Positions 1 through 64,000 of a stretch of 64,000 nt of DNA are shown piece by piece; position 1 is the first letter of the stretch, and each line of letters begins with the position of its first letter. The notes beneath the pieces were generated by a model. It was not told the DNA's origin. It did no database searches and saw nothing but the letters and a program-made list of their open reading frames with translations. Location: assembly GCA_964503465.1 (NCBI GenBank), contig CAZCYZ010000001.1, positions 195,731 to 259,730 of the forward strand. Reading direction: 5' to 3'. The translations under genes were made by a program, and so were the position numbers. This DNA is from an uncultured Gammaproteobacteria bacterium (GTDB lineage Bacteria; Patescibacteriota; Microgenomatia; UBA12405).

Positions 1-713
1 TTCCTCGTGTTCAGGAACTTTTTGAGGTCAGAACTCCAAAATTACCTTCCCCATTAGCCGAAGTTGACGGTAAGATCAAAATCAAAGACTCTCTTGATGG
101 CTATGAAATCAAATTAGTAGGCAAAGATAAAACTAATCATTCGAAAACTATTACCTACCTTTTGCCACCCAATGTTACCTTGCTTGTTAATGACGGTGAT
201 CTTGTCGCTGCCGGTACCCAAATTGCTTCCGGATCTCTTGACGTTCGAGAGATTATGGACATCAAAGGTCTTGAGGCCGCCCAAAGATATCTAATCAACA
301 GTATTCAAGCAGTCTACGAATCTCAAGGTATTTCCATTCACGACAAACATCTCGAAGTTATCGTTCGGGAAATGAGTGATAAGGTCAAAATTGAGGATCC
401 TGGCGATACCAACTTCCTTTATGGACAAGTAGTTGCTCGACCGGTATATTCGGCCGAGAACGAGAAAGTCAAGTCCAAAGATGGTAAGTCAGCTAAGGGC
501 AAGAAAGTTCTTTTGGGTCTTATTCAGGCCTCGTTAACTACCAGTTCCTGGTTGTCGGCCGCCTCATTCCAACAGACCACTGGAGTTCTTACCGAAGCAT
601 CTCTGCTGGCCGAAGTCGATAACTTGATCGGACTTAAGGAAAATGTTATTATCGGACGTCTTATTCCAGTAGGGAAGAATCAAACTATTTCCGAGGTTGA
701 TAACTCCGACTAA
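1..713 (+). CDS. rpoC: DNA-directed RNA polymerase beta' subunit, C-terminal fragment (5'-truncated by window edge)
   Basis: In-frame translation from nt 3 ([15 protein letters not shown]...[10 protein letters not shown]) matches the conserved RpoC C-terminus; it is immediately followed by rpsL-rpsG as in the str operon. Confidence 0.85.
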
Positions 714-720
714 ATTCTTT

Positions 721-1143
721 ATGCCAACATTTAATCAACTAATCCGCAAAGGCCGCATTCGTCGACAACTAAAGCTCAAAACAGCGGCTCTTCGTGATAA
801 TTTTAATAGCATCAAAAATCGCCGGATCAAAACTTTAAACCCTCAAAAGAAGGGTGTCGTCACTGTTGTCAAAACTATGACCCCCAAAAAGCCACACTCG
901 GCACTTCGTAAAGTTGCCAAAGTCAGGCTTAGTAATCGTGATTTGGTTACCGCTTATATCCCCGGTATTGGTCATAATCTGGCCGAACATGGTATAGTTT
1001 CCGTTCGAGGCGGTCGCGTCCGAGACTTGCCTGGTGTTCGTTATCATATTGTTCGAGGGAAGTTTGATGCCTCTGGAGTTGCTGGTCGGCTTCAGTCCCG
1101 CAGCAAATACGGCGCCAAACGCCCTGCCGCCTCCTCCACCTAA
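721..1143 (+). CDS. rpsL: 30S ribosomal protein S12
   Basis: [12 protein letters not shown]...[10 protein letters not shown] is the canonical S12 sequence; start taken at the ATG at 721 inside the longer ORF 697..1143. Confidence 0.95.
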
Positions 1144-1147
1144 ATAA

Positions 1148-1180
1148 AAATTTTAAATTATAAATTAGAAATTAATCAAA
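1148..1180. repeat. AT-rich repeat motif, copy immediately upstream of rpsG
   Basis: aaaattttaaattataaattagaaattaa; the 15-mer taaattagaaattaa also occurs at 11766 and 38587. Confidence 0.6.
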
Positions 1181-1666
1181 GTGTCACGCAAAGGACCAAG
1201 CAAAATTCGTCACCACCAGCCCGATCCGGTTTTTCAAAGTGCTCTAGTCACCCAACTTATCAATAAGGTTATGCTTCAGGGCAAAAAAGATGCCGCCCAA
1301 AAACAGGTTTATCAGACTCTCTCCCTTTTCAAAAAAGAGATTCCCAAAGATAGTGACCTTCTAACTACTCTTGAACAAGCCCTAGATAATATCAAGCCTC
1401 GAGTTGAGGTTCGGCCGCGAAGAATTGGCGGTGCGGTTTATCAGGTCCCTACTCCTGTTCGAGGACATCGTCAAACTTCTCTCGCCCTCCGATGGTTAAT
1501 TACTGCTTCTCGGGCCAAACCCAACAAACAGTTTCATACTTTTGCCGAAAAACTTAATTCCGAATTAGTTTTAGCTCTCAAAAACGAAGGATCTGCTATT
1601 TCCAAACGGCTCGAAGTCGAACGTATGGCCGAAGCCAACAAGGCTTTTGCGCATTTGAGATGGTAA
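1181..1666 (+). CDS. rpsG: 30S ribosomal protein S7 (GTG start)
   Basis: SRKGPSKIRHHQPDPVF...AFAHLRW is typical S7; GTG start. Confidence 0.95.
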   Translation: MSRKGPSKIRHHQPDPVFQSALVTQLINKVMLQGKKDAAQKQVYQTLSLFKKEIPKDSDLLTTLEQALDNIKPRVEVRPRRIGGAVYQVPTPVRGHRQTSLALRWLITASRAKPNKQFHTFAEKLNSELVLALKNEGSAISKRLEVERMAEANKAFAHLRW

Positions 1667-1672
1667 AGCCAA

Positions 1673-1716
1673 TCTTGCCGCAGTCCCGATCGTAGCATCG
1701 GGGCAAGGCTTTTGCG
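1673..1716 (+). terminator. Intrinsic terminator hairpin after rpsG
   Basis: cttgccgcagtcccgatcg-tagc-atcggggcaagg stem-loop followed by cttttg. Confidence 0.55.
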
Positions 1717-1749
1717 CATCTTCGTTGGTAATTGTGTTAACATTGTTTA

Positions 1750-3177
1750 ATGTCGTTTCTCTCCAAACGGACCTGTGTTGTTTGGCCGCACAAATCAACA
1801 GTTGACGTTTATCTTGACAATAAAGACACCAATCCAACCTCTTTTGAGCTTAACATTTGGCAATCTATATCTTCTGTCGATCTGGCCCCGTTGATTACTT
1901 TCTTTAAGGACAACCATGTTGCTTCAATATCAGTCTTGATTCCCGACGATGTTATTGTCACCAAGTCATTTGTCTATGATGCCAAAATCACCTCTGTCGA
2001 TACTGATGAAGTCGTCAAGCTGGCCGTTGGTACTACCAGCTTTGACATTACCGCCGAGTCAATTAATTTCAACCTAATCCCCCAGGGTGACAAGACTATC
2101 ATCCGCTCCGAATTCTCCGACCTACCAAAAATCACCAATCTCAAACAAAATATCGCCAATCTCGGTGTTAAGGTAGATATCTTTCAAACAGTATCAACTT
2201 CTGTGGCCAAAGCCATATCCACTTTTTATCAACAGGAATATTTCCTCCTTTACACCCTCAATCTCAACGAATCGTTTTTAATACTTTCGTCAGGCGAATC
2301 GGTCTATCTTACTAATTGTCTAAAAAAGTCAGCTCTTAATATTCAAAAACTTATCAACTACTCCAAACTGTATTTCAATCACACCGTCGAAAAAATATTC
2401 TTGCCCGCCAACAACCCTCCCGAGGTCAGTTCCACCTCAAAGCTTGATAAGACTTTTTATGATCCTGTCCAAATTGCCAACTCACTTCACCTTCCCAGCA
2501 CTCTCCCTTTACCAGTTTTGGGCTTGCTACTTGCTCCAAAAACTAGTAACATTACTATTAGTAAACCTATGACTGATAATCTCCCTCCTCCCACCATTAC
2601 CCCCCAAAACGACAGTCCCAAGAATATTCTTCCCATTATCGCCGTTTTCATTATTACTGCTGCCGTTGCTTCCATCGCCATTTGGTTTGTTCTTAATCGT
2701 AATCAACCAGATGGTTTGACCACTCCTTCGGGTCAGCAGGAACCAACCCCGATAATAACCGAGGCACCCACTGTTGCTCCCACTCCTACCTCTCCGCCGA
2801 TTGATAAAAAACTTAAGCTCCAAGTTCTCAATGCTACCGACATCAATGGCCAAGCCGCCACCCTTAAGGCTATTTTAATCGAACTCGGTTTCGAAAATGT
2901 TACTGTTGGTAATAGTAAAGAAAAAGTTACCGGTAACGAAATTCGTTTCAAACCCTCACTTTTGGCCGTCGAAACCTATTTCCAACCTCAACTTGTCACT
3001 CGTTTTCCAGCCAAGTACTCCTCAGCACTTAAAGAAACTTCCACCTACGATGTTGTTTTTGTCATTGGTAGTGATCTTTCCAAACCTACTGCTGCCACTA
3101 GTACTTCACCTACCGAATCAACTTCTACTCCGACCATTAAAACCTCTCCTTCTCCCTCTCCTACTCTCGCTCCATAG
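1750..3177 (+). CDS. Membrane protein with C-terminal LytR_C (cell-envelope) domain, Pro/Thr-rich linker and one TM helix; N-terminal cytoplasmic domain of unknown function
   Basis: TM segment ILPIIAVFIITAAVASIAIWFVL; C-terminal LKLQVLNATDINGQAATLKAILIELGFENVTVGN resembles the LytR_C domain; PT/ST-rich low-complexity stretches. Confidence 0.55.
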   Translation: MSFLSKRTCVVWPHKSTVDVYLDNKDTNPTSFELNIWQSISSVDLAPLITFFKDNHVASISVLIPDDVIVTKSFVYDAKITSVDTDEVVKLAVGTTSFDITAESINFNLIPQGDKTIIRSEFSDLPKITNLKQNIANLGVKVDIFQTVSTSVAKAISTFYQQEYFLLYTLNLNESFLILSSGESVYLTNCLKKSALNIQKLINYSKLYFNHTVEKIFLPANNPPEVSSTSKLDKTFYDPVQIANSLHLPSTLPLPVLGLLLAPKTSNITISKPMTDNLPPPTITPQNDSPKNILPIIAVFIITAAVASIAIWFVLNRNQPDGLTTPSGQQEPTPIITEAPTVAPTPTSPPIDKKLKLQVLNATDINGQAATLKAILIELGFENVTVGNSKEKVTGNEIRFKPSLLAVETYFQPQLVTRFPAKYSSALKETSTYDVVFVIGSDLSKPTAATSTSPTESTSTPTIKTSPSPSPTLAP

Positions 3178-3182
3178 TTTCC

Positions 3183-3890
3183 ATGAAAGGTATTATCCTA
3201 GCAGGAGGTAAAGCTACCCGTCTTCGCCCATTGACTTGGGTTATCAGTAAACAACTCCTTCCGGTTTACAATCAGCCGATGATTTACTATCCAATTCAAA
3301 CCCTGATTCGGGCCGGTATCACCGATATTCTTCTTATCATCGCCCCCGAAAATTCGGGCATGTTTCTTAATCTTTTAGGAACTGGTGAAGATTTTGGAGC
3401 TCATTTTAGTTATGCCGTTCAAAAAGAACCCCGTGGTTTAGCCGACGCTTTTATTATTGGAGCCGATTTTATTGACCACGATAATGTTACTATGATTTTG
3501 GGTGATAATATTTTCGATCCAAGTTTTATCGCCGACGTCAGAAAGTTCCATGGAGGAGCCCAAATTTATGCCAAAAAAGTACCCGATCCTCAACGTTATG
3601 GTGTCGTTGAGTTTGATCATAACCTAAAAGCAATTTCAATCGAAGAAAAACCTCAAAAACCAAAAAGTGACTATGCTGTTGTTGGTCTTTATACCTACGA
3701 CTCACGGGTTATTAATTATGCCAAAAACCTCCGCCCCTCAACTCGAAACGAAATCGAGATTACCGACCTAAACAACCTCTATCTTCAAAATAACGAGCTA
3801 CATGTTTCCATCATCGACAGTTATTGGCAAGACGCTGGTACTTTTGATAGTTTGCTTGAGGCTGGTAATTACATGTCTTCAATCAGATGA
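3183..3890 (+). CDS. rfbA: Glucose-1-phosphate thymidylyltransferase (short form)
   Basis: MKGIILAGGKATRLRPLT...QLLPVYNQPMIYYPI nucleotidyltransferase signature; first of a contiguous rfbABCD block. Confidence 0.85.
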   Translation: MKGIILAGGKATRLRPLTWVISKQLLPVYNQPMIYYPIQTLIRAGITDILLIIAPENSGMFLNLLGTGEDFGAHFSYAVQKEPRGLADAFIIGADFIDHDNVTMILGDNIFDPSFIADVRKFHGGAQIYAKKVPDPQRYGVVEFDHNLKAISIEEKPQKPKSDYAVVGLYTYDSRVINYAKNLRPSTRNEIEITDLNNLYLQNNELHVSIIDSYWQDAGTFDSLLEAGNYMSSIR

Positions 3891-4906
3891 AACTTCTAAT
3901 CACCGGGGGCCTTGGTTTTATTGGTAGCAATTTCATTCGTTATTGGCTCAAACATCATTCTGCCGACCAGGTTACAAACTTAGATTGCATCACCTATGCC
4001 GCCAATCCACATAGTCTCTTAGATCTTGAAGCCAACCCCAATTACAAATTCATTAAAGGTAATATTCTTGATCCCGAACTTTTGGACCGGATCATTCCAG
4101 GCACGGATTTGATTGTCCACTTTGCCGCTGAGTCTCATGTTGATCGTTCTATCGATGATCCATTTCTGTTTGTCAAAACCAATGTTTTAGGTACCTACAC
4201 CCTCCTTTCTGCCGCCAAAGAATACGGTAACATCCGTTTTCACCACATTTCCACTGACGAAGTTTTTGGCTCCATTATTCCCGGCATAGTCGACATTTTT
4301 AGTGAAAACACCCCCTACAATCCATCCTCTCCCTACTCTGCTTCCAAGGCCTCATCCGATCACTTTGTCAGGTCGTTTGGCAAAACGTTCTCCCTACCGA
4401 TTACCATTAGTAACTGCTCCAATAATTACGGTCCCTATCAACACCCCGAAAAAATGATTCCCAGAATGATTACCAATCTTATTGATGATAAAAAAATTCC
4501 GGTTTATGGTCGGGGTGATAACTATCGTGACTGGTTGTATGTTGACGATCACTGTTCGGCCATTGAAGCCATCATCGATCGAGGAACAGTCGGTCAAACA
4601 TATTGTATCGGTGGTCTTAAGGAAACCACTCGTAATATTGATCTCGTTAAGCAAACAATCAAACTTATGGGTAAAAGTGAAGACCAAATTGAATTCGTCC
4701 CTGATCGCCCAGCCCACGACAATTATGCCGTTGACTGGACCAAAATCCATCACGAGCTGGGTTGGCAGCCGCAAGAAACATTAACCACCGGCTTGCAGAA
4801 AACTATCGATTGGTATCTTTCCCATCAATCTTGGTGGCGAACTGCCAAAATCGAAGCCGAAAGTTTCTATAAAAAACTTAATAATTATCAAACTATTAAC
4901 CGATGA
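3887..4906 (+). CDS. rfbB: dTDP-glucose 4,6-dehydratase
   Basis: MKLLITGGLGFIGSNF... YxxxK SDR motif (PYSASKAS); 4-nt overlap with rfbA. Confidence 0.9.
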   Translation: MKLLITGGLGFIGSNFIRYWLKHHSADQVTNLDCITYAANPHSLLDLEANPNYKFIKGNILDPELLDRIIPGTDLIVHFAAESHVDRSIDDPFLFVKTNVLGTYTLLSAAKEYGNIRFHHISTDEVFGSIIPGIVDIFSENTPYNPSSPYSASKASSDHFVRSFGKTFSLPITISNCSNNYGPYQHPEKMIPRMITNLIDDKKIPVYGRGDNYRDWLYVDDHCSAIEAIIDRGTVGQTYCIGGLKETTRNIDLVKQTIKLMGKSEDQIEFVPDRPAHDNYAVDWTKIHHELGWQPQETLTTGLQKTIDWYLSHQSWWRTAKIEAESFYKKLNNYQTINR

Positions 4907-5460
4907 AATTTATCGAATCATCTCAAATCTCCGACCTTTTTTTAATCAAACCAGAAACTTTTGGTGATAATCGGGGTAATTTCTTTGAGTCATATAGCCA
5001 AAGACTTTTCCACGATGCCGGTATCAAGGCTGATTTTGTTCAAGACAATCAATCTTTTTCTTCCCAGCAAGGAACTCTGCGTGGACTTCATTTCCAAAAA
5101 GGCGAATTTGCCCAAGCCAAATTGGTTCGAGTGGTACAGGGTGCGATTTTTGACGTTGCTGTCGATCTTAGGCCGGAATCCTCCTCCTTTGGCCAGTGGG
5201 AGGGTTATGAACTTTCCGGCGAAACCAACAATATGTTGTTTATTCCTCGTGGTTTTGCTCATGGTTTTATTACTCTTACCCCAAACGTTTTCTTTATCTA
5301 CAAATGTGACAATTATTACCACAAGATCTCCGAAGGTGGAATTATTTGGAATGATCAAACTTTAGGAGTAAAATGGCCACTTACAATCGAACCGATATTG
5401 TCAAAGAAAGATAAATTACTTGCCACCTTCAAAGAATACAAATTAAATCCAGCATTCTAA
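4903..5460 (+). CDS. rfbC: dTDP-4-dehydrorhamnose 3,5-epimerase
   Basis: FGDNRGNFFESY...GTLRGLHFQ cupin epimerase motifs. Confidence 0.9.
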   Translation: MKFIESSQISDLFLIKPETFGDNRGNFFESYSQRLFHDAGIKADFVQDNQSFSSQQGTLRGLHFQKGEFAQAKLVRVVQGAIFDVAVDLRPESSSFGQWEGYELSGETNNMLFIPRGFAHGFITLTPNVFFIYKCDNYYHKISEGGIIWNDQTLGVKWPLTIEPILSKKDKLLATFKEYKLNPAF

Positions 5461-6335
5461 TGTCAATTCTTGGCACTGGTCTTTCGGGACTTGTTGGTTC
5501 ACGAATAGTTGAGCTAAATCCTCAATACGAATTTATCGACATTTCCCTCGAATCAGGCTTTGATATATTAAATCCGGGATCTTTAAATAAGGTTTTTCAA
5601 AATTTTACCGGTGACACTGTCATTCATCTGGCCGCTTTTACCGACACCAACTCTGCTTGGGAACAACGTGGTGACCACAACGGTCTTTGTTACCAACTTA
5701 ACGTTGTTGGTACCCAGAACATCCTGGATCTCTGTCAAAAATACAAAAAATACTTGATTTATTTTTCGACAGATTTTGTTTTTGATGGAACCAAAAAGGG
5801 AAGTTATCTTGAAACCGATACTCCCAACCCCATTGAGTGGTATGGCCACACCAAATGTCTTGCCGAAAAACTAATTCAACAATCAGGCCACCCTGCCACC
5901 ATTATCCGTATTGCCTATCCCTATCGTAGCCACTTTGATGCCAAGTCTGACATTGTTCGCAAAATTATCACCAAGTTCCAAAATGGTGAGAATTTGAAAA
6001 TGTTTACCGATCAAACTACCACTCCCACCTTTATCGATGACATTGCGCTCGGTTTACAGCATTTCTTTACTCACCAGCCAGTCGGTATTTATCATTTAGT
6101 CGGCTCCTCATCACAATCACCCTATGATCTTGCCGTTCTCATTGCCGATATTTTTCACCTAAACAAAAATCAACTTCAGCCGAGTTCACTTCGTGATTAT
6201 TTGGTTGCAAATCCTCCCCCCGCTCGGCCGTGGCAAATAAATCTTAGCCTTTCGAATCACAAAGTTTATACTTTGGGGATAAAAACGCGAACTATCACTG
6301 ATGGCTTAATGGAACTCAAAAAACAGTTGGGTTGA
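5460..6335 (+). CDS. rfbD: dTDP-4-dehydrorhamnose reductase
   Basis: MSILGTGLSGLVGSRI... RmlD-like SDR; completes the dTDP-L-rhamnose pathway. Confidence 0.85.
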   Translation: MSILGTGLSGLVGSRIVELNPQYEFIDISLESGFDILNPGSLNKVFQNFTGDTVIHLAAFTDTNSAWEQRGDHNGLCYQLNVVGTQNILDLCQKYKKYLIYFSTDFVFDGTKKGSYLETDTPNPIEWYGHTKCLAEKLIQQSGHPATIIRIAYPYRSHFDAKSDIVRKIITKFQNGENLKMFTDQTTTPTFIDDIALGLQHFFTHQPVGIYHLVGSSSQSPYDLAVLIADIFHLNKNQLQPSSLRDYLVANPPPARPWQINLSLSNHKVYTLGIKTRTITDGLMELKKQLG

Positions 6336-6840
6336 CATTTTTTCTCTTTTCTAGCCTCACGATCTCATCCATCGACATGGTCTTAAACTTTACATTAGCC
6401 CGGTCTGGGAAATATATAGCAACTTCTGGACCAATTTCTCTATCAATTCCGTTAATATTCCATTCTAAATCGGGATACCTACCAACAAAACTATGTAAAT
6501 CCATATTTATAACGAATTCAGCGTGTTCAAGTCCTTCGGAGAACTTGTCACCTTCAGCTGGGGCTAAAACTTCAAAGTACTTTATTTCACTACTCTGATA
6601 CTTTAATGGTCGATCCAGCAAATAAATATCCACCGGCCGGTTGCGGATGATATTGTGAGAAATCCGTTTACCATATCCACCCAAAAGCCTACTTATTGAG
6701 TCGTAAGATTTATTCGAGATCGCCCTATAAGCAATATGGTCAAACTTGCATCCTTTAATCTCAATTCCCACACTATCAATATTCTTAAAAACTCTGGCCA
6801 AAAAATTCGTATAATCACCAATTATTTCCTCAACCCTCAT
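6316..6840 (-). CDS. Hypothetical protein, possibly VOC/glyoxalase-like fold
   Basis: 174-aa ORF with FDHIAYR motif; no confident family assignment. Confidence 0.4.
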   Translation of the reverse strand: MRVEEIIGDYTNFLARVFKNIDSVGIEIKGCKFDHIAYRAISNKSYDSISRLLGGYGKRISHNIIRNRPVDIYLLDRPLKYQSSEIKYFEVLAPAEGDKFSEGLEHAEFVINMDLHSFVGRYPDLEWNINGIDREIGPEVAIYFPDRANVKFKTMSMDEIVRLEKRKNVNPTVF

Positions 6841-7969
6841 TGTTAATTATATCAGCCACTATCTCTCCCTCCCTAACCGCAAAGTTCATTCCTCTGTCCT
6901 CAGGATATATTCGAGCAAAGTTCACCTGATAAGTTTTTTTATTAAGCTTCATTTCTGGTACCTTATATCCAGTACTTACTACATGTTGGGCATACTTAAA
7001 GCTAAAAATGGACTTCTGTTCAACTTTCTCAATACCAAAACTTGGAAAAATCTTTTTAAGATAATCAAACCACTCCTTCTCGTCTACTTTTGTTTTTCCA
7101 TATGCCCCCAGATAATAAACATTGTCTCCGCCATAATTTTCCTTGTCTATAAAATTAGTGTGCTGAATAAAGGCCAAAAAAGGGGATTGGGTATCGTTTA
7201 TATTGTGCCAATAATACTTTGACAGGTTCTGTTTACTGGTAAAAACCAGACACACTGCTGGCAGGTAGTCTATTCTCTTAATTGGAGCGCTGGTTATTAT
7301 CTTGTCAAAGTTTTTTTCCTCTTTAAGCTCTGTCCCCAACTTTATTGCTCCACCGTTCGCTTTAATTCTTTTTGCCAGTTCATCGGTTACCTGTTGGAAT
7401 CCTCCCATTAAGTAACCCAAACCCCCGCTTCCTCTAGTATGAATCCTGGCCCACATCCAGGCCATAGAGACATCTCTGTATCTATCATTAAATTTGCCCC
7501 GTAACAGTGGTTCCCATACCACCTTGTAAGCTCTTCTCCCGCACCACTTTTCCATCCACTCTGCCGCTGTTACTTTTTCAAATTTCTTCCAATTGCGCTC
7601 TTTTTCCAGATAAATTTTTACTAGCCCTAACCTTAACTTGTCCATTAGCCCCAGTGGTTTAAATCGGAACAAGTCCACTGCCCCAGCAAACGGATAAACC
7701 TGACTATCATAATAAATTGCCGTCACATCTTTTCGCCAAACTAATTTGTCAATCAGCCCCAATTCTTTTACCAGAGCTATATAGTCTTTGTCTTTTCTAA
7801 AAATATGATGATATGTTTTTTCTAGATTTGTTCCATTTATTTCAAATCCTCCTGCCAGTCCCCCTAGTTCTTTTTCCTTTTCAAAAACCGTTATCTTGTG
7901 TCCCTCTTGGCTCAACCTATACCCAGCTACTAATCCCGTTAGCCCCCCTCCCACAATTGCTATTTTCAT
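6830..7969 (-). CDS. NAD(P)/FAD-dependent oxidoreductase (amine-oxidase / protoporphyrinogen-oxidase-like Rossmann N-terminus)
   Basis: MKIAIVGGGLTGLVAGYRL...VFEKEKELGG dinucleotide-binding motif; 379 aa. Confidence 0.65.
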   Translation of the reverse strand: MKIAIVGGGLTGLVAGYRLSQEGHKITVFEKEKELGGLAGGFEINGTNLEKTYHHIFRKDKDYIALVKELGLIDKLVWRKDVTAIYYDSQVYPFAGAVDLFRFKPLGLMDKLRLGLVKIYLEKERNWKKFEKVTAAEWMEKWCGRRAYKVVWEPLLRGKFNDRYRDVSMAWMWARIHTRGSGGLGYLMGGFQQVTDELAKRIKANGGAIKLGTELKEEKNFDKIITSAPIKRIDYLPAVCLVFTSKQNLSKYYWHNINDTQSPFLAFIQHTNFIDKENYGGDNVYYLGAYGKTKVDEKEWFDYLKKIFPSFGIEKVEQKSIFSFKYAQHVVSTGYKVPEMKLNKKTYQVNFARIYPEDRGMNFAVREGEIVADIINNEG

Positions 7970-8008
7970 AATTGGATCAATTCTACCAAAGTTGTGCTAT
8001 AAATCACC

Positions 8009-8206
8009 ATGAACCGTCCAGACTGGATAAGAGGAATGTCAGACCAGCAGCTTAGGCAATTTGTTAACAACTCTGGTCAGTTGCTTAATCTTTACGAGCA
8101 TCAGCGGAAACCCGATGCCGCTACCATAGTTCGTCACCATATGGCCATGGCCTGGGAAGAACAATTATCTCGCCGAAAGCCTTCCCCATTTTCCAACCAT
8201 TCTTAG
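8009..8206 (+). CDS. Small hypothetical protein (65 aa)
   Basis: ORF followed by the hairpin ccccgcagccgcgggg + T-run at 8232-8256; no homology recognised. Confidence 0.3.
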   Translation: MNRPDWIRGMSDQQLRQFVNNSGQLLNLYEHQRKPDAATIVRHHMAMAWEEQLSRRKPSPFSNHS

Positions 8207-8275
8207 TGTGTTATCATCATTCACCCGACCCCGCAGCCGCGGGGCCACAGTTTTTATTTTGTATACTAACTAACT

Positions 8276-10387
8276 ATGGCCGATGCCATCAAACTTTCTA
8301 AAAATCGCGACGTTCCCATGGACAAGGTTCGCAATATTGGTATCATTGCCCACATTGACGGCGGTAAAACCACTACTACTGAACGACTTTTATTTTATAC
8401 TGGAAAAATCCACAAAATAGGTTCAGTTGACGAAGGTACTACTACTACTGATAGTATGGTCCAGGAGCGGGAGCGGGGGATTACCATTCAATCAGCCTGC
8501 ATTACTACTTTTTGGAAAGATTTTCGTATTAATATTATTGATACCCCCGGTCATGTCGATTTTACTGCCGAAGTCGAGCGCTCGCTTCGTGTTCTTGACG
8601 GCGCCATCATGATCTTTGATGGTAATGCTGGTGTTCAGGCGCAGTCGGAAACTGTTTGGCGTCAAGCCGACAAATATCATGTTCCTCGAATTGCTTTTGT
8701 CAACAAAATGGACAAAATTGGTGCCTCATTCCAGAAAACGCTTGAGTCAATCACAGCTAAGCTTCGTGCTCCAATCGTTCCAATGGTTCTTCCTGTCGGT
8801 GAGGAACACGCTCACATTGGTGTCATCGATCTTATGGAAATGAAAATGATTGTTTACGACAAAGACGAGGAGGGGATGGAATTTACTATCAAAGATGTTA
8901 CCCCAGAATATTTAGACTCTGCCACCAAAGCTCGTCATCTTATGGTCGAAAAAATCGCTGGTGAGGACGAAGTGCTGATGGAGAAATTTTTAAATGATCA
9001 GGAAATTACTGTTCCGGAACTTAAAGTTGCTCTTCGTAAAGCCTGTATTGATCGAAAATTATTTCCGGTTTTTTGTGGTGCTGCTTGGCGCAACAAAGGT
9101 ATTCATCCAATTCTTGACGCTATTATTGACTATCTTCCTTCCCCGCTTGATTTGCCCCCAATTGAGGGTTTTGATGTTAATACCCAGGAAAAGATTGCTC
9201 GTAAACCTCTCAAGAATGAACCATTTTCTGGTATGTTGTTCAAGGTTCAATCCGACCCTCATGTTGGTACTCTTTCTTACGTCCGTGTCTATTCCGGAAC
9301 CCTCAAAGCTGGCTCCGAAGTTTACAACGCTACTCGCCAAAAGAGTGAACGAATTGGTCGTTTGTTATTGATGCATGCCGACAAACGTGAAGGGATTGAA
9401 GAAGGTTATGCTGGTGAAATAATTGCCTGTATTGGCCTTAAGGAATCCTACACTGGTGACACTCTCTGTGATCGAACCCAGCCAATTTCTTTGTCTCCTA
9501 TTCAATTTCCTGACCCGGTTATTTCTCTTAGTATCGAACCGGTAACCACCGACGATCAGGAAAAAATGGGCCAGGCTCTTAATCGTCTCGCTATCGAAGA
9601 TCCAACTTTTAAGGTTTCCTACAACCACGAAACCGGCCAAAGCATCATTGCCGGTATGGGTGAACTTTACTTGGAAATTGTCGTCGATCGTCTCAACCGC
9701 GAGTTCGGTGTCAAGGTCAAAACTGGTGCTCCCCAAGTTGCTTATCGGGAAACCATTTCTATTAATGCCGAGGGTGAGGGTAAGTACATTCACCAATCCG
9801 GTGGTCATGGTCAGTATGGTCACTGTAAGATCCGCATCGAACCAAAAAACCGCGGCGAGGGTGTTGAATTTGTCAATGCCGTCAAGGGTGGAGCAATTCC
9901 TAGTAATTTTATTCCTGCCATTGAAAAAGGTATTCGCGAAAGCCTTCAAAAAGGTATTATTGCCGGTTACCCTGCTACTGACCTCAAAGTTACTGTTTAT
10001 GACGGTACTTATCACGAGGTTGATTCGTCCGAAATGGCCTTTAAATTGGCCGGTTCCTATGCTATCAAGGATGCCTTCGAAGCCGCCAAGCCATTGGTTT
10101 TAGAGCCTATCATGAAGCTTGAGGTTGCCTGTCCGTCAGATTTCTTAGGTACAGTCATGGGCGATCTTTCCTCTCGACGTGGCCAAATTACTGGCACTAC
10201 TGAAAGTTTTGGTTTCACTACTATTCTGGCCCTTATCCCTCTTGAGGCCATTCGTGGTTATGCCACCATCATTCGTTCTCTTACTCAGGGAAGGGGATCT
10301 TTCTATATGGAACCAAGCCATTATGATCCAGTCCCCGCCAACGTCCAGGCCCAACTTGTTCTAGCAAAAAATGGAGGCAAGCAGTAA
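8276..10387 (+). CDS. fusA: Elongation factor G
   Basis: AHIDGGKTTTTERLL... GTPase motifs and full-length EF-G architecture (703 aa). Confidence 0.97.
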   Translation: MADAIKLSKNRDVPMDKVRNIGIIAHIDGGKTTTTERLLFYTGKIHKIGSVDEGTTTTDSMVQERERGITIQSACITTFWKDFRINIIDTPGHVDFTAEVERSLRVLDGAIMIFDGNAGVQAQSETVWRQADKYHVPRIAFVNKMDKIGASFQKTLESITAKLRAPIVPMVLPVGEEHAHIGVIDLMEMKMIVYDKDEEGMEFTIKDVTPEYLDSATKARHLMVEKIAGEDEVLMEKFLNDQEITVPELKVALRKACIDRKLFPVFCGAAWRNKGIHPILDAIIDYLPSPLDLPPIEGFDVNTQEKIARKPLKNEPFSGMLFKVQSDPHVGTLSYVRVYSGTLKAGSEVYNATRQKSERIGRLLLMHADKREGIEEGYAGEIIACIGLKESYTGDTLCDRTQPISLSPIQFPDPVISLSIEPVTTDDQEKMGQALNRLAIEDPTFKVSYNHETGQSIIAGMGELYLEIVVDRLNREFGVKVKTGAPQVAYRETISINAEGEGKYIHQSGGHGQYGHCKIRIEPKNRGEGVEFVNAVKGGAIPSNFIPAIEKGIRESLQKGIIAGYPATDLKVTVYDGTYHEVDSSEMAFKLAGSYAIKDAFEAAKPLVLEPIMKLEVACPSDFLGTVMGDLSSRRGQITGTTESFGFTTILALIPLEAIRGYATIIRSLTQGRGSFYMEPSHYDPVPANVQAQLVLAKNGGKQ

Positions 10388-10400
10388 GATCAATTTCGCC

Positions 10401-10429
10401 TTGCATTGAAGGTAAACTGCTGATACAAT
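10401..10429 (+). promoter_or_regulatory. Sigma70-like promoter upstream of tuf (TTGCAT-17nt-TACAAT)
   Basis: ttgcat at 10401-10406 and tacaat at 10424-10429 with a 17-nt spacer. Confidence 0.5.
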
Positions 10430-10503
10430 CTTAAAGCGTTTTTTGTTACACTTTAATTGTTACTTTTTCTCCCGCAAGTCCGGGACAAAACATCTAAAAA
10501 ACT

Positions 10504-11679
10504 ATGGCAGACAACAAGTTTGTAAGAAACAAACCGCATCTTAACGTTGGTACTATTGGTCATGTTGACCATGGAAAAACTACCTTAACAGCGGCAATTA
10601 CTAAGATTCAAGGTAATCCAAAATCATATGCCGACATCGCCAAGGGCGGTACCGTTCGTGATGCCAGCAAAATCGTTACCATCGCTATTTCTCACGTTGA
10701 ATACGAAACCGACAAGCGACACTATGCTCACATTGACTGCCCTGGACATGCCGACTATGTCAAAAACATGATTACCGGTGCGGCTCAAATGGATGGTGCT
10801 ATCCTTGTCGTCTCTGCTCCTGATGGTCCCATGCCTCAGACCCGGGAACACGTTCTTCTGGCCAACCAAGTTAATGTCCCCAATCTAGTGGTTTACCTTA
10901 ACAAAGTTGATCTGGTCACTGATCCGGAATTTTTGGATCTAGTCGAAATGGAAATCCGTGAACTTCTCAAAAAATACCAGTATCCCGGTGACGAAATTCC
11001 TATCATTCGAGGTTCAGCTCTCAAAGCTCTTGAAGGTGATCCTGCCGGTGTCGAGTCCATCAAAAAGCTTCTAGAGGCTCTCGATTCATACATTCCCGAA
11101 CCCAAACGCGAACTTGATCAACCGTTCTTGATGCCAATTGAAGACGTTTTTTCAATTAAAGGTCGTGGCACCGTTGCCACCGGTAGAATTGAACGCGGTG
11201 TCATTAAAGTCAACGAGGAAGTCGAGATTGTCGGTCTCAACGCTACCAAAAAGTGTGTTGTTACCGGTGTCGAAATGTTCCACAAACAACTTGACCAAGG
11301 TCAAGCCGGGGACAATGTTGGTATCCTTCTTCGCGGTATTGAAAAAGACGACATTGAACGTGGTCAGGTCTTATCAAAACCTGGCACTATTACTCCTCAC
11401 ACCGAATTTAAGGCTGAAATTTACCTTCTCAAAAAAGAAGAAGGTGGTCGACACACCCCAGTTTTCACTGGTTATCGTCCTCAAGTCTTTATTCGTACCA
11501 CCGATGTCACCGGCGAGGTTACTCTGCCAAGTGGTGTCGAAATGGTCATGCCAGGGGATAATGCCACTGTTTCAGTTAAATTAATTAAACCAGTAGCTAT
11601 GGAAAAAGGACAACGTTTTGCTATCCGTGAGGGTGGTTTAACTGTTGGTGCCGGTGCCATAGTTGAGATCATCAAATAA
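10504..11679 (+). CDS. tuf: Elongation factor Tu
   Basis: [13 protein letters not shown]...[26 protein letters not shown]. Confidence 0.97.
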
Positions 11680-11695
11680 ACCAAGGAATCAATAC

Positions 11696-11728
11696 CCCGT
11701 TCCGAAAGCTTTCGGAACGGGGTTTTCA
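11696..11728 (+). terminator. Intrinsic terminator after tuf
   Basis: ccccgttccgaaagctttcggaacgggg perfect hairpin followed by tttt. Confidence 0.8.
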
Positions 11729-11745
11729 AAAAAAGCACCTTAACT

Positions 11746-11784
11746 TATTTTAAAAATCAAACTTATAAATTAGAAATTAAATTA
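11746..11784. repeat. AT-rich repeat motif, copy immediately upstream of rpsJ
   Basis: tattttaaaaatcaaacttataaattagaaattaaatt. Confidence 0.6.
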
Positions 11785-11789
11785 ACGGT

Positions 11790-12101
11790 ATGGCCAAGGG
11801 AAATCATATTCGTATTAAGCTCAAATCCTTCGATCATCGCATCATTGATGAAGCCGCCGTTAAGATTGTTGAAACCGCCGTTACCGCTGGCGCCACTATT
11901 CAAGGACCAATTCCTCTGCCTACCTCAAAAAAAACCATCGTTATCCTTACCAGTCCTCATACTGACAAAAATGCCCGTGATCATTTCCAAATATCTACTC
12001 ACAAAAGACTAATCGATATTAGCAACGCCAGTGTTAGGACAATTGACAGCCTTCAGCACCTTGATCTCCCTTCCGGCGTTGAGGTTGAAGTTAAAATGTA
12101 A
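11790..12101 (+). CDS. rpsJ: 30S ribosomal protein S10
   Basis: IRIKLKSFDHRIIDEA... S10 signature. Confidence 0.95.
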   Translation: MAKGNHIRIKLKSFDHRIIDEAAVKIVETAVTAGATIQGPIPLPTSKKTIVILTSPHTDKNARDHFQISTHKRLIDISNASVRTIDSLQHLDLPSGVEVEVKM

Positions 12102-12103
12102 CT

Positions 12104-12712
12104 ATGATTACCGGATTTGTTGCCAAAAAACTTTCCATGACCAACGTCTATCAAGACAATGGCATTAGGATCTCCGCTACTCGCTGTTTTTGCCCCGATC
12201 TTACCGTTACCCAGATCAAACCGGCTTCTATTCAGATTGCCTATGGTATCAAGAAAAAACAAAACCAAGCAGTTGCTGGTTTCTTGAAAAAATCCAAACT
12301 AAAAATTACCCCCCAGCACTTTAAAGAATTTCAAAAAATTGCCAATCAACCCATTGCTGTTGGAGATCAAATCACTATTGATTCTGTTTTTCAGCCCGGC
12401 GAGACCGTTAATGTCACTGGTATCAGTAAAGGTCGTGGTTTTGCTGGTGTTATCAAGCGATACGGCTTCCATCGCCAACCAGTGTCTGGTGGCCAATCGG
12501 ATCGTGTCCGAGCTCCCGGTGCCATTGGCGCCCAAACTCCTGGTAAAGTCTTAAAGGGTAAAAAAATGCCGGGGCACTATGGGAATGCTACTGCCACTGT
12601 TACTGGTCTAAAAATTCTCTCTTTTGATCCAGTCAACCATCAGGTTCTCATTAATGGACCAATTCCAGGTCATTTTAATTCTTGGGTTATTATCAACAAA
12701 GTCAAAAATTAG
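12104..12712 (+). CDS. rplC: 50S ribosomal protein L3
   Basis: Conserved position after rpsJ; L3-like sequence FRAPGAIGAQTPGKV. Confidence 0.9.
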   Translation: MITGFVAKKLSMTNVYQDNGIRISATRCFCPDLTVTQIKPASIQIAYGIKKKQNQAVAGFLKKSKLKITPQHFKEFQKIANQPIAVGDQITIDSVFQPGETVNVTGISKGRGFAGVIKRYGFHRQPVSGGQSDRVRAPGAIGAQTPGKVLKGKKMPGHYGNATATVTGLKILSFDPVNHQVLINGPIPGHFNSWVIINKVKN

Positions 12713-12720
12713 TCACCAAA

Positions 12721-13368
12721 ATGAAAGCACCGTTATACAATATCCAAGCAGAACAAATTGGTGAAGTCACCCTCCCCAAGGCTGTCTTCGAAACCGATCC
12801 CAACCATCCTTTGTTAATCCAATCAATTAAGTCATATCTTGGTAATCAGCGAACTGCCTACGCCAAGACTAAGCACCGCGGTGAAGTCGCCGGGACTACC
12901 AAAAAAATGTGGGCTCAAAAGGGTACTGGTCGTGCTCGTCACGGTTCAGCTAAAGCCCCTATTTTTGTCGGTGGTGGTAGTGCTCACGGTCCACGAGGAG
13001 ATCGAAATTTCAAAACTACCCTCAATGCTCAACAACGTCAAGTCGCCCTTTATGCCGCTCTCTCCAAATTTGCCAAAAATAAGTCTATTATTGTCGTCGA
13101 CAAACTTAGTCAAATTACTCCCAAAACTAAAGCCGCTTGGGAATTTATCGATGACCTCGAAAAGAAAGATCAGATTCTTGCCCAAAGTAATCGAATAGGT
13201 ATCATTACCCACCAAATTCCTACCAATGTCAAGCGAGCCTTTAGGAATATCCCCGGGTTTACCCTGTCTTCAGTTACATCGCTCAATCCATATCTTCTCG
13301 TATCCCAAAATTTTCTTATTTTCTCCAAGAAATCAATCACCTCTCTTACCGCTAAAAAAACAAAATAA
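12721..13368 (+). CDS. rplD: 50S ribosomal protein L4
   Basis: MKAPLYN... start at the ATG at 12721 inside the longer ORF; L4 position and sequence. Confidence 0.85.
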   Translation: MKAPLYNIQAEQIGEVTLPKAVFETDPNHPLLIQSIKSYLGNQRTAYAKTKHRGEVAGTTKKMWAQKGTGRARHGSAKAPIFVGGGSAHGPRGDRNFKTTLNAQQRQVALYAALSKFAKNKSIIVVDKLSQITPKTKAAWEFIDDLEKKDQILAQSNRIGIITHQIPTNVKRAFRNIPGFTLSSVTSLNPYLLVSQNFLIFSKKSITSLTAKKTK

Positions 13369-13369
13369 T

Positions 13370-13657
13370 ATGAAATTTATCCTCAAGCCTATCATTACCG
13401 AAAAAGCTCTAATTGACCAGGAAAAAGGCCGTTATCATTTTTCTGTTGATAAATCCGCTACTAAAAACCAAATTAAGTCAGCCTTTATCTCGATTTTTTC
13501 TCAAAATCCAGTTAAAATCAACATCCTTAACAAAAAAGGCAAAATTAAAACCGACTGGCGTCGTCGTCAAACAATAACCAAGGTCAGTTACAAAAAAGCC
13601 GTTATCACTCTTGCTAAGGGTCAAAAAATCGAATCCCTAACCCTTAAGAAAAAATAA
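13370..13657 (+). CDS. rplW: 50S ribosomal protein L23
   Basis: MKFILKPIITEKA... start at the ATG at 13370 inside ORF 13226..13657. Confidence 0.85.
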   Translation: MKFILKPIITEKALIDQEKGRYHFSVDKSATKNQIKSAFISIFSQNPVKINILNKKGKIKTDWRRRQTITKVSYKKAVITLAKGQKIESLTLKKK

Positions 13658-13661
13658 ATTT

Positions 13662-14396
13662 ATGAAACTTCTTACTATTAAAAAAACCACTAGCGGACGC
13701 GACTCTCAAGGCCACGTTTCCGTTCGACATCGTGGCGGCGAGCACAAGCGTTTTCTTCGCCGCATTGATTGGAAACGGCCGTTCACTGACGTCAAGGCTA
13801 AAGTTATTTCCATCGAATATGATCCCAACCGCACTGCCAAAGTTGCCCTTCTGGTCTACACCAATGGTTGTAAATCATACATTTTAGCCTCATCAAATCT
13901 CAAAGTTGGTGACATTATTACCTCGTCCCCAAAAACCCTAATCAAAGATGGTAACCGTCTTCCCCTCAAAAACATTCCCGTTGGTATTCCTATTCACTGT
14001 ATTGAATCCTATCCCGGTGCCGGAGCTAAATTAGTTAAAAGCGCTGGTTCGGCTGCTTATCTTCAAAGTGTCGAAGGTAACAAAGCCATCGTTAAGTTGC
14101 CTTCAGGAGAAATCAAAATCTTTCCTGCTACAGCTTCCGCCACTATTGGCCAACTCGGCAATGAACTTCATTCAAGCCGCAAATTACGCAAAGCTGGAGA
14201 TTCGCGCCACCGTGGTATTCGACCCAGTGTTCGCGGAGTTGCTCAACATCCCGACTCTCATCCTCATGGAGGCGGTGAAGGTCGTAGCTCTGTTGGCATG
14301 AATCCAAAAACTCCTTGGGGTCGACCAGCTATGGGTAAAAAAACCCGAAAGTTAAAAAAATCCAGTAACCGGTTAATTATTAAACGCCGCAAGTAA
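13662..14396 (+). CDS. rplB: 50S ribosomal protein L2
   Basis: GRDSQGHVSVRHRGGEHKR...PSVRGVAQHP...HPHGGGEG. Confidence 0.95.
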   Translation: MKLLTIKKTTSGRDSQGHVSVRHRGGEHKRFLRRIDWKRPFTDVKAKVISIEYDPNRTAKVALLVYTNGCKSYILASSNLKVGDIITSSPKTLIKDGNRLPLKNIPVGIPIHCIESYPGAGAKLVKSAGSAAYLQSVEGNKAIVKLPSGEIKIFPATASATIGQLGNELHSSRKLRKAGDSRHRGIRPSVRGVAQHPDSHPHGGGEGRSSVGMNPKTPWGRPAMGKKTRKLKKSSNRLIIKRRK

Positions 14397-14411
14397 TCCG
14401 CGCCAACCACT

Positions 14412-14684
14412 ATGAGAAGTTCAAAAAAAGGACCACATGTTGACCCCAAACTCCTAAAAAAGGTTACTACCTCTTCTGGTACTGATCCTATTACCACCTA
14501 TGCTCGTCATTCACAAATTCCCCCAGAATTCGTTGGTCGCACCTTCTTGGTTCACAATGGTCGCAAGTTTATTAGCGTTTATGTCACCGAGGACATGGTC
14601 AGTCATCGTTTAGGGGAATTTTCTCCCACTCGTACCTTCAAAGGTCATGGACGTGTCGTTAAAAGAGTTATCGAAAAAACCTAA
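14412..14684 (+). CDS. rpsS: 30S ribosomal protein S19
   Basis: [11 protein letters not shown]...[14 protein letters not shown]. Confidence 0.95.
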
Positions 14685-14690
14685 ACTCAT

Positions 14691-15125
14691 ATGACATCAA
14701 CTTCCTCTTCGTTTACTCAAGTCAGATTTCTCAACAAAAACGTCAAGATTTCCCCTCGAAAGCTTCGTCTCTGGGTTGCTGGTATCAAAAAACTTTCCCC
14801 CATCACTGCCCTAACCCGGTTAAGGCTTACCAACAACAAATCAGCTCGAATCCTTGTCAAAGCCCTGACCAATGTTTTGGCTGATGCCAAAAATAATTTC
14901 CACCTTGACCCAAACAGTCTTAAATTTTCTGAGATCCGAGTTGACGAAGGGCTAAAAATTAAACGTATGGACAAATCCCACGGTTCACGTTTTGCTCGCG
15001 GTTTAATTTACAAACGCCATAGCCGTCTGACTATCATTTTGTCCGGAACTTCTGCTACAATACCGGAGGTCAAAAAACCAGAAAAATCAACCAAAATAGT
15101 TAAAACACCAAAAATTAAAAAGTAA
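14691..15125 (+). CDS. rplV: 50S ribosomal protein L22
   Basis: ISPRKLRLWVAGIKK; conserved position. Confidence 0.9.
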   Translation: MTSTSSSFTQVRFLNKNVKISPRKLRLWVAGIKKLSPITALTRLRLTNNKSARILVKALTNVLADAKNNFHLDPNSLKFSEIRVDEGLKIKRMDKSHGSRFARGLIYKRHSRLTIILSGTSATIPEVKKPEKSTKIVKTPKIKK

Positions 15126-15130
15126 ATTAT

Positions 15131-15772
15131 ATGGGTCAAAAAGTTAATCCTCTAAGCTTTCGGCTTGAAACTTCTGCAACCGCTCCTCGGTGGCAGTCTT
15201 CTTGGTATGCCGGAACTGGTAAATACGCCAAATATCTTCTTGAGGACAAAAAAATCCGTGATTTTCTTGAAAAGAAATTATCCGCCGCCGGAATTGTTTC
15301 CATCAGAATTGAACGTTCTAATAAAAAAGTAAAAATTACTCTTGTCGTTAGTCGACCCGGATTGGTTATTGGACGAGGCGGCAAAGAACTAGAAATAATC
15401 AAACTTGGCGTTCAAAAACTTCTTCCCAAATCAGTCGGTAAACAAAGTCTTGAGATCCAAGTCGAAGAATTCCGCCATGTTGATTTGTCGGCCAAACTTA
15501 TCGCCGAAAAAATTGCCTACCAACTAACTAAACGTCTACCTTATCGTCGAGTTGTTCTTTCTTCCATGGAAAAAGCCATTGGTAGCGGGGCCAAAGGAAT
15601 TAAAGTTATTCTTGGAGGTCGTATCAATGGAGCTGAAATCAGCCGTCGCGAAAAGTTTTCCCAGGGAACAGTTCCTCTTAGCACTCTCCGTTCTCGAATT
15701 GATTATTTTGAATGTCCTTCACTAACTCGCTCCGGCTATATTGGTGTTAAAGTTTACCTTTGTTTAGATTAA
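15131..15772 (+). CDS. rpsC: 30S ribosomal protein S3
   Basis: MGQKVNPLSFRL...KH domain; conserved position. Confidence 0.95.
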   Translation: MGQKVNPLSFRLETSATAPRWQSSWYAGTGKYAKYLLEDKKIRDFLEKKLSAAGIVSIRIERSNKKVKITLVVSRPGLVIGRGGKELEIIKLGVQKLLPKSVGKQSLEIQVEEFRHVDLSAKLIAEKIAYQLTKRLPYRRVVLSSMEKAIGSGAKGIKVILGGRINGAEISRREKFSQGTVPLSTLRSRIDYFECPSLTRSGYIGVKVYLCLD

Positions 15773-15773
15773 T

Positions 15774-16178
15774 ATGCTTCAGCCTAGTCGCACCAAATAT
15801 AGAAAACAGTTTCGGGGTCGAATGCGTGGCCAATCCGCCGGTAATCTAGTTGCTTTTGGTGAATATGGCCTTAAGTCTCTTTCTTGCGGTTGGATCTCAA
15901 GCAATCAGATTGAAGCTGCCCGTAAAAGTATTTCTCATGCTACCAAAAGAAATGGCCGTCTTTGGATCCGTGTCTTTCCCGATAAACCTATTACTCAAAA
16001 AGGTGCCGGGGCCCCACTTGGAGCTGGTAAAGGTGATGTTAAAGGCTACGTTGCCGTCATTCGACCTGGTCGAGTTATGTTTGAAGTTTCCGGAATTTCC
16101 GATACTGAAGCTCACCGTGCCCTTAATCTTGCTGCCGCCAAGTTATCAGTTTCAACTAAAGTAATCAAACGACTTTAG
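15774..16178 (+). CDS. rplP: 50S ribosomal protein L16
   Basis: MLQPSRTKYRKQFRGRMRG. Confidence 0.95.
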   Translation: MLQPSRTKYRKQFRGRMRGQSAGNLVAFGEYGLKSLSCGWISSNQIEAARKSISHATKRNGRLWIRVFPDKPITQKGAGAPLGAGKGDVKGYVAVIRPGRVMFEVSGISDTEAHRALNLAAAKLSVSTKVIKRL

Positions 16179-16188
16179 TCAAAATTCT

Positions 16189-16392
16189 ATGAAGAAATCT
16201 GATAAAATCTCCTACCACCAAAAAGATATTGCTAGTCTTACCAAATTAATATCTGACCTAAACCAAAAACTGGTCGAAAGTAAAGCCAAACAGCAACTCG
16301 GTGGTCTCAAGGATACTTCGGTTTTTAAGAAAATTAAATACGAGATTGCTCTGGTTCAGAGCCTAATTTCATCCAAACATGACTCCAAATAA
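16189..16392 (+). CDS. rpmC: 50S ribosomal protein L29
   Basis: 67 aa, coiled-coil L29-like; conserved position. Confidence 0.85.
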   Translation: MKKSDKISYHQKDIASLTKLISDLNQKLVESKAKQQLGGLKDTSVFKKIKYEIALVQSLISSKHDSK

Positions 16393-16678
16393 TCCCAAAA
16401 CAGGCTTGCCTCGACGTAGTCCAAATACTTTGGAGACGAAGGCGGGTAAAACCTTTACCGGTCAAGTAGTTTCAAGCAAAATGGCCAACACCATTGTCGT
16501 TTCCATGGACTATCAACGTCGCCATCCTCTCTACAAAAAAATTATTCGTAAATCCAAAAAAATCTATGCCGACAACAACCTTTCCGCTACAGTGGGGGAT
16601 ATTGTCAAAGTTCGCGAAACTCGACCATTAAGTAAACTTAAGCGTTTTACTACCATCGAAATTATTCAAAAGAATTAA
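16379..16678 (+). CDS. rpsQ: 30S ribosomal protein S17
   Basis: TFTGQVVSSKMANTIVV...IVKVRETRPLSK. Confidence 0.9.
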   Translation: MTPNNPKTGLPRRSPNTLETKAGKTFTGQVVSSKMANTIVVSMDYQRRHPLYKKIIRKSKKIYADNNLSATVGDIVKVRETRPLSKLKRFTTIEIIQKN

Positions 16679-16683
16679 TATCC

Positions 16684-17052
16684 ATGATCCAACTTCGTTC
16701 AATTATTAAACCAGCCGATAACTGTGGAGCCAAACAACTCCAGGTGGTCCACGTTTATGGTGGATTTCGCCACAAAAAAACCTCAATTGGAGGTATCGTT
16801 TTGGCGGTAGTTAGGGATGCCATTCCTAACGGTCTTCTGCACAAAAAAGAAAAAGTCAAAATGGTCATTGTTCGTACCAAAAAAGAGATTAATCGTCCCG
16901 ATGGTTCTTATATTCGTTTTAGCGACAATGCCGGAGTAGTTATCGACAGTCAAAAAAATCCGCGAGGTACCCGTATATTTGGGCCTATTGCCCGTGAAAT
17001 CAAGGATGCTGGCTTTGTTAAAATTGCCTCTATGGCCAAGGAAGTTTATTAA
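16684..17052 (+). CDS. rplN: 50S ribosomal protein L14
   Basis: MIQLRSIIKPADNCGAKQL. Confidence 0.95.
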   Translation: MIQLRSIIKPADNCGAKQLQVVHVYGGFRHKKTSIGGIVLAVVRDAIPNGLLHKKEKVKMVIVRTKKEINRPDGSYIRFSDNAGVVIDSQKNPRGTRIFGPIAREIKDAGFVKIASMAKEVY

Positions 17053-17057
17053 ACTCT

Positions 17058-17384
17058 ATGAAGATTATTAAAGGCGATACTGTCAAAATCATTTCCGGTA
17101 AAGACAAAGGTCGGCAAGGTCAGGTCGTGGCTACTTCCCCCAAAATCCTCAAAGTTACTGTCAAAGGTCTTAATTTGTTTCGCAAACATATCAAATCACA
17201 AAAAGGTCAAAAAGGTGGCATCATCGAGAAGGAACGGCCACTTAATATTGCCAAAGTAGCCCTTATTTGTCCTAACTGTCAGAAAATTACCCGCGTCGGT
17301 TATCAGATTGACAAATCAGGTAGCAAGTATCGTCTTTGTCGTCGTTGTCATCAAATTATTCAATCTGCCCCCAAGGCCAAATAA
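17058..17384 (+). CDS. rplX: 50S ribosomal protein L24
   Basis: MKIIKGDTVKIISGKDKGRQGQVV, KOW motif. Confidence 0.9.
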   Translation: MKIIKGDTVKIISGKDKGRQGQVVATSPKILKVTVKGLNLFRKHIKSQKGQKGGIIEKERPLNIAKVALICPNCQKITRVGYQIDKSGSKYRLCRRCHQIIQSAPKAK

Positions 17385-17386
17385 CT

Positions 17387-17923
17387 ATGCTTAGAAGTGA
17401 CATCAAAACTATCACCCGCCAACTCCGAGAAAGTTTATTTCCAACTACTAACCCCAATGCCTTACCGCGTCTAAACAAGGTAGTAATCAATTATCGTGTT
17501 TCGGAGGCTCGAGAAAGTCAAGAATCCTTAACTGCTGCTACTAACGAACTCACTGTTATTGCTGGCCAGAAGCCTTCTATTTGCAAAGCCAAGAAATCTG
17601 TTGCTTCATTTAAGCTTCGCCAAAACGACCCCCTAGCTCTAAAAGTTACTCTGCGAGGTAGCCGAATGTACGATTTCGTTGAAAAACTCTTTAACCTTGT
17701 TCTGCCTCGTCTACGTGATTTTAAGGGCATGCCAGATACCGCTTTTGACCAAAGCGGAAACTATAACTTAACCCTCCATGATCAAACCTATTTTCCCGAA
17801 GTTGATCTTGACCGTGTTAACAAAATCAGGTCAGTTCAGGTGACTCTTAATATCCAAAGTCATTCAAAAGAAGACGCAAAAATGTTATTATCTCATCTTG
17901 GTTTTCCCTTTAAGAAAAATTAA
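17387..17923 (+). CDS. rplE: 50S ribosomal protein L5
   Basis: Start at the ATG at 17387 (MLRSDIKT...); L5 sequence and position. Confidence 0.9.
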   Translation: MLRSDIKTITRQLRESLFPTTNPNALPRLNKVVINYRVSEARESQESLTAATNELTVIAGQKPSICKAKKSVASFKLRQNDPLALKVTLRGSRMYDFVEKLFNLVLPRLRDFKGMPDTAFDQSGNYNLTLHDQTYFPEVDLDRVNKIRSVQVTLNIQSHSKEDAKMLLSHLGFPFKKN

Positions 17924-17960
17924 TGAAATTAAAATCTATTTATTCAACTCACCGAGCTAA

Positions 17961-18000
17961 CTCCCTGCCCTGTCAAGGGAAGGGTGGGGGAAGGGTTTTG
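17961..18000. repeat. G-rich hairpin element, copy 1 (CCCTGCC..TCAAGGGAAGGG + GGGGGAAGGGTTTTG)
   Basis: Shares the CAAGGGA(G/A)GGG arm and the G-tract+TTTTG tail with copies at 23128, 39714, 40081 and 54887. Confidence 0.6.
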
Positions 18001-18008
18001 TAACTCTT

Positions 18009-18194
18009 ATGGCCAATAAATCTAAAATTATTCGTGAATCTACCAAGTTAAAATACAAGGTACGTTATCATCATCGATGCGCCCTCTGTGGTCGTCCTCG
18101 CGCTTTCATTCGTCTTTTTGGCCTTTGTCGTTTATGTTTTCGAAAACTTGCCAACCAGGGTTCACTTCCTGGAGTTAAAAAAGCCAGTTGGTAA
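18009..18194 (+). CDS. rpsN: 30S ribosomal protein S14 type Z (zinc-binding)
   Basis: 61 aa with CALCGR...CRLC Cys4. Confidence 0.9.
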
Positions 18195-18199
18195 CAAAT

Positions 18200-18580
18200 A
18201 TGAACAACGCACCCCATCTTGATTTTCTTACTCGGCTCAAAAACGCTTACCTGGCTCACAACTCTACTGTTGTGGCTCCATCTTCAAAGCTCATTGTTTC
18301 TATGGCTGAGCTACTCAAACGCTTCCACCTTTTGGCAGATTACAAAATCACCGACGGTCAGATTACTGCCGAGTTGGTTTATCCAGGTGGTCTACCCGCA
18401 TTCACCAACGTTCGCATGTTCTCCACCCCCGGCCGTCGTTATTATCAGAAAGTTTTTTCACTTCCTTGGGGTAAAACTCCTAATTCTTTAATTATTATTT
18501 CCACTCCCCAGGGCCTCATGTCTCAAAAAGAGGCCAAGATTAAGGGGATTGGAGGCGAAATTTTCGCCGAACTTTATTAA
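18200..18580 (+). CDS. rpsH: 30S ribosomal protein S8
   Basis: Start at the ATG at 18200 (MNNAPHLDFLTRLKNA). Confidence 0.9.
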   Translation: MNNAPHLDFLTRLKNAYLAHNSTVVAPSSKLIVSMAELLKRFHLLADYKITDGQITAELVYPGGLPAFTNVRMFSTPGRRYYQKVFSLPWGKTPNSLIIISTPQGLMSQKEAKIKGIGGEIFAELY

Positions 18581-18585
18581 ACAAA

Positions 18586-19125
18586 ATGTCTCGGATCGGC
18601 AAACAAGTTATCAATATTCCCCAGGGTGTTACTGTGGCCGTCTCAGGGTCAACTATCAACGTCGCTGGCCCCAAAGGAGAGCTATCTCTACCTTTAGCTA
18701 CCAAGATCAAAGTTGAAGTTAAGGATAATCAAATTCTTGTTACTCGTTTAACAGATGATAAGCAAACACGTGCCAACCATGGTACTACCAGAGCCCACTT
18801 GGCCAATATGGTTCTTGGGGTTGTTAATCCCTGGAAAAAAGAAATGGAAATTCGCGGCACTGGTTACAAATTTGCCGTCAGCAATGACACTCTAACTATT
18901 ACTGCGGGTTATATCCACCCGGTCATTATCAAAGCTCCAAATGGTGTTCAGTTTGCTGTTTCCGAAGATACCAAACTAACTATCACCGGCTGCAACAAAG
19001 AGGTTGTTGGCCAAGTTGCTAGCAATATCCGAAAAGTTAGAAAACCCGAACCATACAAAGGTAAGGGTATTCGTTATCTTAATGAATTTATCAAACTAAA
19101 AGCCGGTAAAACGGCCAAAGCCTAA
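18586..19125 (+). CDS. rplF: 50S ribosomal protein L6
   Basis: MSRIGKQVINIPQGV. Confidence 0.95.
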   Translation: MSRIGKQVINIPQGVTVAVSGSTINVAGPKGELSLPLATKIKVEVKDNQILVTRLTDDKQTRANHGTTRAHLANMVLGVVNPWKKEMEIRGTGYKFAVSNDTLTITAGYIHPVIIKAPNGVQFAVSEDTKLTITGCNKEVVGQVASNIRKVRKPEPYKGKGIRYLNEFIKLKAGKTAKA

Positions 19126-19131
19126 ATTATT

Positions 19132-19482
19132 ATGACCACTCTTATCGTTACCAATCCAGCCCTCCGCCGCGCTCAACGTGTTCGAGCCAAACTTAAGACC
19201 AACATTACTCTTCCGCGGTTAAGTGTCTTCCGAAGCAATCAACATCTTTGGGTTCAAATTATTGATGATCGTAAGAGTATTACTTTGGTTAGCGCTTCAA
19301 CCAAGAACCTCAAAACCACCGGTACTAAAACTGAAAAAGCCTTAGCATTGGGTAAAGTTATTGCTAAAGCCGCTATTGACAAACATATTACTCAGGTTCG
19401 ATTTGACCGTGGAGCCTACAAATACCACGGCCGTGTTAAAGCTTTAGCTACTGGTGCCAGAGAAGCTGGTTTAAAATTTTAA
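19132..19482 (+). CDS. rplR: 50S ribosomal protein L18
   Basis: Conserved position; L18-like basic N-terminus. Confidence 0.9.
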   Translation: MTTLIVTNPALRRAQRVRAKLKTNITLPRLSVFRSNQHLWVQIIDDRKSITLVSASTKNLKTTGTKTEKALALGKVIAKAAIDKHITQVRFDRGAYKYHGRVKALATGAREAGLKF

Positions 19483-19491
19483 AACTGATCT

Positions 19492-19950
19492 ATGTATCAA
19501 CGTCAAGACAACACCCCCCCCAGTGAATTTTCTGAAAAAGTCATCCAAATCAAACGCGTCTCCAAAAAGACCAAAGGTGGCAATCAAATTTCCTTTACTG
19601 CTTTGGTTGTTTCGGGGGACAAAAAATCTCGGGTCGGTGTTAGTCTCGGACGCGCCAAAAACGTTGCTGATGCTATCAAAAAAGCTACTCAACGGGCTCG
19701 TAATAATCTCATTACTGTTCCAGTTGTTAACAACACCATTCCTTCCGAAGTTACTCTTAAGTTTAAAGGAGCCATTATTCTTATTCGTCCAGGCAAGCCG
19801 GGATCTGGGCTAATTGCTGGTGGACCCATTCGGGCTGTTGTCGAACTGGCCGGTGTCAAGGATATCGCCAGCAAAATCATCGGTTCCAAAAACAAATCTG
19901 TTAATGTTTGGGCTACTTATCAAGCTCTAAAGTTACTTGCTCAAAAGTAA
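19492..19950 (+). CDS. rpsE: 30S ribosomal protein S5
   Basis: IQIKRVSKKTKGG...GRAKNVADAIKKA. Confidence 0.95.
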   Translation: MYQRQDNTPPSEFSEKVIQIKRVSKKTKGGNQISFTALVVSGDKKSRVGVSLGRAKNVADAIKKATQRARNNLITVPVVNNTIPSEVTLKFKGAIILIRPGKPGSGLIAGGPIRAVVELAGVKDIASKIIGSKNKSVNVWATYQALKLLAQK

Positions 19951-19967
19951 TTATCATCTTAACACCT

Positions 19968-20390
19968 ATGGAAACTCTATCTAAGTTACCAAAAACAATC
20001 GCTAAGTCTCAAAAACGCCGTGGTCGCGGTATTGGTTCTGGTGTTGGTGGTCACACCACCGGTCGCGGGGCCAAAGGTGACAAGGTTCGTGGTAAAACCA
20101 AAATTACTTTTGATGGTACCAAAATTAAAAAAGGCTGGATCAAACGTCTACCTTTTCTTCGGGGTAAACATCGTAATCTCAAAAGAAATCTTTACCGAAT
20201 TTACAATCTTGGTCAAATTGATAAATTATTTTCCAAAAACCAAACTGTTAGTCCCGAAACTCTCAAATCAACCAATGTAAAAATTTTGGCCGGCGGTCAG
20301 CTTACCAAACCATTAACCTTTACTGGTCTTCATCTTTCAGCTTCTGCCCGAAAGCAAATTATTGCCCTTGGTGGTACTATCAGTCAATGA
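19968..20390 (+). CDS. rplO: 50S ribosomal protein L15
   Basis: Start at the ATG at 19968 (METLSKLPK...[10 protein letters not shown]); no L30 gene between S5 and L15. Confidence 0.9.
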
Positions 20391-21667
20391 ATCGTCTAGT
20401 CAAGTCTCTTTCCCTGTATTTTCAAGGTTTCAAAACCCCACTTCTCCAGAAAAAAATTACCCTTACCATTGGAATTCTAGTTCTTTTTCGTCTTATTGCT
20501 CACATTCCCGTCCCCGGTGTTAATCTGGAACTGCTCAAAAGTTTTTTTGCCCAAAATCAACTCTTATCGCTTCTAGACATTTTTTCCGGTGGTACTTTGG
20601 CTAACTTCTCAATTGCCGCCCTCGGTTTAAACCCCTATATTAACGCTTCAGTCATGTTTCAACTTTTGTCACTAGTTATCCCCGAACTTGAAGAACTAAG
20701 CAAGGAAGGGGAATACGGTCGTGCCAAAATCAATCAATATACTCGCCTGGCCACCATTCCCTTATCTTTAGTCCAATCTATTGGCATGTATAGTATTCTC
20801 CGATCCCAAAACATTATTACCAACCTCTCCCCGCTAACCCTCGTTGCCATGATGACCAGTATGTTAGCTGGCACCTTTATCATGATTTTTTTGGGCGAAC
20901 TTATTAATCAGTATGGTGTCGGTAATGGCGTTTCCGTTATCATTTTTGCCGGTATCGTTGCCCGGTTACCCATTGGTTTTATCCAAACTCTATCGGTTTC
21001 CGATTTTTCTAATCCTCAAACCATGATTAACTTAATTGTTTTTGCCGCTCTAGCTTTTGGGTTAGTTTTAGGAATTGTTACTGTTGAGGAAGCTATTCTT
21101 CGAGTCCCGATTGGTTATGCCAAACGCGCTCAAACCACTTATCTTCCAATCAAAGTTGACACTGCCGGAGTCATGCCAATTATTTTTGCCGTTTCTCTGG
21201 CCACTGCTCCCTCTTTTGTTGGTCAGTTTTTGTCCCGTCTTCCTCAAGCCGCTATTGCCCAACTAGGTCTCAATTTATCTCGTTGGTTTCGGGCCGATAG
21301 TTATGCCTATATTCTCTTCTATTTTGTTTTAGTTATTGGCTTTACTTTTTTCTATACCTCCGTAGTTTTCAAGCCCAAGGACATTGCCGACGAACTTCGC
21401 AAATCAGGTGGTTTTATTCCTGGTATCCGTCCTGGCATTTCCACCGAAAAGCGTCTTCAATATTTAATTACCCGGGTCATCGCTATTGGGTCAGTCTTTT
21501 TGGGCCTAATTGCCGTCACCCCCTCTATTGTTCAAAAAATAACTGGTATTACCACCCTTACTATCGGTGGAACCTCGGTTTTAATCGTTGTTTCTGTCAT
21601 TATCGAACTAACTCGTAAAATTGAAAACGTTGTTCAAACTTATAATTACGACAAACTGACTTATTAA
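20387..21667 (+). CDS. secY: Preprotein translocase subunit SecY
   Basis: 426 aa polytopic membrane protein in the canonical position after rplO. Confidence 0.95.
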
Positions 21668-22131
21668 TGAATCGTACCGTTACAGCTTTAGATGTGTTTC
21701 AAAACACCCATACTGTCACCACTGATCAACTCAAGTGGAGAGTTAGCGTTTACGGTGTTTTGTTGAAAGGTAATTCCATTATGTTTCAAAAAAATCCACA
21801 TTTTGATAAGTTGAGCTTACCAGGAGGGATGGTTGAATTCGGTGAAAATTTAGAAGAAGCACTTTGTCGGGAATTTTCAGAAGAAACTGGTTACAAGATT
21901 AAACCAACGAAATTTCTTCAGGCAAATCAACGCTATTTTGCCTCTAATGGGTCTTTCTTCCAAAATATTTGTCTCTATTACCTGGTTGAGCAACAGTCGG
22001 ACATTGTGGAGGCTATCAATAGCCCTGACAATGACAGTGTTCAAGCCATTTTTATCGATCTGAGATCAATCAGTTTGGATAATATTCAGCCCATGTTTCA
22101 GGATATTATTAAGACACACCTATGCCACTAA
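21667..22131 (+). CDS. NUDIX hydrolase
   Basis: Nudix box GGMVEFGENLEEALCREFSEETG (GX5EX7REUXEEXGU). Confidence 0.8.
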   Translation: MNRTVTALDVFQNTHTVTTDQLKWRVSVYGVLLKGNSIMFQKNPHFDKLSLPGGMVEFGENLEEALCREFSEETGYKIKPTKFLQANQRYFASNGSFFQNICLYYLVEQQSDIVEAINSPDNDSVQAIFIDLRSISLDNIQPMFQDIIKTHLCH

Positions 22132-22703
22132 GCTTATTTATCATCGGTCCCAGCGGTTGTGGTAAAAGTACTCAAGCTAAGTTGATTGCCGACAAGTACC
22201 ACTTGACTCATATCTCCATGGGTCAACTTTTTCGCGACGAAATTGCCGCCAATTCTGGTTTTGGTCTCGAGGCCAAGCCATACCTTGACCAAGGAATCTG
22301 GGTTCCTGATGACTTAACTTTTGATATTCTGGTTAACAAGCTAAATTCAATTGACACTCAAAATTTTATTATCGATGGTTTCCCCCGGGTGCTAAACCAA
22401 GGCAAAATTATGGAATATTTTCTTCGAAAGAAAAATCTTCCTTTCTCTCTTCTAATTCACCTTGACTTGTCCTTTGAGGATATTATGGCTCGTCGGCTAA
22501 AGTCTGGCGAGGAGTTTCAAGACCAAAGCAGAACCGATAATACCCCTGAGGCCATTGCTACTCGTCAAAAATCATATCTCGAAACCATTACTCCAATCCG
22601 GGAATATTTCGAATCCAAGGGTAAGTTTTTTAATGTTGACGGCAACCGTCCCGTCGAACCAATTTTTGAGGATATATGTTTGCAAATTAACAACCTTATA
22701 TGA
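22122..22703 (+). CDS. adk: Adenylate kinase
   Basis: IIGPSGCGKSTQAKLIA P-loop; position after secY. Confidence 0.9.
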   Translation: MPLSLFIIGPSGCGKSTQAKLIADKYHLTHISMGQLFRDEIAANSGFGLEAKPYLDQGIWVPDDLTFDILVNKLNSIDTQNFIIDGFPRVLNQGKIMEYFLRKKNLPFSLLIHLDLSFEDIMARRLKSGEEFQDQSRTDNTPEAIATRQKSYLETITPIREYFESKGKFFNVDGNRPVEPIFEDICLQINNLI

Positions 22704-23092
22704 TTTCTATTCCAGACCACATCAAAAAACTTATTGAAACTGTTCCTGTCTCATTCGCTTCAAGTACCAAAACTGGACAACCCAACAACATTGTCGTTTC
22801 TGACATCAAAGTTATTTCTCCAAATCAAATCATTATTGCCGATAATTTCTTTAACAAAACTAGACAGAATATTGATGTCAATCACTATGTGGCCTTAATT
22901 GCACATTCCATCGATTATCACCAGGCATATCAACTCAAGGGCACCTCAGAAGTGTTTACTGATCAGGATCATCGAGCACAATTGATTCAGCTGTTTGGAG
23001 ATGACCCCCGCTGGTCAAAAAAAGCCACTGTTATCATCACCGTTACTGAAATTTGGGATCTAGCCAATCCGGGACTAATTACCAAAGAATAA
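22700..23092 (+). CDS. Pyridoxamine 5'-phosphate oxidase-like (FMN-binding split-barrel) family protein
   Basis: 130 aa; overall PNPOx-like pattern; occupies the slot usually held by map. Confidence 0.4.
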   Translation: MISIPDHIKKLIETVPVSFASSTKTGQPNNIVVSDIKVISPNQIIIADNFFNKTRQNIDVNHYVALIAHSIDYHQAYQLKGTSEVFTDQDHRAQLIQLFGDDPRWSKKATVIITVTEIWDLANPGLITKE

Positions 23093-23127
23093 TAGTTTCA
23101 AATATGACTAGCAATTACAAATTAAAA

Positions 23128-23182
23128 TCCTCCCTTTCCTCAAGGGGAGGTGTCCCGACAAACGTCGGGACGGAGGGGTTTT
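23128..23182. repeat. G-rich hairpin element, copy 2 (double hairpin CCTCCC..GGGGAGG and TCCCGAC..GTCGGGA, then GGAGGGGTTTT)
   Basis: Same CAAGGGGAGG arm and GGGGTTTT tail as the other copies; lies between the PNPOx-like gene and infA. Confidence 0.55.
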
Positions 23183-23187
23183 AATCA

Positions 23188-23391
23188 ATGAAAGATCCAA
23201 CTGTTCGTGGTACGGTTACTGAAGTCCTCCCCAACCAGCTCTTTCGGGTTCAGCTCGAAGATGGCAAGATAATAATTGCCCATTTAGCTGGCAAACTTCG
23301 TCTCAACCACATCCGTTGCCTTGCTGGTGACGCCGTCACCCTCGTTCTAAGTCCAGAAGGGGACAAGGGTCGGATAGTTTACCGGGGGTAA
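23188..23391 (+). CDS. infA: Translation initiation factor IF-1
   Basis: S1-like OB fold, 67 aa, GKLRLNHIR. Confidence 0.9.
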   Translation: MKDPTVRGTVTEVLPNQLFRVQLEDGKIIIAHLAGKLRLNHIRCLAGDAVTLVLSPEGDKGRIVYRG

Positions 23392-23450
23392 AACCACAAT
23401 TTAGTCTTTGATATCCGCCTATTTTTAGGTTACAATACCAAAAGTCTTTT

Positions 23451-23567
23451 ATGAAGGTCAAATCAAGCGTAAAATTACGCTGTAAAAAATGCAAAATTGT
23501 TATCCGTCGAGGAGTTCGACGGGTCGTTTGTTCTATTAAGAAACATACCCAAAAACAGGGTTAATAT
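23451..23567 (+). CDS. rpmJ: 50S ribosomal protein L36 (38 aa; not in the supplied ORF track)
   Basis: Manual translation [37 protein letters not shown]; C-x2-C...C-x4-H zinc ribbon; preceded by a TTGATA-17-TACAAT promoter-like sequence at 23407-23435. Confidence 0.85.
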
Positions 23568-23573
23568 AAATAT

Positions 23574-23993
23574 ATGAGAATCTCTGGAAACGATATCCCC
23601 GACAACGAGCGCGCCGAAGTTGGCCTAACCCGTTTTTATGGCATCGGCCCAACCAATGTCGTCAAACTTCTCAAGGACGCCTCCATCAGCCCCGACACTC
23701 GTATCAAAGACCTATCCCGAGACGACATTAACAATCTCATGAAAGCTTTGGAAGGCTTCAAGGTTGAGGGTGATCTTAAAAAAGAAATTCGAGAAAACAT
23801 TGAACGTCTTAAGGCCATCAAAAGTTATCGTGGTATTCGTCATATCGTCGGTCTTCCCGCTCGCGGACAGCGAACCCGATCAAATTCTCGTACCCGTAAA
23901 GGTCGAAAGAAGACAGTTGGTTCGCTTACCAAAGAAGCCTGGGCCAAAATTGAGGCTCAACAAAAAGCCGCCTCCATTGCTAAATCCAAATAA
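23574..23993 (+). CDS. rpsM: 30S ribosomal protein S13
   Basis: RISGNDIP...GIGPTNV. Confidence 0.95.
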   Translation: MRISGNDIPDNERAEVGLTRFYGIGPTNVVKLLKDASISPDTRIKDLSRDDINNLMKALEGFKVEGDLKKEIRENIERLKAIKSYRGIRHIVGLPARGQRTRSNSRTRKGRKKTVGSLTKEAWAKIEAQQKAASIAKSK

Positions 23994-23995
23994 TT

Positions 23996-24397
23996 ATGAC
24001 TCCAAAAAAATCATCTTCTTCAAGTACCGCCAAGAAAGTCTTTAAAAACATTGCCGAGGGTCGGCTCTGTGTCAAATCCACTTTCAACAACACTCTTATT
24101 TCTGTCACCGACATTAAAGGCAACGTCCTCTCCTGGTCAAGTTCCGGTCATGCTGGTTTCAAGGGTGCTCGCAAATCAACTCCCTATGCTGCCACCACCG
24201 CCCTCGAAAAATGTTTGGATATTGCCAGAAAACACGGCATCAAAAAATTAAACGTTTATTTCAAAGGTCCTGGCGTCGGTCGTGACGCCACTCTTCGTTT
24301 TTTGCGAACCAAAAAAGACTTTGATGTTGATCAAATTGCCGATATTACTCCTATTCCACACAATGGACCTCGTCCTCCCAAGGCCAGGAGAGTATAA
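23996..24397 (+). CDS. rpsK: 30S ribosomal protein S11
   Basis: CVKSTFNNTLISVTDIKGNVLSWSSSG. Confidence 0.95.
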   Translation: MTPKKSSSSSTAKKVFKNIAEGRLCVKSTFNNTLISVTDIKGNVLSWSSSGHAGFKGARKSTPYAATTALEKCLDIARKHGIKKLNVYFKGPGVGRDATLRFLRTKKDFDVDQIADITPIPHNGPRPPKARRV

Positions 24398-24412
24398 TAT
24401 AACTTTCAATTT

Positions 24413-24441
24413 TATATTTTATTTAGAAATTAAAAATTAAA
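24413..24441. repeat. AT-rich repeat motif, copy immediately upstream of rpsD
   Basis: atattttatttagaaattaaaaattaaa; its 16-mer ttagaaattaaaaatt also occurs at 38591. Confidence 0.55.
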
Positions 24442-24445
24442 CCAA

Positions 24446-25084
24446 GTGTCCCGAATAACCGTCAACACCAAATGTCGTTTGTGTAAAGCCGCAGGTAAAA
24501 AGCTCTATCTAAAGGGGGCCCGCTGTTTGTCATCCAAATGTCCTATCGACAAAAAAGGTGCTGTACCTCCAGGGATGCATGGTATTAAGGGTCACCACCG
24601 TAAATCCACTGACTATAGTTTCCAGCTCAAGGCCAAGCAGGAGGCCAAGCGTCTTTATGGCATCAACGAAACCCAATTCAAGAATCTTTATCTTAAAGCC
24701 AAGAAACTTAAGGGACTTACCGGTGATAATTTCTTAAGCCTTCTTGAAAGCCGTCTTGATAACGTTGTTTACCAGTCCGGGTTAGCCCTGTCCCGATCCC
24801 ACGCCCGCCAACTTATTTCTCACCGTCACTTTCGTGTCAACGACAAAGTACTTAACATTTCCTCTTACCTTCTTAAGCCTGGTGACAAAGTTACTCTCGA
24901 CCAAAACACTTTTGACCAATTGGGCGACAGTCTCCGTTTCCAGGACAAGGACTTCAAGGTGGGCAACTGGCTCGAACTCGACAAGTCTCACCACGGAGTT
25001 ATTTTCCGTTCTCGTCCCTCTCGTGCCGACGAGATCGGTCAAGGTTTAGATATCAATTTAATTATTGAGTACTATAGTAGATAG
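24446..25084 (+). CDS. rpsD: 30S ribosomal protein S4 (GTG start)
   Basis: CRLCKAAG...S4 domain; GTG start. Confidence 0.9.
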   Translation: MSRITVNTKCRLCKAAGKKLYLKGARCLSSKCPIDKKGAVPPGMHGIKGHHRKSTDYSFQLKAKQEAKRLYGINETQFKNLYLKAKKLKGLTGDNFLSLLESRLDNVVYQSGLALSRSHARQLISHRHFRVNDKVLNISSYLLKPGDKVTLDQNTFDQLGDSLRFQDKDFKVGNWLELDKSHHGVIFRSRPSRADEIGQGLDINLIIEYYSR

Positions 25085-25093
25085 GAGCAAAAT

Positions 25094-26011
25094 ATGATTG
25101 ACACAGCAAAATTTCATGTCAAATCCATTAAAACCACCCCAACTTATGGGAAGTTTGAACTTACACCATTAATTGGTGGTTTTGGTCATACTATTGGTAA
25201 CAGTCTTCGTCGGGTCCTCTTTATCACCATTCCCGGCGCTGCTATCACTCGGATCAAAATTGACGGAGCTAATCACTTATTTACTTCACTTCCAGGAGTC
25301 AAAGAAGATCTTGTTGAGGTCTCTCTTAATCTCAAAAAAATCAAGTTCCGATACCACCAAGATGAACCAATTGTTCTCCATCTCAACAAGAAGGGTCCCG
25401 GAGTTGTTACTGCTGCCGATATTGCCGATACCGAAAGTTGTAAGGTTGTTAACCCCACCCAACCAATCGCCACTCTCTCCGATGCCAAGTCAAGTCTTAA
25501 AATTGATCTTACTGTCGAAAGTGGAGTCGGTTATACTTTGGCCAAAGAACAAAAAAGTGATATTGTCGGAGAAATAATTCTTGACGCCGCTTTTACTCCG
25601 GTTACTAAGGTCAATTTTTCTGTCCAGCCTACCCGCTTAGGGAAAAAATCAAACTATGATCAGGTTACCCTAGAAGTTTGGACCGACGGTTCCATTCTCC
25701 CCCTCGATGCCATTAAACAAGCCACCAAAGACCTTATCAAATCTTTATCTCAAATTGTTGACCCGAAGGAATTCGAAGAAGAAGTTGTTACTCTCGCTTC
25801 AAATCCTTTAAGTCAGGGAGCCGATATCTCAGTTGAGGAAATCGAACTTCCCCTGCGGGTCACCAACGCTCTCAAAAAAGCTGGTTTTGCCACCATTGAT
25901 TCTCTTACCAAAGCCGGTCGTTCTGAGGTGAGTAAAGCCAAAAATGTTGGTGAAAAATCCTTAAAAATTATCGATAACTGGTTGCAAGAAAAAGGATTTT
26001 CTTGGAAATAA
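25094..26011 (+). CDS. rpoA: DNA-directed RNA polymerase alpha subunit
   Basis: 305 aa; N-terminal dimerisation and C-terminal domain; position after rpsD. Confidence 0.9.
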   Translation: MIDTAKFHVKSIKTTPTYGKFELTPLIGGFGHTIGNSLRRVLFITIPGAAITRIKIDGANHLFTSLPGVKEDLVEVSLNLKKIKFRYHQDEPIVLHLNKKGPGVVTAADIADTESCKVVNPTQPIATLSDAKSSLKIDLTVESGVGYTLAKEQKSDIVGEIILDAAFTPVTKVNFSVQPTRLGKKSNYDQVTLEVWTDGSILPLDAIKQATKDLIKSLSQIVDPKEFEEEVVTLASNPLSQGADISVEEIELPLRVTNALKKAGFATIDSLTKAGRSEVSKAKNVGEKSLKIIDNWLQEKGFSWK

Positions 26012-26021
26012 GCTTCCAAAT

Positions 26022-26465
26022 ATGAGGCATCGAATCTCTGGTAAAAAATTAGGACGGGATCACAATCAACGGCAAGCATTGCTACGCTCCCTGGTCAGGG
26101 CCATGTTTGTTCATGGACACCTCACTACTACCCATGCCAAGGCAAAATTTGTTAACTCCCTAATTGAGAAGCTTTGTACCCTTAGCAAACAAGACGATCT
26201 AACTGCCAGTCGTGGCTTTTTTCGTTATTTTCAAGATCGCCACCTCAGCCTTACTATCGTCAAAGCTCTTCGTCAAAGTTTCGCCGCTCAATCATCCAAC
26301 TTTACCAAGCTAACCAAGATCTTTCGTCGCCTTGGTGATCAGGCCGTTGTGGTTAGATTATCATTCACTCAACCGTATAAACTGCAACTACCAGTCAAAG
26401 ACAAAGATCAAAAGAATCAGGATCAAAAAGTCACCAAAGTTACCAAGAAAAAAGAAACCAAATGA
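26022..26465 (+). CDS. rplQ: 50S ribosomal protein L17 (with Lys-rich C-terminal extension)
   Basis: MRHRISGKKLGRDHNQRQALLRSL. Confidence 0.9.
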   Translation: MRHRISGKKLGRDHNQRQALLRSLVRAMFVHGHLTTTHAKAKFVNSLIEKLCTLSKQDDLTASRGFFRYFQDRHLSLTIVKALRQSFAAQSSNFTKLTKIFRRLGDQAVVVRLSFTQPYKLQLPVKDKDQKNQDQKVTKVTKKKETK

Positions 26466-26893
26466 TAAACTCTCACACTACCGTTATTCAAGGCAACCAA
26501 CCCCAACGTAACTGGCATCTTGTTGATCTTGATGGCCAAACTCTTGGTCGTGTTGCCACTATTATTAGTGCTTTTTTGATCGGCAAAAACAAAACTGCAT
26601 ATTCGTATCACCGTGACGATGGTGACTATGTCGTTGCCATTAATGCTGCCAAGATTAAAGTTACCGGTAAAAAACTCACCCAAAAACTTTATCAAAGTTA
26701 TTCTGGTCACCCCGGTGGTCTCAAGGAAATCAAACTTTCCCAATTGCTTCACCAAGACCCAAGGCTTGTCATTGTTCATGCTGTCAAAGGCATGCTTCCC
26801 AAAAACAAACTTCGAGATCCCCGAATGGCCCGTCTCAAAGTTTTTGTTGATGCCAATCATACTTTCGCCGACAAGTTAACAGCCAAAAAATAA
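26462..26893 (+). CDS. rplM: 50S ribosomal protein L13
   Basis: WHLVDLDGQTLGRVAT. Confidence 0.9.
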   Translation: MINSHTTVIQGNQPQRNWHLVDLDGQTLGRVATIISAFLIGKNKTAYSYHRDDGDYVVAINAAKIKVTGKKLTQKLYQSYSGHPGGLKEIKLSQLLHQDPRLVIVHAVKGMLPKNKLRDPRMARLKVFVDANHTFADKLTAKK

Positions 26894-26895
26894 AT

Positions 26896-27309
26896 ATGCC
26901 TAAAACCACCAAAAGCCAAAAATATACTGCCGCCATCGGTCGACGTCGATCAGCTATTGCCAATGTAAAAATCTTTTCCGGTAAAGGAGACAGTTTGGTT
27001 AACACCAAAACTGTCGATCGTTACTTCCCTGGCATTGTTAGCCAAATAACCTATCAAAAACCATTTAAAATCACCGATACTGAAGGTAAGTATTACTTTA
27101 TGGCCAAAATAGTTGGTGGTGGTATCAAAAGTCAAGCCCAGGCTCTGTCGTTGGCCATTTCTCGATCTCTGGTCAAAGTTAATCCAGAAACTTACAAACC
27201 TCTTCTCCGGACTGCCGGACTACTAACCGTTGATTCCCGTGTTCGTCAGCGTCGTCATGTCGGTACTGGTGGCAAATCTCGTCGTCAGAAACAAAGTCCA
27301 AAGCGCTAA
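26896..27309 (+). CDS. rpsI: 30S ribosomal protein S9
   Basis: C-terminal GGKSRRQKQSPKR; conserved position. Confidence 0.9.
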   Translation: MPKTTKSQKYTAAIGRRRSAIANVKIFSGKGDSLVNTKTVDRYFPGIVSQITYQKPFKITDTEGKYYFMAKIVGGGIKSQAQALSLAISRSLVKVNPETYKPLLRTAGLLTVDSRVRQRRHVGTGGKSRRQKQSPKR

Positions 27310-27318
27310 AATAAACAC

Positions 27319-28053
27319 ATGACTTTCTTCCCCAGCCTAACTCTGGCGGTTGTCCAAGGGATTACCGAATTTCTTCCCATTTCTTCCGATGGACACTTGA
27401 ATCTTGTTCAATTTCTTTTCCATCTCTCTCCCTCGCTTTCGTTTGACATTTTTCTCCACGCCGCCACCTTTTTGTCTGTTATTTTCTTCTTTCGTCACTC
27501 CGTCCTACTCTTTTTACAAAACCTGAGATATGTTTTTGTTGGGACTATTCCTATTATCATCATTGGTGTTTTTTTAAAAGATTCTATCGAACAATTTGCT
27601 ACTCACTCAGAGTTCTTGCCCATTTTCTTTTTAATTACTTCTGTCTTCGTTCTTTCTACCAAATTTCTACCACGTCGTGACCAATCCCTTAGTTACTTTA
27701 AGGCTGTGATTATTGGTATTTTCCAGGCCGCTGCCATCCTTCCTGGCGTTTCTCGTTCAGCCCTAACCATTTTTTCTGGCTTGGCCCTTGGTTTATCACC
27801 TCTTACGGCCTTCTCGTTTTCTTTTTCTCTCTTTATTCCTGCCTCACTTGGAGCCATCATCCTCGATCTTGGAAGTTCATCTTGGCAAAATTTTCTTAGC
27901 CCCAACTATCTTGTCAGTTTCCTTGTTACTGTTATTATTGGCTATCTTTCCCTCACGGCTCTCAAAAAAATACTTTTGTCTAATTTTTTTTGGCTTTTTG
28001 GAATCTATACCTTTTTCTTAGGCCTACTCCTATGGCTGTTAAAAATAGGATAA
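27319..28053 (+). CDS. uppP: Undecaprenyl-diphosphatase
   Basis: AVVQGITEFLPISSDGHL... BacA/UppP signature; 8 TM helices. Confidence 0.85.
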   Translation: MTFFPSLTLAVVQGITEFLPISSDGHLNLVQFLFHLSPSLSFDIFLHAATFLSVIFFFRHSVLLFLQNLRYVFVGTIPIIIIGVFLKDSIEQFATHSEFLPIFFLITSVFVLSTKFLPRRDQSLSYFKAVIIGIFQAAAILPGVSRSALTIFSGLALGLSPLTAFSFSFSLFIPASLGAIILDLGSSSWQNFLSPNYLVSFLVTVIIGYLSLTALKKILLSNFFWLFGIYTFFLGLLLWLLKIG

Positions 28054-28579
28054 TTTCAAGATAAAACAATCTTGGTAGTGTAAATAGGTAAATCTTAAGC
28101 ACTCCAGCTGTTGTCATCCCCTCACTAATTCTTTTGTTAATAATCCACTCCAGTTCTGTAGCGTATCTGGTATCAAACGGATACCACCAAAAGATTTGTG
28201 GTCTCATCTTGCCTTCTAGTCCGACAAGCGACAACCAGTAACTTAAGTCGTCCAACATTAAGTGGCTTAACATCACCCCAGCCGATAACACCAACGTCCT
28301 TCTTGGCACCCGATGCCTCAATAGTACCCACATCAAAAGCCAAATTATTGCCCCGCCCATTAAGGTGTGAATTGGAAAATAGTGATGTGTTCCTGCCGGA
28401 AAACCAAATAACTCCGGCAAAAACAAATCAAAGTCAAGGATAATAGACGACAAAAAAACAATCCCCAACTCTTGCTTCGTCAATTCTTTTTTGGATGTTT
28501 GGGCAATCAAATACCCAGCCGATAAGTGTCCCAACGGCAGCATACTATTTTTCTCCCAGCAATCTACTAATGTTGGCAA
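27980..28579 (-). CDS. Membrane protein, possibly membrane-bound metal-dependent hydrolase (YdjM/DUF457-like)
   Basis: Multi-TM ORF with His-rich motifs; its 3' end overlaps the uppP 3' end by 74 nt on the opposite strand; start may be the internal ATG (MLPLGHLSAGY). Confidence 0.4.
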   Translation of the reverse strand: MPTLVDCWEKNSMLPLGHLSAGYLIAQTSKKELTKQELGIVFLSSIILDFDLFLPELFGFPAGTHHYFPIHTLMGGAIIWLLMWVLLRHRVPRRTLVLSAGVMLSHLMLDDLSYWLSLVGLEGKMRPQIFWWYPFDTRYATELEWIINKRISEGMTTAGVLKIYLFTLPRLFYLEIILFLTAIGVGLRKRYRFQKAKKN

Positions 28580-29114
28580 ATGATCTAGAATCCATCAATT
28601 CGCCAATAATTTTTCCTTTCTGAGTCATTCTTAGCCTTGGCACCGCCATTTTCGATGCCCTGACGTACGCTATTTCACCCCTATCGAGAAATTCGTAGTA
28701 ACCATCTGATGGTTCAGCAACTGCACCACTACCCCAATTCCATGTTGCACAAACAAGGATAAGGTCAATTTGACGTCCATTCCCCCAGGCCTCACGAACC
28801 AACTCCACTACATCCGTCTCACTGTCCTTGTTTTTTGTTGTCCAATCGCCATTATTCATATGGCCATGACCATCGATTACCATAAGATCTCTACACATAA
28901 TTTCATCGACCCGGAGACAGTCGACTATATAAATGTGTGGCTTGTCTGGTGGATCTATTGCTCCACACCAAGGATCAACTGGGGGAACATCAACAATGTA
29001 ATTCGGTGATTCCTGTACACCCCAAGGTAACTGCGGATGGTTTCGGTAATATTTTCCTAGTCCTCGAAACTCAGTTGGTTCTCGAGAATTAAACCATTCC
29101 GACAGATTTTTCAT
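28545..29114 (-). CDS. Hypothetical protein (189 aa)
   Basis: Intact ORF downstream of tRNA-Pro on the minus strand; DGHGHMNNGDW motif; no confident family. Confidence 0.4.
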   Translation of the reverse strand: MKNLSEWFNSREPTEFRGLGKYYRNHPQLPWGVQESPNYIVDVPPVDPWCGAIDPPDKPHIYIVDCLRVDEIMCRDLMVIDGHGHMNNGDWTTKNKDSETDVVELVREAWGNGRQIDLILVCATWNWGSGAVAEPSDGYYEFLDRGEIAYVRASKMAVPRLRMTQKGKIIGELMDSRSFANISRLLGEK

Positions 29115-29133
29115 AACACTTCATTCTATCAAA

Positions 29134-29209
29134 GGTCGGGGATAGCAGACTCGAACTGCCAGCCTCACGCACCCCATGCGTGCGCGCTAACCAATTGCGC
29201 CAATCCCCG
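29134..29209 (-). tRNA. tRNA-Pro (anticodon GGG)
   Basis: Manual fold of the reverse complement: 7-bp acceptor CGGGGAT/ATCCCCG, D-stem GCGC, anticodon stem CACGC/GCGTG with loop AT-GGG-GT, T-arm GGCAG-TTCGAGT-CTGCT; minus-strand TGaTATAAT extended -10 at about 29224-29233. Confidence 0.8.
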
Positions 29210-29304
29210 TTTTGGATCATCTATTATATCAACAATTCTTGTCTTCGTGTTTTATTCGGATTATCTCCTTGACATGATCTAGTCGTGATTGCTATCACTA
29301 ATCT

Positions 29305-30363
29305 ATGAAAAAGAAAAAAGTCAAAGACACTGCCAATATCTCCACTGGTAAGCTCGAAGCCGTCAAAAGTGCCCTTGAGCTTATCAACAAACAATATGGT
29401 GAAGGTGCCATTATGAAACTTGGACAAAACCAAGCCGAAATCAAAATTGAGGTTATTCCTACTGGTTGTCTTCCTCTCGATATTGCTCTTGGTGTCGGCG
29501 GTTTACCTCGTGGTCGGATTACCGAAATATTTGGACCAGAAGCTTCTGGTAAAACCACTCTTTGTCTTCATGTCATCAAAGAAGCCCAAAAACTTGGTGG
29601 TACTGCCGCCTTTATTGACGCTGAACATGCCCTTGATGCTTCCCGAGCCTCCATTATTGGGGTTGACCTCGACAACCTCTTGGTTTCTCAGCCCGACAAT
29701 GGGGAACAAGCCCTCGAAATCGTTGAAACTTTAGTCCGTAGTAACGCCGTTGATGTTATTGTCGTTGATTCTGTTGCTGCCCTTGTTCCCAAAGCCGAAA
29801 TTGAAGGTGAAATGGGGGATTCAATGATGGGACTTCAAGCTCGTCTTATGTCCCAGGCCCTTCGAAAACTCACTGGTGCTATTTCTAAGTCAAAATCAGT
29901 TGTCATTTTTACCAATCAAATGCGCCAAAAAATTGGTGTCATGTTTGGTAATCCTGAAACCACTACTGGTGGTTTGGCACTCAAATTTTACGCCTCAATT
30001 CGTATTGATGTCCGCAAAATAGCCAATATCAAAACCAGCAGTGGCGATACTGTCGGGTCTCAACATCGAGCTCGTATCATCAAGAACAAAGTTGCTCCTC
30101 CTTTTAAAGAAGCCGAATTTGACATTATGAACACTGAAGGAATCTCGATTTATGGTGGTCTGGTTGATCTTAGTGTCCAGCACGGCCTGATTACCAAATC
30201 CGGGGCCTTCTTCAAAGTTGAAGACCAAAACCTTCAAGGACGAGAGGCCACCAAGCACTATCTTAAAAACAACCCTCAAATCGCTGACAATCTTCGGGAT
30301 AAAATTTGGCAACTCATCAAATCAGGTGCAAACACTAACCAAAGCCCAAATCAATCCGATTAG
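29305..30363 (+). CDS. recA: Recombinase RecA
   Basis: [13 protein letters not shown] Walker A; full-length RecA. Confidence 0.97.
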
Positions 30364-30430
30364 ACAACTGGTCACCTTAAGGTTCTCTGACAACTCTTAT
30401 TTCCCCGTTTCGATTGACGATTATTACCAA

Positions 30431-30934
30431 TTGCATCCAACTACTATTGATGCATCTCTGATTACTGCCTCATTTCTTTTTCTCCTCAAGGATTACGCTC
30501 TTCGTCAACTCAGCTTCTCTCCCAAAACATCTACTATTCTCAAACTAAAACTTCGTCAATATTATTATCAACTCCTTCACCGTTATCGGTATCCTCTAAA
30601 ACCCTCACTTGAGCCACTTTTAAATTCTGTTATCGATTATCTTACTTCCCGCTCTCTTCTTAGTTCGGATTCATTTATTAAGCACTTAATTAATCAAAAT
30701 CCACTCAAGTCAACTCGCCATTTGATATTTTTGTTCCAAAAAGCTGGTTTAAGCCAGTCTGAATATAACCCTTATTTGCCTGATCTCTACCGGGCCGATG
30801 AAACCAAAGTTCGAAAATTGATCTCCAAAAGGCCCACTCTTCCTTATCTTAAGTTGTTTTCCTGGCTCGTAGGTCGTGGTTTTGACCAAAGTACGGTAAA
30901 AACTATCATTGACGAAACCAACTCTAATCGGTAG
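30431..30934 (+). CDS. recX: Regulatory protein RecX (start uncertain; the in-frame ORF extends back to a TTG at 30218 overlapping recA)
   Basis: Follows recA; C-terminal LKLFSWLVGRGFDQSTVKTII resembles the RecX repeat terminus; 30431 is the first in-frame TTG after the recA stop. Confidence 0.5.
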   Translation: MHPTTIDASLITASFLFLLKDYALRQLSFSPKTSTILKLKLRQYYYQLLHRYRYPLKPSLEPLLNSVIDYLTSRSLLSSDSFIKHLINQNPLKSTRHLIFLFQKAGLSQSEYNPYLPDLYRADETKVRKLISKRPTLPYLKLFSWLVGRGFDQSTVKTIIDETNSNR

Positions 30935-31066
30935 AATATATAGTCTTTGGATTACTTTATCTATTCAAATTACTTTTTTACCTAAATTCTACCTAGATGT
31001 TAGACCGCCGTATTCACTTCAAGTCAATCAATCGCTGGTAGGGTCAAGGTTTTTTTAGGAGGTTTT

Positions 31067-32620
31067 ATGTTCGATTTCTTTCTCACTAAAGTCCGGGGTA
31101 TTCTATCCGCTGACAAATCACCCAAAGTCACCCCGCCACCAGTTAAACCCAGTATTCAGCCTGACAACAATCGGGTTGTTTTTGCTCCTCAAAAGCCAGT
31201 AAAAAATCATCCCAAAGTTACTCCTAAGGTTGATCCTGCCCTTCAGCAAGCCGCCAGTGTTGCTCTCCAAAATGCTCAACGTCTTGAGGCCGCTGCTGCC
31301 GCCAAGGAAAATGAAGTTTTTCGCCGTCTCCAATCATTGGACGAGAAAGAACGTTATCTTATTCAAAAAGAAAAGTCACTTGATTCTCAATCAGCTGAAC
31401 TAAAAACAAAACTTGAGTCGGTTGACGATCTATATCGCAAACAGCTCGACAAATTAGAAGCCATTTCTGGCCTAGATATCGAAAAGGCCAAACAACTAAT
31501 TGTTGCCAGTACCGAAAAGAAAATGAGCACTTGGCTTGCCAAAAAAATTGAAGAAACCAAACAAGACCTTCGTCAACGCGAAGAGGAACTGGCCAAAGAA
31601 ATCCTTATTGACTCTATCCGTCATGGCATCACTGACTATGTTGCTGAATACACTGTTTCAGTTATTTCACTCCCTGACGATACTATCAAAGGCAAAATTA
31701 TTGGTCGTGAAGGACGCAACATTCGTACTTTCGAAAAAGTTACTGGTGTCGAACTAGAACTTGACGAAACCAATGACATTCGTATTTCATCTTTCGATTC
31801 TACTCGTCGCGAAATTGCTCGTATTTCCCTGGAACGTCTCATCAAAGATGGTCGTATTCAACCAGTCCGTATCGAGCAAATTGTTGCTCAAACAAAATCA
31901 GAAATGGATAAAATTCTTCTCAATGAAGGTCGAAAGATTTGTCAAGAAGTTGGTGTTTACAATCTTCCAATTGAGCTTATTCAAGCAATTGGTAAATACA
32001 AATATCGTTTCTCTTATGGCCAAAATTTGGCCAAACACACCATTGAAGCCACCAAAATTGCCGTTAACATTGCTCATGAACTTCACGCCGACATCAATAC
32101 CGTTCGTCTCGGCTGTCTACTCCACGATATTGGCAAAGTTATTACCGACCAGGAAGGGACTCATGTTGATTTAGGTGTCGATCTTCTTCGTCAACACAAA
32201 ATCCCCGAGAAAGTTATCGATTGTGTTTCAGAGCATCATCAGGACAAAGAGTTTACCAGTCCAGAAGCTGTTATTGTCTACATGGGTGATGCCGCCTCTG
32301 GCGCCCGGCCCGGTGCACGTTACGAGGTTCACGAGGAATATCTCAAGAGGATGAAAAACATCGAAGAAGTCGCCAAAAGTTTTTCGGGTGTAATTTCTGT
32401 GGCCGCTTACCAGGCTGGCCGTGAAGTTATGGTTATTGTCGAACCAAGCCAGGTCTCCGATGCCGAAGGTGTCGTTCTTTCACAAAACATTGCTGATAAG
32501 CTCGAAGAAGAAGCCAAATGGGCTGGTCAAATAAAAGTTACCGTTGTTCGCGAAACCAGAACCAGTAGTGTAGTTGTTGGTAGCAAGATCAATAAAAGTG
32601 CGGTTAAAAACGAAGCGTAG
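31067..32620 (+). CDS. rny: Ribonuclease Y
   Basis: Coiled-coil N-region, KH domain (IIGREGRNIRTFEKVTGV), HD domain (LLHDIGK); strong RBS taggaggt upstream. Confidence 0.9.
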   Translation: MFDFFLTKVRGILSADKSPKVTPPPVKPSIQPDNNRVVFAPQKPVKNHPKVTPKVDPALQQAASVALQNAQRLEAAAAAKENEVFRRLQSLDEKERYLIQKEKSLDSQSAELKTKLESVDDLYRKQLDKLEAISGLDIEKAKQLIVASTEKKMSTWLAKKIEETKQDLRQREEELAKEILIDSIRHGITDYVAEYTVSVISLPDDTIKGKIIGREGRNIRTFEKVTGVELELDETNDIRISSFDSTRREIARISLERLIKDGRIQPVRIEQIVAQTKSEMDKILLNEGRKICQEVGVYNLPIELIQAIGKYKYRFSYGQNLAKHTIEATKIAVNIAHELHADINTVRLGCLLHDIGKVITDQEGTHVDLGVDLLRQHKIPEKVIDCVSEHHQDKEFTSPEAVIVYMGDAASGARPGARYEVHEEYLKRMKNIEEVAKSFSGVISVAAYQAGREVMVIVEPSQVSDAEGVVLSQNIADKLEEEAKWAGQIKVTVVRETRTSSVVVGSKINKSAVKNEA

Positions 32621-32680
32621 TCCTTGCAAAACTAATAAATTTGGCGTAAATTCAAGAGAATTAAAAATTTAAAAAAAATA

Positions 32681-32953
32681 ATGACCAAAAAAGATCTCAT
32701 CGAACTCGTTGCCCAAAAAGCCCGCCTCAGTAAAAAAGCCGCTAAATCTGCGGTCGAAACATTCTTAACCGAAATCATGAAAGCCTTAAGTGGTGGAGAG
32801 GTTGTTAAACTCTCTGGTTTTGGTACCTTCAAAACCAAAATGTTCAAAGCTAAAACTATTAAAGCTATTGGTTCCAAGGAAGCCAAGAAAATCGTTGCTC
32901 GTCGTATGCCTCGCTACATTCCCGGTACCAAAATCAAGAAAATGGTCAAATAA
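32681..32953 (+). CDS. hup: DNA-binding protein HU
   Basis: MTKKDLIELVA...GFGTFKT...RMPRYIPGTK. Confidence 0.9.
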   Translation: MTKKDLIELVAQKARLSKKAAKSAVETFLTEIMKALSGGEVVKLSGFGTFKTKMFKAKTIKAIGSKEAKKIVARRMPRYIPGTKIKKMVK

Positions 32954-32970
32954 TTAATTTTCTCCATCCA

Positions 32971-33004
32971 AATCCCCCTTGAACTATCTAAAGGGGGATT
33001 TTTG
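32971..33004 (+). terminator. Intrinsic terminator after hup
   Basis: aatccccctt-gaactatcta-aagggggatt hairpin followed by tttt. Confidence 0.8.
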
Positions 33005-33018
33005 GTTTAGAATTGTCC

Positions 33019-33342
33019 ATGACAGTCCTTATTTGGCCAATTGTTAGCATTGTCATTAACGCCTTACTTTCACTGTATCGACACCGGGGCTTCCAAATTT
33101 TTCCAGTTTTTGCCACTTATGATTGTTTCTATTACGATGGGTTCATTCTTTGGTCACTTCGACTACTTCTCGTTTCATCAATTGTCTACCTATCATTTTG
33201 GGTTTTTCGGGAAAAGGTCAGACCCAAAATTATTCTTTATTTTTTAATTATTTTTTGTTTTATATTATTGGTATATTTATATTCCGTTCATATTGAACAA
33301 ACACCCGGTCCCAACGGATCATCCTGGTGTCAATATATATGA
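33019..33342 (+). CDS. Hypothetical small membrane protein (doubtful)
   Basis: Three hydrophobic segments; the 3' half is extremely AT-rich and may be promoter DNA rather than coding. Confidence 0.25.
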   Translation: MTVLIWPIVSIVINALLSLYRHRGFQIFPVFATYDCFYYDGFILWSLRLLLVSSIVYLSFWVFREKVRPKIILYFLIIFCFILLVYLYSVHIEQTPGPNGSSWCQYI

Positions 33343-34298
33343 TTCCGACTATTTCCGTTTCTCACCTCTCCAAATCTTTCAAGGTTTTTGACAAGCAACC
33401 CGGTTTGGTCTCTTCAATTAAATCCATTTTTTACCGTCCCCAACATCTTGTTGAAGCGGTAAAGGACATTAGTTTCACCATCAACGAAGGTGAACTAGTT
33501 GGTTTTATTGGTCCCAACGGCGCCGGCAAAACCACCACCCTCAAAATGCTCTCTGGTCTTCTTTATCCCACCTCGGGCCATATCAATGTCCTTGGATTTA
33601 CTCCTCAGGACAGAAATTATGATTTTTTAAAAAAAATCGGCTTTGTTTTGGGGCAAAAGAATCAACTTTGGTGGGATATTCCACCCCAGGAAAGCTTTCT
33701 TCTTATCAAAGCCATGTACGACATCACTGACCGTGATTATCGTCGTCGCTTGGATTTTTTTATTGAGTCTCTTGAAATTGGAGACATCATTCGAATTCAA
33801 ACCAAAAAACTCTCTCTTGGACAAAGAATGCGCTGTGAGTTTGCTGCCGCCCTTCTCCATTCCCCCAAAGTTATCTTTCTTGATGAACCCACTATCGGCC
33901 TTGATGTTGTTGCCAATCTTAAAATTCGTGATTTTATTCATCAATACAATCAGGAATATAAATCAACCATTATCCTTACTAGCCACAACATGGCTGATGT
34001 TTCCAAACTTTGCCGTCGGGTAATTATTATTGATCGCGGAGCTATTTACTACGATGGCTCTCTTGTCGATCTCACCTCCAAATATACCCAACTCAAACTC
34101 CTCAAATTTACCTTCGAACATCCGGTTACTGTCAAGGAACTCAAGCAATCCGGCCAAACTATCAGTCTGTCTCTCCCAAAACACGAAGCTCTTAAATTAG
34201 CCGCCAAGTTGATTTCCAAATATCCGGTAGTTGATCTTAATATCGAAGATCCCCCAATCGAAGACATTATTCGCCAAATTTTTGTTAATCATGCTTAA
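33327..34298 (+). CDS. ABC transporter ATP-binding protein (NBD plus about 90-aa C-terminal domain)
   Basis: Walker A GPNGAGKTTTLKML, signature LSLGQRMR, Walker B IFLDEPT, H-loop. Confidence 0.9.
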   Translation: MSIYMIPTISVSHLSKSFKVFDKQPGLVSSIKSIFYRPQHLVEAVKDISFTINEGELVGFIGPNGAGKTTTLKMLSGLLYPTSGHINVLGFTPQDRNYDFLKKIGFVLGQKNQLWWDIPPQESFLLIKAMYDITDRDYRRRLDFFIESLEIGDIIRIQTKKLSLGQRMRCEFAAALLHSPKVIFLDEPTIGLDVVANLKIRDFIHQYNQEYKSTIILTSHNMADVSKLCRRVIIIDRGAIYYDGSLVDLTSKYTQLKLLKFTFEHPVTVKELKQSGQTISLSLPKHEALKLAAKLISKYPVVDLNIEDPPIEDIIRQIFVNHA

Positions 34299-35085
34299 GT
34301 ACTACATCATCGCCAAAAACACTCTCCAGGTCTATTTTGCCTACCGGCTCAATTTTATCTTTTGGCGGCTTCAGGTAATCATTTCTTTCCTAATTTTTTA
34401 TTATCTTTGGTTTGCTGTTGCCCAAGGCAAACAAACAGTAGGGGATTATACTATTCCCCAAATTTATTCATATTTTGTTATTGGTTATATTATTCGAGCC
34501 TTAGTTTTTTCCACTCGGACCGGTGATATTGGTGGTGATATTCAGTCCGGTACCCTCTCGTCCCTGCTTCTCAGGCCTATAGGCATTATTAAGTTCTATT
34601 TTAGCCGTGACCTTATCGATAAGCTTTTTAATTTAGTTTTTATGACCATTGAGTTTGGACTTATTGTTCTTGTTCTTCGGCCCCAGTTAGTTATTCCCAG
34701 CCCCCTCGATCTCCTCTACTTCACCATTTCCCTTATTATCGCTATTGTCATTTTCTTTTTTTACAGTCTAATAATTTCTTTTCTAACTTTTTGGACCGAT
34801 CAGGCCTGGTCGTCTCGTTTTCTTTTTGGAGTTGTTTTTATTAACCTTTTTTCGGGTCAATATATTCCCCTCGATCTTCTTCCTCGACCTTTGTTCCAGA
34901 TTCTAAACTACACCCCATTTCCCTACCTTTATTATTATCCTGTTCGTTTTTGGTTGGGCAAAGACATTGGTCTAGAACCGCTTCTGACACTTTTTATATC
35001 CCTTCTTATCTTGGGACTATTTTACTTTTCTGCTAATCTCCTCTGGATTCGAGGAAAACTTCGCTATCAGGCTTATGGCAATTAA
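34291..35085 (+). CDS. ABC-2 family transporter permease (subunit 1)
   Basis: About 6 TM helices; start ATG overlaps the ATPase stop (ATGCTTAAG); ABC-2/COG4587-like. Confidence 0.7.
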   Translation: MLKYYIIAKNTLQVYFAYRLNFIFWRLQVIISFLIFYYLWFAVAQGKQTVGDYTIPQIYSYFVIGYIIRALVFSTRTGDIGGDIQSGTLSSLLLRPIGIIKFYFSRDLIDKLFNLVFMTIEFGLIVLVLRPQLVIPSPLDLLYFTISLIIAIVIFFFYSLIISFLTFWTDQAWSSRFLFGVVFINLFSGQYIPLDLLPRPLFQILNYTPFPYLYYYPVRFWLGKDIGLEPLLTLFISLLILGLFYFSANLLWIRGKLRYQAYGN

Positions 35086-35866
35086 AAACGTTTTTACCAC
35101 TTGGATTATTATCGCCAAGAATAATCTCCAAAACCAGCTTCTGACAGCCTCATCATCGTTTTTTTTTATTATTGGTAAAATTGTTACCTTTATCTTCACC
35201 CTACTTACCATCTTTGCCATTTTTAGTACCACCCAAACAATTGTTGGTTTTTCTCTCCATCAGGCTATTATTGTCACTGTTGTCTACAATCTCATCGACT
35301 CATTTACTCAATTTTTATTTCGTTCCATCTATTCTTTTCGTCCGGTATTACTCCGGGGGGAGTTTGACCTTGATTTACTCAAGCCATTACCTTCATTTTT
35401 TCGCCCACTACTCTCTGGCCCGGACTTCTTTGATCTCCCCTCCATCATTATTCAGGTGGTTAGTCTAATTTTTTTCCTTATTAAATTTAATATTAATCCA
35501 AGTCTTGTTGACATTGCCGCCTTTCTTTCTCTCTTTTTAATTAGTGTCATTGTTGCTTTTTCACTACACTTATTAATGGCCGCCTTTTCCATCCTCACCA
35601 CCGAAATTGACAATATTGCCTGGATATACCGTTCTTTTGTCAGGGCAGGAATTGTTCCCACTGATGTTTATACCGGTAGTTTTAGGTTAATTCTTGACTA
35701 CATTATCCCTGTCACCATTCTCGTGACTGTTCCCGCTAAGGCTATCCTTGGTCTTCTTGATTTCCACTTTATTACCTACGTCGTCATTTTTTCGGCAATT
35801 TTGCTTACCATCTCTCTTTGGTTCTGGCGCTTCACTCTTCGCCACTATACCAGTACTGGCAGCTAA
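35075..35866 (+). CDS. ABC-2 family transporter permease (subunit 2)
   Basis: Second, distinct 6-TM permease overlapping the previous gene by 11 nt. Confidence 0.7.
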   Translation: MAIKNVFTTWIIIAKNNLQNQLLTASSSFFFIIGKIVTFIFTLLTIFAIFSTTQTIVGFSLHQAIIVTVVYNLIDSFTQFLFRSIYSFRPVLLRGEFDLDLLKPLPSFFRPLLSGPDFFDLPSIIIQVVSLIFFLIKFNINPSLVDIAAFLSLFLISVIVAFSLHLLMAAFSILTTEIDNIAWIYRSFVRAGIVPTDVYTGSFRLILDYIIPVTILVTVPAKAILGLLDFHFITYVVIFSAILLTISLWFWRFTLRHYTSTGS

Positions 35867-35886
35867 GTTGAGATATAATATAGGAT

Positions 35887-37626
35887 ATGCAATCGGTAAA
35901 GGTTGTTCTAATCAACTTAACCAAGCCAAATACAGCCAAGGGTTCAGGCCTGGAAGCCTTAGGAATTGAAACTGTCGCAGGACACATTTTGGGGAAATTT
36001 GGCCCTATGATCAAGGTAAGACTGTTCGATGCCCAGCTTGATTCAATATCAAAAATAATATCTAAAGTACGCAATTTTAACCCGGATCTTGTGGGTATCT
36101 CGGTTAATATCGGAGCAATTTCTGCTGCCGGACTGATTACAAAAAAGTTAACTAAATATCAGAACCCAAAAATTGTTTTTGGGGCTCGGGGGGCTGAATT
36201 CTATCCAGATTATTTACCCTGCCCCATAAGAACAGAGTGTTTTATAGCTTCTGGGTGGGGGGAAATAGCTTTGGAAGATATCGTATCCTATATGATTGGG
36301 AAAAAAGACTTAAAGCAGATAAGAAACATCCTAAAATATAGCTCCCCAGATAGCAATCTCTGGCAATCTACACCATGGTCAAAACAAGCAATTTTAGATT
36401 TACGAAAATCATTTCCGCCCTATCGGGCCAACCTAGACAGATATCGAAAACATGAAATGGTGACCATGGAGACTCAAAGAGGTTGCCCATATGCAAAATG
36501 TTATTTTTGTCCTCGGCCACACTCCTTAAAAGAGATACATATTTTTCCGATTGAAAAGAAGTTGAGAGAGTTGGTGTATCTATCCAAAAAGAAAGTTCGA
36601 AGCATTCCCATCATAGACGAAGAGTTTTTTCTTGGAAAAAATGGAATTAGCAAAAAAATAAAGTTGATAGAAGGGATCATTAAATATAAAAACAGAGGAC
36701 AAATTCATCCAGACCTAAACTTTTGTGTTGACATGAGAGCTGATACTATCTGTACGGCTATTGATGAGTTTGGCGGACTTGGTAATTCTAGTAACCCTCT
36801 TAATTTACTCAAAAGTGCCGGGGTGAAATTTATCTTTGTTGGCATAGAGAGTCTTTCTCAAGGAATGCTTGATCATCTCAACAAGGGGACAACTGTTGAA
36901 CAGAATGTAAGAGCTGTAACAGCTTTAAGAGAAGTTGGAATAAAATTTCAAGCAGGTAGCCTCAGTCTGGCTCCATTGATGAGGTTTAATTGGCTCAAGG
37001 AATCAGTAATTAGAATCCGACAACAAAACTTAGCTGAGCTTGCCGATCCTTCCTTACCTTTGATTCTATTTTCCACCTCAGAATATTACAAAAGGTATTT
37101 CGTTGATCATAAAGACAATCAAGAACTTCTTGACCTAACAAATAAAAACTTACCTGCCCTCGACACCTTATCTGGAATTCCCTATAAATACAAAGATCCT
37201 AAAGTTCAGATTATTGCTGGGGTTCACGATTTCCATGAAAAAGAGATGTATTTGCTAATGAAGAAACTAAGAAGTATCAATGCAAAGTTAGTTTATGGTG
37301 GAGAGGAAAAATCCGATATATATATGGAAATTTGGAAGTGGTTGAGTTATGGGCGACTGGAAATTATTCTTTGGGGTATGGAGGAGTTATGTGGTGAGTT
37401 ATCTAAAACTGACTGGAGGAAAACTATCTCCATAAAGCATCGTCTGATTTTTAAAGAGATGCAAAGGAGAAAACAGTATATGGCAACATCGCTCTTGAGG
37501 TTTATTCTACGTTCAAAACAGTCACTAAATCATAATCAAAAAAGATTGGTTGAGGTAAGTGATCTACTTAAGATAACCAAGGAGGTAACCAGCTCTACCC
37601 AATCGGTATATCGATTCGAAAGTTAA
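35887..37626 (+). CDS. B12-binding-domain-containing radical SAM protein (class B-like), function unknown
   Basis: N-terminal cobalamin-binding-like domain (VVLINLTKPN...DLVGISV), Fe-S motif RGCPYAKCYFC (CX4CX2C), Elp3-like FIFVGIESLSQGMLDHLNKG motif, long C-terminal extension without SPASM cysteines; AGA/ATA-rich codon usage unlike neighbouring genes. Confidence 0.75.
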   Translation: MQSVKVVLINLTKPNTAKGSGLEALGIETVAGHILGKFGPMIKVRLFDAQLDSISKIISKVRNFNPDLVGISVNIGAISAAGLITKKLTKYQNPKIVFGARGAEFYPDYLPCPIRTECFIASGWGEIALEDIVSYMIGKKDLKQIRNILKYSSPDSNLWQSTPWSKQAILDLRKSFPPYRANLDRYRKHEMVTMETQRGCPYAKCYFCPRPHSLKEIHIFPIEKKLRELVYLSKKKVRSIPIIDEEFFLGKNGISKKIKLIEGIIKYKNRGQIHPDLNFCVDMRADTICTAIDEFGGLGNSSNPLNLLKSAGVKFIFVGIESLSQGMLDHLNKGTTVEQNVRAVTALREVGIKFQAGSLSLAPLMRFNWLKESVIRIRQQNLAELADPSLPLILFSTSEYYKRYFVDHKDNQELLDLTNKNLPALDTLSGIPYKYKDPKVQIIAGVHDFHEKEMYLLMKKLRSINAKLVYGGEEKSDIYMEIWKWLSYGRLEIILWGMEELCGELSKTDWRKTISIKHRLIFKEMQRRKQYMATSLLRFILRSKQSLNHNQKRLVEVSDLLKITKEVTSSTQSVYRFES

Positions 37627-37731
37627 AACAGAGGGACAATTCTCCTTCGACAATCATCAGAATAAAACTAGTGATGTTTTTCTACCACCTGCCTCTTTAC
37701 AGTCTACATAGTTAATATATACAATAATCCC

Positions 37732-37923
37732 ATGTCTAGTCCAGACCAAAAACCAACAACTCACGCATCATCACCTTCACATCCACAGCAAAGACTGATT
37801 GAGAGTCTTTTACACCCAGAATCTAGCTGCTACTTTCCGGCTCATCCACCATCGGATAGAACCAAACGTATTCTCGAGGACATGGAAAGGAGACTGAACA
37901 GTCAAAGTCAAATTAAACCGTAA
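37732..37923 (+). CDS. Small hypothetical protein (63 aa, Ser/Pro/His-rich), co-located with the rSAM gene
   Basis: Shares the rSAM gene's AGA/AGG codon bias; no SD sequence; no homology recognised. Confidence 0.3.
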   Translation: MSSPDQKPTTHASSPSHPQQRLIESLLHPESSCYFPAHPPSDRTKRILEDMERRLNSQSQIKP

Positions 37924-37935
37924 TATAATACCCTG

Positions 37936-39009
37936 ATGTCCAAACTTTCGATTGGGATTGTCGGTTTGCCAAACGTCGGCAAATCGACTCTATTTAATGC
38001 TCTCCTTGGCCGAGCAGTCGCCAATGCCAGTAACTACCCTTTTTGCACTATTGATCCCAACGTTGGTGTGGTCGAGGTTCCTGACGACAAATTGCCGATT
38101 CTGGCCGACATTGTTAAAACCACCAAAATAATTCCCGCCATTGTCGAGTTTGTTGACATCGCCGGTTTGGTCAAAGGAGCTTCCCAAGGTGAAGGCTTGG
38201 GTAATAAATTCTTAACCAACATCCGCGACTGTGACGCTATCTGTCATGTTGTTAGAAGTTTTTCCGACCCAAATGTTGTTCGTGAAGGCAGCACCGACCC
38301 TCAAGGTGATTTCGAGGTCATTTCTGCTGAGCTAATTATCAAGGATTTAGAAACCATCGATCGCTACCTTGATACCAACAAAAATAATGCTCTCGAAAAA
38401 AACAGTAAAAAGTTTTTATTAGCCACCAAGTTAAAAACCGAACTAGAGAAGGGGATTCTCGCTGTCAATCTGGGTCTGTCTCAAGAAGAAAAACTTCTTC
38501 TGAAAGAGTTTTTCCTTCTTACCGCTAAACCTTATTTTATTGTTTTCAATGTTGATGAAAACTCATACAAGAATGTTGAAAATTTTAAATTAGAAATTAA
38601 AAATTGCCAAGCTGTTATTCCAGTATGTGCCAAAATAGAATTTGAATTATCCGAAATACCACCCGAGGATCGGCAAAGTTATTTGAAGGAATTAGGAATG
38701 GACAAATCAGGTCTCGAACGCGTTATTCAACAAGCTTACAACACTCTCGGTCTTCAATCGTTTTATACCGCTGGGGTCAAAGAAGTTCGGGCTTGGACCA
38801 TTGCCAAAGGGAGCACTGCACCCCAAGCCGCCGGAGTTATTCACACTGATTTTGAGCGTGGATTTATTATGGCCGAAGTTGTTTCTTATCCCGATTTTGT
38901 CGCCAATCAAGGTTTCGAAGGGGCCAAAGTCAAGGGGTTTTTGCGTCACGAAGGCAAAGATTATATAATGTCCCCCGACGACATCGTCGAGTTTAGGTTT
39001 AATGTTTAA
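37936..39009 (+). CDS. ychF: Ribosome-binding ATPase YchF (Obg-family GTPase)
   Basis: [17 protein letters not shown]1 motif; TGS C-terminal domain. Confidence 0.9.
38580..38606. repeat. AT-rich repeat motif (AAAATTTTAAATTAGAAATTAAAAATT), copy inside ychF
   Basis: Identical 15-mer TAAATTAGAAATTAA also at 1161-1175 and 11766-11780; 16-mer TTAGAAATTAAAAATT also at 24423-24438. Confidence 0.6.
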
Positions 39010-39161
39010 TTTCAAAATGCCTTCAGGTGTTAAAGAAATAGTTCAGAAAGTTAAACTAACCCTCGTAACTGATAATCGACTCCCGATACAAGCTCCCGCA
39101 CCAGACGCTAGTGGTCTCATCAATCAAAAAATAACTTTCGATGAAAACGGAAGATTGAAGG

Positions 39162-40118
39162 ATGTTACCTATGAAACCATCCCTCAAGAAACTTCCTAAG
39201 CTTCTTATTATTTCCGGTCCGACGGCTACAGGGAAAACCGCTTTGGCGGTCAAATTGGCTCAAAAATTTAATGGCCAACTTATTTCTGCTGACTCTCGTC
39301 AAATTTATCGTGGTATGGACGTTGGTACCGGCAAAGACCATCCCACCAACACCCCTATTCACCTTGTTGATATTATCAACCCCAACCAATTATTTTCCGC
39401 CGCTCAATACCACCAACTTGCCCTCAACATAATCCACCAAGTTTGGCAAGCCAACAAGCTCCCAATTATTGTCGGCGGTACTGGTCAATATATCGATGCC
39501 ATTATTAATCCCCAGCCTACCTTTGTTGTCCCACCCAACCACATCTTAAGGTTTTTTCTAAACAGATTCCCCCTATCATTCCTTCAACTTATTTTAAAAA
39601 CTTTGGACTTTAAAACCTTTAACTCGCTCAATCATTCCGATTCCTCCAACCCCCACCGCTTGATCAGAAAAATTGAAATTAATATATCAAATAAAATTAG
39701 CCGCTCCCCCTCCATTCTTCAAGGGAGGGGGATGGGGGGTGGGTTTGACGTTCTCCACATATCGTTAACCGCCCCCAACCAATTTTTGTACCAGCGTATC
39801 GACCAACGTGTCGACCAAAGACTCAAACAAGGCCTATTTGACGAAATCAAAATTTTAATCAGAAAATATCACTGGTCCGACCCAGGCCTCAACTGCCTTG
39901 CTTACAAAGAATTCAAAACTGGTTTTACTCAAAAAAATGTTGACACTTGGCGGTTTCACGAACACTCCCTGGCTCGCCGTCAAAAAACATGGTTCAAAGC
40001 TCAACCTAACATCAATTTCATTGACATTACCAAACCAAATTTCGAACCACAAATAATTGCCTTAATTTCTAACTTTATTTCCCCCCTTCTTCAAGGGGGG
40101 AAGACAGGGGGGTTTTGA
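39162..40118 (+). CDS. miaA: tRNA dimethylallyltransferase
   Basis: LLIISGPTATGKTALAVKLA P-loop, ADSRQIYRGMDVGTGK; contains G-rich hairpin elements in-frame at 39714-39756 and at its 3' end (40081-40116). Confidence 0.85.
   Translation: MLPMKPSLKKLPKLLIISGPTATGKTALAVKLAQKFNGQLISADSRQIYRGMDVGTGKDHPTNTPIHLVDIINPNQLFSAAQYHQLALNIIHQVWQANKLPIIVGGTGQYIDAIINPQPTFVVPPNHILRFFLNRFPLSFLQLILKTLDFKTFNSLNHSDSSNPHRLIRKIEINISNKISRSPSILQGRGMGGGFDVLHISLTAPNQFLYQRIDQRVDQRLKQGLFDEIKILIRKYHWSDPGLNCLAYKEFKTGFTQKNVDTWRFHEHSLARRQKTWFKAQPNINFIDITKPNFEPQIIALISNFISPLLQGGKTGGF
39714..39756. repeat. G-rich hairpin element, copy 3 (inside the miaA ORF)
   Basis: ccgctccccctccattcttcaagggagggggatggggggtgggtttg; translated in-frame as SPSILQGRGMGGGFD. 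Confidence 0.6.
40081..40116. repeat. G-rich hairpin element, copy 4 (3' end of miaA)
   Basis: ccccccttcttcaaggggggaagacaggggggttttg supplies the last codons and stop of miaA. Confidence 0.6.
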
Positions 40119-41122
40119 TGGTACAATCAATCATGAAACCTCAACGGGTCGAAATTTCCTACAAAACCATTGTCTTTACTGTAGTTTTTCTCATTGCTCT
40201 TTATGTTCTCTGGCAGGTCAGAAGTCTAATTTATCTTATCCTTTTTTGCTTTGTTTTCATGGAAGCTCTCAACCCTACTGTTAGCCGACTAGAATCCCTC
40301 AAAATTCCCCGCCCTTTTGCTATTCTTTTCCTTTATGCAGTCATTTTGGGCTTTTTCTCCTTCACCATTGCTGGAGTTTTCCCCATATTGGTTGAGCAAA
40401 CTACCAGTCTCATCAAAACCCTTCCCGGCACCTTAGAAAATCTCAACTTTTTTGGCGTCTCCGCCGTTGACCTATCATCTCAACTCAAAATTGTTGAGGG
40501 TCTGCCCGAAAATATTGCCAAAACCGTCATCTCTCTCTTCTCCAATATTTTTTCTGCTTTTGTCATTCTTGTCATTACCTTTTACCTTCTGATGGAAAGG
40601 AGGAATATTGCCAACTATGGCTTTCATCTTTTTGGTACTTCCGGCAAACAAAAAACTATTGAGATTCTTGAACAGCTTGAAAACCGTCTTGGTAGTTGGG
40701 TCAACGCCGAAGTTTTTCTAATGATAACTATTGGTCTTCTTTCGTATCTTGGTTATCTTCTTCTTGGTCTTAACTATACTGTTCCCTTGGCTATTTTGGC
40801 AGGGATGCTTGAAATTGTCCCCAATATCGGGCCAACTGTTGCTACTGTTGCTGCCGCCTTAGTTGGATTAACTATCTCCCCCTTGGTGGCCGTTCTGGCT
40901 GTAGTTTGGGGGATCATTGTTCAACAAGTCGAGAACAACTTCATCGTTCCGCGGGTAATGAGGTCAACTGTCGGTCTTAACCCTCTAGTCACTATTCTTC
41001 TTTTGGCCACTGGTGCCAAGCTAGGTGGAGTAGTTGGAGCCGTCTTGGCTATCCCTGTCTATCTTACAGTTGAAACTATTTTCAAAGTTGTCACCCAACC
41101 CCCCGCCAGGAGCAAAAAATAA
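40115..41122 (+). CDS. AI-2E family transporter (UPF0118/PerM-like)
   Basis: 8-TM protein with LEIVPNIGPTVATVAAALVGL motif. Confidence 0.8.
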   Translation: MMVQSIMKPQRVEISYKTIVFTVVFLIALYVLWQVRSLIYLILFCFVFMEALNPTVSRLESLKIPRPFAILFLYAVILGFFSFTIAGVFPILVEQTTSLIKTLPGTLENLNFFGVSAVDLSSQLKIVEGLPENIAKTVISLFSNIFSAFVILVITFYLLMERRNIANYGFHLFGTSGKQKTIEILEQLENRLGSWVNAEVFLMITIGLLSYLGYLLLGLNYTVPLAILAGMLEIVPNIGPTVATVAAALVGLTISPLVAVLAVVWGIIVQQVENNFIVPRVMRSTVGLNPLVTILLLATGAKLGGVVGAVLAIPVYLTVETIFKVVTQPPARSKK

Positions 41123-41123
41123 C

Positions 41124-41395
41124 TTCAGAGAAGTCGATAAGCCGAATTCTGTTTTTGGGTCATCAATCTATTCTCCCCACCTGAAGCTCTCAAAGGCTAG
41201 ATTTTAACGCTTCAATTTGAGATTTCCACCAAGGGGTTGCTCGTTTCATCTCTCCCGACGTAACGTCGGGATACTCGTCTCTGTAGCAGAGCCCACAGGT
41301 CACCCCGTTTCCGCCGCGGCGGCCCTTGTGCCTTTAGTGGTTCGGACTTTCCTCCCGTCAACTGACGGGTCAACCCTTCCACTTCTCCGAAGTTA
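41124..41395 (-). ncRNA. rnpB: RNase P RNA (reduced bacterial form)
   Basis: Minus strand contains the P4 strands GGAAAGTCCGAAC (revcomp of 41340-41352) and ACAGAATTCGGCTTAT (revcomp of 41137-41152); GC-rich, structured; about 270 nt; boundaries approximate. Confidence 0.7.
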
Positions 41396-41404
41396 TCCTA
41401 TTTT

Positions 41405-41438
41405 ACCAAATTAAACCCCCCCGAGTTCATCGAGGGGG
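41405..41438 (-). terminator. Intrinsic terminator (CCCCCCGAG-TTCA-TCGAGGGGG) for the zinc-ribbon gene
   Basis: Hairpin followed on the minus strand by TTTAATTT; same hairpin type as the one at 49921-49941. Confidence 0.55.
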
Positions 41439-41459
41439 ATAGTTTCAATTCAAAAAATC

Positions 41460-41615
41460 TTATTTAGTTGACAAGATTTTGAACATGCCAGTGCCACAGT
41501 CAGGACAAACTGCCTTGGCTGCAGGTCGACCATTTTTTAGGCTGGTCTTCTGGACTTTACCATCGTCAACTGACTTTGACGATCGGCATTTGACGCAATA
41601 GAAACTTATTGCCAT
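41460..41615 (-). CDS. Small zinc-ribbon protein (51 aa, CxxC...CxxC), not in the ORF track
   Basis: Minus-strand ATG preceded by the strong SD AGGAGGT (revcomp of 41619-41625); MAISFYCVKCRSS...AVCPDCGTGMFKILSTK; followed by a minus-strand terminator hairpin at 41405-41438. Confidence 0.55.
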   Translation of the reverse strand: MAISFYCVKCRSSKSVDDGKVQKTSLKNGRPAAKAVCPDCGTGMFKILSTK

Positions 41616-41792
41616 TCTACCTCCTGATAAAATTATTAACGTAATACATCCCCATTATTGCTCCCATAGAGACAATACTCAACAGGAAGCTTCTTAATAG
41701 ATCTTTTTTAACCCAACTAATCTGATCATCCATGTCATTATTCATGCCTTCAAAGCCAATATAGCACATTACTTTGTTACAATCTAGATATC

Positions 41793-42170
41793 ATGACCTC
41801 GATTATTTTTTCCTTCTGCCTCATTAATTTTTTTGGCATAGTTTATTTGATTTTTCTTTTTTATCAAAAAAATCGCTTCTCTACCACCAAATCTGCCACC
41901 ACTTCCTTGCCTGCTTCCCTGTCTTCCTCCGCCAAGGTTGGACTTACCCGCTATAACCCTTTTAATGACCTTGGGGGTGATCAAAGTTTTATTCTTTGTC
42001 TGTTGGACAATCAAAATTCTGGTGTTATCATTACTTCATTGCATAGCCGCAGTCATACCAGGATCTATGCCAAACAAATTAAAACCGGCCAGACCTCTGG
42101 GGTTACTTTGTCTCCGGAAGAGAAACAAACTCTAACCGAAACCATCAAAAAATATGAATCAAAACACTAA
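41793..42170 (+). CDS. Small membrane protein, hypothetical
   Basis: N-terminal TM helix; overlaps the start of the DUF3048 gene by 17 nt. Confidence 0.4.
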   Translation: MTSIIFSFCLINFFGIVYLIFLFYQKNRFSTTKSATTSLPASLSSSAKVGLTRYNPFNDLGGDQSFILCLLDNQNSGVIITSLHSRSHTRIYAKQIKTGQTSGVTLSPEEKQTLTETIKKYESKH

Positions 42171-43404
42171 AATTGTCATTACCGCCATTGGCCTGTTTTT
42201 AATTATTGCCGGTCTGTCATACATTGGTTTCAATCATTTTTTACCATCAAAGGGTCTGTCTATTATTCCACAAAAAACTAACTCACCCTCGACCACTCCA
42301 GCGGTCACCAAAACCGGCTTTATTACTTTTGAGGGGCCAAAAACCGAAACTTGCCCTCTTAATGGCGCCCTGTATACCACTGAAGAAAAAAACCTTTGGT
42401 CTACCAAAAGACCACTAACGGTTATGATCGAGAACCATGCTGACTCACGGCCGCAGTCTGGACTTGATAATGCCGATGTTGTTTACGAGGCCGTCGCCGA
42501 AGGCGGTATAACCCGTTTTATGGCCGTTTATTATTGCGCGGTCCAAAAGGGCGCTCCCAATCGTTATGATGTTGGTCCAGTTCGCTCTGCCAGAACCTAC
42601 TTTCTTGACTTGGCTTCTGAGTATTCCGACTATCCTTTATACACTCATGTTGGGGGGGCCAATTGTAGTGCCGCTACTCCAGGTGGACCGTGTACCACCA
42701 ATCGCAAAGCTCAAGCCATCGAACAAATATCCTCCTACGGCTGGAACAACAAAGGGACCTGGGGTGATTTGTCCCAGTTCTCCTTGCCCTATAAGGTCTG
42801 TCGCCGCGAACCCGAACGCACCGGCGACGTCCGTGATACCGAACACACCATGTACTGTTCTACTAAGGAGCTTTGGCAAGTTGCCTCCGATCGTGGTTTA
42901 ACCAATTTGACCCAAATTAACAAAAATTCCTGGGACAAAAATTTCAAACCCTGGGGTTTCAAGCAAAAAGATCAAGCCATCGCTGTTCCTAAAGCCAAAA
43001 CTATCTCCTTTGATTTTTGGCCAGGTTACAAGGACTATTCCGTCAGTTGGCTGTATCAACCCGCTACCAACACTTACGCTCGTTCCAATGGGGACAAACC
43101 CCATCTTGACTTTAATACTGGTGAGCAGTTAACCGCCAAAAACATTATCATTGAATTTGTTAAACAAACCCGAGGTGTTGACGAACATGGTCACAACCTT
43201 TACGAAGTCATCGGTAGTGGCAAGGGTTATCTGTTTCAAAATGGTGATAAAATAGATATTACTTGGACCAAACCCAGTCGTGCCTCCAAAACTGTTTTCA
43301 AAGATTCCAGCGGTAAGGAAATAAATTTTGTCCCAGGTACTATTTGGGTTGAGATCGTTCCAAAAGAGAACCCAGTTAATTATGAAGATCCAAAACAACC
43401 TTAA
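42154..43404 (+). CDS. DUF3048 domain-containing secreted/lipoprotein (YerB-like)
   Basis: N-terminal TM/signal anchor; VMIENHADSRPQSGL...YEAVAEGGITRFMAVY matches the DUF3048 N-domain. Confidence 0.7.
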   Translation: MNQNTKIVITAIGLFLIIAGLSYIGFNHFLPSKGLSIIPQKTNSPSTTPAVTKTGFITFEGPKTETCPLNGALYTTEEKNLWSTKRPLTVMIENHADSRPQSGLDNADVVYEAVAEGGITRFMAVYYCAVQKGAPNRYDVGPVRSARTYFLDLASEYSDYPLYTHVGGANCSAATPGGPCTTNRKAQAIEQISSYGWNNKGTWGDLSQFSLPYKVCRREPERTGDVRDTEHTMYCSTKELWQVASDRGLTNLTQINKNSWDKNFKPWGFKQKDQAIAVPKAKTISFDFWPGYKDYSVSWLYQPATNTYARSNGDKPHLDFNTGEQLTAKNIIIEFVKQTRGVDEHGHNLYEVIGSGKGYLFQNGDKIDITWTKPSRASKTVFKDSSGKEINFVPGTIWVEIVPKENPVNYEDPKQP

Positions 43405-43975
43405 ACGACTCTTTGTTTCCCGCACCCGTCTCAAACTGATCCAAATTTTCTTCTACCACCCCCAAAACTTTAGTTATGTCCGTCAACTGGTTCGTCTCAC
43501 CGGAGAGGAAATCAATTCCATTCGTCGAGAACTTTTTAATCTTAAATCTGCCGGAGTTATTCTGTCAGAAAGTCGGGCCAACAAACTCTATTATTGGGCC
43601 AATCCCGACTCCCCCTTTTTTTTGGAATTACTTACCCTCGCCAACCAAACTGTTGGTTTGGGCTTGGCTCTCTACGATCGTCGTGATCAGCTGCTCGGTC
43701 TAAAAAGCTTACTTTACTCCCAACGTTTTGCCGCCGGTGGTCCAGCCGTTTCTAATAGTGTTGATTTGATTTTAATTGGCGACATTGCCCCTCGGGAAAT
43801 CGAACCTCTCATCAAGGACGAAGAACAGCGTCGGGGACGGGAAATCAACTACATGCTTATGCCTCGTTCAGAATACAAACTTCGCCGCCAAAAAAGAGAT
43901 CCATTTATTGTCGATTTCTTTCTTGACCACCCTCTTCTTATTATTGGTACTCCCAAAGATATTACTTTTTCTTGA
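43385..43975 (+). CDS. Winged-helix (ArsR-like) transcriptional regulator with C-terminal domain of unknown function
   Basis: RLKLIQIFFYHPQNFSYVRQLVRLTGEEINSIRRELFNLKSAGVI wHTH; start at the ATG at 43385. Confidence 0.5.
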   Translation, partial: KIQNNLKRLFVSRTRLKLIQIFFYHPQNFSYVRQLVRLTGEEINSIRRELFNLKSAGVILSESRANKLYYWANPDSPFFLELLTLANQTVGLGLALYDRRDQLLGLKSLLYSQRFAAGGPAVSNSVDLILIGDIAPREIEPLIKDEEQRRGREINYMLMPRSEYKLRRQKRDPFIVDFFLDHPLLIIGTPKDITFS

Positions 43976-44175
43976 TGCCAAATCTTCGAAAAATCATTAA
44001 AACCGGGAATAGCCTTTGTCTTACTATTCCATCTATCACCATCAAGGATTTTGATATCCACGAAGGTGATTTAGCCATTTGTTCCATCAATCGTTCCCAT
44101 TCATCTATCACCTACGTTTTTACTGGTCACCCACGCCAATTGTCCTTGATTGACAAAAAGGCTTCTAAAAGTTAA
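43975..44175 (+). CDS. AbrB/MazE/SpoVT-family DNA-binding protein (antitoxin-like), translationally coupled to the upstream regulator
   Basis: IIKTGNSLCLTIPSITIKDFDIHEGDLAI swapped-hairpin motif; ATGA overlap with the upstream stop. Confidence 0.55.
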   Translation: MPNLRKIIKTGNSLCLTIPSITIKDFDIHEGDLAICSINRSHSSITYVFTGHPRQLSLIDKKASKS

Positions 44176-44186
44176 AGTCAGCTGAT

Positions 44187-45521
44187 ATGCCGTCCCTTCG
44201 ATCCACCAAGCAAATTTTTTGGATAATTGTTGGAATTACGTTTATATCCCTGATTATCAACATGCCCGCCAAACTTACTGTTTTTGGTAAAACCTTCTAT
44301 CGCCCCGATTTTAATTTTAAAATTGCCAACTTTACCTTCAAAAAGAATCTTGATCTTCGTTATGGACTTGATCTATCTGGTGGTGCTTCTTTAATTTTCG
44401 AAATTGACACCAAGGATCTCAAAAAGGACGATCTTAATAGCGCCATCGAGTCACTCAAGGCCAATATTGAACGTCGGGTCAACCTTTTTGGTTTAAGTGA
44501 ATCAACTGTTCAGATTTCTTCCAAAGATAATAACTATCGCCTCAATGTTGATCTTCCTGGTCTTACTAATGTTGACGAAGCTATCAGTCTTATTGGCCAA
44601 ACCGCTCAACTGGAATTTAGAGGAGTTGTTGACCTGCCTCCCGAAGCCACCGCTACTGCCAAAATCGAAGATGTTCTCAAAGATATCGGACTCAATGGTT
44701 CCCATCTTGTCCGCTCCACAGTTCAAATCAATCCCAACAACTCCAAACCCGAAGTTGGCTTGGAGTTTAATTCATCCGGAACCATTGCTTTTGAAAAGGC
44801 TACCAAAGAATTCTTGGACAAAAAAATCGCCATTCTTTTGGATAATCAAATTATCACCGCCCCGGTAGTTCAAACCGTTATTTCCGATGGTAAAGCCGTC
44901 ATTAATGGTAATTTTGATATTAAATCTGCCAAGGCCTTATCAGCCCAGCTCAATGCCGGGGCTCTCCCTTTGTCTATCAAGCTTATTCAACAAACTCAAG
45001 TCGGAGCCACTCTTGGTCAAGATTCGATCAATAAAGGTATCAAGGCCGCCCTCGTGGGCTTAGCCCTCGTTTGTTTCTTTATGATAGGTAACTACGGTTT
45101 TCCTGGTTTGATAGCTGATATCGGTCTAATTATTTATGGCCTAATCACCCTTAGTCTCTACCGACTCATCCCCGTTACCCTTACGTTTCCAGGTATAGTT
45201 GGTTTCATTCTTTCTGTTGGTATGGCCGTTGATAGTAACATTCTTGTTTTCGAGAGAATGCGGGAAGAAGTTCGTCGAGGTAAACCGTGGAATGTGGCTA
45301 TGGAACTAGGCTTTGGTCGGGCCTGGGACTCCATCAAGGATGCCAATGCCTGTACCATTATCACCGGCCTCATTCTTCTTAACCCATTCAATTGGAGCTT
45401 TCTTAATACTTCGGGCATGGTCCGCGGTTTTGCTGTTACCCTACTCTTGGGAATCATTATTAGTATTTTTACTGGCGTTTTTGTTACTCGTAATTTATTA
45501 CGTGTTTTAGCCAAAAAATAA
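44187..45521 (+). CDS. secD: Protein translocase subunit SecD
   Basis: LGLDLSGGASLIFE and the C-terminal 6-TM SecDF domain. Confidence 0.9.
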   Translation: MPSLRSTKQIFWIIVGITFISLIINMPAKLTVFGKTFYRPDFNFKIANFTFKKNLDLRYGLDLSGGASLIFEIDTKDLKKDDLNSAIESLKANIERRVNLFGLSESTVQISSKDNNYRLNVDLPGLTNVDEAISLIGQTAQLEFRGVVDLPPEATATAKIEDVLKDIGLNGSHLVRSTVQINPNNSKPEVGLEFNSSGTIAFEKATKEFLDKKIAILLDNQIITAPVVQTVISDGKAVINGNFDIKSAKALSAQLNAGALPLSIKLIQQTQVGATLGQDSINKGIKAALVGLALVCFFMIGNYGFPGLIADIGLIIYGLITLSLYRLIPVTLTFPGIVGFILSVGMAVDSNILVFERMREEVRRGKPWNVAMELGFGRAWDSIKDANACTIITGLILLNPFNWSFLNTSGMVRGFAVTLLLGIIISIFTGVFVTRNLLRVLAKK

Positions 45522-45531
45522 TTCAATCGCT

Positions 45532-46389
45532 ATGAACATCATGAAGTTAAGACCATTGTTTTTTGTTTTATCGGGATTTTTACTGGGTCTTTCTTGTTTT
45601 TCTATTCTTAAATGGGGTTTTCGTCCTTCAATCGACTTTGTTGGTGGCACTATTTACGAAATCAAGATCCCTTCTGTAGACCAATCAAAAGTCGAAAATA
45701 TTTTCAAAACTCAAAACATAACCCTTGGTTTTATTTCCCACACCAACGACACTTTTATTCTCAAGTTTCAAAACATCAGTCAGGAACAAAAACTTGCTCT
45801 TCAGTCAGAGTTCAAAAAACTCAACCCCGATCTCGTTGAACTTCGTTTCGAAACTCTCGGGCCTACCTTGGGTCAGGAACTCCTCCGTAAGACAATTATT
45901 GCCATTATTTTGTCCTCCCTCGCCCTTCTGATTTTTATTGGTAGTCGTTTTCATGATTTTAGTTTCGGCTTTTCTGCAGTTTTGGCTATGTTTCATGATT
46001 CGCTAATTCTTTTGGGCGGTTTTTCCCTTTTAGGTCATTTTTTCGGAGCCGAGCTTGATGCACTTTTTGTCACCGCCCTCCTTACTACTCTTTCTGCTTC
46101 CGTTCACGATACTGTCGTTACCTTCGACCGCATTCGTGAGCTCAAACAGCAGCATTTCCAGGTCGACTGGGTTAATCTTGCCAACCGTGCTGTCACCGAA
46201 GTTATTGTTCGCTCCATTAACAATTCCATGACCATCATCTTTATGTTGTCGTCTTTGGTGGTCCTCGGCGGTTCTACCACCCGTTGGTTTGCCCTTGCTC
46301 TGTTAATTGGAGTCGTTTCTGGTACTTATTCCTCCACTGCCGTGGCCATTCCCTTAGTCCTTTTTTGGAAAAAAAGGTCAAAAAATTAA
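45532..46389 (+). CDS. secF: Protein translocase subunit SecF
   Basis: SIDFVGGTIYEIK, 6 TM. Confidence 0.9.
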   Translation: MNIMKLRPLFFVLSGFLLGLSCFSILKWGFRPSIDFVGGTIYEIKIPSVDQSKVENIFKTQNITLGFISHTNDTFILKFQNISQEQKLALQSEFKKLNPDLVELRFETLGPTLGQELLRKTIIAIILSSLALLIFIGSRFHDFSFGFSAVLAMFHDSLILLGGFSLLGHFFGAELDALFVTALLTTLSASVHDTVVTFDRIRELKQQHFQVDWVNLANRAVTEVIVRSINNSMTIIFMLSSLVVLGGSTTRWFALALLIGVVSGTYSSTAVAIPLVLFWKKRSKN

Positions 46390-48128
46390 TGCGACCAATT
46401 CACTGGCTTTTTGTTTTTTTCATTTCTATTTTTTCGATTTTCATCCATTCTCGGCAAATTCTTGTCAACCCTCCATCCCTTTTTTCCGACGAGGTTGATG
46501 CCGGTTATCAAGCCTTTGTTTTCAATTCTTGCGGTAACGACTATTTTGGCAACAAATTCCCCACCCATTTTCAGTCATTTTCTGACTGGCGCACTCCTCT
46601 TTACATTTACAGCGTCTCTTTAGCCCAAAAACTCCTTGGTCCCACCGAAACTTCTGTTAGGCTTCCCAGCCTCATCTTCGGCCTCCTTAGTATTCTTGTT
46701 TTCTCACTTATTATTCACCATATTTTTCAAAGTCAGCTTGCTTTCATCATTTCGTTTGTTGTTCTCTCTCTCAATCCCTGGCTTTTTCACTACAGTCGTA
46801 CTGCTTTTGAAGCTACTGGTATGATTCTTTCCCTTTTGCTGGCGATCTACCTTTGGCTTCTCTACCTTCAAAAACATCAACTGTCTCGTCTTCTCTTGTC
46901 AGTTGTCTTTTTTGCCGCTTCTTTTTATTTTTACGCCACTGCCAAGCTGTTTGTTTTGACACTCGTCTTCCCTATTTTCCTTATCTGGCGATCAAACTTT
47001 CTAAAATTACCTCGCGTTCATCTTTTTGTTGCTGTTGTTATTGCCTCTGTTATTGCCACCCCTCTTGTCGTCGATACCATCAAAGGTAGGGCCGGTTTCC
47101 GTTTTTCTTACATTAGCATCTTTACCGAGCCAACTTTATCGACTTCAGTTGATTATGCCCGTTATCAGGATTTACCTGTCGGCAGTCTGGATCAGGTTGG
47201 TCTTAGTCCTAATTTAACCACCAAGTTTTTTCACAACAAAATTAGCCACACCTTTACTACTTTCATTCGTAACTACATTTCTGCTTTTTCTACTGACTTT
47301 CTTGTTCTTCGAGGGGATAGTAATCTTCGTCAGGGTTTTGGGGAAAAAGGTAACTTTTACTATCTTGACCTAGTATTTTGTCTTGTTGGTCTTGTTTTTG
47401 CTTTTAGTCAACCTAACTTATCAAAATACCTTTATTTCTTTCTCTCTTTTCTTTTGTTAGCTCCAGTTCCTTTCGCTCTAACTCGTGATGTCACCTCCCC
47501 TCAAAGTACCCGGTTAATCTTAATGCTTATCCCTTTAATGTTTTTTATTGTTCTTGGAATTATGGCTATTATCAAACTTGTTCGCAGTCGTTTTATTTGG
47601 GGTCTGTTGGGGATATTATATCTTTTAGAATTTTCTAGTTTTATCCATTATTACAATCACCACTATCCTTTACTTTCAGCTCGGTCCTGGCATTATGGCA
47701 TGAAGACTGCTGTCCTTGATACCACCCCTCTTTCGGGTCAATTTGGCAAGATTTTTTATGGCAGCGGCAACGAACCGTTTTTACCTTTCTTCTACTTTTA
47801 CACTCATTATCTTCCTAGCAGTGCCAGTTGTAATCCGGTTCTCGATACCAAGAACTATTCTGATTCATATTTTTCAGGGAAAGTCGTCGAAAACAAATTC
47901 TTTTTTGGTCCACTTGAATGGAGTAACTTGGTTGCCAATGAACCAATTCTTGACCAGTATCTCTTTGTCATCTCAAGTCTTGAGTTATCACGTCTCAATG
48001 ATTTTCTTAATCATTCCAGCACTCATCGTGGTTACAAAATTAGTTATCAGCTTTTAAAACAACCCCTCAAGATTTATCCCGACCAGGAAGTTTATTACTA
48101 TCTTCAGTTCCAAAAGAAGCCAGTTTAG
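46389..48128 (+). CDS. GT-C fold glycosyltransferase (ArnT/PMT, family 39-like)
   Basis: Polytopic membrane protein with an N-terminal-loop DE motif (SDEVDAGYQAF); start at the ATG at 46389 (TAATG overlap with secF). Confidence 0.65.
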   Translation: MRPIHWLFVFFISIFSIFIHSRQILVNPPSLFSDEVDAGYQAFVFNSCGNDYFGNKFPTHFQSFSDWRTPLYIYSVSLAQKLLGPTETSVRLPSLIFGLLSILVFSLIIHHIFQSQLAFIISFVVLSLNPWLFHYSRTAFEATGMILSLLLAIYLWLLYLQKHQLSRLLLSVVFFAASFYFYATAKLFVLTLVFPIFLIWRSNFLKLPRVHLFVAVVIASVIATPLVVDTIKGRAGFRFSYISIFTEPTLSTSVDYARYQDLPVGSLDQVGLSPNLTTKFFHNKISHTFTTFIRNYISAFSTDFLVLRGDSNLRQGFGEKGNFYYLDLVFCLVGLVFAFSQPNLSKYLYFFLSFLLLAPVPFALTRDVTSPQSTRLILMLIPLMFFIVLGIMAIIKLVRSRFIWGLLGILYLLEFSSFIHYYNHHYPLLSARSWHYGMKTAVLDTTPLSGQFGKIFYGSGNEPFLPFFYFYTHYLPSSASCNPVLDTKNYSDSYFSGKVVENKFFFGPLEWSNLVANEPILDQYLFVISSLELSRLNDFLNHSSTHRGYKISYQLLKQPLKIYPDQEVYYYLQFQKKPV

Positions 48129-49434
48129 TCAGCAGTACCTCCCGTTCATTTAACTTTGGATCTTTCTCTACTTCGGCAAAAATATTATCAAGAATTTCAC
48201 CAATTTTTCGCCCTGGTCCAATCTCTAGCGCCTTCATCACATCATGGCCATCGATTTTAAGATCTTTGACTGAAAATGGTTGTTTCTGAACTTCAACCAA
48301 TCTTTTTTTAAACAATTCCCAACGCCAACTAGTTTCACTGGCGCCACTCCCCACCCTGTCTGCCCTTCTTAGGGCAATCATCTCTTCGAGGTACTCCGGT
48401 GTAACATTGCGGATAAATCGTCTGACAGCACTATCTGTTTGCATCTCGCTGGCCGTAAACATGTGCCACCTTACCAGCCTAAACAATTGATCTAATTCTT
48501 TGTTTGATAATCGCAATCTTTTTCCTATCGCCATTGCCACTCTTGATCCTATTACTTCGTGATTATGAAAGGTTCTTGCCTCACCCTCACCTTGCATCAC
48601 ACTTGGCTTAGCCACATCGTGAAGCAGTGCTGCTAACCTAGTTACCGGATTGTTACTTTGACAATTATTAAGGGATTCTATTAAATGTTCCCACACATTA
48701 AACACATGATGTCCTTTTTGCGCCACCCCCACCCCTGTCAGTACTTCTGGTAATATTTCTGTCAACAAGCCACTGTTTTTCAATAGCTTCATCCCATCCC
48801 CGGGTGTTGGTGATAGTAGAATCTTAAATAACTCATCTCGGATTCGTTCTCCAGCAATTTCTTTGATCAATTTGGTATTGTTGGTTATCGACACAAAGGT
48901 CGCTTCTTCTATCGTAAATCCAATTTGTGACGCGATCCTGATTGCTCTTATCATTCGTAAGGCATCCTCTCCAAATCTTTCGTCTGGATTACCCACTGCT
49001 TTTATTAGTCTCTTTTTTAAATCACTTTCCCCGCCGTACAAATCAACAATTTCACCGTTTAACCCCATTGCCAGGGCATTAATTGTAAAATCCCTTCTCT
49101 GTAAGTCTTCCTCCAAACTCTCCCCCCAATGGATATTGTCCGGGTGTCTTCTGTCCGAATAACCCTGTTCAGTTCTAAAAGTTGTTACCTCAAATACTTC
49201 CTTATCCTCCATTACTATTCCCACTGTCCCAAATTTATTGTCATAAAAACTATTTTTAGGAAACAGTTTTTGAATTTCTTCTGGTTTTAAGTTTGTCGTA
49301 AAGTCCCAGTCTTTAACCTCTCTGTCCATCAGTAAATCTCTTACTGCTCCTCCCACCACATAAATCTCCGCCCCCGCGGCCTCAAATTTGTCTATCAGTT
49401 TTCTTACCTTCTCTGGTAGGACAATCTTTCCCAT
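48067..49434 (-). CDS. cca: CCA-adding enzyme / poly(A) polymerase family nucleotidyltransferase with HD domain
   Basis: GGAVRDLLMDREVKDWDF head domain; RRDFTINALA; C-terminal HD (HDVAK). Confidence 0.85.
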   Translation of the reverse strand: MGKIVLPEKVRKLIDKFEAAGAEIYVVGGAVRDLLMDREVKDWDFTTNLKPEEIQKLFPKNSFYDNKFGTVGIVMEDKEVFEVTTFRTEQGYSDRRHPDNIHWGESLEEDLQRRDFTINALAMGLNGEIVDLYGGESDLKKRLIKAVGNPDERFGEDALRMIRAIRIASQIGFTIEEATFVSITNNTKLIKEIAGERIRDELFKILLSPTPGDGMKLLKNSGLLTEILPEVLTGVGVAQKGHHVFNVWEHLIESLNNCQSNNPVTRLAALLHDVAKPSVMQGEGEARTFHNHEVIGSRVAMAIGKRLRLSNKELDQLFRLVRWHMFTASEMQTDSAVRRFIRNVTPEYLEEMIALRRADRVGSGASETSWRWELFKKRLVEVQKQPFSVKDLKIDGHDVMKALEIGPGRKIGEILDNIFAEVEKDPKLNEREVLLTKLASFGTEDSNKLPGRDKS

Positions 49435-49516
49435 AGCCTATTTTACATCCTTTCGGTGTCGCACTGACTGATCCCTTTTGTGATAACATTAGACAACTTA
49501 ATAATTTGATAAAACT

Positions 49517-49903
49517 ATGTCAAACATTGTTGAAGTTAGGATCAGAGATTATATTCCTGAAGAGGCAAACCAAACAATTGCAACCGAGTTTATGGGAGCT
49601 CTGAATACCGCCGAACAACAGTTTATGGACGAACAACAATTAAACCTAGGACCTATTGTTGCTCTCCTTAATCGCAACATAAATTCCCCGAAGGACTACG
49701 AAGTTGCTCAAGCAATGGTTAAAGCCTATCAAACAGCGGCTGACTTATATCACGCTCAAGGTAGTCAACTTTATCAGGATGACTTCATTTCACAACAAAG
49801 GGTTGACTTTCGACTTCACGCCCTCCAAGCGGCTATGGCTATATCGGGTCTACCAAGCTACTCCCGGACCGATTTTCAAACATCTCAAATCCCTCAGCTT
49901 TAA
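49517..49903 (+). CDS. Hypothetical protein (128 aa)
   Basis: Intact ORF followed by the terminator hairpin at 49921-49941. Confidence 0.4.
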   Translation: MSNIVEVRIRDYIPEEANQTIATEFMGALNTAEQQFMDEQQLNLGPIVALLNRNINSPKDYEVAQAMVKAYQTAADLYHAQGSQLYQDDFISQQRVDFRLHALQAAMAISGLPSYSRTDFQTSQIPQL

Positions 49904-49914
49904 TTCGAGACAAC

Positions 49915-49946
49915 CAAAAACCCCCCGAGCTTGTCGAGGGGTTTTA
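49915..49946. terminator. Bidirectional intrinsic terminator between convergent genes (CCCCCCGAG-CTTG-TCGAGGGG)
   Basis: Hairpin flanked by A-run upstream and T-run downstream. Confidence 0.6.
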
Positions 49947-49970
49947 GTTTCTAACTTGAATTTCTTCAAA

Positions 49971-50237
49971 TTAAGCTTGTGGTTTATCAGGTCGGGGCAA
50001 GGCCTCTTTGACGGCGATGTTTCTTCCATCCTGTTCGGTTCCATCCAAAGCTTTCATAGCTTCAGCGGCCGCTTCTTCAGTCTCAAACTCCACAAAGGCA
50101 AAGCCCTTGCTTCGTCCGGAGAACTTATCTTTAACCACTACTGCCGACACAATGGTCCCAAATGGGGCGAATATCGCCTGCAATTGGTCGTCGGTCATGT
50201 TGTAGGACAAATTTCCTACGAATAGTTTTTTAGCCAT
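49971..50237 (-). CDS. RRM-domain RNA-binding protein
   Basis: RNP-2 LFVGNL and RNP-1 KGFAFVEF motifs. Confidence 0.9.
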   Translation of the reverse strand: MAKKLFVGNLSYNMTDDQLQAIFAPFGTIVSAVVVKDKFSGRSKGFAFVEFETEEAAAEAMKALDGTEQDGRNIAVKEALPRPDKPQA

Positions 50238-50338
50238 TTGGCAAAAACTCTCCTTTTACCTAAAGTAAATAATATGACCAGGAATATAGGCAAAACCTCC
50301 TGGTCAAGGAAATTATAGCACATTTAGTACAATTAAGG

Positions 50339-51931
50339 GTGAAACTTGTTTTGCGTTCTAACACTCTTATTGACAGTCGCTATTCTTCCCATCAGCTTCA
50401 GGACTTGCTTCTTAGTCTTCGCCATCTTGAACTTAAGCCAGTAATACCATCATTTTCCCTCCCAAAGATCAGTCTTGACCCCTCCCAGTCAATTCTTATC
50501 TATGGTGACTACGATGTTGACGGTATCACCGCTACCGCCATTCTTTGGCAGGCATTATCCCGTCATGGCCTCCGGGTTACTCCATTTATTCCCCATCGAG
50601 AGCATGATGGTTATGGCTTCAAGGCTGATAGTTTTTTCCGGTTTCAGCAAGAAAAGGGGATTACTTTTGACACTTTAATTACTGTTGACAACGGTATTGT
50701 TGCTATCTCTGAATTCAAAAAACTAAAAAACATCAAAATTATCGTTGTTGACCACCACTTGGCTGATGCCAATATTGACAATCTACGGTCTATGGTTGAT
50801 AGCCTAATCCATAGTCCCGACTTATCAGCTGCTGGTTTGGCTTACTTTATTGCCCAACAATTTGATCCTCATCCTGATCTTGGTTTAGCCGCTTTGGGTA
50901 CCGTCGCTGACTGTTTGCCACTTTTGGGAGTCAATCGCTCAATTGTTTATCATGGCCTTAGACAGTTGCGTCTCAATCCTTCCCCCGGTATCAAGAAACT
51001 GATCGACGTTAGCCGAGCCAAAATTGACTCTCTTTCGACCTATGACCTCGGTTTTCTTCTTGGACCACGCATTAACGCTGTTGGTCGTTTATCCGACTCC
51101 ATGGATGCTCTCCGGCTCCTTTGTGCCTCTAACCTTGCCACTGCTGGTAAATATGCCACTGTTTTGAATCAGCACAACCAAGATCGCCAGATCCTTCAGC
51201 AACGGGACCTGGTCAGCGCCGAAGAACAGATTGTAAGGGCGGACCACGGTGTCCGCCCCACCTCCATTTTTGTCACCGGTGACTACAACCCCGGTATTAT
51301 TGGCCTCATCGCTGGTCGTCTCACCGAAAAGTATTACCTACCTTCAATTGTCATCGCCCTAAACGGTGACGTTGCCAAGGGTTCTTGTCGATCCATCAAA
51401 GAACTAAACATAATTGAAACTCTCCGCCAAACCTCCGATTTGTTGGTTGACGTTGGTGGCCACCCCGCAGCTGCGGGATTTAGTATCAAGACCATTAATA
51501 TCCCTAAGTTTCAACAAAAGATTACCAACATTGTCAATCAAAAACTCAATTCCCAAATTCTTGAACCAACTCTGGAGGTCGATGCTGAAATGAAACTCGT
51601 GGCAGTTAACGTCAACAATATCAAAGTCATTAAACAATTTGAGCCTTTCGGTGTTGGTAATCCTGAACCACTATTTTTGTTCAAAAATATTCGGGTAGTT
51701 TCCAAGAAATTATTGGGTACCAACCAAGACCACCTCAAGCTAAAACTTGATGATCCAGAAACCCAAAAGATAGAAAACATATCCACCGATGCTATTGCTT
51801 TCAAAAAAGGGGACTATGATGCCAAAATAAAAGTGGGGGATTTAATATCCCTGATTGCCAAGCTTGATCTTAATATCTGGAACGGCATCACCATTTCTCA
51901 GCTTGTTGTTAAAGACATAATTTTGGAATAA
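50339..51931 (+). CDS. recJ: Single-stranded-DNA-specific exonuclease RecJ (DHH/DHHA1), GTG start
   Basis: ILIYGDYDVDGITATAIL, VDHH motif, GGHPAAAG DHHA1. Confidence 0.85.
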   Translation: MKLVLRSNTLIDSRYSSHQLQDLLLSLRHLELKPVIPSFSLPKISLDPSQSILIYGDYDVDGITATAILWQALSRHGLRVTPFIPHREHDGYGFKADSFFRFQQEKGITFDTLITVDNGIVAISEFKKLKNIKIIVVDHHLADANIDNLRSMVDSLIHSPDLSAAGLAYFIAQQFDPHPDLGLAALGTVADCLPLLGVNRSIVYHGLRQLRLNPSPGIKKLIDVSRAKIDSLSTYDLGFLLGPRINAVGRLSDSMDALRLLCASNLATAGKYATVLNQHNQDRQILQQRDLVSAEEQIVRADHGVRPTSIFVTGDYNPGIIGLIAGRLTEKYYLPSIVIALNGDVAKGSCRSIKELNIIETLRQTSDLLVDVGGHPAAAGFSIKTINIPKFQQKITNIVNQKLNSQILEPTLEVDAEMKLVAVNVNNIKVIKQFEPFGVGNPEPLFLFKNIRVVSKKLLGTNQDHLKLKLDDPETQKIENISTDAIAFKKGDYDAKIKVGDLISLIAKLDLNIWNGITISQLVVKDIILE

Positions 51932-52073
51932 AATAAACCAAAGCGTTGAGGTGCCAACAACACCAAGCTTCGGGAAGAAAAGCCAATCACTTATTAGAAC
52001 CCGACAGAAGTCAAACTGTAAAACAGACACCGTGTGTCGGCAACGGAGCACGAAAAACTAATAGTTTTTTGTT

Positions 52074-52099
52074 ATCCCGCACACGCGGGATTATTTTTT
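52074..52099 (+). terminator. Terminator-like hairpin 15 nt upstream of the aspS start codon
   Basis: atcccgcacacgcgggat followed by tatttttta. Confidence 0.5.
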
Positions 52100-52113
52100 A
52101 TATATACTAAAAT

Positions 52114-53934
52114 ATGGAAAGGACAGTAATTTCTGACACTATTTCTGGGATTGGTCAGGAAGTTCGGATCAAAGGTTGGGTGGTTTCAGTTCGAAGTCAC
52201 GGTCAAATAGTCTTTGCCGACATTCGTGATCGTAGTGGTCTTCTTCAAATTGTTGGCGACAAATCATTAAACGAACTTCGTCAAGAATATGCTGTCGAGA
52301 TTGTCGGTCTGGTTCGTCCTCGTGATCCCAAATATTTCAACCCCAAACTTGTTACTGGTCAAATTGAGCTTGAAGTCAAAAGTCTGACGGTTCTGGCCAA
52401 ATCACGCGATCTCCCTTTTGATATTCACCAACCAGACCTCAATGTTTCTCTCCCCACTCTTCTTGATCATCGTTCGGCTTCCCTTCGTAATCTTAAAATC
52501 CAGGATGTATTTACTGTCCAATCAACCATTGTTAATGCCTTCAGAAATTTTTTACAAAGCCAAAACTTCAAGGAAATTTTTGTCCCTACCATTGTTGCTG
52601 GCTCTACTGAGGGAGGATCAGAAGTTTTTCCCGTCGATTATTTTGGCTACCAGGCTTTTTTGGCTCAAAGTCCTCAACTCTACAAACAAGTTCTTACTTC
52701 AGTCTTCGAAAGAGTGTTTACTATCGCTCACGCCTATCGGGCCGAACCTAGCGTCACCACTCGTCATTTGACCGAATACGTTGGGCTCGACGTTGAAATG
52801 GGATTTATTGATAGTTGGCTTGATGTCCTTGGGGTTGCCGATGCCACTGTCAAAGCCATTTTTGAATTGGTTGGTCAACTCCATCAGGACATTCTTGACA
52901 AGTATCAAGCCACTCTCCCCAAAACTATTGCCAACACCCCCCGAATCAAACTAAAAGATGCCCTGGAGTTAATTTACAAACGCACTGGCCGTGACGTTCG
53001 TCAGGAATTAGACATGGACCCAGAAGGTGAACGGGAGATTTGCCGCTGGTCCTTGGAGGAATTTGGTAGTGATCTTGTTTTCATTACCCATTTTTACACC
53101 AAAAAACGTGCCTGGTATTCATTCGCTGATCCCGAAAACCCCAACGAAACCCTTACTTTCGATCTCATTGGTCGAGGAGTCGAGTGGATCAGTGGTGGCC
53201 AACGGATTCATGACTATGACGAATTTAGACAAAAACTAATTTCTCGTGATCAGAATCCTGATGATTTTGAATCACCTTATGGCCAAACCTTTAAATACGG
53301 TATGCCGCCTGAAGGTGGTTTCTGCATTGGTTTGGAGCGAGTCACTCAAAATATTCTTGGCTTAGAAAATATTCGCCAAGCTTCATTGTTCCCCCGCGAC
53401 ATGGAACGTGTCGATGGTCGTTTATCGGTTATTGGTAAAAGAAAAACTCTTACTACCAAAACCGATCTTCACCAAAAACTGTTAAGTTTCCTCAACGAAA
53501 AATTAATAAAATACCAACACTTGGAGCATGAGGAAGTCAAAACATCAGAGGCGGCCGCTGCTGCCCGTGGTACCAGGCTCGAACAGGGAGCCAAGGCATT
53601 GATTATGTACGCCGACAGCCAACCAATATTGGTTGTTCTTTCGGCCGCTAGTAAGCTCGATAGTGATGAGTTCAAAAAACAATTTGGTGTCAAAGATCTT
53701 CGTATGGCTACCCCCGATGAAGTCGAGACGGTCTCCACTGTTCCCATCGGCGCTGTCCCTCCTTTTGGTAACCTCATTAACTTGGTTACTTACGTTGACG
53801 AGGGTTTGTTGGTCAACAAAGAAATCGCTTTCAATGCTGGTTCACGTCGGCATTCAGTTATAATCAAATCTAGTGATTTCGTCAATGCCGTCCGTCCGAA
53901 AAAAGGCCGCTTCTGTCAAGCCACCAAAGACTAA
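52114..53934 (+). CDS. aspS: Class IIb aspartyl/asparaginyl-tRNA synthetase (archaeal-type core) fused to a C-terminal YbaK/ProX-like aminoacyl-tRNA deacylase domain
   Basis: OB-fold anticodon-binding N-terminus; LAQSPQLYKQ and motif-2 YRAEPS...; the C-terminal roughly 170 aa align to YbaK (KALIMY/LAVAV, GAVPPFG ~ GGISPLG, IAFNAGSRRHSVII ~ IYVSGGKRGLDIEL). Confidence 0.75.
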   Translation: MERTVISDTISGIGQEVRIKGWVVSVRSHGQIVFADIRDRSGLLQIVGDKSLNELRQEYAVEIVGLVRPRDPKYFNPKLVTGQIELEVKSLTVLAKSRDLPFDIHQPDLNVSLPTLLDHRSASLRNLKIQDVFTVQSTIVNAFRNFLQSQNFKEIFVPTIVAGSTEGGSEVFPVDYFGYQAFLAQSPQLYKQVLTSVFERVFTIAHAYRAEPSVTTRHLTEYVGLDVEMGFIDSWLDVLGVADATVKAIFELVGQLHQDILDKYQATLPKTIANTPRIKLKDALELIYKRTGRDVRQELDMDPEGEREICRWSLEEFGSDLVFITHFYTKKRAWYSFADPENPNETLTFDLIGRGVEWISGGQRIHDYDEFRQKLISRDQNPDDFESPYGQTFKYGMPPEGGFCIGLERVTQNILGLENIRQASLFPRDMERVDGRLSVIGKRKTLTTKTDLHQKLLSFLNEKLIKYQHLEHEEVKTSEAAAAARGTRLEQGAKALIMYADSQPILVVLSAASKLDSDEFKKQFGVKDLRMATPDEVETVSTVPIGAVPPFGNLINLVTYVDEGLLVNKEIAFNAGSRRHSVIIKSSDFVNAVRPKKGRFCQATKD

Positions 53935-54871
53935 GTCTATTCCTCCAAAGGTCATTAATCTTTTCCTTTGTGGCTTAATTTTTTGTCTATGTCTGGTCTG
54001 GTTACCTGCCAGCCCTCTTTGGACCATCTATCCCCATCCTAAAATACCCAGTTCCAATATTCTTTCTTCAGGTCTTTACAATTACCGCCATCCTGCTATC
54101 CCTTCTCTTAAATCAACCACTTCTCCCTCCTTATTAACTTCCAGTTATATTCTTCTTGATGTTGACACCAACACTGTCCTTCTTAGTAAAAATTCTCACC
54201 TCAAAACATTTCCCGCTTCTATCACCAAGTTGGCCACTGCCCTCACCGCCCTCAATCTCTACCCTCTCGACGAGATTATTACTATCACCGATCCCTACAA
54301 AGATGGCAAGGTAATGGATTTAAAGCCTGGGGAAAAAATTACAGTTCGATCTCTGGTTACTGGACTTTTGGTCTACTCCGCCAACGATGCTGCCTACAAT
54401 TTAGCCAAATATCATTCCCGTGGTATTACTGGCTTTGTTGACGAAATGAATCTTTTAATGTCGCGTTACCAGCTTAAGGATACCAATTTTGTCAATTATG
54501 ACGGTATTCACCAACCTAATCATTATTCTACTGTTTACGATCTTTCCCAATTAGCCCGTTTAGCTATTAAAAATCCCATTATCACTGACGTGGTCAAATC
54601 AACCAAACTTACTGTTACTGATGTTGAAGGCAAAATTGCCCACCCCCTCTTGTCAACAAACGAGTTACTGGAGGTTGTCCCCGAAATTGAAGGTCTCAAA
54701 ACCGGTTGGACTCCCGAAGCTGGGGGTTGTTTTGTTGGCCTCATCAACATTAACGGCCATCGTCTTATTAGTGTCGTTACTCAAAGTCAGGATCGTTTTG
54801 TCGATACCAGAACTCTCGTTACCTGGGCCAAAGAAAACATCGTTTGGATGCAATATCCAGTAAAAATCTAA
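53873..54871 (+). CDS. dacC: D-alanyl-D-alanine carboxypeptidase (serine peptidase S11 / PBP5 family)
   Basis: SxxK SITKLAT, SxN SANDAA, KTG LKTGWT; signal-anchor; start uncertain (ATGs at 53873 and 53885 overlap the aspS 3' end). Confidence 0.8.
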   Translation: MISSMPSVRKKAASVKPPKTKSIPPKVINLFLCGLIFCLCLVWLPASPLWTIYPHPKIPSSNILSSGLYNYRHPAIPSLKSTTSPSLLTSSYILLDVDTNTVLLSKNSHLKTFPASITKLATALTALNLYPLDEIITITDPYKDGKVMDLKPGEKITVRSLVTGLLVYSANDAAYNLAKYHSRGITGFVDEMNLLMSRYQLKDTNFVNYDGIHQPNHYSTVYDLSQLARLAIKNPIITDVVKSTKLTVTDVEGKIAHPLLSTNELLEVVPEIEGLKTGWTPEAGGCFVGLININGHRLISVVTQSQDRFVDTRTLVTWAKENIVWMQYPVKI

Positions 54872-54886
54872 AAATAAATCGGTCAT

Positions 54887-54927
54887 TCCCCTCCTTTTTT
54901 CAAGGGAGGGGTTAGGGGTGGGTTTTG
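54887..54927. repeat. G-rich hairpin element, copy 5 (bidirectional terminator between convergent genes)
   Basis: ccctcctttttttcaagggaggggttaggggtgggttttg; four G-runs G3-A-G4-TTA-G4-T-G3. Confidence 0.65.
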
Positions 54928-54929
54928 TT

Positions 54930-55973
54930 TTACTTCACCCACTTATCTACCACTGCTGGTATATAAGCCACAAAGTTATTGTCACCCTCAAACACAAAAA
55001 TCGGTTGCATGTAATTTGTCAGTGTCACTGGTTCAAAATAAGCCAGATACATTTTTCTGATGGCTACCTTAGCTGACTTATTATCCACTGCTGGCCAATA
55101 ATTGCCCAATTTCAAATCATTCCACGCCTCTTCAGCTGTTTTAATCGGATACGTTTCATACGATTCCCGATCAATGTTGGTGTGTTTATAACTCACTTCC
55201 ACCACCTTTTTTCCTACTACCGTTGATCCGGTTAACAACAATGACACCGAAGCTCTTCCATACTCTGATGATAAAATCTTTGTCTCTTTTTCCAGCGCCT
55301 TCCTAAAAAAATCAACCCTAACAATATTGGCTTCAGCTTGGGAATTTACTGGTACCAAGCCACTATCTTCAATTTTCCAAAAACTAACCTTTTTCTCCCC
55401 TCCCGCCAGATCATCCGACAGTTTTCCTCCCTGGTCAAGGTAAAGTTTGGCTTGCTCAATGGCCTTGTCTTTGGTCGGTACCATCCCACTACTGGATAAT
55501 GTCTGATCAGTTAAGTATGGATAACTAATTTTAAAACTACCATCCAAAACATTAATCACCAAACTTTGATTTAACTGATCATTCCTAAATTCATAAATAC
55601 CATTATTTTGATCTTTCTCTATTGGTTTGGTTATAAATTGAAAGTTTTGAGCTGTCTTTGTTTCTTCCTCCAGGGCCAAAAAAGTGTTTAGTGGTCTATA
55701 AACAACATATACTTTCGCTTGATCCGCAAACTTGGGTAAACTATCGTTAGGAAGTTCCAACACAAACTCTTTCTTCTCTGCCTTTTTTTCTGGAAATACA
55801 ATTTTTGGCAACACTCCATAACGGGTTGTTGGTGGTGTATATGGTGGGTGGGCTGCTCGGTAGGCTTTCACTCCCGCCACCAAACCTGTCCACAGTATTA
55901 CAAAAATCACCAAACCACTGCCGCCGTACTTAATTAAATTCCTCGATAAATAAGCTGTCTGCGTCAGCGACAT
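54930..55973 (-). CDS. Hypothetical secreted/membrane-anchored protein (347 aa)
   Basis: N-terminal TM anchor (LVIFVILWTGLVAG), large extracytoplasmic domain; no confident family. Confidence 0.45.
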   Translation of the reverse strand: MSLTQTAYLSRNLIKYGGSGLVIFVILWTGLVAGVKAYRAAHPPYTPPTTRYGVLPKIVFPEKKAEKKEFVLELPNDSLPKFADQAKVYVVYRPLNTFLALEEETKTAQNFQFITKPIEKDQNNGIYEFRNDQLNQSLVINVLDGSFKISYPYLTDQTLSSSGMVPTKDKAIEQAKLYLDQGGKLSDDLAGGEKKVSFWKIEDSGLVPVNSQAEANIVRVDFFRKALEKETKILSSEYGRASVSLLLTGSTVVGKKVVEVSYKHTNIDRESYETYPIKTAEEAWNDLKLGNYWPAVDNKSAKVAIRKMYLAYFEPVTLTNYMQPIFVFEGDNNFVAYIPAVVDKWVK

Positions 55974-56003
55974 AAGATCATTTTACATTAAATTCTGCTA
56001 AAA

Positions 56004-57407
56004 TTGCCTATGTCTTCTCCCGCTCGTACCCGCATTGCCCCTAGTCCTACCGGCGAAATGCACATTGGCACACTTCGCACTGCCCTTTACTGTTATGCCC
56101 TGGCTCGTCAAACCGGTGGTCAGTTTATTCTTCGCATCGAGGATACCGACCAAAAACGTTATGTTCCTGGATCTGATGATCGTCTTATTCAATCCCTTAA
56201 CATTTGTGGTCTCAATATCGATGAGGGACCATTTTTTCAAACTCAACGCCTCGATATTTATCAACAATATTGTCAACAACTAGTCGATGCTGGTCATGCC
56301 TATTATTGTTTTTGTAGCGAGGAACGTTTAACTCAAATGCGCCAAACTCAAAAAGCCAATCACCAAACTCCTCGTTATGATCGTCATTGTTTGGCTCTGA
56401 CTTCAAACGAAGTTCAAGCCAAAATTTCTGCTGGTGAAAAATATGTTGTTAGAATGAAGATTCCCGACAACGAAACTATTGTTCATCATGATTTGGTTCG
56501 TGGAGAAGTACGTTTTAATACCCACGATCTCGATGATCAGATATTAATGAAATCAAACGGTATCCCTACTTACCATTTGGCTGTTGTGGTTGATGATCAC
56601 CTCATGAACATCACTCATGTCTTTCGTGCTGAAGAGTGGTTGCCATCTACTCCAAAACAAATTTTACTCCATCGTTATTTTGGTTGGGATATGCCACCAT
56701 ATGCCCACCTTTCGGTTTTTCTTGACCCCTCTCATCCTGGCAAAATGAGTAAACGTTATGGTTCAGTTTCTGTTCAGGGGTTTTTAGCCGAAGGGTATCT
56801 TCCCCAAGCATTGCTCAACTTTGTTATGTTGCTCGGTTGGAATCCCGGCACCGATCAAGAAATTATTTCTCTAGAGGAATTCATTAGGCTGTTCAAACTC
56901 GAACAGCTTAACAAAAAACCAGCTATTTTTGATCGCCAGAAACTTGATTATTTTAATGGTTACTATATTCGTCAATTACCCCCAAACGAGCTATTTACAT
57001 ATTTTAAGAAATTTTTACCTCAAGCCACCGATGATCAGGTAAATGCTCTCATTCCCATTCTTCATGATCGCATTGTTAAATTTTCTGATCTCCCGGTTCA
57101 AACAAAATTCCTCTTTGAAGATTTTGATTACCCCACCGATTTGTTGTTCCAACGTGGTGCCGATAGGGGATTAGTTGTTGATGTTTTAACCAAAACCAAG
57201 AACTTATTTACCGATTTCTCCAATCTTCAGAACCGGCTTATGGAATTAATTAAAGAAAATAATTGGAACGTCGGCCAATTTTTTATGATTCTTCGTGTAG
57301 CTATTTGTGGAGTCACTCAAACTCCGCCCCTGGTTGATTGTCTTCCAATTTTGGGTCAAGCCAAAACTATTCATAAATTAGAACTGGCTCTTGCTAAACT
57401 GAAATAA
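56004..57407 (+). CDS. gltX: Glutamyl-tRNA synthetase
   Basis: PSPTGEMHIGTLRTAL HIGH-type motif; KMSKRYG KMSKS motif. Confidence 0.9.
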   Translation: MPMSSPARTRIAPSPTGEMHIGTLRTALYCYALARQTGGQFILRIEDTDQKRYVPGSDDRLIQSLNICGLNIDEGPFFQTQRLDIYQQYCQQLVDAGHAYYCFCSEERLTQMRQTQKANHQTPRYDRHCLALTSNEVQAKISAGEKYVVRMKIPDNETIVHHDLVRGEVRFNTHDLDDQILMKSNGIPTYHLAVVVDDHLMNITHVFRAEEWLPSTPKQILLHRYFGWDMPPYAHLSVFLDPSHPGKMSKRYGSVSVQGFLAEGYLPQALLNFVMLLGWNPGTDQEIISLEEFIRLFKLEQLNKKPAIFDRQKLDYFNGYYIRQLPPNELFTYFKKFLPQATDDQVNALIPILHDRIVKFSDLPVQTKFLFEDFDYPTDLLFQRGADRGLVVDVLTKTKNLFTDFSNLQNRLMELIKENNWNVGQFFMILRVAICGVTQTPPLVDCLPILGQAKTIHKLELALAKLK

Positions 57408-58258
57408 TGTTAGTGGTTGTTGTCTTGTTTTTGATTTTTACCCAGCCCTCTTTTGCCGTCGACCCGATTGTTAAGATAACCAATTTCTCATCCAATTCTT
57501 CTCCTGAATGGGTCGAAGTTTACAACCAAACCGATACCATTATTGATCTTACCGGTTGGGCTATTGGTGATAGTAATACTCAAGTTCTTTACGATTTACC
57601 ATTGACTGGTTGTTTATCCCCCAATACTTATCAAACTTTTTTCCACGACAGCGGATGGCTCAACGATGACGGCGATACTATTTATCTTTATAATTCCCAA
57701 CCAACACTCATCGATTCTTTTATTTACACCGACGGTAAATACGACCCAAATTATAGATCTACCAATACCTGTACTCCTACTCCGCCAGTTCCGACTTCTT
57801 CTCCGACTCCAATTCCGACTGTTATCCCCACAAATACTCCATTACCCCTACCAACTATCACTCCATCTCCTACCAATATTCCTACGATTATTAATACCCC
57901 AGCAGTCACCAATACTCCTGGGCCTACTAATACCCCCACCGCTACCAAAACTCCCGCCCCTACCAATATTCCCACCGCTACCAAAACCCTCACTCCCACC
58001 AAGAAACCCACCCTTACCCCCAGTGTTACCGAAGAGAAAATTATTGAAACCATTGTCGATGAGTCTTTTCAAACTCCTACCCCCGCCCCAGTTCTTGGTA
58101 TTTCCGACATCATTACCCCATCCCCCACCATTAATCCGCCTCGTCAGCCTGCTGACATTTCCAAGTTTATCCCCACTATCTTTATTACTGTTGGCGGGCT
58201 CCTCCTCCTGTCACCCCTTGCCATCACTGCCTTGTCCAAAATTCGACAAAAATATTAA
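57407..58258 (+). CDS. Secreted lamin-tail-domain (LTD) protein with Pro/Thr-rich repeat linker and C-terminal TM anchor
   Basis: Signal peptide ...PSFA/VDP; LTD motif SPEWVEVYNQTDTIIDLTGWAIGD; PT-rich tandem repeats (TNTPTATKTPAPTNIPTATKT); start overlaps the gltX stop (TAATG). Confidence 0.7.
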   Translation: MLVVVVLFLIFTQPSFAVDPIVKITNFSSNSSPEWVEVYNQTDTIIDLTGWAIGDSNTQVLYDLPLTGCLSPNTYQTFFHDSGWLNDDGDTIYLYNSQPTLIDSFIYTDGKYDPNYRSTNTCTPTPPVPTSSPTPIPTVIPTNTPLPLPTITPSPTNIPTIINTPAVTNTPGPTNTPTATKTPAPTNIPTATKTLTPTKKPTLTPSVTEEKIIETIVDESFQTPTPAPVLGISDIITPSPTINPPRQPADISKFIPTIFITVGGLLLLSPLAITALSKIRQKY

Positions 58259-58499
58259 GTTATAGGAATTCAATAATTGTCTCTTACGGTTATAATGCAG
58301 AAAATATAAGACCATTGTCTATTGACACGACATAAGTAGTTGATATAGCATGAGATGCCAATGGTATTCAGACTAAAAAATAATAAATTGGAATGAACTC
58401 TAAATCCCTCACTTTGTGGGGGATTTTTTGTTCCCCATTGGTTATTATTAATTAACATTTATTAATCCAAAAAGGAGGTGAAAACTTACAAATAAAACC

Positions 58500-59546
58500 A
58501 TGAAAAAAATCTTATTAAGTCTTTTAATTGTTGCAGGGGTAGCTGGATCTATTGCCCTTGGTACTAGTGCTTATTTCACCGACGAAGAACAAGCGCTGGG
58601 TAATACCTTTACTACCGGCACTATTGACATCGCCGTTGATGGTACTAATCCATGGACAAGAACCGCTCCTTACACTTTCGAGGATATGAAACCCAGTCAG
58701 GTTGAGTATTCCAACTTTGAAATCGAAAACGTTGGCACCAATCCTGCTAATGTGTGGAAAAAAGTTGATGTTGTCTCCACCGCAGATGGGTTAATATCAG
58801 AGCCAGAATGTGTTGAGGGTAACGGAACCTGGGATAATGCCACTAAAACATGTGGAGGTAGTTATGTTGCCAAAAACGACATTGATACCGCCATTACTTA
58901 TGATCTTTCAGTTGAACTTTATGACGCCGCAGGTGTCAAACAATGGAATCAAGTGCTTTACGACATGGACAAAACCATTGCCCAAATCAATGGCCAATCT
59001 GTGTCTTTGGGTATGATTCCTGCTGGTTGGTCTATGAAGGTTACTGAAAGCTATCACATGCTTTCCGAAACCACCAACTGGGCTCAGGGCGATGTTATGA
59101 ATTTCAACATCACTCTTAGCGCTGAACAGCTCAAGGGTGTCGCCACTCTAGAAGATAAAAGTGCTGATTGGCAAGTACAAGGTGACACTACACCTAAAGG
59201 TACTCTGACATATGGAGTTAAAGACTCCACTTTTACCTATACCTTTACTGGCGTAGCACCATTAGCAAGTACTAACTACTCGCTAATAGCCTATTACGAA
59301 CCATTCTCAAGCCCATCTGCTTCAGGATGGCCGAGAACTGTTGAGATTTTAGGGACAACCGTCTCTGATGGTAGCGGTAATGTTTCCATTCCCTCTACTC
59401 CATTGACCTTGACCCATGATCTTCTTAACATGAAGGTCTGGTTAGTCCCAAGTTCGAATTTGACTGGTAGCACTATGAGTGGGTTCACTCAAAGCGCCAT
59501 TTTGTTCGATACTGGTCTTCTTGACTATTACCGATCCGGTATCTAG
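58500..59546 (+). CDS. TasA/camelysin-family (Peptidase_M73-like) secreted protein with SipW-cognate signal peptide
   Basis: N-terminus ...GTSAYFTDEEQALGNTFTTGTIDIA aligns to the TasA/CalY signal-proximal motif (AFNDIKSKDATFASGTLDLS); strong RBS aaaggaggtg. Confidence 0.75.
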   Translation: MKKILLSLLIVAGVAGSIALGTSAYFTDEEQALGNTFTTGTIDIAVDGTNPWTRTAPYTFEDMKPSQVEYSNFEIENVGTNPANVWKKVDVVSTADGLISEPECVEGNGTWDNATKTCGGSYVAKNDIDTAITYDLSVELYDAAGVKQWNQVLYDMDKTIAQINGQSVSLGMIPAGWSMKVTESYHMLSETTNWAQGDVMNFNITLSAEQLKGVATLEDKSADWQVQGDTTPKGTLTYGVKDSTFTYTFTGVAPLASTNYSLIAYYEPFSSPSASGWPRTVEILGTTVSDGSGNVSIPSTPLTLTHDLLNMKVWLVPSSNLTGSTMSGFTQSAILFDTGLLDYYRSGI

Positions 59547-59631
59547 TCAATAATCTTTCTGCGTCAGAGTGGGAGTAGTTACTTCCACTCTGACAGGACA
59601 GAGGTGTGAAATATATACAATCAATCTACTA

Positions 59632-60183
59632 ATGTTTAAAAAAGTAACTAGCATCATATATATCCTGACCATTACGTTGGTGGTAGTTATCGCTATTGCT
59701 ACAATACTTACTGTTACAAAAGCTCCCGGAGGAATTCGTCTCTTTGTTGTCCAATCTGGATCAATGGAGCCAACGATAAAAACTGGATCAGTCGTCATAA
59801 TTTCCCCCCGCGACAACTATCAGAAAGACGATATTATTACCTATTTTGCCGATCCGTCTAAAACTAATCTTCGAACACCTAATTCAACTGTCACCCATCG
59901 AATTGTAGATATTAAAACAGAAAAGGAATCCACTCTCTTTCAAACTCGAGGTGACTCCAACAATTCCCCCGACAAAGATCCCGTGTCTCCTAAATCTGTT
60001 CTCGGTAAAGTCGTTTTAAGTATTCCATATGTCGGACGAATTATCGCTTTCACCAAAACCCAAGTTGGTTTTTTATCATTAATTGTCATTCCTGGGACAA
60101 TTATTATCTATAGTGAACTTATCAATATCAAAAGTGAAGTTAAGCGTTTACTGACGTCTAAAAGTAAAAAACCTCCCAAATGA
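59632..60183 (+). CDS. sipW: Signal peptidase I, archaeal/ER type (SipW-like, S26B)
   Basis: FVVQSGSMEPTIKTGSVVII (Ser box), VTHRIV (His box), FQTRGDSNNSPD and LGKVVLSIPYVGR align closely to B. subtilis SipW; start at the ATG at 59632 inside ORF 59569..60183. Confidence 0.8.
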   Translation: MFKKVTSIIYILTITLVVVIAIATILTVTKAPGGIRLFVVQSGSMEPTIKTGSVVIISPRDNYQKDDIITYFADPSKTNLRTPNSTVTHRIVDIKTEKESTLFQTRGDSNNSPDKDPVSPKSVLGKVVLSIPYVGRIIAFTKTQVGFLSLIVIPGTIIIYSELINIKSEVKRLLTSKSKKPPK

Positions 60184-62660
60184 AACGTCTAATATTAAAA
60201 TTTTGTGTGCTAACCACCCTCCTGGTATTAACATATCTTCCATATAGTGGCTCCACCCTCACCGATGAAGAATCATTTGTTAACAACTCAATAACTGCGG
60301 GTTGTTGGTCAGCGCCATCGGTCCCGGTTTTACTAAGTCCAGGAAACAATACTTACGCTGGTAGTGGTTCTCCCTGGGATCTCGATCCTCGTATGGATTG
60401 GGACGACTCATCAATTTACTGTGATGCCCCCAACACTCTCCGCTATCAATATGAGTCTTATTCTGATGCCGCTTTAACCCACCTGCTATATCAATCTGCC
60501 TGGTTAACCGATTCTCAAATCCCTGCTCCTGGCACTCCCGACGGTGTCTATTATTGGCGAGTCCGGGCCAAAGATGGTCAAGAAAATATAAGTGAATTTA
60601 GCTTACCCTGGAAATTTACCGTCGACCGTGTCAATCCCGCTACCCCCTCATTATCTGTCACCGGTTCCTACACCAAAGCCGTCGAAGAACGCCTTACTAA
60701 TGGTAATTTTGAAACTGGTGACATTTCCGGCTGGACTACCGCCGGTAACGTCACCGTTTTAAACAGCGACACTGTCACTGATCCCGCCCTTACCATTAAT
60801 CCAGCCAACGGCAACTATATGGTTCGTTTAGGTGATTCAGCCGACCCTGGTAACTTTGTTTGGGAAAATCGTTTGATGCAGTCTTTTGCTACTGGAGCCA
60901 AAAGTATTTCCCTTCGTTACAATTACTTTAGCCGTGATTATGGGCCTTTTGATGATCCAGGCTTTTTCATTCGACTCGGTGGCCAAGAAGTTTTTCGTCT
61001 CGCTACTAGTGCCGTTAATTCGGGTGGTATCGGCGATGCCCAAGCTCGTTCTACCGATTGGCAGGAATTTTATTACGATCTAAGTTCCCAAAATAACAGT
61101 CAAACAAATCTAGCTATTTATGCCGGTAATACTGGTGACAAAAGCTATCAGTCTTGGGCTTATGTCGACCAATTTACTACCTACTTTGTTTCCGCCCCTC
61201 TCCACGCTAGTTATTCGCTCTCGGGAAATGATAATCCTTCCGGCTCCGGTCTCAATCGTTTTGAATACAACCTTGATAGTACCTCTTGGACTCCGATAGC
61301 TATCGGTGTCACTTTTACTATTTCCTCCGGTGGTGAACATAATCTTCAATACCGCTCCATCGATAATGCCAACAATCACAGTGATATTTCTACCGTTCGT
61401 CTTATAGTTGACGCCACTCCTCCAAATGATATTACCGATCTTGCTTCTACTTCAATTAGTGCCAATCAAGCCACCCTGACTTGGACTGCCCCCGGCAACG
61501 ATGGCTCATCTGGTAAATCCTCAACTTACGATCTCCGTTATTCAACCTCACCTATCACCACTGCTAATTTTGATTCGGCCACAAAAATTGATCATTTACC
61601 CTCACCTCAAACTTCTGGTGCCAGTGAAACTTTTGAGGTTACTGGTCTTAATCCTAGCACTACCTACTATTTTGCTATTAAATCAGCCGACGAAGCCCCC
61701 AACTGGTCAGATGTCAGCAATGTCATTACTCTGACCACCACCGCTGGCCTAACTCTCAACCGCGGCGATATTGTTATCAACGAAATTCTTTGGATTGGTG
61801 GTACCAACCCCGAGCAAATAATTGAAGTCCGCAACACTACCGATCGTCTTTTTACTGATCTTTCAACTCTCTCTCTAAAACTGGGTGGAACCGAAGTTGT
61901 TAACTTTGCTGGTACCACCCTCCCTCCTCATGGTTATCTTTTGATTTCAACTCTTAACAATTCCGATACTAATATTGGCAACACCGCCAGTACTATTGAT
62001 ATTCCCAATGCCGTCCTTGATCTTCCGCGAACTGTTTTGGATTTGGCTCTGGAGAACAACTCTACTCAAATTGATCTTGCCTGGACTACTCTTGAGCCGG
62101 TCACCGAAGGGGTTTTCGATACTACCTCCGGGGCAGAAAAATATTATTCCATGGAACGTCTCTCAACTCCTGGGGAAGGGGACGATCCTCTTAATTGGTA
62201 CACCTGTATCGATGCCGCTTCTGGCCCTGATTTCTTCAAAGTTGTTGTCGGTGTTGACTTCCGCGGTACTCCTAAAGCCGATAATCGTTCTGAGAATGAA
62301 CCTCTAGCTCATCTTCGCCCTGCAAGTCGCCAACCAACCACCACCCCAACTCCGCGTCTTGAACCAAGTATCGCCCTAACCCCAGTTGACAAGGACAACA
62401 AAATCACCCTCAATATTAGCGACTTATTTACCTCGGTTGAATATGAAATCAAATATACCAATTCTGCTGGCGAACAAGGTTTTGGCGGCAAACTTGATAT
62501 CACTGATATAGTTAATGGTCAGATTAGCCGTCAATTTTATCTTGGCACTTGTTCCTCAGGTGGTATCTGTATCCCCGACGCTGATATCGGTTCAACCGCC
62601 AACGTTACTCTTACCTCCGAAACTGTTAATCTTAGTAAAACCTTTACCATTAAGCCATGA
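60180..62660 (+). CDS. Large secreted cell-surface protein (826 aa) with SipW-cognate-like N-terminal motif, a fibronectin type III domain and a C-terminal LTD-like domain
   Basis: N-terminus ...SGSTLTDEESFVNNSITAG resembles the TasA-class signal motif; FN3 (LTWTAPGNDGSSGKSSTYDLRY...YYFAIKSAD); LTD-like GDIVINEILWIGGTNPEQIIEVRNTTD. Confidence 0.65.
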   Translation: MKRLILKFCVLTTLLVLTYLPYSGSTLTDEESFVNNSITAGCWSAPSVPVLLSPGNNTYAGSGSPWDLDPRMDWDDSSIYCDAPNTLRYQYESYSDAALTHLLYQSAWLTDSQIPAPGTPDGVYYWRVRAKDGQENISEFSLPWKFTVDRVNPATPSLSVTGSYTKAVEERLTNGNFETGDISGWTTAGNVTVLNSDTVTDPALTINPANGNYMVRLGDSADPGNFVWENRLMQSFATGAKSISLRYNYFSRDYGPFDDPGFFIRLGGQEVFRLATSAVNSGGIGDAQARSTDWQEFYYDLSSQNNSQTNLAIYAGNTGDKSYQSWAYVDQFTTYFVSAPLHASYSLSGNDNPSGSGLNRFEYNLDSTSWTPIAIGVTFTISSGGEHNLQYRSIDNANNHSDISTVRLIVDATPPNDITDLASTSISANQATLTWTAPGNDGSSGKSSTYDLRYSTSPITTANFDSATKIDHLPSPQTSGASETFEVTGLNPSTTYYFAIKSADEAPNWSDVSNVITLTTTAGLTLNRGDIVINEILWIGGTNPEQIIEVRNTTDRLFTDLSTLSLKLGGTEVVNFAGTTLPPHGYLLISTLNNSDTNIGNTASTIDIPNAVLDLPRTVLDLALENNSTQIDLAWTTLEPVTEGVFDTTSGAEKYYSMERLSTPGEGDDPLNWYTCIDAASGPDFFKVVVGVDFRGTPKADNRSENEPLAHLRPASRQPTTTPTPRLEPSIALTPVDKDNKITLNISDLFTSVEYEIKYTNSAGEQGFGGKLDITDIVNGQISRQFYLGTCSSGGICIPDADIGSTANVTLTSETVNLSKTFTIKP

Positions 62661-63886
62661 TTCGTAAAATATTTACCTCATTAATAGCCTTCTCTTTTAT
62701 ATCCTGTCTTCTTCCCACTTCAACTTTTGCTACCAATGCCGTTATTACCTGTGAGCTGTCAGGTTGTACCAAAGACACTGGCACCAACCCTTTGTTTTAT
62801 GAAGAAAATATTTTACCTGGCTTTTCAGTTACTCGGCAAGTCACTGTTACCAACAACCGGCCCGACGACTGTAATTTATATTACAAAGCTTATAATCCCC
62901 GTTTCGATATTTTAGCCGACAAGATTTTTATTACTCGTGACACCACTACTAAAACTTTAAACCAATTTACTGATTCAGCTAATTATTTTCTTGGCACTCT
63001 TACTCCTGGTCAATCCCAAGTTTATTCCTGGAAAGCAGTTTTTGACCCTACTGCTGGCAACGAGTATCAAAACAAGAAAAGTATTTTTGATTTTGATTTT
63101 ATTTTTGAATGCAATGAATCTTATCTAACTCCTACTCCCACCTCTACATCCACCACTACCAGTACTGGTGGTGGGGGTGGTAATGCCAACAATCCTCCAG
63201 TCTGTAACGATTCTTATCCCCAAGCTCCGACAGGGTTTTATGCCCGCCGCAACGTTGGTGGTGCCAGTGTTACTTTGTTTTGGAATCAAAGTACTTCTCC
63301 GCATACTCACTACTTAATCGCCTATGGTGTTCGCCCTGGTGAATATATTTACGGTAATCCCAATGTTGGTGATGTTGACAACTACACTGTTCGTAGTCTC
63401 GTACCAGGAGCTCAATATTGTTTCTATGTTCGTACCATCAATGGTTGTATGCCAGGGGACAAGACAATTGAAGACTGTGTTAACGTCGGCGGACCGGAAA
63501 TTATTCCTGCTACACCTCCTGAAGGTTTTCAGCCCGGTGTTTTAGGAACTCAAGAAACTACTCCCATCGTTTCTGAAACCGGTGAAGTTGGTGGCGTTAC
63601 TACCTCTGCTTGTCAGCGTTACTGGTTACCAATCCTTTATTTTATTGCCCTTATCATCAATTTACTTTATCTTCACCGTCAGGCTAATCTTAAACCCGAC
63701 AATCGCTCCATCTGGCGTTATCTTTTGCCACCGGTACTTTCACTTTTCCTTTACTGGGTCGATCTTTATATTCTTCGCCAGCGTTGTTGTCTTATTGTTA
63801 ATACCTATTGTCGTTATTTCTGGATTGGGAATATCCTTTCGGCCCTCGTTCCAGTCTGGTTCTATAACAAAATCAAGGAAAAGTAG
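62657..63886 (+). CDS. Secreted surface protein with TasA-like N-domain, Thr/Gly-rich linker, FN3 domain and C-terminal TM anchor
   Basis: Signal peptide; FYEENILPGFSVTRQVTVTNN resembles the TasA core start (LKPGDKLTKDFQFENNGS); FN3 (SVTLFWNQST...YCFYVRTING); C-terminal hydrophobic helices. Confidence 0.55.
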   Translation: MIRKIFTSLIAFSFISCLLPTSTFATNAVITCELSGCTKDTGTNPLFYEENILPGFSVTRQVTVTNNRPDDCNLYYKAYNPRFDILADKIFITRDTTTKTLNQFTDSANYFLGTLTPGQSQVYSWKAVFDPTAGNEYQNKKSIFDFDFIFECNESYLTPTPTSTSTTTSTGGGGGNANNPPVCNDSYPQAPTGFYARRNVGGASVTLFWNQSTSPHTHYLIAYGVRPGEYIYGNPNVGDVDNYTVRSLVPGAQYCFYVRTINGCMPGDKTIEDCVNVGGPEIIPATPPEGFQPGVLGTQETTPIVSETGEVGGVTTSACQRYWLPILYFIALIINLLYLHRQANLKPDNRSIWRYLLPPVLSLFLYWVDLYILRQRCCLIVNTYCRYFWIGNILSALVPVWFYNKIKEK

Positions 63887-64000
63887 TATACACTAATCTT
63901 GTGGCCCGCTTTATTTCTTTACTTTTTATCCCCCAGAAAAAAAACAATCATCGGGCCCTGCTCCTCCAACCATCGTTTTTAGGTATTTTTATTGCTGTTT

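Follow-up and report, generated by a model that had tools for sequence, protein, structure and literature searches.

The three AT-rich sequences located directly upstream of rpsG, rpsJ and rpsD in the analyzed DNA (a 64-kb stretch, hereinafter the window) most likely represent a generic gene-start signal rather than a ribosomal protein (r-protein) operator or a mobile element. The best explanation, to which we assign a probability of about 0.5, is that these intergenic copies are Shine-Dalgarno (SD)-independent, cis-acting start spacers for the respective downstream genes. The source of the window is the genome of an uncultured member of Shapirobacteria (CPR) that contains almost no SD sites.

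The recurrence of the motif upstream of rpsG, rpsJ and rpsD and inside ychF, which was noticed in a sequence-only reading of the window, is real. The exact sequence TAAATTAGAAATTAA occurs three times in the 64 kb, always on the plus strand (1161-1175, 11766-11780 and 38586-38600); TTAGAAATTAAAAATT is found at 24423-24438 and 38590-38605, and AAAATTTTAAATTA is common to positions 1147 and 38579. The 18-mer TTATAAATTAGAAATTAA, shared by the rpsG and rpsJ copies (starting at 1158 and 11763), is the longest dispersed repeat of the window. When the matches were re-located, the four gene assignments proved correct and the coordinates held at 1161, 11766 and 24423, the ychF copy having been placed 1 nt off (38587-38601 and 38591-38606). 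The copies were also said to end 5-15 nt before the start codons, and the measured distances are 5 nt for rpsG (GTG at 1181), 9 nt for rpsJ (ATG at 11790) and 7 nt for rpsD (GTG at 24446). All three intergenic copies terminate as AAATTAA-N4-5-start codon. As a point against a start signal, the register of the 15-mer relative to the start codon differs by gene (5, 9 and 12 nt for the core TTAGAAATTAA).

The copies are low-complexity, period-7 micro-arrays of (T/G/A)AAATTA; TRF identifies period-7 arrays at 1148-1174, 24423-24441 and 38579-38605, and none elsewhere in the window. The rpsL/rpsG spacer (1144-1180, plus strand; 37 nt, 95% A+T) contains the first of these arrays (AAATTAT x3.9) along with the 15-mer at 1161-1175, and the hexamer GAAATT (1168-1173) is located 7 nt ahead of the rpsG start. 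In the AT-rich spacer upstream of rpsJ (11727-11789, plus strand), the 18-mer occupies positions 11763-11780. The rpsK/rpsD spacer (24398-24445, plus strand; 48 nt) encompasses the second array, including TTAGAAATTAAAAATT, with AAAATT (24433-24438) 7 nt ahead of the rpsD start. A possible weak fourth member, the degenerate TGAAATTAAAATCTATTTATTC (17924-17945, plus strand), directly follows the rplE stop codon and is itself followed by a G+C-rich hairpin and rpsN. All six intergenic plus-strand matches to the octamer [AGT]AAATTAA in the window are located at r-protein junctions. Copies 1 and 2 recur without any difference in an independent Logan assembly, that of SRR8925802 (possibly the same or a sister sample), and are therefore not assembly artefacts.

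The copy inside ychF has to be set apart. The look-alike (38579-38605, plus strand) encodes (E)NFKLEIKN, so that the in-frame peptide ENFKLEIKN reported earlier is confirmed, and is conserved coding sequence outside the element: KLEIKN is a conserved YchF peptide, and one relative encodes it with identical DNA. Judging from this comparison, the ychF copy is a coincidence of coding origin. That the rpsG and ychF copies differ by 7 nt was considered as a sign of homology and dropped, the latter being conserved coding DNA.

Whole-window dinucleotide shuffles do not reproduce the matches (0/100). Such a null ignores local composition, and therefore the null was restricted to AT-rich tracts (167 tracts, 4.5 kb in total; within-tract shuffling or order-2 Markov resampling, 500 runs). 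Under this tract-aware null, a 15-mer in at least three tracts appears in 0/500 to 7/500 simulations and an 18-mer common to two tracts in 3/500 to 35/500; the respective numbers are 75-195/500 for a common 16-mer and 119-433/500 for an 11-mer in at least four tracts. Thus, the triple 15-mer and the resemblance of the rpsG copy to the rpsJ copy exceed chance with moderate significance, and the 16-mer shared by rpsD and ychF is within chance expectation. The rpsG and ychF copies share a 14-mer, and shared 13-mers and 15-mers are frequent in the tract simulations. Because the heptad units differ in the first base only, identical 15-mers are far less improbable than they would be for random sequence. 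A metagenome search with the 18-mer yields at least 120 single-copy matches; among the matches listed, 52 fall in long ORFs, where they code for YKLEI(K/N), and none comes from a close relative of the window. These matches do not bear on a genome-wide count of the motif; by this measure, however, the 18-mer is a word common in AT-rich DNA worldwide.

In comparison with related genomes, the three intergenic copies are located in lineage-specific spacers. Among more distant Shapirobacteria, the tuf/rpsJ junction is only 4-5 nt long in L001, L084, L086 and L088, and the rpsK/rpsD junction is 9-10 nt long in the latter three. In the closer relatives L082, L083 and L216, the rpsK/rpsD junction holds a spacer of AT-rich repeats that is 39-119 nt long; together with the window, a spacer of this kind precedes rpsD in four of the five subclade genomes. 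Similar tandem-repeat spacers abut start codons at other r-protein junctions in L082, L083, L216 and L215. The arrays of the relatives include many different units and lengths, and the junctions vary as well. Conservation of the motif at the same genes, suggested as a check in the sequence-only reading, is not observed for rpsJ and rpsD: the motif is absent from the tuf/rpsJ and rpsK/rpsD junctions of L001, L082-L088 and L216, which measure 4-10 nt or contain unrelated spacers, and is rare in 104 kb of the relatives' sequence. A genome-contig scan based on S10 found L001 as the sole close relative, the remaining hits being universally conserved peptides. Given that the motif is missing at the same junctions in relatives, any function would not be sequence-specific over evolutionary time; given that essential genes are expressed behind such spacers, these are at least compatible with initiation.

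The sequence-only reading had raised the possibility of a tiny AT-rich mobile repeat, that is, a copy-pasted element such as a mobile promoter or a MITE. The 18-nt identity at two unrelated junctions and the recurrence of repeat families with the ACTTTATAAAC unit at different junctions in four relatives are compatible with this scenario. However, identity does not extend beyond 18 nt, the rpsG and rpsJ spacers being only about 73% identical over 41 nt (hand count on the alignment); inspection by eye revealed neither inverted termini nor target duplications; the ychF copy goes back to ancestral coding DNA; and the motif is rare in the relatives. A mobile element is accordingly very unlikely.

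SD sites are scarce in the window, an SD-like site being present in only 3/28 and 2/38 genes. Of the 28 genes preceded by a gap of 25 nt or more, 15 carry the hexamer TAnnnT 5-10 nt before the start; for ordinary first genes of the window, 16 such hexamers are observed at 5-10 nt, compared to about 4 expected from other offsets. A -10 box just ahead of the start codon is the in silico signature of leaderless genes (PMC3160421, PMC6028130). The order terminator, -10 box, start also characterizes fusA and the gene at 52114; a GTG-initiated leaderless candidate (TACAAT+5+GTG) is present at 50339, and leaderless architecture is common both in the window and in L212. Upstream of the HU gene (32640-32680, plus strand), TTGCAA-17 nt-TAAATT is followed by an all-A/U leader of about 22 nt that contains AATTAAAAAT; this promoter and the AU-only leader with AATTAAAAAT are conserved between the window and L212, and AU-only leaders of the HU type are probably transcribed in this clade. 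A generic scan for sigma-70 promoters and terminators performed no better than on shuffled sequences. Pairing of the motif with an altered anti-SD was considered and set aside: GGAG is retained at rpoA in the window, L082 and L083, and tuf carries AAGGAGAA in L084, L086 and L088. Since SD is still used at rpoA, the anti-SD is probably functional.

The RNAs of the three motif copies are predicted to be unstructured (z-scores of +0.9, +1.3 and -0.5), with spacer minimum free energies between 0 and -1.7 kcal/mol. The spacers thus show the features of SD-independent, unstructured initiation regions, with no GGAG-type site, an A+T content of 86-95% and no stable structure. A search against Rfam leaders gives no match at the gathering score nor at E<=1. 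These findings bear on the earlier suggestion of a protein-binding operator for autogenous r-protein feedback, or of a common regulator site for r-protein operons. The leaders of rpsG, rpsJ and rpsD are classic control points in E. coli, and the location of the motif at exactly these genes, as well as the confinement of the intergenic octamer matches to r-protein junctions, fit the suggestion. In contrast, the unstructured RNA, the lack of any Rfam r-protein leader and the absence of the motif from the tuf/rpsJ and rpsK/rpsD junctions of relatives argue against it. The S7, S4 and L4 operators are three distinct rRNA-mimicking RNA structures, so that feedback of this type does not predict one shared linear AU motif. 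An operator therefore appears extremely improbable.

The case of rpsJ is the clearest. A terminator-like hairpin 3' of tuf (11694-11726, plus strand; 13-bp stem, dG -24.1 kcal/mol, z -5.2, followed by UUUU) separates tuf from rpsJ, whereas relatives have just the 4-5 nt mentioned above. Since this strong hairpin lies ahead of it, the spacer before rpsJ must include a promoter. The candidates for a -10 box are TATAAA (11764-11769) and two copies of TAAATT (11766-11771 and 11778-11783), the second of which is 6 nt ahead of the ATG. The rpsG and rpsD spacers are not preceded by a terminator. Their hexamers, GAAATT and AAAATT, possess A-11 and T-7 and lack T-12, and the rpsJ hexamer TAAATT fits TANNNT; visual inspection revealed no good -35 box. 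The expectation that -10 boxes would be enriched 5-8 nt ahead of the start in the repeat spacers failed: in 18 AT-rich repeat spacers, TAnnnT occurs at 0.08 per position in this interval vs 0.07 at other offsets, so that positional support for promoters exists only at ordinary first genes and rpsJ. Chance -10-like words are abundant in AT-rich DNA. With regard to the earlier proposal of a promoter or UP element, the promoter-type reading survives, firmly for rpsJ only (hairpin plus TAAATT); a UP element is unlikely on positional grounds, the motif being no more than 25 nt away from the start codon.

A rival reading holds that all three copies are internal sigma-70-type promoters that produce leaderless mRNAs from a -10 box of the form nAAATT, 6-7 nt ahead of the start, and that rpoBC-rpsL-rpsG, tuf-S10 and rpsM-rpsK-rpsD would thereby be split into separately transcribed units. 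The geometry at the three genes is indeed alike (GAAATT+7, TAAATT+6 and AAAATT+7), the window and L212 share a frequent use of leaderless architecture, and GTG-initiated candidates exist. Moreover, in one metagenome locus (L105), the 18-mer and AAAATT precede a tRNA-Ala gene, 6 nt from its mature 5' end, where the motif cannot be a translation signal. This locus is, however, an isolated case among more than 120 matches, most of them due to chance, in unrelated organisms, and the absence of positional enrichment in the spacers, the lack of T at -12 in the rpsG and rpsD hexamers and the lack of a good -35 box also weigh against this variant, which we consider doubtful.

Alternatively, the spacers could result from neutral, microsatellite-like expansion, whereby AT-rich junctions (a TAA stop and a few A/T) would have slipped into tolerated tandem units of 7-10 nt, with the shared 15-18-mers reflecting low complexity. 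The TRF period-7 arrays at the copies, the variation of the relatives' arrays in unit, length and junction, the lack of motif conservation, the unremarkable status of most matches under the AT-tract-aware null and the absence of positional -10 enrichment are all compatible with such a history. It does not readily account, however, for the persistence of spacers that interrupt junctions of essential, highly expressed and seemingly translationally coupled genes, for the rpsD spacer in four of the five subclade genomes, or for the terminator that accompanies the rpsJ spacer and makes a promoter necessary. Furthermore, the arrays always adjoin the start codon on the coding strand, every intergenic octamer match is at an r-protein junction, and the triple 15-mer arises in just 0-7 of 500 simulations. 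Purely neutral expansion is therefore unlikely.

Under the preferred interpretation as start spacers, structure-free sequences of about 86-95% A+T, built from slipped 7-nt (T/G/A)AAATTA units, would have been inserted between r-protein genes whose counterparts in related genomes are tightly coupled. The rpsJ spacer would hold the promoter of the S10 operon; its likeliest -10 box is the TAAATT located 6 nt ahead of the ATG, and the resulting mRNA would be leaderless or nearly so. At rpsG and rpsD, the spacers would offer ribosomes an unstructured, AU-rich region for landing or scanning on a polycistronic mRNA and may also fire as internal promoters, with (G/A)AAATT 7 nt before the GTG. On a broader scale, we tentatively entertain, as a rather improbable extension, that the subclade of Shapirobacteria that includes the window, L215, L082, L083 and L216 possesses dynamic AT-rich tandem-repeat 'start cassettes', with units of the AAATTA, ACTTTATAAAC or ACTAACT type, repeatedly inserted between formerly coupled r-protein genes and always abutting the downstream start. 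If such cassettes work as internal promoters or as entry sites for ribosomes, the expression of r-protein operons would have been rewired by repeats in a CPR lineage that is poor in SD sites and prone to leaderless mRNAs, and the repeat number could be a tunable parameter.

To our knowledge, there is almost no experimental information on the start of transcription and translation in CPR/Patescibacteria. The window suggests a genome largely without SD use, in which the apparent substitutes are -10 boxes abutting starts, tight gene coupling and, at a few r-protein genes, AU-rich spacers built of repeats. If the spacers are functional, they illustrate how sequence that arises by slippage can rapidly re-partition the operons of essential genes; otherwise, they serve as a warning that, in AT-rich DNA of low complexity, exact matches of 15-18 nt provide weak evidence of a motif.

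Among known systems, promoters of leaderless genes (PMC3160421, PMC6028130) resemble the arrangement at 15 of the 28 first genes of the window, including rpsJ (TAAATT+6+ATG), and the rarity of SD. The differences are that the rpsG and rpsD hexamers lack T-12, that these genes are inside operons and that the box is not enriched across the spacers; the published group C genomes are mainly from Actinobacteria and Deinococcus-Thermus, and a literature search found no report of the leaderless-gene signature in CPR. Start selection via an unstructured 5' UTR bound by S1 has been proposed (PMC3155529). The 5' UTRs of the Bacteroidetes type and the S1-binding AU-rich enhancers of E. coli share with the spacers the low G+C content, the absence of structure and the absence of SD before the start; here, in contrast, there is a tandem heptad array between formerly coupled cistrons, at a few genes only, and SD is kept at rpoA. 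Autogenous operators (S7 in the rpsL-rpsG spacer, the S4 alpha-operon pseudoknot and the L4 S10 leader) match in the three gene neighborhoods but are three rRNA mimics, as opposed to one linear motif without structure, Rfam match or conservation. Putative mobile promoters, for which the defining similarity is 80% identity or higher over 50 nt or longer (Matus-Garcia et al. 2012; PMC3488235), similarly involve related sequences ahead of non-homologous genes in one genome, whereas here the similarity amounts to 18 exact nt and about 73% over 41 nt. Finally, contingency simple-sequence repeats affect surface and virulence genes, unlike the housekeeping r-protein targets of the spacers, of which copies 1 and 2 are identical in two assemblies (maybe of the same or a sister sample); the common ground consists of short-period tandem units beside a gene start, with unit number and sequence that vary between related genomes.

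The 15-mer TAAATTAGAAATTAA occurs exactly three times in the window (positions 1161, 11766 and 38586) and the 16-mer TTAGAAATTAAAAATT twice (24423 and 38590), all on the + strand, as described in the sequence-only reading, which located the intergenic copies correctly and the ychF copy one base too high. The gene context of all four copies likewise agrees with that reading and with the ORF map. Copy 1 occupies the 37-nt gap between rpsL (stop codon at 1141-1143) and rpsG (GTG at 1181), copy 2 lies within the 110-nt tuf–rpsJ gap (rpsJ ATG at 11790), copy 3 within the 48-nt rpsK–rpsD gap (rpsD GTG at 24446), and copy 4 is in frame in the interior of ychF. Copies 1 and 2 have the same sequence in an independent assembly (loci L214 and L081, Logan SRR8925802). 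The copies are short tandem arrays of period 7 with the unit (T/G/A)AAATTA; TRF detects period-7 arrays in the window only at 1148-1174, 24423-24441 and 38579-38605. Copies 1-3 all terminate with AAATTAA-N4-5-start, which puts 6-7 nt between (G/T/A)AAATT and the start codon. The rpsD start is GTG in the window only and ATG in 6 of 6 relatives (L082 9264, L083 9259, L084 14945, L086 15366, L088 14935, L216 8845); the rpsG start in the window is likewise GTG, and the heptad motif precedes both GTG starts.

The final codons of rpsG (KAFAHLRW*) occur in duplicate, at 1639-1666 and 1704-1731, 65 nt apart with a hairpin in between, and the two ends differ in synonymous codons (TTG AGA vs CTT CGT). 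A non-ribosomal block of about 6 kb (1750-7969) separates rpsG from fusA and breaks the usual str operon order. N-terminal sequence motifs and Pfam searches on L214 identify here a LytR_C-like ORF, an NTP-transferase (rfbA-like) and two minus-strand ORFs; further dTDP-sugar genes are likely. The duplicate rpsG end, immediately before this inserted cluster, looks like a relic 3' end from an insertion or replacement event.

Whole-window shuffles, a null that is blind to local composition, never reproduce the motif matches. Under a stricter null (167 AT-rich tracts, 4.5 kb, with within-tract shuffling or order-2 Markov resampling), a 16-mer common to two tracts is reached in 75-195 of 500 simulations, an 11-mer in at least four tracts in 119-433, an 18-mer common to two tracts in 3-35, and a 15-mer in at least three tracts in 0-7. 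Against this null, significance is moderate for the triple 15-mer and for the 18-mer TTATAAATTAGAAATTAA common to copies 1 and 2, which is the longest dispersed repeat of the window; the 16-mer common to rpsD and ychF is not significant. The stretch common to rpsG and ychF is a 14-mer; in these simulations, sharing of 13-mers and of 15-mers is frequent. Some non-randomness is added by the intergenic + strand occurrences of [AGT]AAATTAA, 6 of 6 of which lie at ribosomal protein junctions (rpsG, two at rpsJ, rplE|rpsN, and two at rpsD). The motif is real, yet of low complexity. The suggestion of a mobile repeat finds no support: copies 1 and 2 align with about 73% identity over 41 nt and lack termini, which falls short of the criterion for mobile promoters, at least 50 nt at 80% identity or more (PMC3488235).

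Among 120 Shapirobacteria YchF proteins, the position of the ychF copy corresponds to the conserved N-[FW]-K-L-x-I-x-N, and there is no insertion at this position in the window protein. In L212, a relative's locus encoding a YchF that is 81% identical, the KLEIKN codons are AAATTAGAAATTAAAAATTG, with a 20-nt identity to the window. Given the conserved peptide and the identical DNA, the ychF copy is, by these comparisons, a coincidence, ancestral coding DNA that spells heptads by chance. The sole open reading frame of the motif is (Y)KLEIK; compatible with such coding, 52 of 120 metagenome matches to the 18-mer, among the matches listed, lie in long ORFs (the scan yields at least 120 matches and is saturated by chance ones). 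One of the listed matches, in metagenome locus L105, carries the same 18-mer with AAAATT, 6 nt ahead of a tRNA-Ala gene, a single anecdote compatible with promoter activity.

The closest matches of S10, L6 and YchF are from Candidatus Shapirobacteria (CPR/Patescibacteria), and an L6 identical to that of the window is encoded on a 470-kb NCBI contig. In more distant Shapirobacteria, the only ones whose loci reach it, the tuf|rpsJ junction is 4 nt (L084, L086, L088) or about 5 nt (L001), and their rpsK|rpsD junction is 9-10 nt (L084, L086, L088). Closer relatives have AT-rich rpsK|rpsD spacers of 39 nt (L082), 98 nt (L083) and 119 nt (L216), with unrelated sequences. Across related loci totalling 104 kb, the motif hardly occurs and never lies upstream of a ribosomal protein gene. 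Conservation of the motif in related genomes is not seen at tuf|rpsJ and rpsK|rpsD, and judging from these two junctions the intergenic copies are lineage-specific.

What the closer relatives share is the arrangement. Tandem-repeat spacers precede rpsC, rplP, rplN, rpsN, rplF, an unnamed ORF, adk, rpsD and rplQ in L083 (1-30, 681-736, 2886-2947, 3510-3569, 6674-6709, 7323-7352, 9171-9243, 10821-10887), rplP and rplF in L215 (413-441, 3137-3167), rplF, rpsD and rplQ in L216 (1848-1887, 8726-8844, 10406-10458), and rpsD in L082 (9225-9263). The repeats are AT-rich with a period of 7-10 nt and units such as ACTTTATAAAC, TATAACTT, ACTAACT (8.9 copies before rpsN in L083) and AAAATTG (3.9 copies before rpsD in L083). 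Many belong to the ACTTTATAAAC family and terminate with TATAAACTAAA(0-3 nt)ATG; the L215 rplP spacer is TTAAATTTTAAATTAATTTTTT|ATG and has AAATTTTAAATTA in common with copy 1. The spacers adjoin start codons at junctions that vary between relatives and are 1-10 nt long in more distant ones. Across 18 repeat spacers of the window and its relatives, A+T is 86%, G is the rarest base (C:G = 102:40), and in most of them predicted RNA structure is essentially nil. Since the same phenomenon recurs with other units, the window motif would be one genome's version of a fast-changing, subclade-wide class of AT-rich repeat spacers adjoining start codons, a more interesting lead than the motif itself. A serious rival explanation is that the spacers are purely neutral products of slippage; however, essential genes still have to be expressed behind them, a spacer recurs at rpsD, and every array adjoins a start codon on the coding strand. 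A feedback operator for ribosomal proteins, also proposed from the sequence, is not borne out by RNA structure, by conservation at tuf|rpsJ and rpsK|rpsD or by an Rfam search, which gives no leader match; moreover, such feedback would predict three distinct rRNA mimics rather than one common linear motif. Separately, G+C-rich hairpin modules of type CCTCCCTTTCCTCAAGGGGAGG recur at ribosomal protein junctions that differ between genomes. In the window (17946-18008, 23125-23187) they lie at rplE|rpsN and ahead of infA, in L216 (401-492) at rplN|rplX, and another copy is at L082 7926-8021. TGAAATTAAAnTCTATTTATT precedes the hairpin in the rplE|rpsN and L216 copies, and a dispersed element with a terminator or regulatory role is possible.

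The genome is poor in Shine-Dalgarno (SD) sites, with SD-like sequences at 3 of 28 and 2 of 38 window genes (about 5 of 66); relatives have 2-5 such sites among 25-34 genes. Of the 28 window genes preceded by a gap of 25 nt or more, 15 have a TAnnnT that ends 5-10 nt before the start (16 hexamers vs about 4 expected from other offsets), e.g., at 8257-8275, 35867-35886, 37915-37935, 52095-52113 and, on the - strand, 55974-55996. In published computational work, TAnnnT close to the start codon is the signature by which leaderless genes are recognised (PMC3160421; PMC6028130), and the pattern suggests widespread leaderless mRNAs in this genome; the literature searched yielded no report of such prevalence in CPR/Patescibacteria. 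Two genes, fusA and the one at 52114, show a terminator, -10 box and start codon in succession, and L212 has the same architecture. An altered anti-SD is disfavoured by the canonical SD at rpoA and, in relatives, at tuf. The relatives' tuf has a clear SD, AAGGAGAA, 4-5 nt before the start (L084 1702-2055, L086 1834-2013, L088 1803-2069); in the window (10388-10503) the upstream promoter TGATACAAT is kept without an SD. Other features of the window include an RNase P RNA (41126-41389, - strand) whose best model is archaeal RF00373 (121.5 bits, full length) in an otherwise bacterial genome, and an 18/36-nt tandem repeat (CTACCAAAACCCCCACCG-like, about 4 copies, 57908-58012) within an ORF, a repetitive C/A-rich coding segment. 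GC skew is negative in all 2-kb bins but one across 1-64000 (cumulative -4.8); with nearly all genes on the + strand, the coding strand is C-rich rather than G-rich.

Against this background, the motif is most probably an ordinary start signal acting in cis, within a CPR genome that is unusual, SD-poor and leaderless-prone, and the intergenic spacers would act as SD-independent expression signals. The promoter proposed by the sequence-only reading fits rpsJ best: tuf is followed by a hairpin with a 13-bp stem (-24.1 kcal/mol, z -5.2) and UUUU, TAAATT lies 6 nt before the rpsJ ATG in a terminator/-10/start layout, and the predicted terminator calls for a putative promoter within the spacer at 11727-11789. 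For rpsG and rpsD, an internal promoter is possible as well; an unstructured AU-rich intercistronic region for ribosome initiation or scanning is the more economical reading. The promoter reading is tempered by the 18 repeat spacers of the window and relatives, in which -10-like hexamers at 5-8 nt from the start are not enriched over the rest of the same spacers and are accounted for by AT-richness alone. Upstream of the HU gene, both the window and L212 have a conserved -35/-10 pair and then a leader of about 22 nt made up of A and U only, which includes AATTAAAAAT, so such AU-only sequences are probably transcribed ahead of start codons in this clade. Transcription of this kind would be a requirement for initiation without an SD on unstructured leaders, a mode proposed for Bacteroidetes (PMC3155529).

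Follow-up and report, generated by a model that had tools for sequence, protein, structure and literature searches.

A cell-envelope gene block between rpsG and fusA as a likely inherited trait in Candidatus Shapirobacteria

The window, i.e. the whole 64,000-nt stretch of DNA that was analysed, comes from an ultra-small bacterium of the Candidatus Shapirobacteria type and contains the ribosomal protein gene rpsG and the elongation factor gene fusA separated by 6609 nt (stop codon to start codon). Upstream of them the reading frame of rpsL (ribosomal protein S12, Pfam PF00164) covers positions 697-1143 of the plus strand and opens at a TTG at 697. The true start is likely the ATG at 721 (gene at 721-1143), since it gives the usual MPT... 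N-terminus and a length of 140 aa as in the relatives, where the S12 genes encode 140-141 aa in all loci but one. The left boundary of the block is formed by rpsG itself (ribosomal protein S7; 1181-1666, plus strand; PF00177, 166.9 bits), whose product has its closest named relatives in Candidatus Shapirobacteria. On the right the block is bounded by fusA (EF-G; 8276-10387, plus strand; assigned from open reading frames and Pfam domains), which is followed on the same strand by tuf (10504-11679), rpsJ (11790-12101) and then the S10 operon. Between these boundaries lie a membrane protein gene with a LytR_C domain, the rmlABCD genes and, on the opposite strand, a YecM-family gene of the VOC superfamily and a gene for a FAD-dependent oxidoreductase. 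Every gene named in the original prediction was found where it had been placed, and profile searches confirmed the identities assigned to them. In GC content the block (0.35-0.44) differs little from its flanks (0.41-0.47), such that the composition carries no sign of foreign DNA.

The four rml genes are tightly packed on the plus strand: rmlA (glucose-1-phosphate thymidylyltransferase, 3183-3890), rmlB (dTDP-glucose 4,6-dehydratase, 3887-4906), rmlC (dTDP-4-dehydrorhamnose 3,5-epimerase, 4903-5460) and rmlD (dTDP-4-dehydrorhamnose reductase, 5460-6335), with overlaps of 4, 4 and 1 nt as had been predicted. The equivalog cut-offs were passed by RmlB (TIGR01181; 448 bits, cut-off 365.1) and RmlC (TIGR01221; 225.6 bits, cut-off 155.75). 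RmlA and RmlD were assigned from Pfam only (PF00483, 212.6 bits, and PF04321, 172.6 bits), their scores against TIGR01207 (308 bits, cut-off 360.65; positions 1-239 of 286 aligned) and TIGR01214 (167.9 bits, cut-off 224.05) being too low. The rmlA product is a short form of 235 aa. At its 3' end rmlD overlaps yecM tail-to-tail by 20 nt. Synthesis of dTDP-rhamnose is reported to be conserved in Microgenomatia and common in CPR classes that include it (PMC9166423).

The gene directly after rpsG (1750-3177, plus strand) encodes a protein in which the LytR_C domain (PF13399) matches residues 355-442 (E 1.4e-7). An AlphaFold2 model (pLDDT 81.7) contains one transmembrane helix at residues 294-316. 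It is preceded by an actin-like domain (about residues 4-265) and followed by a Pro/Thr linker, the LytR_C domain (355-445) and a Ser/Thr/Pro tail, such that the protein is predicted to be bitopic with the actin-like domain in the cytoplasm and the LytR_C domain outside the cell. Foldseek searches with the N-terminal half returned PilM (5eoy, E 5.7e-11), FtsA and EpsL/GspL (1yf5, TMt 0.58). The Pfam search detected neither a catalytic LCP domain nor a sequence-level match to the PilM or GspL families. The earlier description as a LytR-type wall-polymer attachment domain is thus not supported: only the accessory LytR_C part is present, joined to a PilM/GspL/FtsA-like actin fold. LytR_C is a domain without known function that elsewhere accompanies wall-polymer ligases (PMC11481543). 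The full-length family has 291 members, of which the named ones are from Shapirobacteria in all but two cases, and a search of 1.84 billion proteins with the N-terminal domain matched no more than 34 representative clusters. By these sequence searches the family is lineage-specific.

The structural matches raise the possibility that this protein is no wall-glycopolymer factor but belongs to the platform of a type IV pilus, of a machine resembling type II secretion or of the divisome, and that its linkage to the rml genes is incidental. Not only the fold of the cytoplasmic domain but also the order of parts, with one transmembrane helix and an outer alpha/beta domain, corresponds to GspL and to PilM-PilN pairs. 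Against this, the resemblance does not extend to the Pfam level, and neither the block nor the called genes around it in the relatives include pilus or secretion genes. Moreover, the outer domain is the one known as a companion of wall-polymer ligases, and in every locus rml genes come after this gene, either at once or with one to four small hypothetical genes in between. We regard a platform or divisome function as unlikely and favour a place for the protein in a cell-envelope module.

Of the two genes on the minus strand, the one nearer to fusA (6830-7969) encodes a FAD enzyme of the amine-oxidase superfamily (PF01593, 71.8 bits) that passes the cut-off of NCBIfam NF005560 (PRK07233; 380.4 bits, cut-off 252). 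Its orthologues are 57-80% identical, and the subclade to which it belongs falls short of most of them by about 20-60 residues. In an AlphaFold2 model (pLDDT 91.4) the flavoprotein looks like a phytoene desaturase or protoporphyrinogen oxidase in fold, the Foldseek matches including rice phytoene desaturase (5mog, TMq 0.83) and Myxococcus protoporphyrinogen oxidase (2ivd, about 0.8); a fungal UDP-galactopyranose mutase (UGM) appeared at rank 35 (TMq 0.76). The suggestion that the enzyme is UGM-like is not supported, since the Pfam search found no GLF domain (PF03275) and the match to bacterial UGM structures, searched in the PDB by sequence, was confined to the Rossmann segment at residues 2-62 (E about 0.007). 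The second gene, yecM (6316-6840; PF06185, 78.6 bits), shares 11 nt with the upstream FAD-enzyme gene and was encountered in only one of the examined relatives (L082). Divergent promoter-like boxes can be read from the sequence at 7980-8003: the minus-strand box TAGAAT (7985-7980) precedes the FAD-enzyme ATG by 10 nt, and the plus-strand box TGcTATAAA (7995-8003) stands 5 nt ahead of the start codon (ATG) of a 65-aa open reading frame (8009-8206, plus strand). This reading frame, absent from the original description, gave no tblastn match in any compared relative and was seen in this genome only.

The leader of fusA (8209-8260, plus strand) comprises an extended -10-like box TGtTATCAT (8209-8217), a GC hairpin (8229-8244) and a U-run (8251-8260). 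An additional TATACT box (8262-8267) lies 8 nt before the fusA ATG. The layout of box, hairpin and U-run was present in 8 of 10 loci with differing stem sequences, the relatives that share it being L081, L083, L084, L086, L087, L088 and L093. A search of Rfam gave no match for the leader. A terminator-like hairpin directly 3' of a putative promoter is an awkward arrangement for a highly expressed operon.

We compared the rpsG-fusA junction with 14 Candidatus Shapirobacteria-type loci from 13 related genomes (S7 63-78% identical), which were picked by S7 similarity among loci on long contigs and not at random, as well as with 79 loci from distant bacteria; the age and the phylogenetic limits of the arrangement were thus judged from inside the clade and from far outside. 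S7 adjoins EF-G in 72 of the distant loci, in line with the original view that this linkage is near-universal and broken here. In the remaining distant loci S7 is directly followed by EF-Tu without EF-G (four, all from Acetobacteraceae) or the locus is cut by a contig end (three). In the Shapirobacteria-type loci, S7 is followed by the LytR_C protein in 14 out of 14 cases. The minus-strand FAD enzyme precedes EF-G, directly or after a few extra genes, in all nine loci that reach EF-G, and the spacing between S7 and EF-G is 3.9-9.2 kb. The gene content in between varies: rmlA and yecM occur in only a subset of loci, L082 is missing rmlA and rmlB, L092 has kept rmlB as its sole rml gene, and two types of rmlC are found.

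Since the arrangement is common to all 14 related loci, it is ancestral for the lineage. The block is thus probably a trait fixed by inheritance in Candidatus Shapirobacteria (Microgenomates, CPR) and no recent insertion. Seen against other bacteria the block remains a derived insertion, while an insertion event in this particular genome is contradicted. A chimeric assembly of the window is unlikely, given that independent assemblies have the same gene order.

The junction between rpsG and the LytR_C gene was changed in this genome. A 28-nt direct repeat is present at 1639-1666 and 1704-1731, both copies of which encode KAFAHLRW followed by a stop codon (repeat family D1; 86% identity, spacing 65); a 16-mer from it occurs twice with 0.00 occurrences expected. 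The second copy and the next 18 nt match the ancestral rpsG end and short spacer of L081 and L082. This comparison indicates that a duplication of the rpsG 3' end (1639-1731, plus strand) inserted 65 nt into a formerly 18-nt spacer and gave rise to a hairpin at 1677-1709 followed by UUUUG (to 1714), with the 3' arm and the U-tract made from the old rpsG coding end. The 93-nt segment has a minimum free energy of -24.1 kcal/mol, and its centroid structure containing the hairpin has -17.2. The hairpin that had been noted at 1673-1716 is present, but its folding does not stand out from that of shuffled sequence (z -1.15) and the terminator scan passed over it; it may act as an attenuator or a weak terminator. 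In L083, L084, L086 and L091 the rpsG gene is followed by a canonical terminator of hairpin and U-run, and L090 has a likely one whose stem contains mismatches. An extended -10-like box TGtTAACAT (1735-1743, plus strand) lies 6 nt upstream of the LytR_C ATG and is a putative promoter for a leaderless transcript. The consensus TGnTAnnnT is found at -15 or -14 from this ATG in 10 of 15 loci, and the remaining five share another conserved motif, TTTTTGTCCATACTAATA, or a variant close to it. Putative promoters and terminators were assigned from such motifs and from how well they are conserved; across the genome, -10 boxes at 5-6 nt before a start codon are only modestly enriched.

We propose that a module of cell-envelope genes entered the site between rpsG and fusA in an ancestor of the sampled lineage. 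Two end genes would have stayed constant, the LytR_C membrane protein gene after rpsG and the opposite-strand flavoprotein gene upstream of fusA, with the dTDP-L-rhamnose genes between them varying among relatives and other genes being gained and lost. The locus would now be read as three units. The first (plus strand) would comprise the LytR_C gene and rmlABCD, transcribed from the extended -10 box into a leaderless mRNA and fed also by read-through past the weak hairpin after rpsG. Its rml genes would be translationally coupled via their overlapping stop and start codons, and their products would make dTDP-L-rhamnose from glucose-1-phosphate and dTTP. A second unit (minus strand), convergent with the first, would express the FAD enzyme and YecM, and a third (plus strand) fusA-tuf-S10 from its own conserved promoter-like box with hairpin and U-run. 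What the membrane protein, the flavoprotein and YecM do in the cell is likewise inferred. Separate transcription units would mean that the str operon is split for good in this lineage.

The original prediction had instead considered that the envelope genes are co-transcribed with rpsL-rpsG, which would tie the synthesis of a rhamnose polymer to the growth-rate-controlled expression of translation genes. The position directly after rpsG is indeed kept in all 14 loci, and in eight of them S7 and the LytR_C gene are only 9-26 nt apart, too close for a terminator to fit in, so that read-through from rpsG is unavoidable there. Also the hairpin in this genome, with its poor U-tract, is probably leaky. 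However, most loci have a conserved promoter-like box directly upstream of the LytR_C ATG, and rpsG has a clear terminator behind it in four relatives and a likely one in a fifth, such that coupling to growth rate via the str transcript is not conserved. The recent gain of the hairpin here points to insulation rather than coupling, and the variable presence of rml genes (L082, L092) argues that the stoichiometry of the pathway is not tied to the site. Gene order in CPR bacteria is generally stable, and the conserved position need therefore not be selected. We thus consider co-transcription improbable as the basis of the arrangement and keep to separate transcription units; fusA is in any case cut off from rpsG transcription by the minus-strand genes in between.

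That the block is a recent genomic island, transferred horizontally into this genome, is hardly credible: the site does take up extra genes in relatives (an integrase-family gene beside the FAD enzyme in L082, a MFS transporter in L088, DUF202 genes in L084 and, between fusA and tuf, RelB-like genes in L091) and part of its content is patchy, but the core (LytR_C protein, rml genes, FAD enzyme) has the same place and orientation in every relative, its identities among them (36-76%) are such as vertical descent together with S7 and EF-G would give, and block and flanks agree in GC content. Moreover, the block is free of tRNA genes (the window has a single one, at 29134-29209), and a search of the interval 1100-1800 found no direct repeat other than the rpsG-end duplication.

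Among known systems, UGM (Glf) shares with the FAD enzyme the FAD Rossmann segment and the general fold of the superfamily and differs by its GLF domain. The closer relation is to NF005560, a family annotated only as hypothetical, with a whole-chain fold as in phytoene desaturase and protoporphyrinogen oxidase; we know of no description of this family in a conserved position beside rml genes and fusA. The membrane protein resembles LCP (LytR-CpsA-Psr) ligases such as Streptomyces CglA in its extracellular LytR_C domain behind a single transmembrane helix, but has a cytoplasmic actin-like domain of 260 residues in place of the LCP domain. The mycobacterial stand-alone LytR_C protein Cei is a weak model match (26.9 bits, cut-off 150). 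GspL/EpsL, PilM and FtsA share the modelled fold of the N-terminal domain, and GspL would also share the bitopic layout; they differ in sequence (6-13% identity), in the outer domain and in their partner pilus, secretion or division genes, which are not found nearby here. Compared with rmlABCD (rfbABCD) operons, the four enzyme families, their compatibility with the pathway and the tight packing with stop/start overlaps are alike, whereas the short RmlA, the equivalog scores of RmlA and RmlD, the varying gene content among relatives and the lack of an adjacent glycosyltransferase or polymer-export gene are not. PMC6735719 describes multigene insertions between translation operons, and PMC3150367 treats duplicated EF-G genes computationally. 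The str operon has its usual gene order and orientation on both sides of the block here, with rpoBC-rpsL-rpsG to the left and fusA-tuf-S10 to the right. It differs from the canonical operon by a break of several kb inside the operon that contains opposite-strand genes and has the same two boundary genes across the sampled lineage, and by a fusA gene with its own conserved leader.

Few gene orders in bacteria are as stable as rpsL-rpsG-fusA-tuf. In the window this str operon is split by a block of envelope genes, and the gene map given for it in the original prediction was borne out by the ORF list and by profile scans. The end of rpoC (162-713) is followed by rpsL and rpsG (1181-1666, plus strand). 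The mechanically called rpsL ORF (697-1143, plus strand) begins with a TTG at 697 and overlaps the rpoC end; the likely start is the ATG at 721, which provides the canonical MPT... N-terminus and the 140-aa length seen in relatives. Next, all on the plus strand, come the gene for a 475-aa membrane protein with a LytR_C domain (1750-3177; PF13399 at residues 355-442), rmlA (3183-3890), rmlB (3887-4906), rmlC (4903-5460) and rmlD (5460-6335), with overlaps between successive rml genes of 4, 4 and 1 nt. Genes for a YecM/VOC protein (6316-6840) and a FAD oxidoreductase (6830-7969) lie on the minus strand. A plus-strand 65-aa ORF (8009-8206), found in the ORF list and absent from the original prediction, precedes fusA (8276-10387), tuf (10504-11679), rpsJ (11790-12101) and the S10 operon. 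The distance from the rpsG stop to the fusA start is 6609 nt and comprises seven annotated genes, two of them on the opposite strand, as well as the 65-aa ORF. The GC content of the block is similar to that of its flanks.

The ribosomal protein S7 of the window is identical to S7 on a 470-kb contig, and its nearest named relatives (65-77% identity) are all Candidatus Shapirobacteria (Microgenomates, CPR/Patescibacteria). Strains with an S7 81-87% identical (P0002, P0003) are represented by short contigs. Among the matches listed by an S7 scan with one genome per species were one close relative (L001) and 79 distant bacterial loci, the latter serving as baseline. Using 12 exact-protein look-ups we obtained 13 further loci, the S7 of the relatives being 63-78% identical. 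The window proteins were placed in all collected loci by tblastn. The sample covers the clade itself and distant bacteria. EF-G directly follows S7 in 72 of the 79 distant loci, EF-Tu does so in four (Acetobacteraceae), and in three the contig ends there. In the Shapirobacteria-type loci the LytR_C protein directly follows S7 in 14 of 14 cases. Nine of these loci reach EF-G, at 3.9-9.2 kb from S7, and all nine carry the opposite-strand FAD enzyme upstream of fusA, either directly or with few extra genes between. The canonical contiguous operon, with rpsG and fusA immediately adjacent, co-oriented and in a single transcription unit, is found neither in the window nor in any of the 14 related loci. 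The order is derived with respect to other bacteria; within the lineage it is ancestral and, in our sample, universal.

An assembly chimera was rejected since independent assemblies (NCBI, ENA, JGI, Logan) have the same order. A recent island in the window genome was rejected on grounds of synteny and composition. The original prediction had read the block as an insertion, to be given up if related genomes shared the arrangement; the rpsG-fusA junction, when compared across relatives as had been proposed, was found to be broken in 14 of 14, which contradicts a recent insertion.

The two ends of the site are fixed and its interior is open to gene gain and loss. Among the loci compared, rmlA occurs only in the window, L001 and L081. 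In L082, a further relative, rmlA and rmlB are missing, and the genes present include a NUDIX gene, YecM and, adjoining the FAD enzyme, an integrase-family gene (15398-16210); in L092 rmlB is the only rml gene left. In L085, L087, L088 and L093 small hypothetical genes separate the LytR_C gene from rmlB. An MFS transporter gene (17258-18490) precedes fusA in L088, as do DUF202 genes (16614-17217) in L084, and in L091 RelB-like genes (19478-20095) are situated between fusA and tuf. The str region of the Shapirobacteria-type lineage seems to tolerate insertions. The window RmlC is 54-58% identical to RmlC of the more distant relatives L083-L086, only 31-36% identical to that of L001 and L081, and without a tblastn match to that of L082. 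This pattern suggests that rmlC may have been replaced within the cluster. Two rmlC types are present in the lineage, that of the window (4903-5460) and that of L001 (13570-14100), L081 (7181-7750) and L082 (11837-12367). For the 65-aa ORF no homologue was found in any related locus; it may be spurious, or else encode a genuine small protein specific to the lineage. A TGcTATAAA box lies 5 nt before its ATG.

The dTDP-L-rhamnose genes were assigned from profile scores. RmlB (TIGR01181, 448 bits, cut-off 365.1) and RmlC (TIGR01221, 225.6 bits, cut-off 155.75) are members of their equivalog families. RmlA matches PF00483 with 212.6 bits and scores 308.3 bits on TIGR01207, below the cut-off of 360.65. 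It is a short form of 235 aa, with about 47 residues of the TIGR01207 model missing at the C-terminus. The short form is also seen in L001 and L081. RmlD matches PF04321 over its full length (172.6 bits) and scores 167.9 bits on TIGR01214, below the cut-off of 224.05; the gene context supports the assignment. The YecM protein belongs to PF06185 (78.6 bits, cut-off 25), and all its scores against the NCBIfam VOC equivalogs were below cut-off. The rml pathway is common in CPR (PMC9166423). No rhamnosyltransferase gene adjoins the rml genes, and the only other envelope-related genes seen in the window encode BacA (undecaprenyl-diphosphate phosphatase, 27319-28053) and a PMT_2-family glycosyltransferase (46284-48128).

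The original prediction had suggested that envelope synthesis is coupled to growth rate through the str transcript. In eight loci the gap between S7 and the LytR_C gene is only 9-26 nt, such that read-through is unavoidable there. Canonical hairpin-plus-U terminators are present 3' of rpsG in L083, L084, L086 and L091, and a likely one with stem mismatches in L090. In the window a 65-nt insertion has lengthened the gap to 83 nt. The final 28 nt of rpsG occur at two places (1639-1666 and 1704-1731), 65 nt apart and with 86% identity; for the 16-mer shared by the two, the number expected by chance is 0.00. Each copy encodes KAFAHLRW-stop, the Leu and Arg codons differing between them. The second copy together with the next 18 nt matches L081 and L082 at the end of rpsG and in the short spacer behind it; the downstream copy is the ancestral rpsG end. 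The insertion may have arisen by a template switch or by illegitimate recombination. Pairing of the inserted segment with the former coding end gives a hairpin (1677-1709), the short U-tract of which is supplied by the old GCT-TTT-GCG codons. Being followed by UUUUG only, where an intrinsic terminator would have a run of at least 5 U directly behind a stable GC-rich stem, uncalled by the terminator scan and with a folding z of -1.15, this hairpin would be a weak terminator at best. We infer that the linkage of the block to rpsG transcription differs between genomes, the recent change in the window adding an intervening hairpin. This variable linkage and the gained hairpin argue against selection for coupling via the str transcript, and, with the terminators of the relatives, against the suggested growth-rate coupling. 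Read-through from rpsG into the block may still occur.

A box of the sequence TGtTAACAT (1735-1743) is located 6 nt upstream of the LytR_C ATG. Ten of 15 loci have the extended -10 pattern TGnTAnnnT at this offset, and the other five have a different conserved motif common to them all. Shine-Dalgarno sequences are rare among the window genes, and in several cases the first gene of a unit is preceded at 5-8 nt by a -10-like box, which suggests that leaderless mRNAs may be frequent. In the pooled window and relatives, whose orthologues are not independent, -10 boxes 5-6 nt before the ATG were only modestly enriched. We found no paper on leaderless or Shine-Dalgarno usage in Patescibacteria. Hexamers of the -10 type 5-8 nt before the ATG are seen e.g. 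at the starts at 29305, 35887, 37936, 49434, 52114 and 55973. The gene at 52114-53934 (plus strand) encodes a class II aminoacyl-tRNA synthetase (Asp/Lys/Asn type, OB anticodon-binding domain) with a C-terminal YbaK/ProX-type tRNA_edit domain (PF04073, residues 472-590), an unusual fusion.

At the other end of the block, rmlD and the minus-strand gene pair converge, with a tail-to-tail overlap of 20 nt, which places fusA beyond the reach of the rpsL promoter. Upstream of fusA the plus strand contains an extended -10-like TGtTATCAT (8209-8217), a GC hairpin (8229-8244), a U-run (8251-8260) and, at a distance of 8 nt from the fusA ATG, a TATACT (8262-8267). Box, hairpin and U-run are also present 58-95 nt upstream of the fusA start codon in L081 (9735-9785), L083 (17005-17058), L084 (17240-17292), L086 (15659-15710), L087 (19622-19680), L088 (18524-18574) and L093 (about 12400-12460). 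The layout consists of TGnTATCAT, a spacer of 10-14 nt, a hairpin of variable sequence (at least four different stems) and the U-run. In L091 the hairpin is located further upstream, and in L092 no clear hairpin was seen upstream of fusA. When seven fusA leaders were folded singly, the hairpin directly preceded the U-run in all of them (z of -1.5 to -3.8). RNAalifold provided no consensus for the seven, MAFFT being unable to align hairpins of differing sequence. A permissive Rfam search of window positions 1-12500 returned no r-protein leader or fusA-leader match and two chance eukaryotic matches. Possible roles of the element are those of an attenuator, of a stabilising 5' hairpin followed by an AU-rich ribosome-loading leader, or of an insulator before a putative ATG-adjacent promoter (8262-8267).

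To gain insight into the boundary proteins we used profile searches and structure models. The LytR_C domain of the membrane protein (32.8 bits, cut-off 22.2, E 1.4e-7, residues 355-442) is its sole Pfam match at E <= 0.01; the catalytic LCP domain (Pfam LytR_cpsA_psr) is absent. LytR_C accompanies certain LCP ligases and is described as a domain without known function (PMC11481543), and the predicted role as a wall-polymer attachment domain is therefore unsupported. A search with seven aligned orthologues yielded 291 family members, of which the named ones are Shapirobacteria except two. With the N-terminal 265 residues, HMMER found only 34 clusters among 1.84 billion representative proteins; their full-length members have 436-525 aa and the same layout. 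An AlphaFold2 model from 58 sequences (mean pLDDT 81.7) was confident for residues ~4-265, a TM helix (294-316) and the well-folded LytR_C domain (355-445), i.e. an actin-like domain, a TM helix, LytR_C and nothing else. In Foldseek searches against the PDB the cytoplasmic domain showed the actin-like fold with two RNase-H-like subdomains, matching PilM (5eoy_B, E 5.7e-11), FtsA (7q6i, E 6e-10) and the EpsL/GspL cytoplasmic domain (1yf5, target-normalised TM-score 0.58, rmsd 5.9). Sequence identity to these structural matches is 6-13%, and no Pfam model of the PilM, GspL or FtsA families matched at E <= 0.01. Genes for PilN/O/B/C, GspE/F/M or FtsZ were called neither in the block nor in the 20-kb loci of the relatives. 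According to the model the protein is bitopic and scaffold-like, the actin fold lying in the cytoplasm and LytR_C on the outside. Given this architecture and the constant rml neighbourhood, it may connect the wall or a rhamnose polymer with a partner in the cytoplasm.

For the FAD oxidoreductase a UGM-like activity on a nucleotide sugar had been considered. The protein belongs to NF005560 (PRK07233, annotated 'hypothetical protein'; 380.4 bits in two stretches, cut-off 252) and matches Pfam Amino_oxidase with 72 bits; the GLF domain (PF03275) gave no match. Among solved structures, the uncharacterised Pyrococcus protein PF1083 and protoporphyrinogen oxidases are nearest in sequence, and UGM chains in the PDB align to the Rossmann segment 2-62 only (E 0.006-0.007). 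For the structure model (pLDDT 91.4) the best fold matches are rice phytoene desaturase (TM 0.83) and Myxococcus protoporphyrinogen oxidase (TM ~0.8), a fungal UGM being found only at rank 35. The UGM-like assignment does not hold against these data, and a nucleotide-sugar substrate is less likely. Since the closest folds act on hydrophobic substrates (isoprenoid, tetrapyrrole), our guess by analogy would be a lipid or carrier substrate. The best 120 matches of a homologue search were all Shapirobacteria-type orthologues with 57% identity or more; among the matches listed, orthologues in the lineage are 57-80% identical and more conserved than the LytR_C protein.

The break within the str operon fixed across the lineage, the lineage-confined combination of LytR_C with an actin fold and the conserved fusA leader each appear to be new: we found no paper describing them, nor one on rhamnose, synteny or the str operon in Shapirobacteria. 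Fixed across the sampled members, the break provides a clean genomic marker for Candidatus Shapirobacteria, and it indicates that the str operon can be split for good if fusA gains its own control region. Three annotations that come easily to mind are corrected, namely LytR_C as polymer ligase domain, the flavoprotein as galactopyranose mutase and the block as recent insertion. Two uncharacterised lineage-conserved proteins could moreover be relevant to surface construction in ultra-small CPR cells.

A selected lineage-specific arrangement is conceivable, in which the PilM/GspL-like LytR_C protein as envelope scaffold and the phytoene-desaturase-like flavoprotein as lipid- or carrier-modifying enzyme would be kept beside the translation genes, the leader serving as a new attenuator that controls fusA-tuf-S10 after their separation from rpsL-rpsG; taken as a whole, we consider this reading rather improbable. 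The L4-controlled S10 leader of E. coli would be the model for the mode of such an attenuator. Current understanding is not overturned by our results, the main use of which lies in CPR annotation and comparative genomics. Operon disruption by insertion is already known (PMC6735719). Each component is of a known kind: the rml pathway (PMC9166423), LytR_C, the actin-fold scaffold, the amine-oxidase-superfamily flavoprotein and the insertion-split operon (PMC6735719).

Follow-up and report, generated by a model that had tools for sequence, protein, structure and literature searches.

Putative intrastrand-triplex DNA repeats dispersed in a Shapirobacteria-like genome and its relatives

A family of mirror-structured repeats

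The window, that is, the whole 64,000-nt stretch of DNA analysed here, carries on its + strand five copies (W1-W5) of a repeat of about 35 bases each, and on the basis of their sequence these are probably a small dispersed intrastrand-triplex DNA repeat with a class II purine motif, of the class that includes BoxC, PIT and TMECO. All five have the same order of parts, namely a C-rich arm, a loop, a G-rich arm, a short spacer, a second G tract and TTT(T)G. This order had been recognized in the original prediction, and the five places and gene contexts given there (the rplE/rpsN spacer, before infA, twice in the miaA ORF and between convergent genes) were also recovered, as was its view that sequence rather than structure alone is conserved, since the copies form a true sequence family. 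Its description of the genome as AT-rich is only roughly right: the GC content of the window is 41.9%, and it is the G content of the + strand that is low (17.8%), which makes the G tracts conspicuous. The five copies are all sense-oriented, no two are paired, and there are no inverted doublets among them.

The enrichment of these elements is clear from several scans. A pattern derived from three copies gave 0.00 matches in 100 shuffles of the window, and a triplex scanner found W1-W5 and no other site on the + strand (0.03 in shuffles), with one weak site on the - strand (0.17 in shuffles). A stricter triplex scan found 3 sites in the window against 0.025 in shuffles. The shorter TCAAGGG core occurs 10 times in the window, with half of the occurrences lying within the elements.

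The distinguishing feature of the repeat is that the second G tract is the mirror image of the G-rich arm, with G opposite each G-C pair and A or T opposite each A-T pair. Each copy can thus be read as a pyrimidine (Y) arm, a 4-nt loop, a purine (R) arm, another loop and a mirror third strand, giving 9-12 triplets of which at most two are imperfect.

Anatomy of the individual copies

W1 (17963..17996, + strand) lies in the 85-nt rplE/rpsN spacer and comprises the Y arm CCCTGCCCT (17963-17971), the loop GTCA (17972-17975), the R arm AGGGAAGGG (17976-17984), the second loop TGG (17985-17987) and the predicted reverse-Hoogsteen strand GGGAAGGGT (17988-17996). The triplex scan gives it 9 triplets with one central G.A Watson-Crick mismatch and a third strand matching at 9/9 positions. 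W2 (23129..23180, +) precedes the infA ATG (23188) by 7 nt and is built of the Y arm CCTCCCTTT (23129-23137), the loop CCTC (23138-23141), the R arm AAGGGGAGG (23142-23150), a long second loop (23151-23171) with its own 8-bp hairpin (GTCCCGAC AAAC GTCGGGAC) and the third strand GGAGGGGTT (23172-23180); its third strand is a 9/9 mirror, and the stem has one T.G. This layout, with a hairpin in the second loop, recurs in relatives at L044 14316(-), L044 14735(+) and L056 11494(-).

Both W3 and W4 lie in the miaA ORF (39162-40118). W3 (39705..39745, +) is in frame at codons ~180-198, where it encodes SPSILQGRGMGGGF, and the IPPT domain spans it as a single uninterrupted stretch in a Pfam scan. Its best register, read by hand from the sequence, has the Y arm CCCCCTCCATT (39706-39716), the loop CTTC (39717-39720), the R arm AAGGGAGGGGG (39721-39731), the loop ATG (39732-39734) and the third strand GGGGGTGGGTT (39735-39745), with 11/11 third-strand matches and one A.G mismatch in the stem. 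W4 (40079..40114, +) lies at the 3' end of the ORF and is followed by the stop codon TGA (40116-40118). In its perfect register, scored by the triplex scan at 9/9 triplets, the Y arm TCCCCCCTT (40080-40088), the loop CTTC (40089-40092), the R arm AAGGGGGGA (40093-40101), the loop AGAC (40102-40105) and the third strand AGGGGGGTT (40106-40114) follow one another.

W5 (54888..54924, +) is situated between the convergent Peptidase_S11 gene (53873-54871) and a - strand ORF (54930-55973). It has the Y arm CCCCTCCTTT (54888-54897), the loop TTTC (54898-54901), the R arm AAGGGAGGGG (54902-54911), the loop TTA (54912-54914) and the third strand GGGGTGGGTT (54915-54924), with a third strand of 10/10 and one stem mismatch.

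Covariation of the three strands

Differences in the arms between copies change together in all three strands, as is apparent from a comparison of W5 (CCCCTCC / GGGAGGGG / GGGGTGGG) with copies in the relatives L044 (TCTCCCTT / AAGGGAGA / AGAGGGAT) and L067 (TCCCTCTT / AAGAGGGA / AGGGAGAT); in W2 the purine arm ..GGGGAGG is likewise mirrored by GGAGGGG.. in the third strand. Among unique copies with an off-centre A in the purine arm, collected with a scan pattern blind to the mirror feature, the base that interrupts the third strand takes the mirrored position in 46, the direct position in one, and is tied in 10. In 46 copies this base is T, in seven A and in four C. The T run often extends one or two bases beyond what the triplex would need.

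Distribution and insertion history

Pattern scans recovered further copies in relatives and in other phyla. W1 and the copy at L025 12884-12917 lie at non-homologous sites with unrelated flanks, yet their 34-nt cores are nearly identical, down to the G.A mismatch. Among the matches listed, near-identical cores are dispersed in Sphingomonadaceae, Cyanobacteria, Peribacteria and others, often as inverted pairs, and inverted pairs are also seen in viral contigs. Cores almost identical to W3/W5 are found among these matches in a sphingomonad (CCCCCTCCCTTTCAAGGGAGGGGGTTGGGGGTGGGTG), in Gastranaerophilales (L139; CCTCCCTTTTCAAGGGAGGGGCTAGGGGTGGGTT) and in Peribacteria (L106; CCTCCATTTCAAGGGAGGGTTGGGGTGGGTT), a cross-phylum likeness that is in part forced, as TTCAA, five arm bases and GGGG were imposed by the search pattern. 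The resemblance may reflect either common descent or convergence under triplex rules. The copies of the relatives have no uniform orientation with respect to genes, and those at L002 19169, L025 12884, L044 14316 and L056 11494 are antisense.

Comparison of orthologous sites shows that W1, W2, W4 and W5 are recent lineage-specific insertions and W3 an old conserved copy, so that presence/absence variation applies to four of the five. W1 is missing in ~60 relatives, whose rplE/rpsN spacer is short (roughly 3-50 nt), and W2 in ~25 relatives, which have a short AT-rich spacer upstream of infA instead. The W4 insertion of ~45 nt is not found in three relatives (L001, L002 and L004), and the old gene end persists behind it: in L001 miaA ends in ...AAAAATGGTACAATCAATCATGAAACC, its stop codon overlapping the start of the transporter gene, and the same 22 nt are retained in the window directly 3' of W4. 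The relic of the ancestral miaA end (40119..40136, +; TGGTACAATCAATCATGA, WYNQS*) lies downstream of the new stop and contains the orthologous start codon (ATG, 40133-40135) of the AI-2E-family transporter gene. W5 is missing in L209 and L210, where the flanking genes share a 22-nt overlap; the window has ~70 nt extra at this site and a shortened Peptidase_S11 C-terminus. Two of the insertions, W4 in miaA and W5 in the Peptidase_S11 gene, have thus created new stop codons. In a second, independent assembly of this organism the sequence breaks off within W5. The element at the W3 site is also present in L001 and L004/L005, and in decayed form in L002; the in-frame copy is kept in many Shapirobacteria, and a peptide like that of W3 occurs in many MiaA homologues.

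Alternative explanations

The G tracts could instead act through a G-quadruplex/hairpin switch, in DNA or RNA, in which a four-run quadruplex competes with pairing to the C-rich arm and constitutes the functional state. W1, W3 and W5 match the canonical (G3+N1-7)x4 pattern with short loops and score 1.9-2.5 in G4Hunter, making them strong candidates, in agreement with the original prediction; four of the six + strand sites in the window with a score of at least 1.5 are these elements, and many Sphingomonadaceae copies among the matches listed have G runs of 3, 4-5, 4-5 and 3. The pattern, claimed earlier for several copies, does not serve as a defining feature, as W2, W4 and several relatives lack it. 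In L044 12503 and L067 789 the three-strand covariation is kept although there are only two G3 runs, and a quadruplex leaves unexplained both the A or T of the third tract that mirrors the arm and the constant complementary C arm. TMECO single strands, moreover, gave 18 imino signals by NMR and, together with CD, proof of a triplex and not a quadruplex (PMC4666352). The switch is therefore an unlikely account of the family, though in W1, W3 and W5 a quadruplex could compete with the triplex. A REP/REPIN- or MITE-like element, with a hairpin recognized and mobilized in trans (e.g. by a RAYT / Y1 HUH protein) and an incidental third tract, would fit the clean presence/absence differences at four sites, the near-identical core at non-homologous sites in two genomes, the inverted pairs among the listed matches from Sphingomonadaceae and viral contigs, and the break of the short-read assembly within W5, as happens at repeats. 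The window copies are, however, unpaired and in one orientation, and the third strand cannot be incidental because it covaries with the arms. The earlier suggestion of a REP/MITE-like mobile mini-element thus stands as far as a small, dispersed, inserted element is concerned; terminal inverted repeats and target-site duplications were not seen at the compared insertion sites, and no transposase or mobilizing enzyme was present among 20 window ORFs scanned against Pfam. As a full explanation this is quite improbable; as an account of how the repeat is copied it can stand alongside the triplex description, which it does not replace.

The original prediction also viewed the elements as terminators or attenuators, with two mutually exclusive RNA hairpins in which the C arm pairs with either the first G arm or the second G tract followed by U's. 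A GC-rich hairpin with a downstream T run, the location of W5 between convergent genes, the uniform sense orientation (5/5) and the minimum-free-energy RNA fold of W4, which pairs the distal G tract, are in its favor. Yet 10-35 nt separate the T run from the proximal Watson-Crick stem, and a terminator scan of the window flagged 0/5 copies while flagging ordinary terminator-like hairpins (e.g. 41438-41416, -); in the hairpin at 32973-32998 the T run directly follows the stem, unlike in the repeat copies. The alternative hairpin fails because it requires a direct repeat of the G arm, yet the conserved relation is a mirror; the internal T residues of the second tract would face pyrimidines, and in L044 12503 and L067 789 this hairpin is impossible. 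The antisense copies in relatives, the retention of one copy within a coding region and the weak RNA fold z-scores (-0.8 to -3.2) point in the same direction, and a search of Rfam returned no match for the elements, contrary to the notion of a recognized regulatory RNA motif. PIT/TMECO elements are cited in PMC4666352 as having no promoter or terminator activity in E. coli. The copies hence resemble neither terminators nor regulatory RNAs, and this interpretation is very doubtful. Hardly credible is a role as translation elements, with the C arm mimicking the anti-Shine-Dalgarno sequence, the G arm as a sequestered SD-like sequence and the second G tract as the ribosome-binding site of the next gene. 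W1, W2 and W4 do lie upstream of start codons, the infA ATG comes 9 nt after the GGAGGGG of W2, and the GAGGGA of L044 12503 is 7 nt before the rplO ATG; the spacing is inconsistent (9, 13 and ~20 nt), the same genes in relatives have AT-rich leaders without SD-like sequence, W3 is intragenic, W5 separates two gene ends, and the relatives have several antisense copies.

Predicted mode of action

Under the preferred triplex interpretation, the G-rich (+) strand would be exposed as a single strand, as may happen in replication, transcription or repair. The 5' pyrimidine arm and the purine arm would then form a hairpin closed by the 4-nt loop, and the 3' G/T/A tract would fold back antiparallel into its major groove as G*G-C, A*A-T and T*A-T reverse-Hoogsteen triplets. 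The first two T residues of 'TTTT' would accordingly belong to the third strand instead of a terminator tail. The ~34-nt core is the probable unit of copying; in the lineage of the window it has entered AT-rich spacers and the ends of genes, giving rise to the new stops in miaA and the Peptidase_S11 gene, with the single old copy, W3, persisting in frame within a variable linker of MiaA. Actual folding into a triplex is suggested by analogy with the NMR and CD data on TMECO oligonucleotides. For that element, duplex DNA prevails over the triplex in vitro in the presence of the complement, in vivo DMS footprinting in E. coli detected no triplex, and triplex-motif repeats are associated with local genome variability (PMC4666352). 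We infer that the elements are selfish or neutral repeats acting at the DNA level, and that they mainly cause local structural obstruction and sites prone to indels rather than regulating genes. An RNA-level or translational effect of the window copies may nevertheless exist, because all five are sense and three lie 7-18 nt before start codons.

Comparison with known repeats

The class of intrastrand triplex repeats (BoxC / PIT / 'TM') was defined by Holder et al. 2015 (PMC4666352), with BoxC / PIT / TMECO of E. coli as a class II G/C-rich motif; earlier E. coli PIT work is cited there (Hoyne et al. 2000, Hoyne & Maher 2002). The class is thus already known and still unexplained. TMECO and the window repeats share a 9-10-nt pyrimidine arm, a 3-6-nt loop, a purine arm, a ~3-nt loop and a mirror G/A/T third strand, as well as triplet rules, a length of ~35 nt, tolerance of one mismatched triplet, multiple copies, presence/absence differences between relatives and the lack of promoter/terminator-like geometry. 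The second loop of W5, TTA, is the type A loop 2 of TMECO. The two have different arm sequences (a literal TMECO pattern gives 0 matches in the window) and different hosts, a proteobacterium for TMECO and a CPR/Shapirobacteria-like bacterium for the window repeats. TMECO is described as always intergenic and occurs in inverted pairs (PMC4666352); W3 and W4, by contrast, are part of the miaA reading frame, and the window has no such pairs. Likewise, the second loop of W2 is a 21-nt hairpin, as against class-defining loops of 1-6 nt (PMC4666352). For the class, the position of copies within an ORF is hence unusual, as is a second loop that forms a hairpin of its own.

High numbers of G/C-rich motifs have been reported in Cyanobacteria (PMC4666352). 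The repeats of Sphingomonadaceae and Cyanobacteria resemble W3/W5 in that the third strand is again a mirror in which T faces the A of the arm. Unlike the window copies, those of sphingomonads have their own tail TGGGTG, those of Cyanobacteria have an ATC tail and an upstream GGGGGACTTTGA, and both are often in inverted pairs among the matches listed. Rho-independent terminators also have a GC-rich stem-loop with a T run nearby, and one copy of the repeat lies between convergent genes; they differ in that a conserved, covarying purine tract separates stem and T run in the window repeats, and the antisense and intragenic copies further set the family apart.

REPs are 20-40 bp, GC-rich, hairpin-forming, dispersed and mostly extragenic plain imperfect palindromes that vary in presence from strain to strain, typically as inverted doublets accompanied by a RAYT gene; REP / REPIN elements are reportedly mobilized by RAYT transposases. 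The window repeats are similarly short, GC-rich, hairpin-forming, dispersed, mostly extragenic and variable in presence, but have a mirror third strand that REPs lack; no doublets were seen in the window, and no RAYT gene among its 20 ORFs scanned against Pfam. Rickettsia palindromic elements (RPE) are said to be selfish repeats lying in frame in protein-coding genes. W3 in MiaA is comparable to an RPE in that the frame is kept and a short peptide is added in a tolerant surface/linker region, the RPE being a plain palindrome of 100-150 bp and the window element a triplex-type repeat of ~35-40 nt.

Structure and enrichment of the elements

All five copies of the G-rich element claimed in the original prediction were recovered on the + strand when inspected one by one, and the gene contexts claimed for them were borne out. 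W1 (17963-17996) lies in the rplE/rpsN spacer, W2 (23129-23180) before infA, W3 (39705-39745) in the interior of the miaA ORF (39162-40118), W4 (40079-40114) at the 3' end of the same ORF, and W5 (54888-54924) in the gap between Peptidase_S11 and a convergent ORF. Each of the five also shows the shared architecture: a C-rich arm is joined by a short loop to its G-rich complement, and a short spacer then leads to a second G-rich tract and TTT(T)G. As a whole the observation is confirmed, and its interpretation is partly supported.

The window has a GC content of 41.9%, and G accounts for 17.8% of its + strand, which carries most of the genes; clusters of at least three G runs are encountered on this strand in only three places in the window, every one a family element. 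TCAAGGG occurs 10 times in the window, with half of these occurrences (5/10) within the elements. A pattern derived from three of the copies had no match across 100 shuffles. A search for pyrimidine arm, loop, purine arm, loop and mirror strand in that order (stem of at least 8 triplets, at most 2 imperfect) returned exactly W1-W5 on the + strand, each with 9-12 triplets and a first loop of 4 nt, against 0.03 expected from 60 dinucleotide shuffles; a stricter setting found three against 0.025 expected (200 shuffles). A strong strand asymmetry also runs through the whole window, with C at 24.1% versus G at 17.8% and T at 30.5% versus A at 27.6% on the + (mostly coding) strand. A paper on another Microgenomates genome reportedly describes an unusual strand composition disparity.

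Alignment of the window copies with those of relatives reveals that the second G tract is a mirror image of the G arm and not its repeat. In W5 the purine arm reads 5'-AAGGGAGGGG and the second tract 5'-GGGGTGGGTT; in W2 the corresponding pair is GGGGAGG and GGAGGGG. Two copies in fetched loci, at position 12503 of L044 (arm AAGGGAGA, second tract AGAGGGAT) and position 789 of L067 (AAGAGGGA and AGGGAGAT), preserve the mirror relationship while all three strands covary. In antiparallel alignment, every G of the second tract is opposite a G-C pair, and its A and T residues are opposite A-T pairs; as judged from the sequences, these are the rules of a putative purine-motif (reverse-Hoogsteen) triple helix.

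Relationship to the class II intrastrand triplex motifs

Four classes of intrastrand triplex motif have been defined by Holder et al. 2015 (PMC4666352), who recorded about 10^6 candidate motifs in 5246 genomes, with G/C-rich motifs strongly over-represented in Enterobacteria and Cyanobacteria. Class II consists of a pyrimidine stem, a purine stem and a reverse-Hoogsteen stem (PMC4666352), and this order, from 5' to 3' on one strand, is found in all five window copies. Their triplets are G*G-C, A*A-T and T*A-T with an antiparallel third strand, and they are more frequent than in scrambled sequence. In hand-refined registers every third-strand position matches (W1 9/9, W2 9/9, W3 11/11, W4 9/9, W5 10/10), and the stems of 9, 9, 11, 9 and 10 triplets in W1-W5 include one mismatched triplet each, except for none in W4, which is within the class II range (6-15 triplets, one mismatch allowed). 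The loops of W1, W3, W4 and W5 (loop 1 of 4 nt, loop 2 of 3-4 nt) also conform to the class II length of 1-6 nt; that of W2 does not, as its loop 2 is a 21-nt segment forming its own 8-bp hairpin, a layout that recurs in the loci L044 and L056 of relatives. At the level of sequence the window copies fall within class II, W2's long loop aside.

The E. coli member of this class, variously called BoxC, PIT or TMECO, has the pattern CCCTCNCCC N3-6 GGGNGAGGG N3 GGGNGAGGG (PMC4666352), which has no literal match in the window. By NMR and CD of oligonucleotides its single strand forms a stable triplex and not a G-quadruplex; in vivo footprinting in E. coli detected no stable triplex, and RNA does not form triplexes of the purine motif (PMC4666352). 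TMECO shows no promoter activity, terminator activity or strand bias, is always intergenic, at times in inverted pairs, and is associated with local sequence variability (PMC4666352). In contrast, W3 and W4 lie inside the miaA ORF, and while the TMECO hosts are proteobacterial, the MiaA homologues place the window's host as Candidatus Shapirobacteria-like, within the Microgenomates/CPR. It is about 25-30 years since BoxC/PIT/triplex-motif repeats became known. They abound in many bacteria, and their function and spread have yet to be explained (PMC4666352). A literature search with the literal element sequences returned nothing relevant, and in an incomplete collection no literature joining triplex motifs and CPR bacteria was found.

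Alternative explanations of the structure

The original prediction had proposed that the second tract can replace the first G arm, giving two mutually exclusive hairpins, which needs a direct repeat. Among unique copies from all fetched loci with an off-centre A in the purine arm, collected with a pattern silent on this feature, the base interrupting the third tract is at the mirrored position in 46 and the direct position in 1, with 10 tied; on the strength of this mirror relation the alternative hairpin was rejected. A coarser scan of other phyla gave 62 mirror versus 29 direct, a less clear split given the near symmetry of many arms. The interrupting base is T in 46 copies, A in 7 and C in 4; in the alternative hairpin T would oppose a pyrimidine, but in a triplex it gives T*A-T. 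Furthermore, the L044 and L067 copies at 12503 and 789 are unable to form an alternative hairpin. These two copies also bear on the claimed G-quadruplex: they lack the canonical pattern of four runs of at least 3 G spaced by 1-7 nt and hold only two G3 runs each, so no G-quadruplex is possible in either, and it was rejected as the defining feature of the family. The pattern is present in W1, W3 and W5, where a G-quadruplex may compete with the triplex, and absent from W2 and W4. Outside the elements, G4Hunter scores of at least 1.5 on the + strand were confined to 36169-36200 and 36253-36277; both are within a radical-SAM/B12-binding ORF (35887-37626), lack a C-rich partner arm and fall outside the family.

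As Rho-independent terminators, defined by a GC-rich stem with a T run following within 0-2 nt, none of the five was flagged, the T run beginning 10-35 nt past the proximal stem; the promoter scan of the window also flagged no element. The same terminator scan does flag an ordinary terminator-like hairpin at 41438-41416 (- strand). RNA folding of each copy yields hairpins with weak z-scores and folds inconsistent between copies, and several copies in relatives run antisense to the genes beside them (L002 19169, L025 12884, L044 14316, L056 11494). The suggestion of a recognised regulatory RNA motif found no support, as no Rfam family matches the elements: at the gathering threshold the whole window gave only an RNase P match, and permissive searches over W3 and W4 gave chance-level matches only. 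An RNA-level side effect is possible because all five window copies are in sense orientation. The proposed REP/MITE-like mobile element is supported by presence/absence at individual sites and by copies elsewhere, and lacks the other hallmarks of such elements. No REPIN-type inverted doublets occur in the window, where the five + strand copies are unpaired; no transposase (including RAYT/Y1) was detected among the 20 window ORFs scanned, the window covering 64 kb of a contig at least 470 kb long; terminal inverted repeats were not seen, the shared unit being only the ~34-nt core; and no target-site duplication was found at the W4, W2 or W5 junctions. This core does not correspond to a MITE of 50-500 bp with terminal inverted repeats and target-site duplication.

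Insertion history and the MiaA linker

Comparison with relatives showed that W1, W2, W4 and W5 are missing at the matching sites. At the W1 site, about 60 metagenomic relatives are without the element and have an rplE/rpsN spacer of roughly 3-50 nt versus 85 nt in the window; for W2, about 25 relatives carry a short AT-rich leader before infA without the element. For W4 the comparison is with L001, the locus with the closest MiaA relative (74% identity), where miaA ends ...AAAAATGGTACAATCAATCATGAAACC and its stop overlaps the start of an AI-2E transporter gene. The window retains TGGTACAATCAATCATGAAACC immediately behind W4, and therefore about 45 nt have been inserted. W4's own TGA now terminates miaA, with the new C-terminus ISPLLQGGKTGGF*, and the original end is stranded at 40119-40136 (within 40115-40136). 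The same comparison puts the orthologous start of the transporter gene at ATG 40133; gene callers place it at ATG 40118, overlapping the new miaA stop. At the W5 site, relatives at 85% and 81% identity show a 22-nt overlap of the two convergent genes; the window is about 70 nt longer here, and the C-terminus of its Peptidase_S11 is shortened. Logan contigs reached by exact-protein matches were short and gave 1.3 kb of new sequence beyond the window. An independent Logan assembly (L207, from SRR8925802) belongs to the same organism, with 0 mismatches to the window over 9104 nt; it begins at window position 54897, inside loop 1 of W5, implying that the short-read assembly broke inside the element.

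W3 is an old copy: among the loci of relatives, L001 and L004/L005 carry it at the same position, and L002 carries a decayed form. The Pfam IPPT domain of MiaA spans the W3 site as a single unbroken stretch. By a crude test, the W3 peptide signature P..G.G..GG-F/I is present in 30 of 115 Shapirobacteria MiaA proteins, and by eye further linkers resemble the W3 type, perhaps up to about half. The linker follows the RKIE motif (window codons ~172-198), and its length in Shapirobacteria ranges from 17 to 48 residues (homologues P0001-P0120). Triplex-type peptides in the linkers of MiaA homologues include SPLSKGDLEGL and PPFQGGIKGGF; other lineages have different repeat-like peptides in the same linker, and RLLRRFTPRNDVIASEAWQS, DCRLKTEDCRLK and NYKLKIKNY are further recurring examples. 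The linker appears to be a hotspot at which repeats insert. In the Shapirobacteria assembly GCA_000992725.1 (L002/L003, 1-9000), ychF-miaA is directly preceded by a phage-like island, which the window lacks; its genes encode HTH proteins, a methyltransferase, a serine recombinase and a terminase-like GpA_ATPase.

The copied unit and its wider distribution

A copy in a relative (L025 12884-12917) closely resembles W1, with identical arms, central G.A mismatch and loop 1, and differs only in loop 2. It is at a non-homologous site with flanks unrelated to those of W1, and its genome encodes an L5 protein only 71% identical; this near-identity amid unrelated flanks delimits the shared unit to the ~34-nt core. 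No longer mobile unit or common flank was found among W1, W5 and the L025 copy. The window, with 5 copies in 64 kb, is denser than the relatives, with about 8-9 unique copies in 841 kb.

A pattern derived from W3-W5 gave at least 120 matches in species-representative genomes, those listed including Sphingomonadaceae, many Cyanobacteria, Rhodocyclales, Peribacteria, Gastranaerophilales, Acidobacteriota, Chloroflexi and others, many with several copies per locus and inverted pairs. The matches listed from other phyla continue past the pattern as a triplex predicts (...GGGGG-T-GGG-T); their likeness is partly imposed by the search pattern, and both common descent and convergence fit. Inverted pairs 55-115 nt apart are seen in four Sphingomonadaceae loci (L089, L111, L134, L205) and four viral contigs (L212, L214, L227, L229), and resemble the type A plus type B pairs of E. 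coli TMECO. In viral/prophage contigs, 28 stretches have the general pattern, none of the W1 subtype; they are probably prophage or host regions. Cyanobacterial copies suggest a longer lineage-specific unit, as GGGGGACTTTGA usually precedes them and ATC follows.

Functional implications

The sequence rules, enrichment, insertions and wider family are observed directly; the triplex fold is a prediction. In single-stranded DNA the G-rich strand would fold as a hairpin plus third strand, and the element is probably a selfish or neutral dispersed repeat working at the DNA level, its visible effects in the window being rewritten gene ends and a peptide added to MiaA. The family belongs to a known class and involves no new mechanism; its unusual points are the reading-frame copies and the hairpin-loop variant. 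A more far-reaching reading, which we regard as improbable, is that the ~34-nt triplex core is itself the mobile unit, spread horizontally across phyla (CPR, Sphingomonadaceae, Cyanobacteria and others), with the folded single strand as substrate of a copying or insertion activity, in-frame insertion into genes, and concerted evolution within genomes. If so, concerted evolution would account for the match between the miaA copy and the intergenic subtype of the genome, and the tiny CPR genomes would be the simplest background for finding the responsible enzyme.

As dispersed repeats of the known class, the elements extend the triplex motifs to CPR bacteria with minimal genomes. They provide four dated, clean insertions within otherwise highly conserved operons, two of which rewrote gene ends, and point to copies able to persist long inside a reading frame, with the MiaA linker as a putative hotspot. 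Variants of the W2 type, with a stable hairpin as loop 2, would escape loop-limited searches such as ITxF, the search script of PMC4666352. Such elements also break short-read assemblies and mislead gene callers, as at the end of miaA and the start of the AI-2E transporter.

Other hairpins and the RNase P match

The sole Rfam match, at 41126-41389 (-), hits the RNase P model of archaea (RF00373; 121.5 bits, E 1.8e-33) and not a bacterial type; the GC hairpin 41416-41438 is located just upstream of it on the - strand. This hairpin and those at 32973-32998 and 49917-49945 are GC-rich hairpins of the ordinary kind, lacking a third strand. The hairpin at 32973-32998 (TCCCCCTT..AAGGGGGA TTTTT) has a T run directly after the stem and looks like a plain terminator, and those at 41416 and 49917 have CCCCCCGAG.T..TCGAGGGG in common. 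A similar hairpin is present in L001 (2853-2872). At the rplE end in two relatives (L047 ~950, L056 ~7780), a different small GC hairpin, CCCCTTCGGGG, forms an in-frame C-terminal extension of ribosomal protein L5, a further example in this group of a gene end carrying a hairpin repeat.
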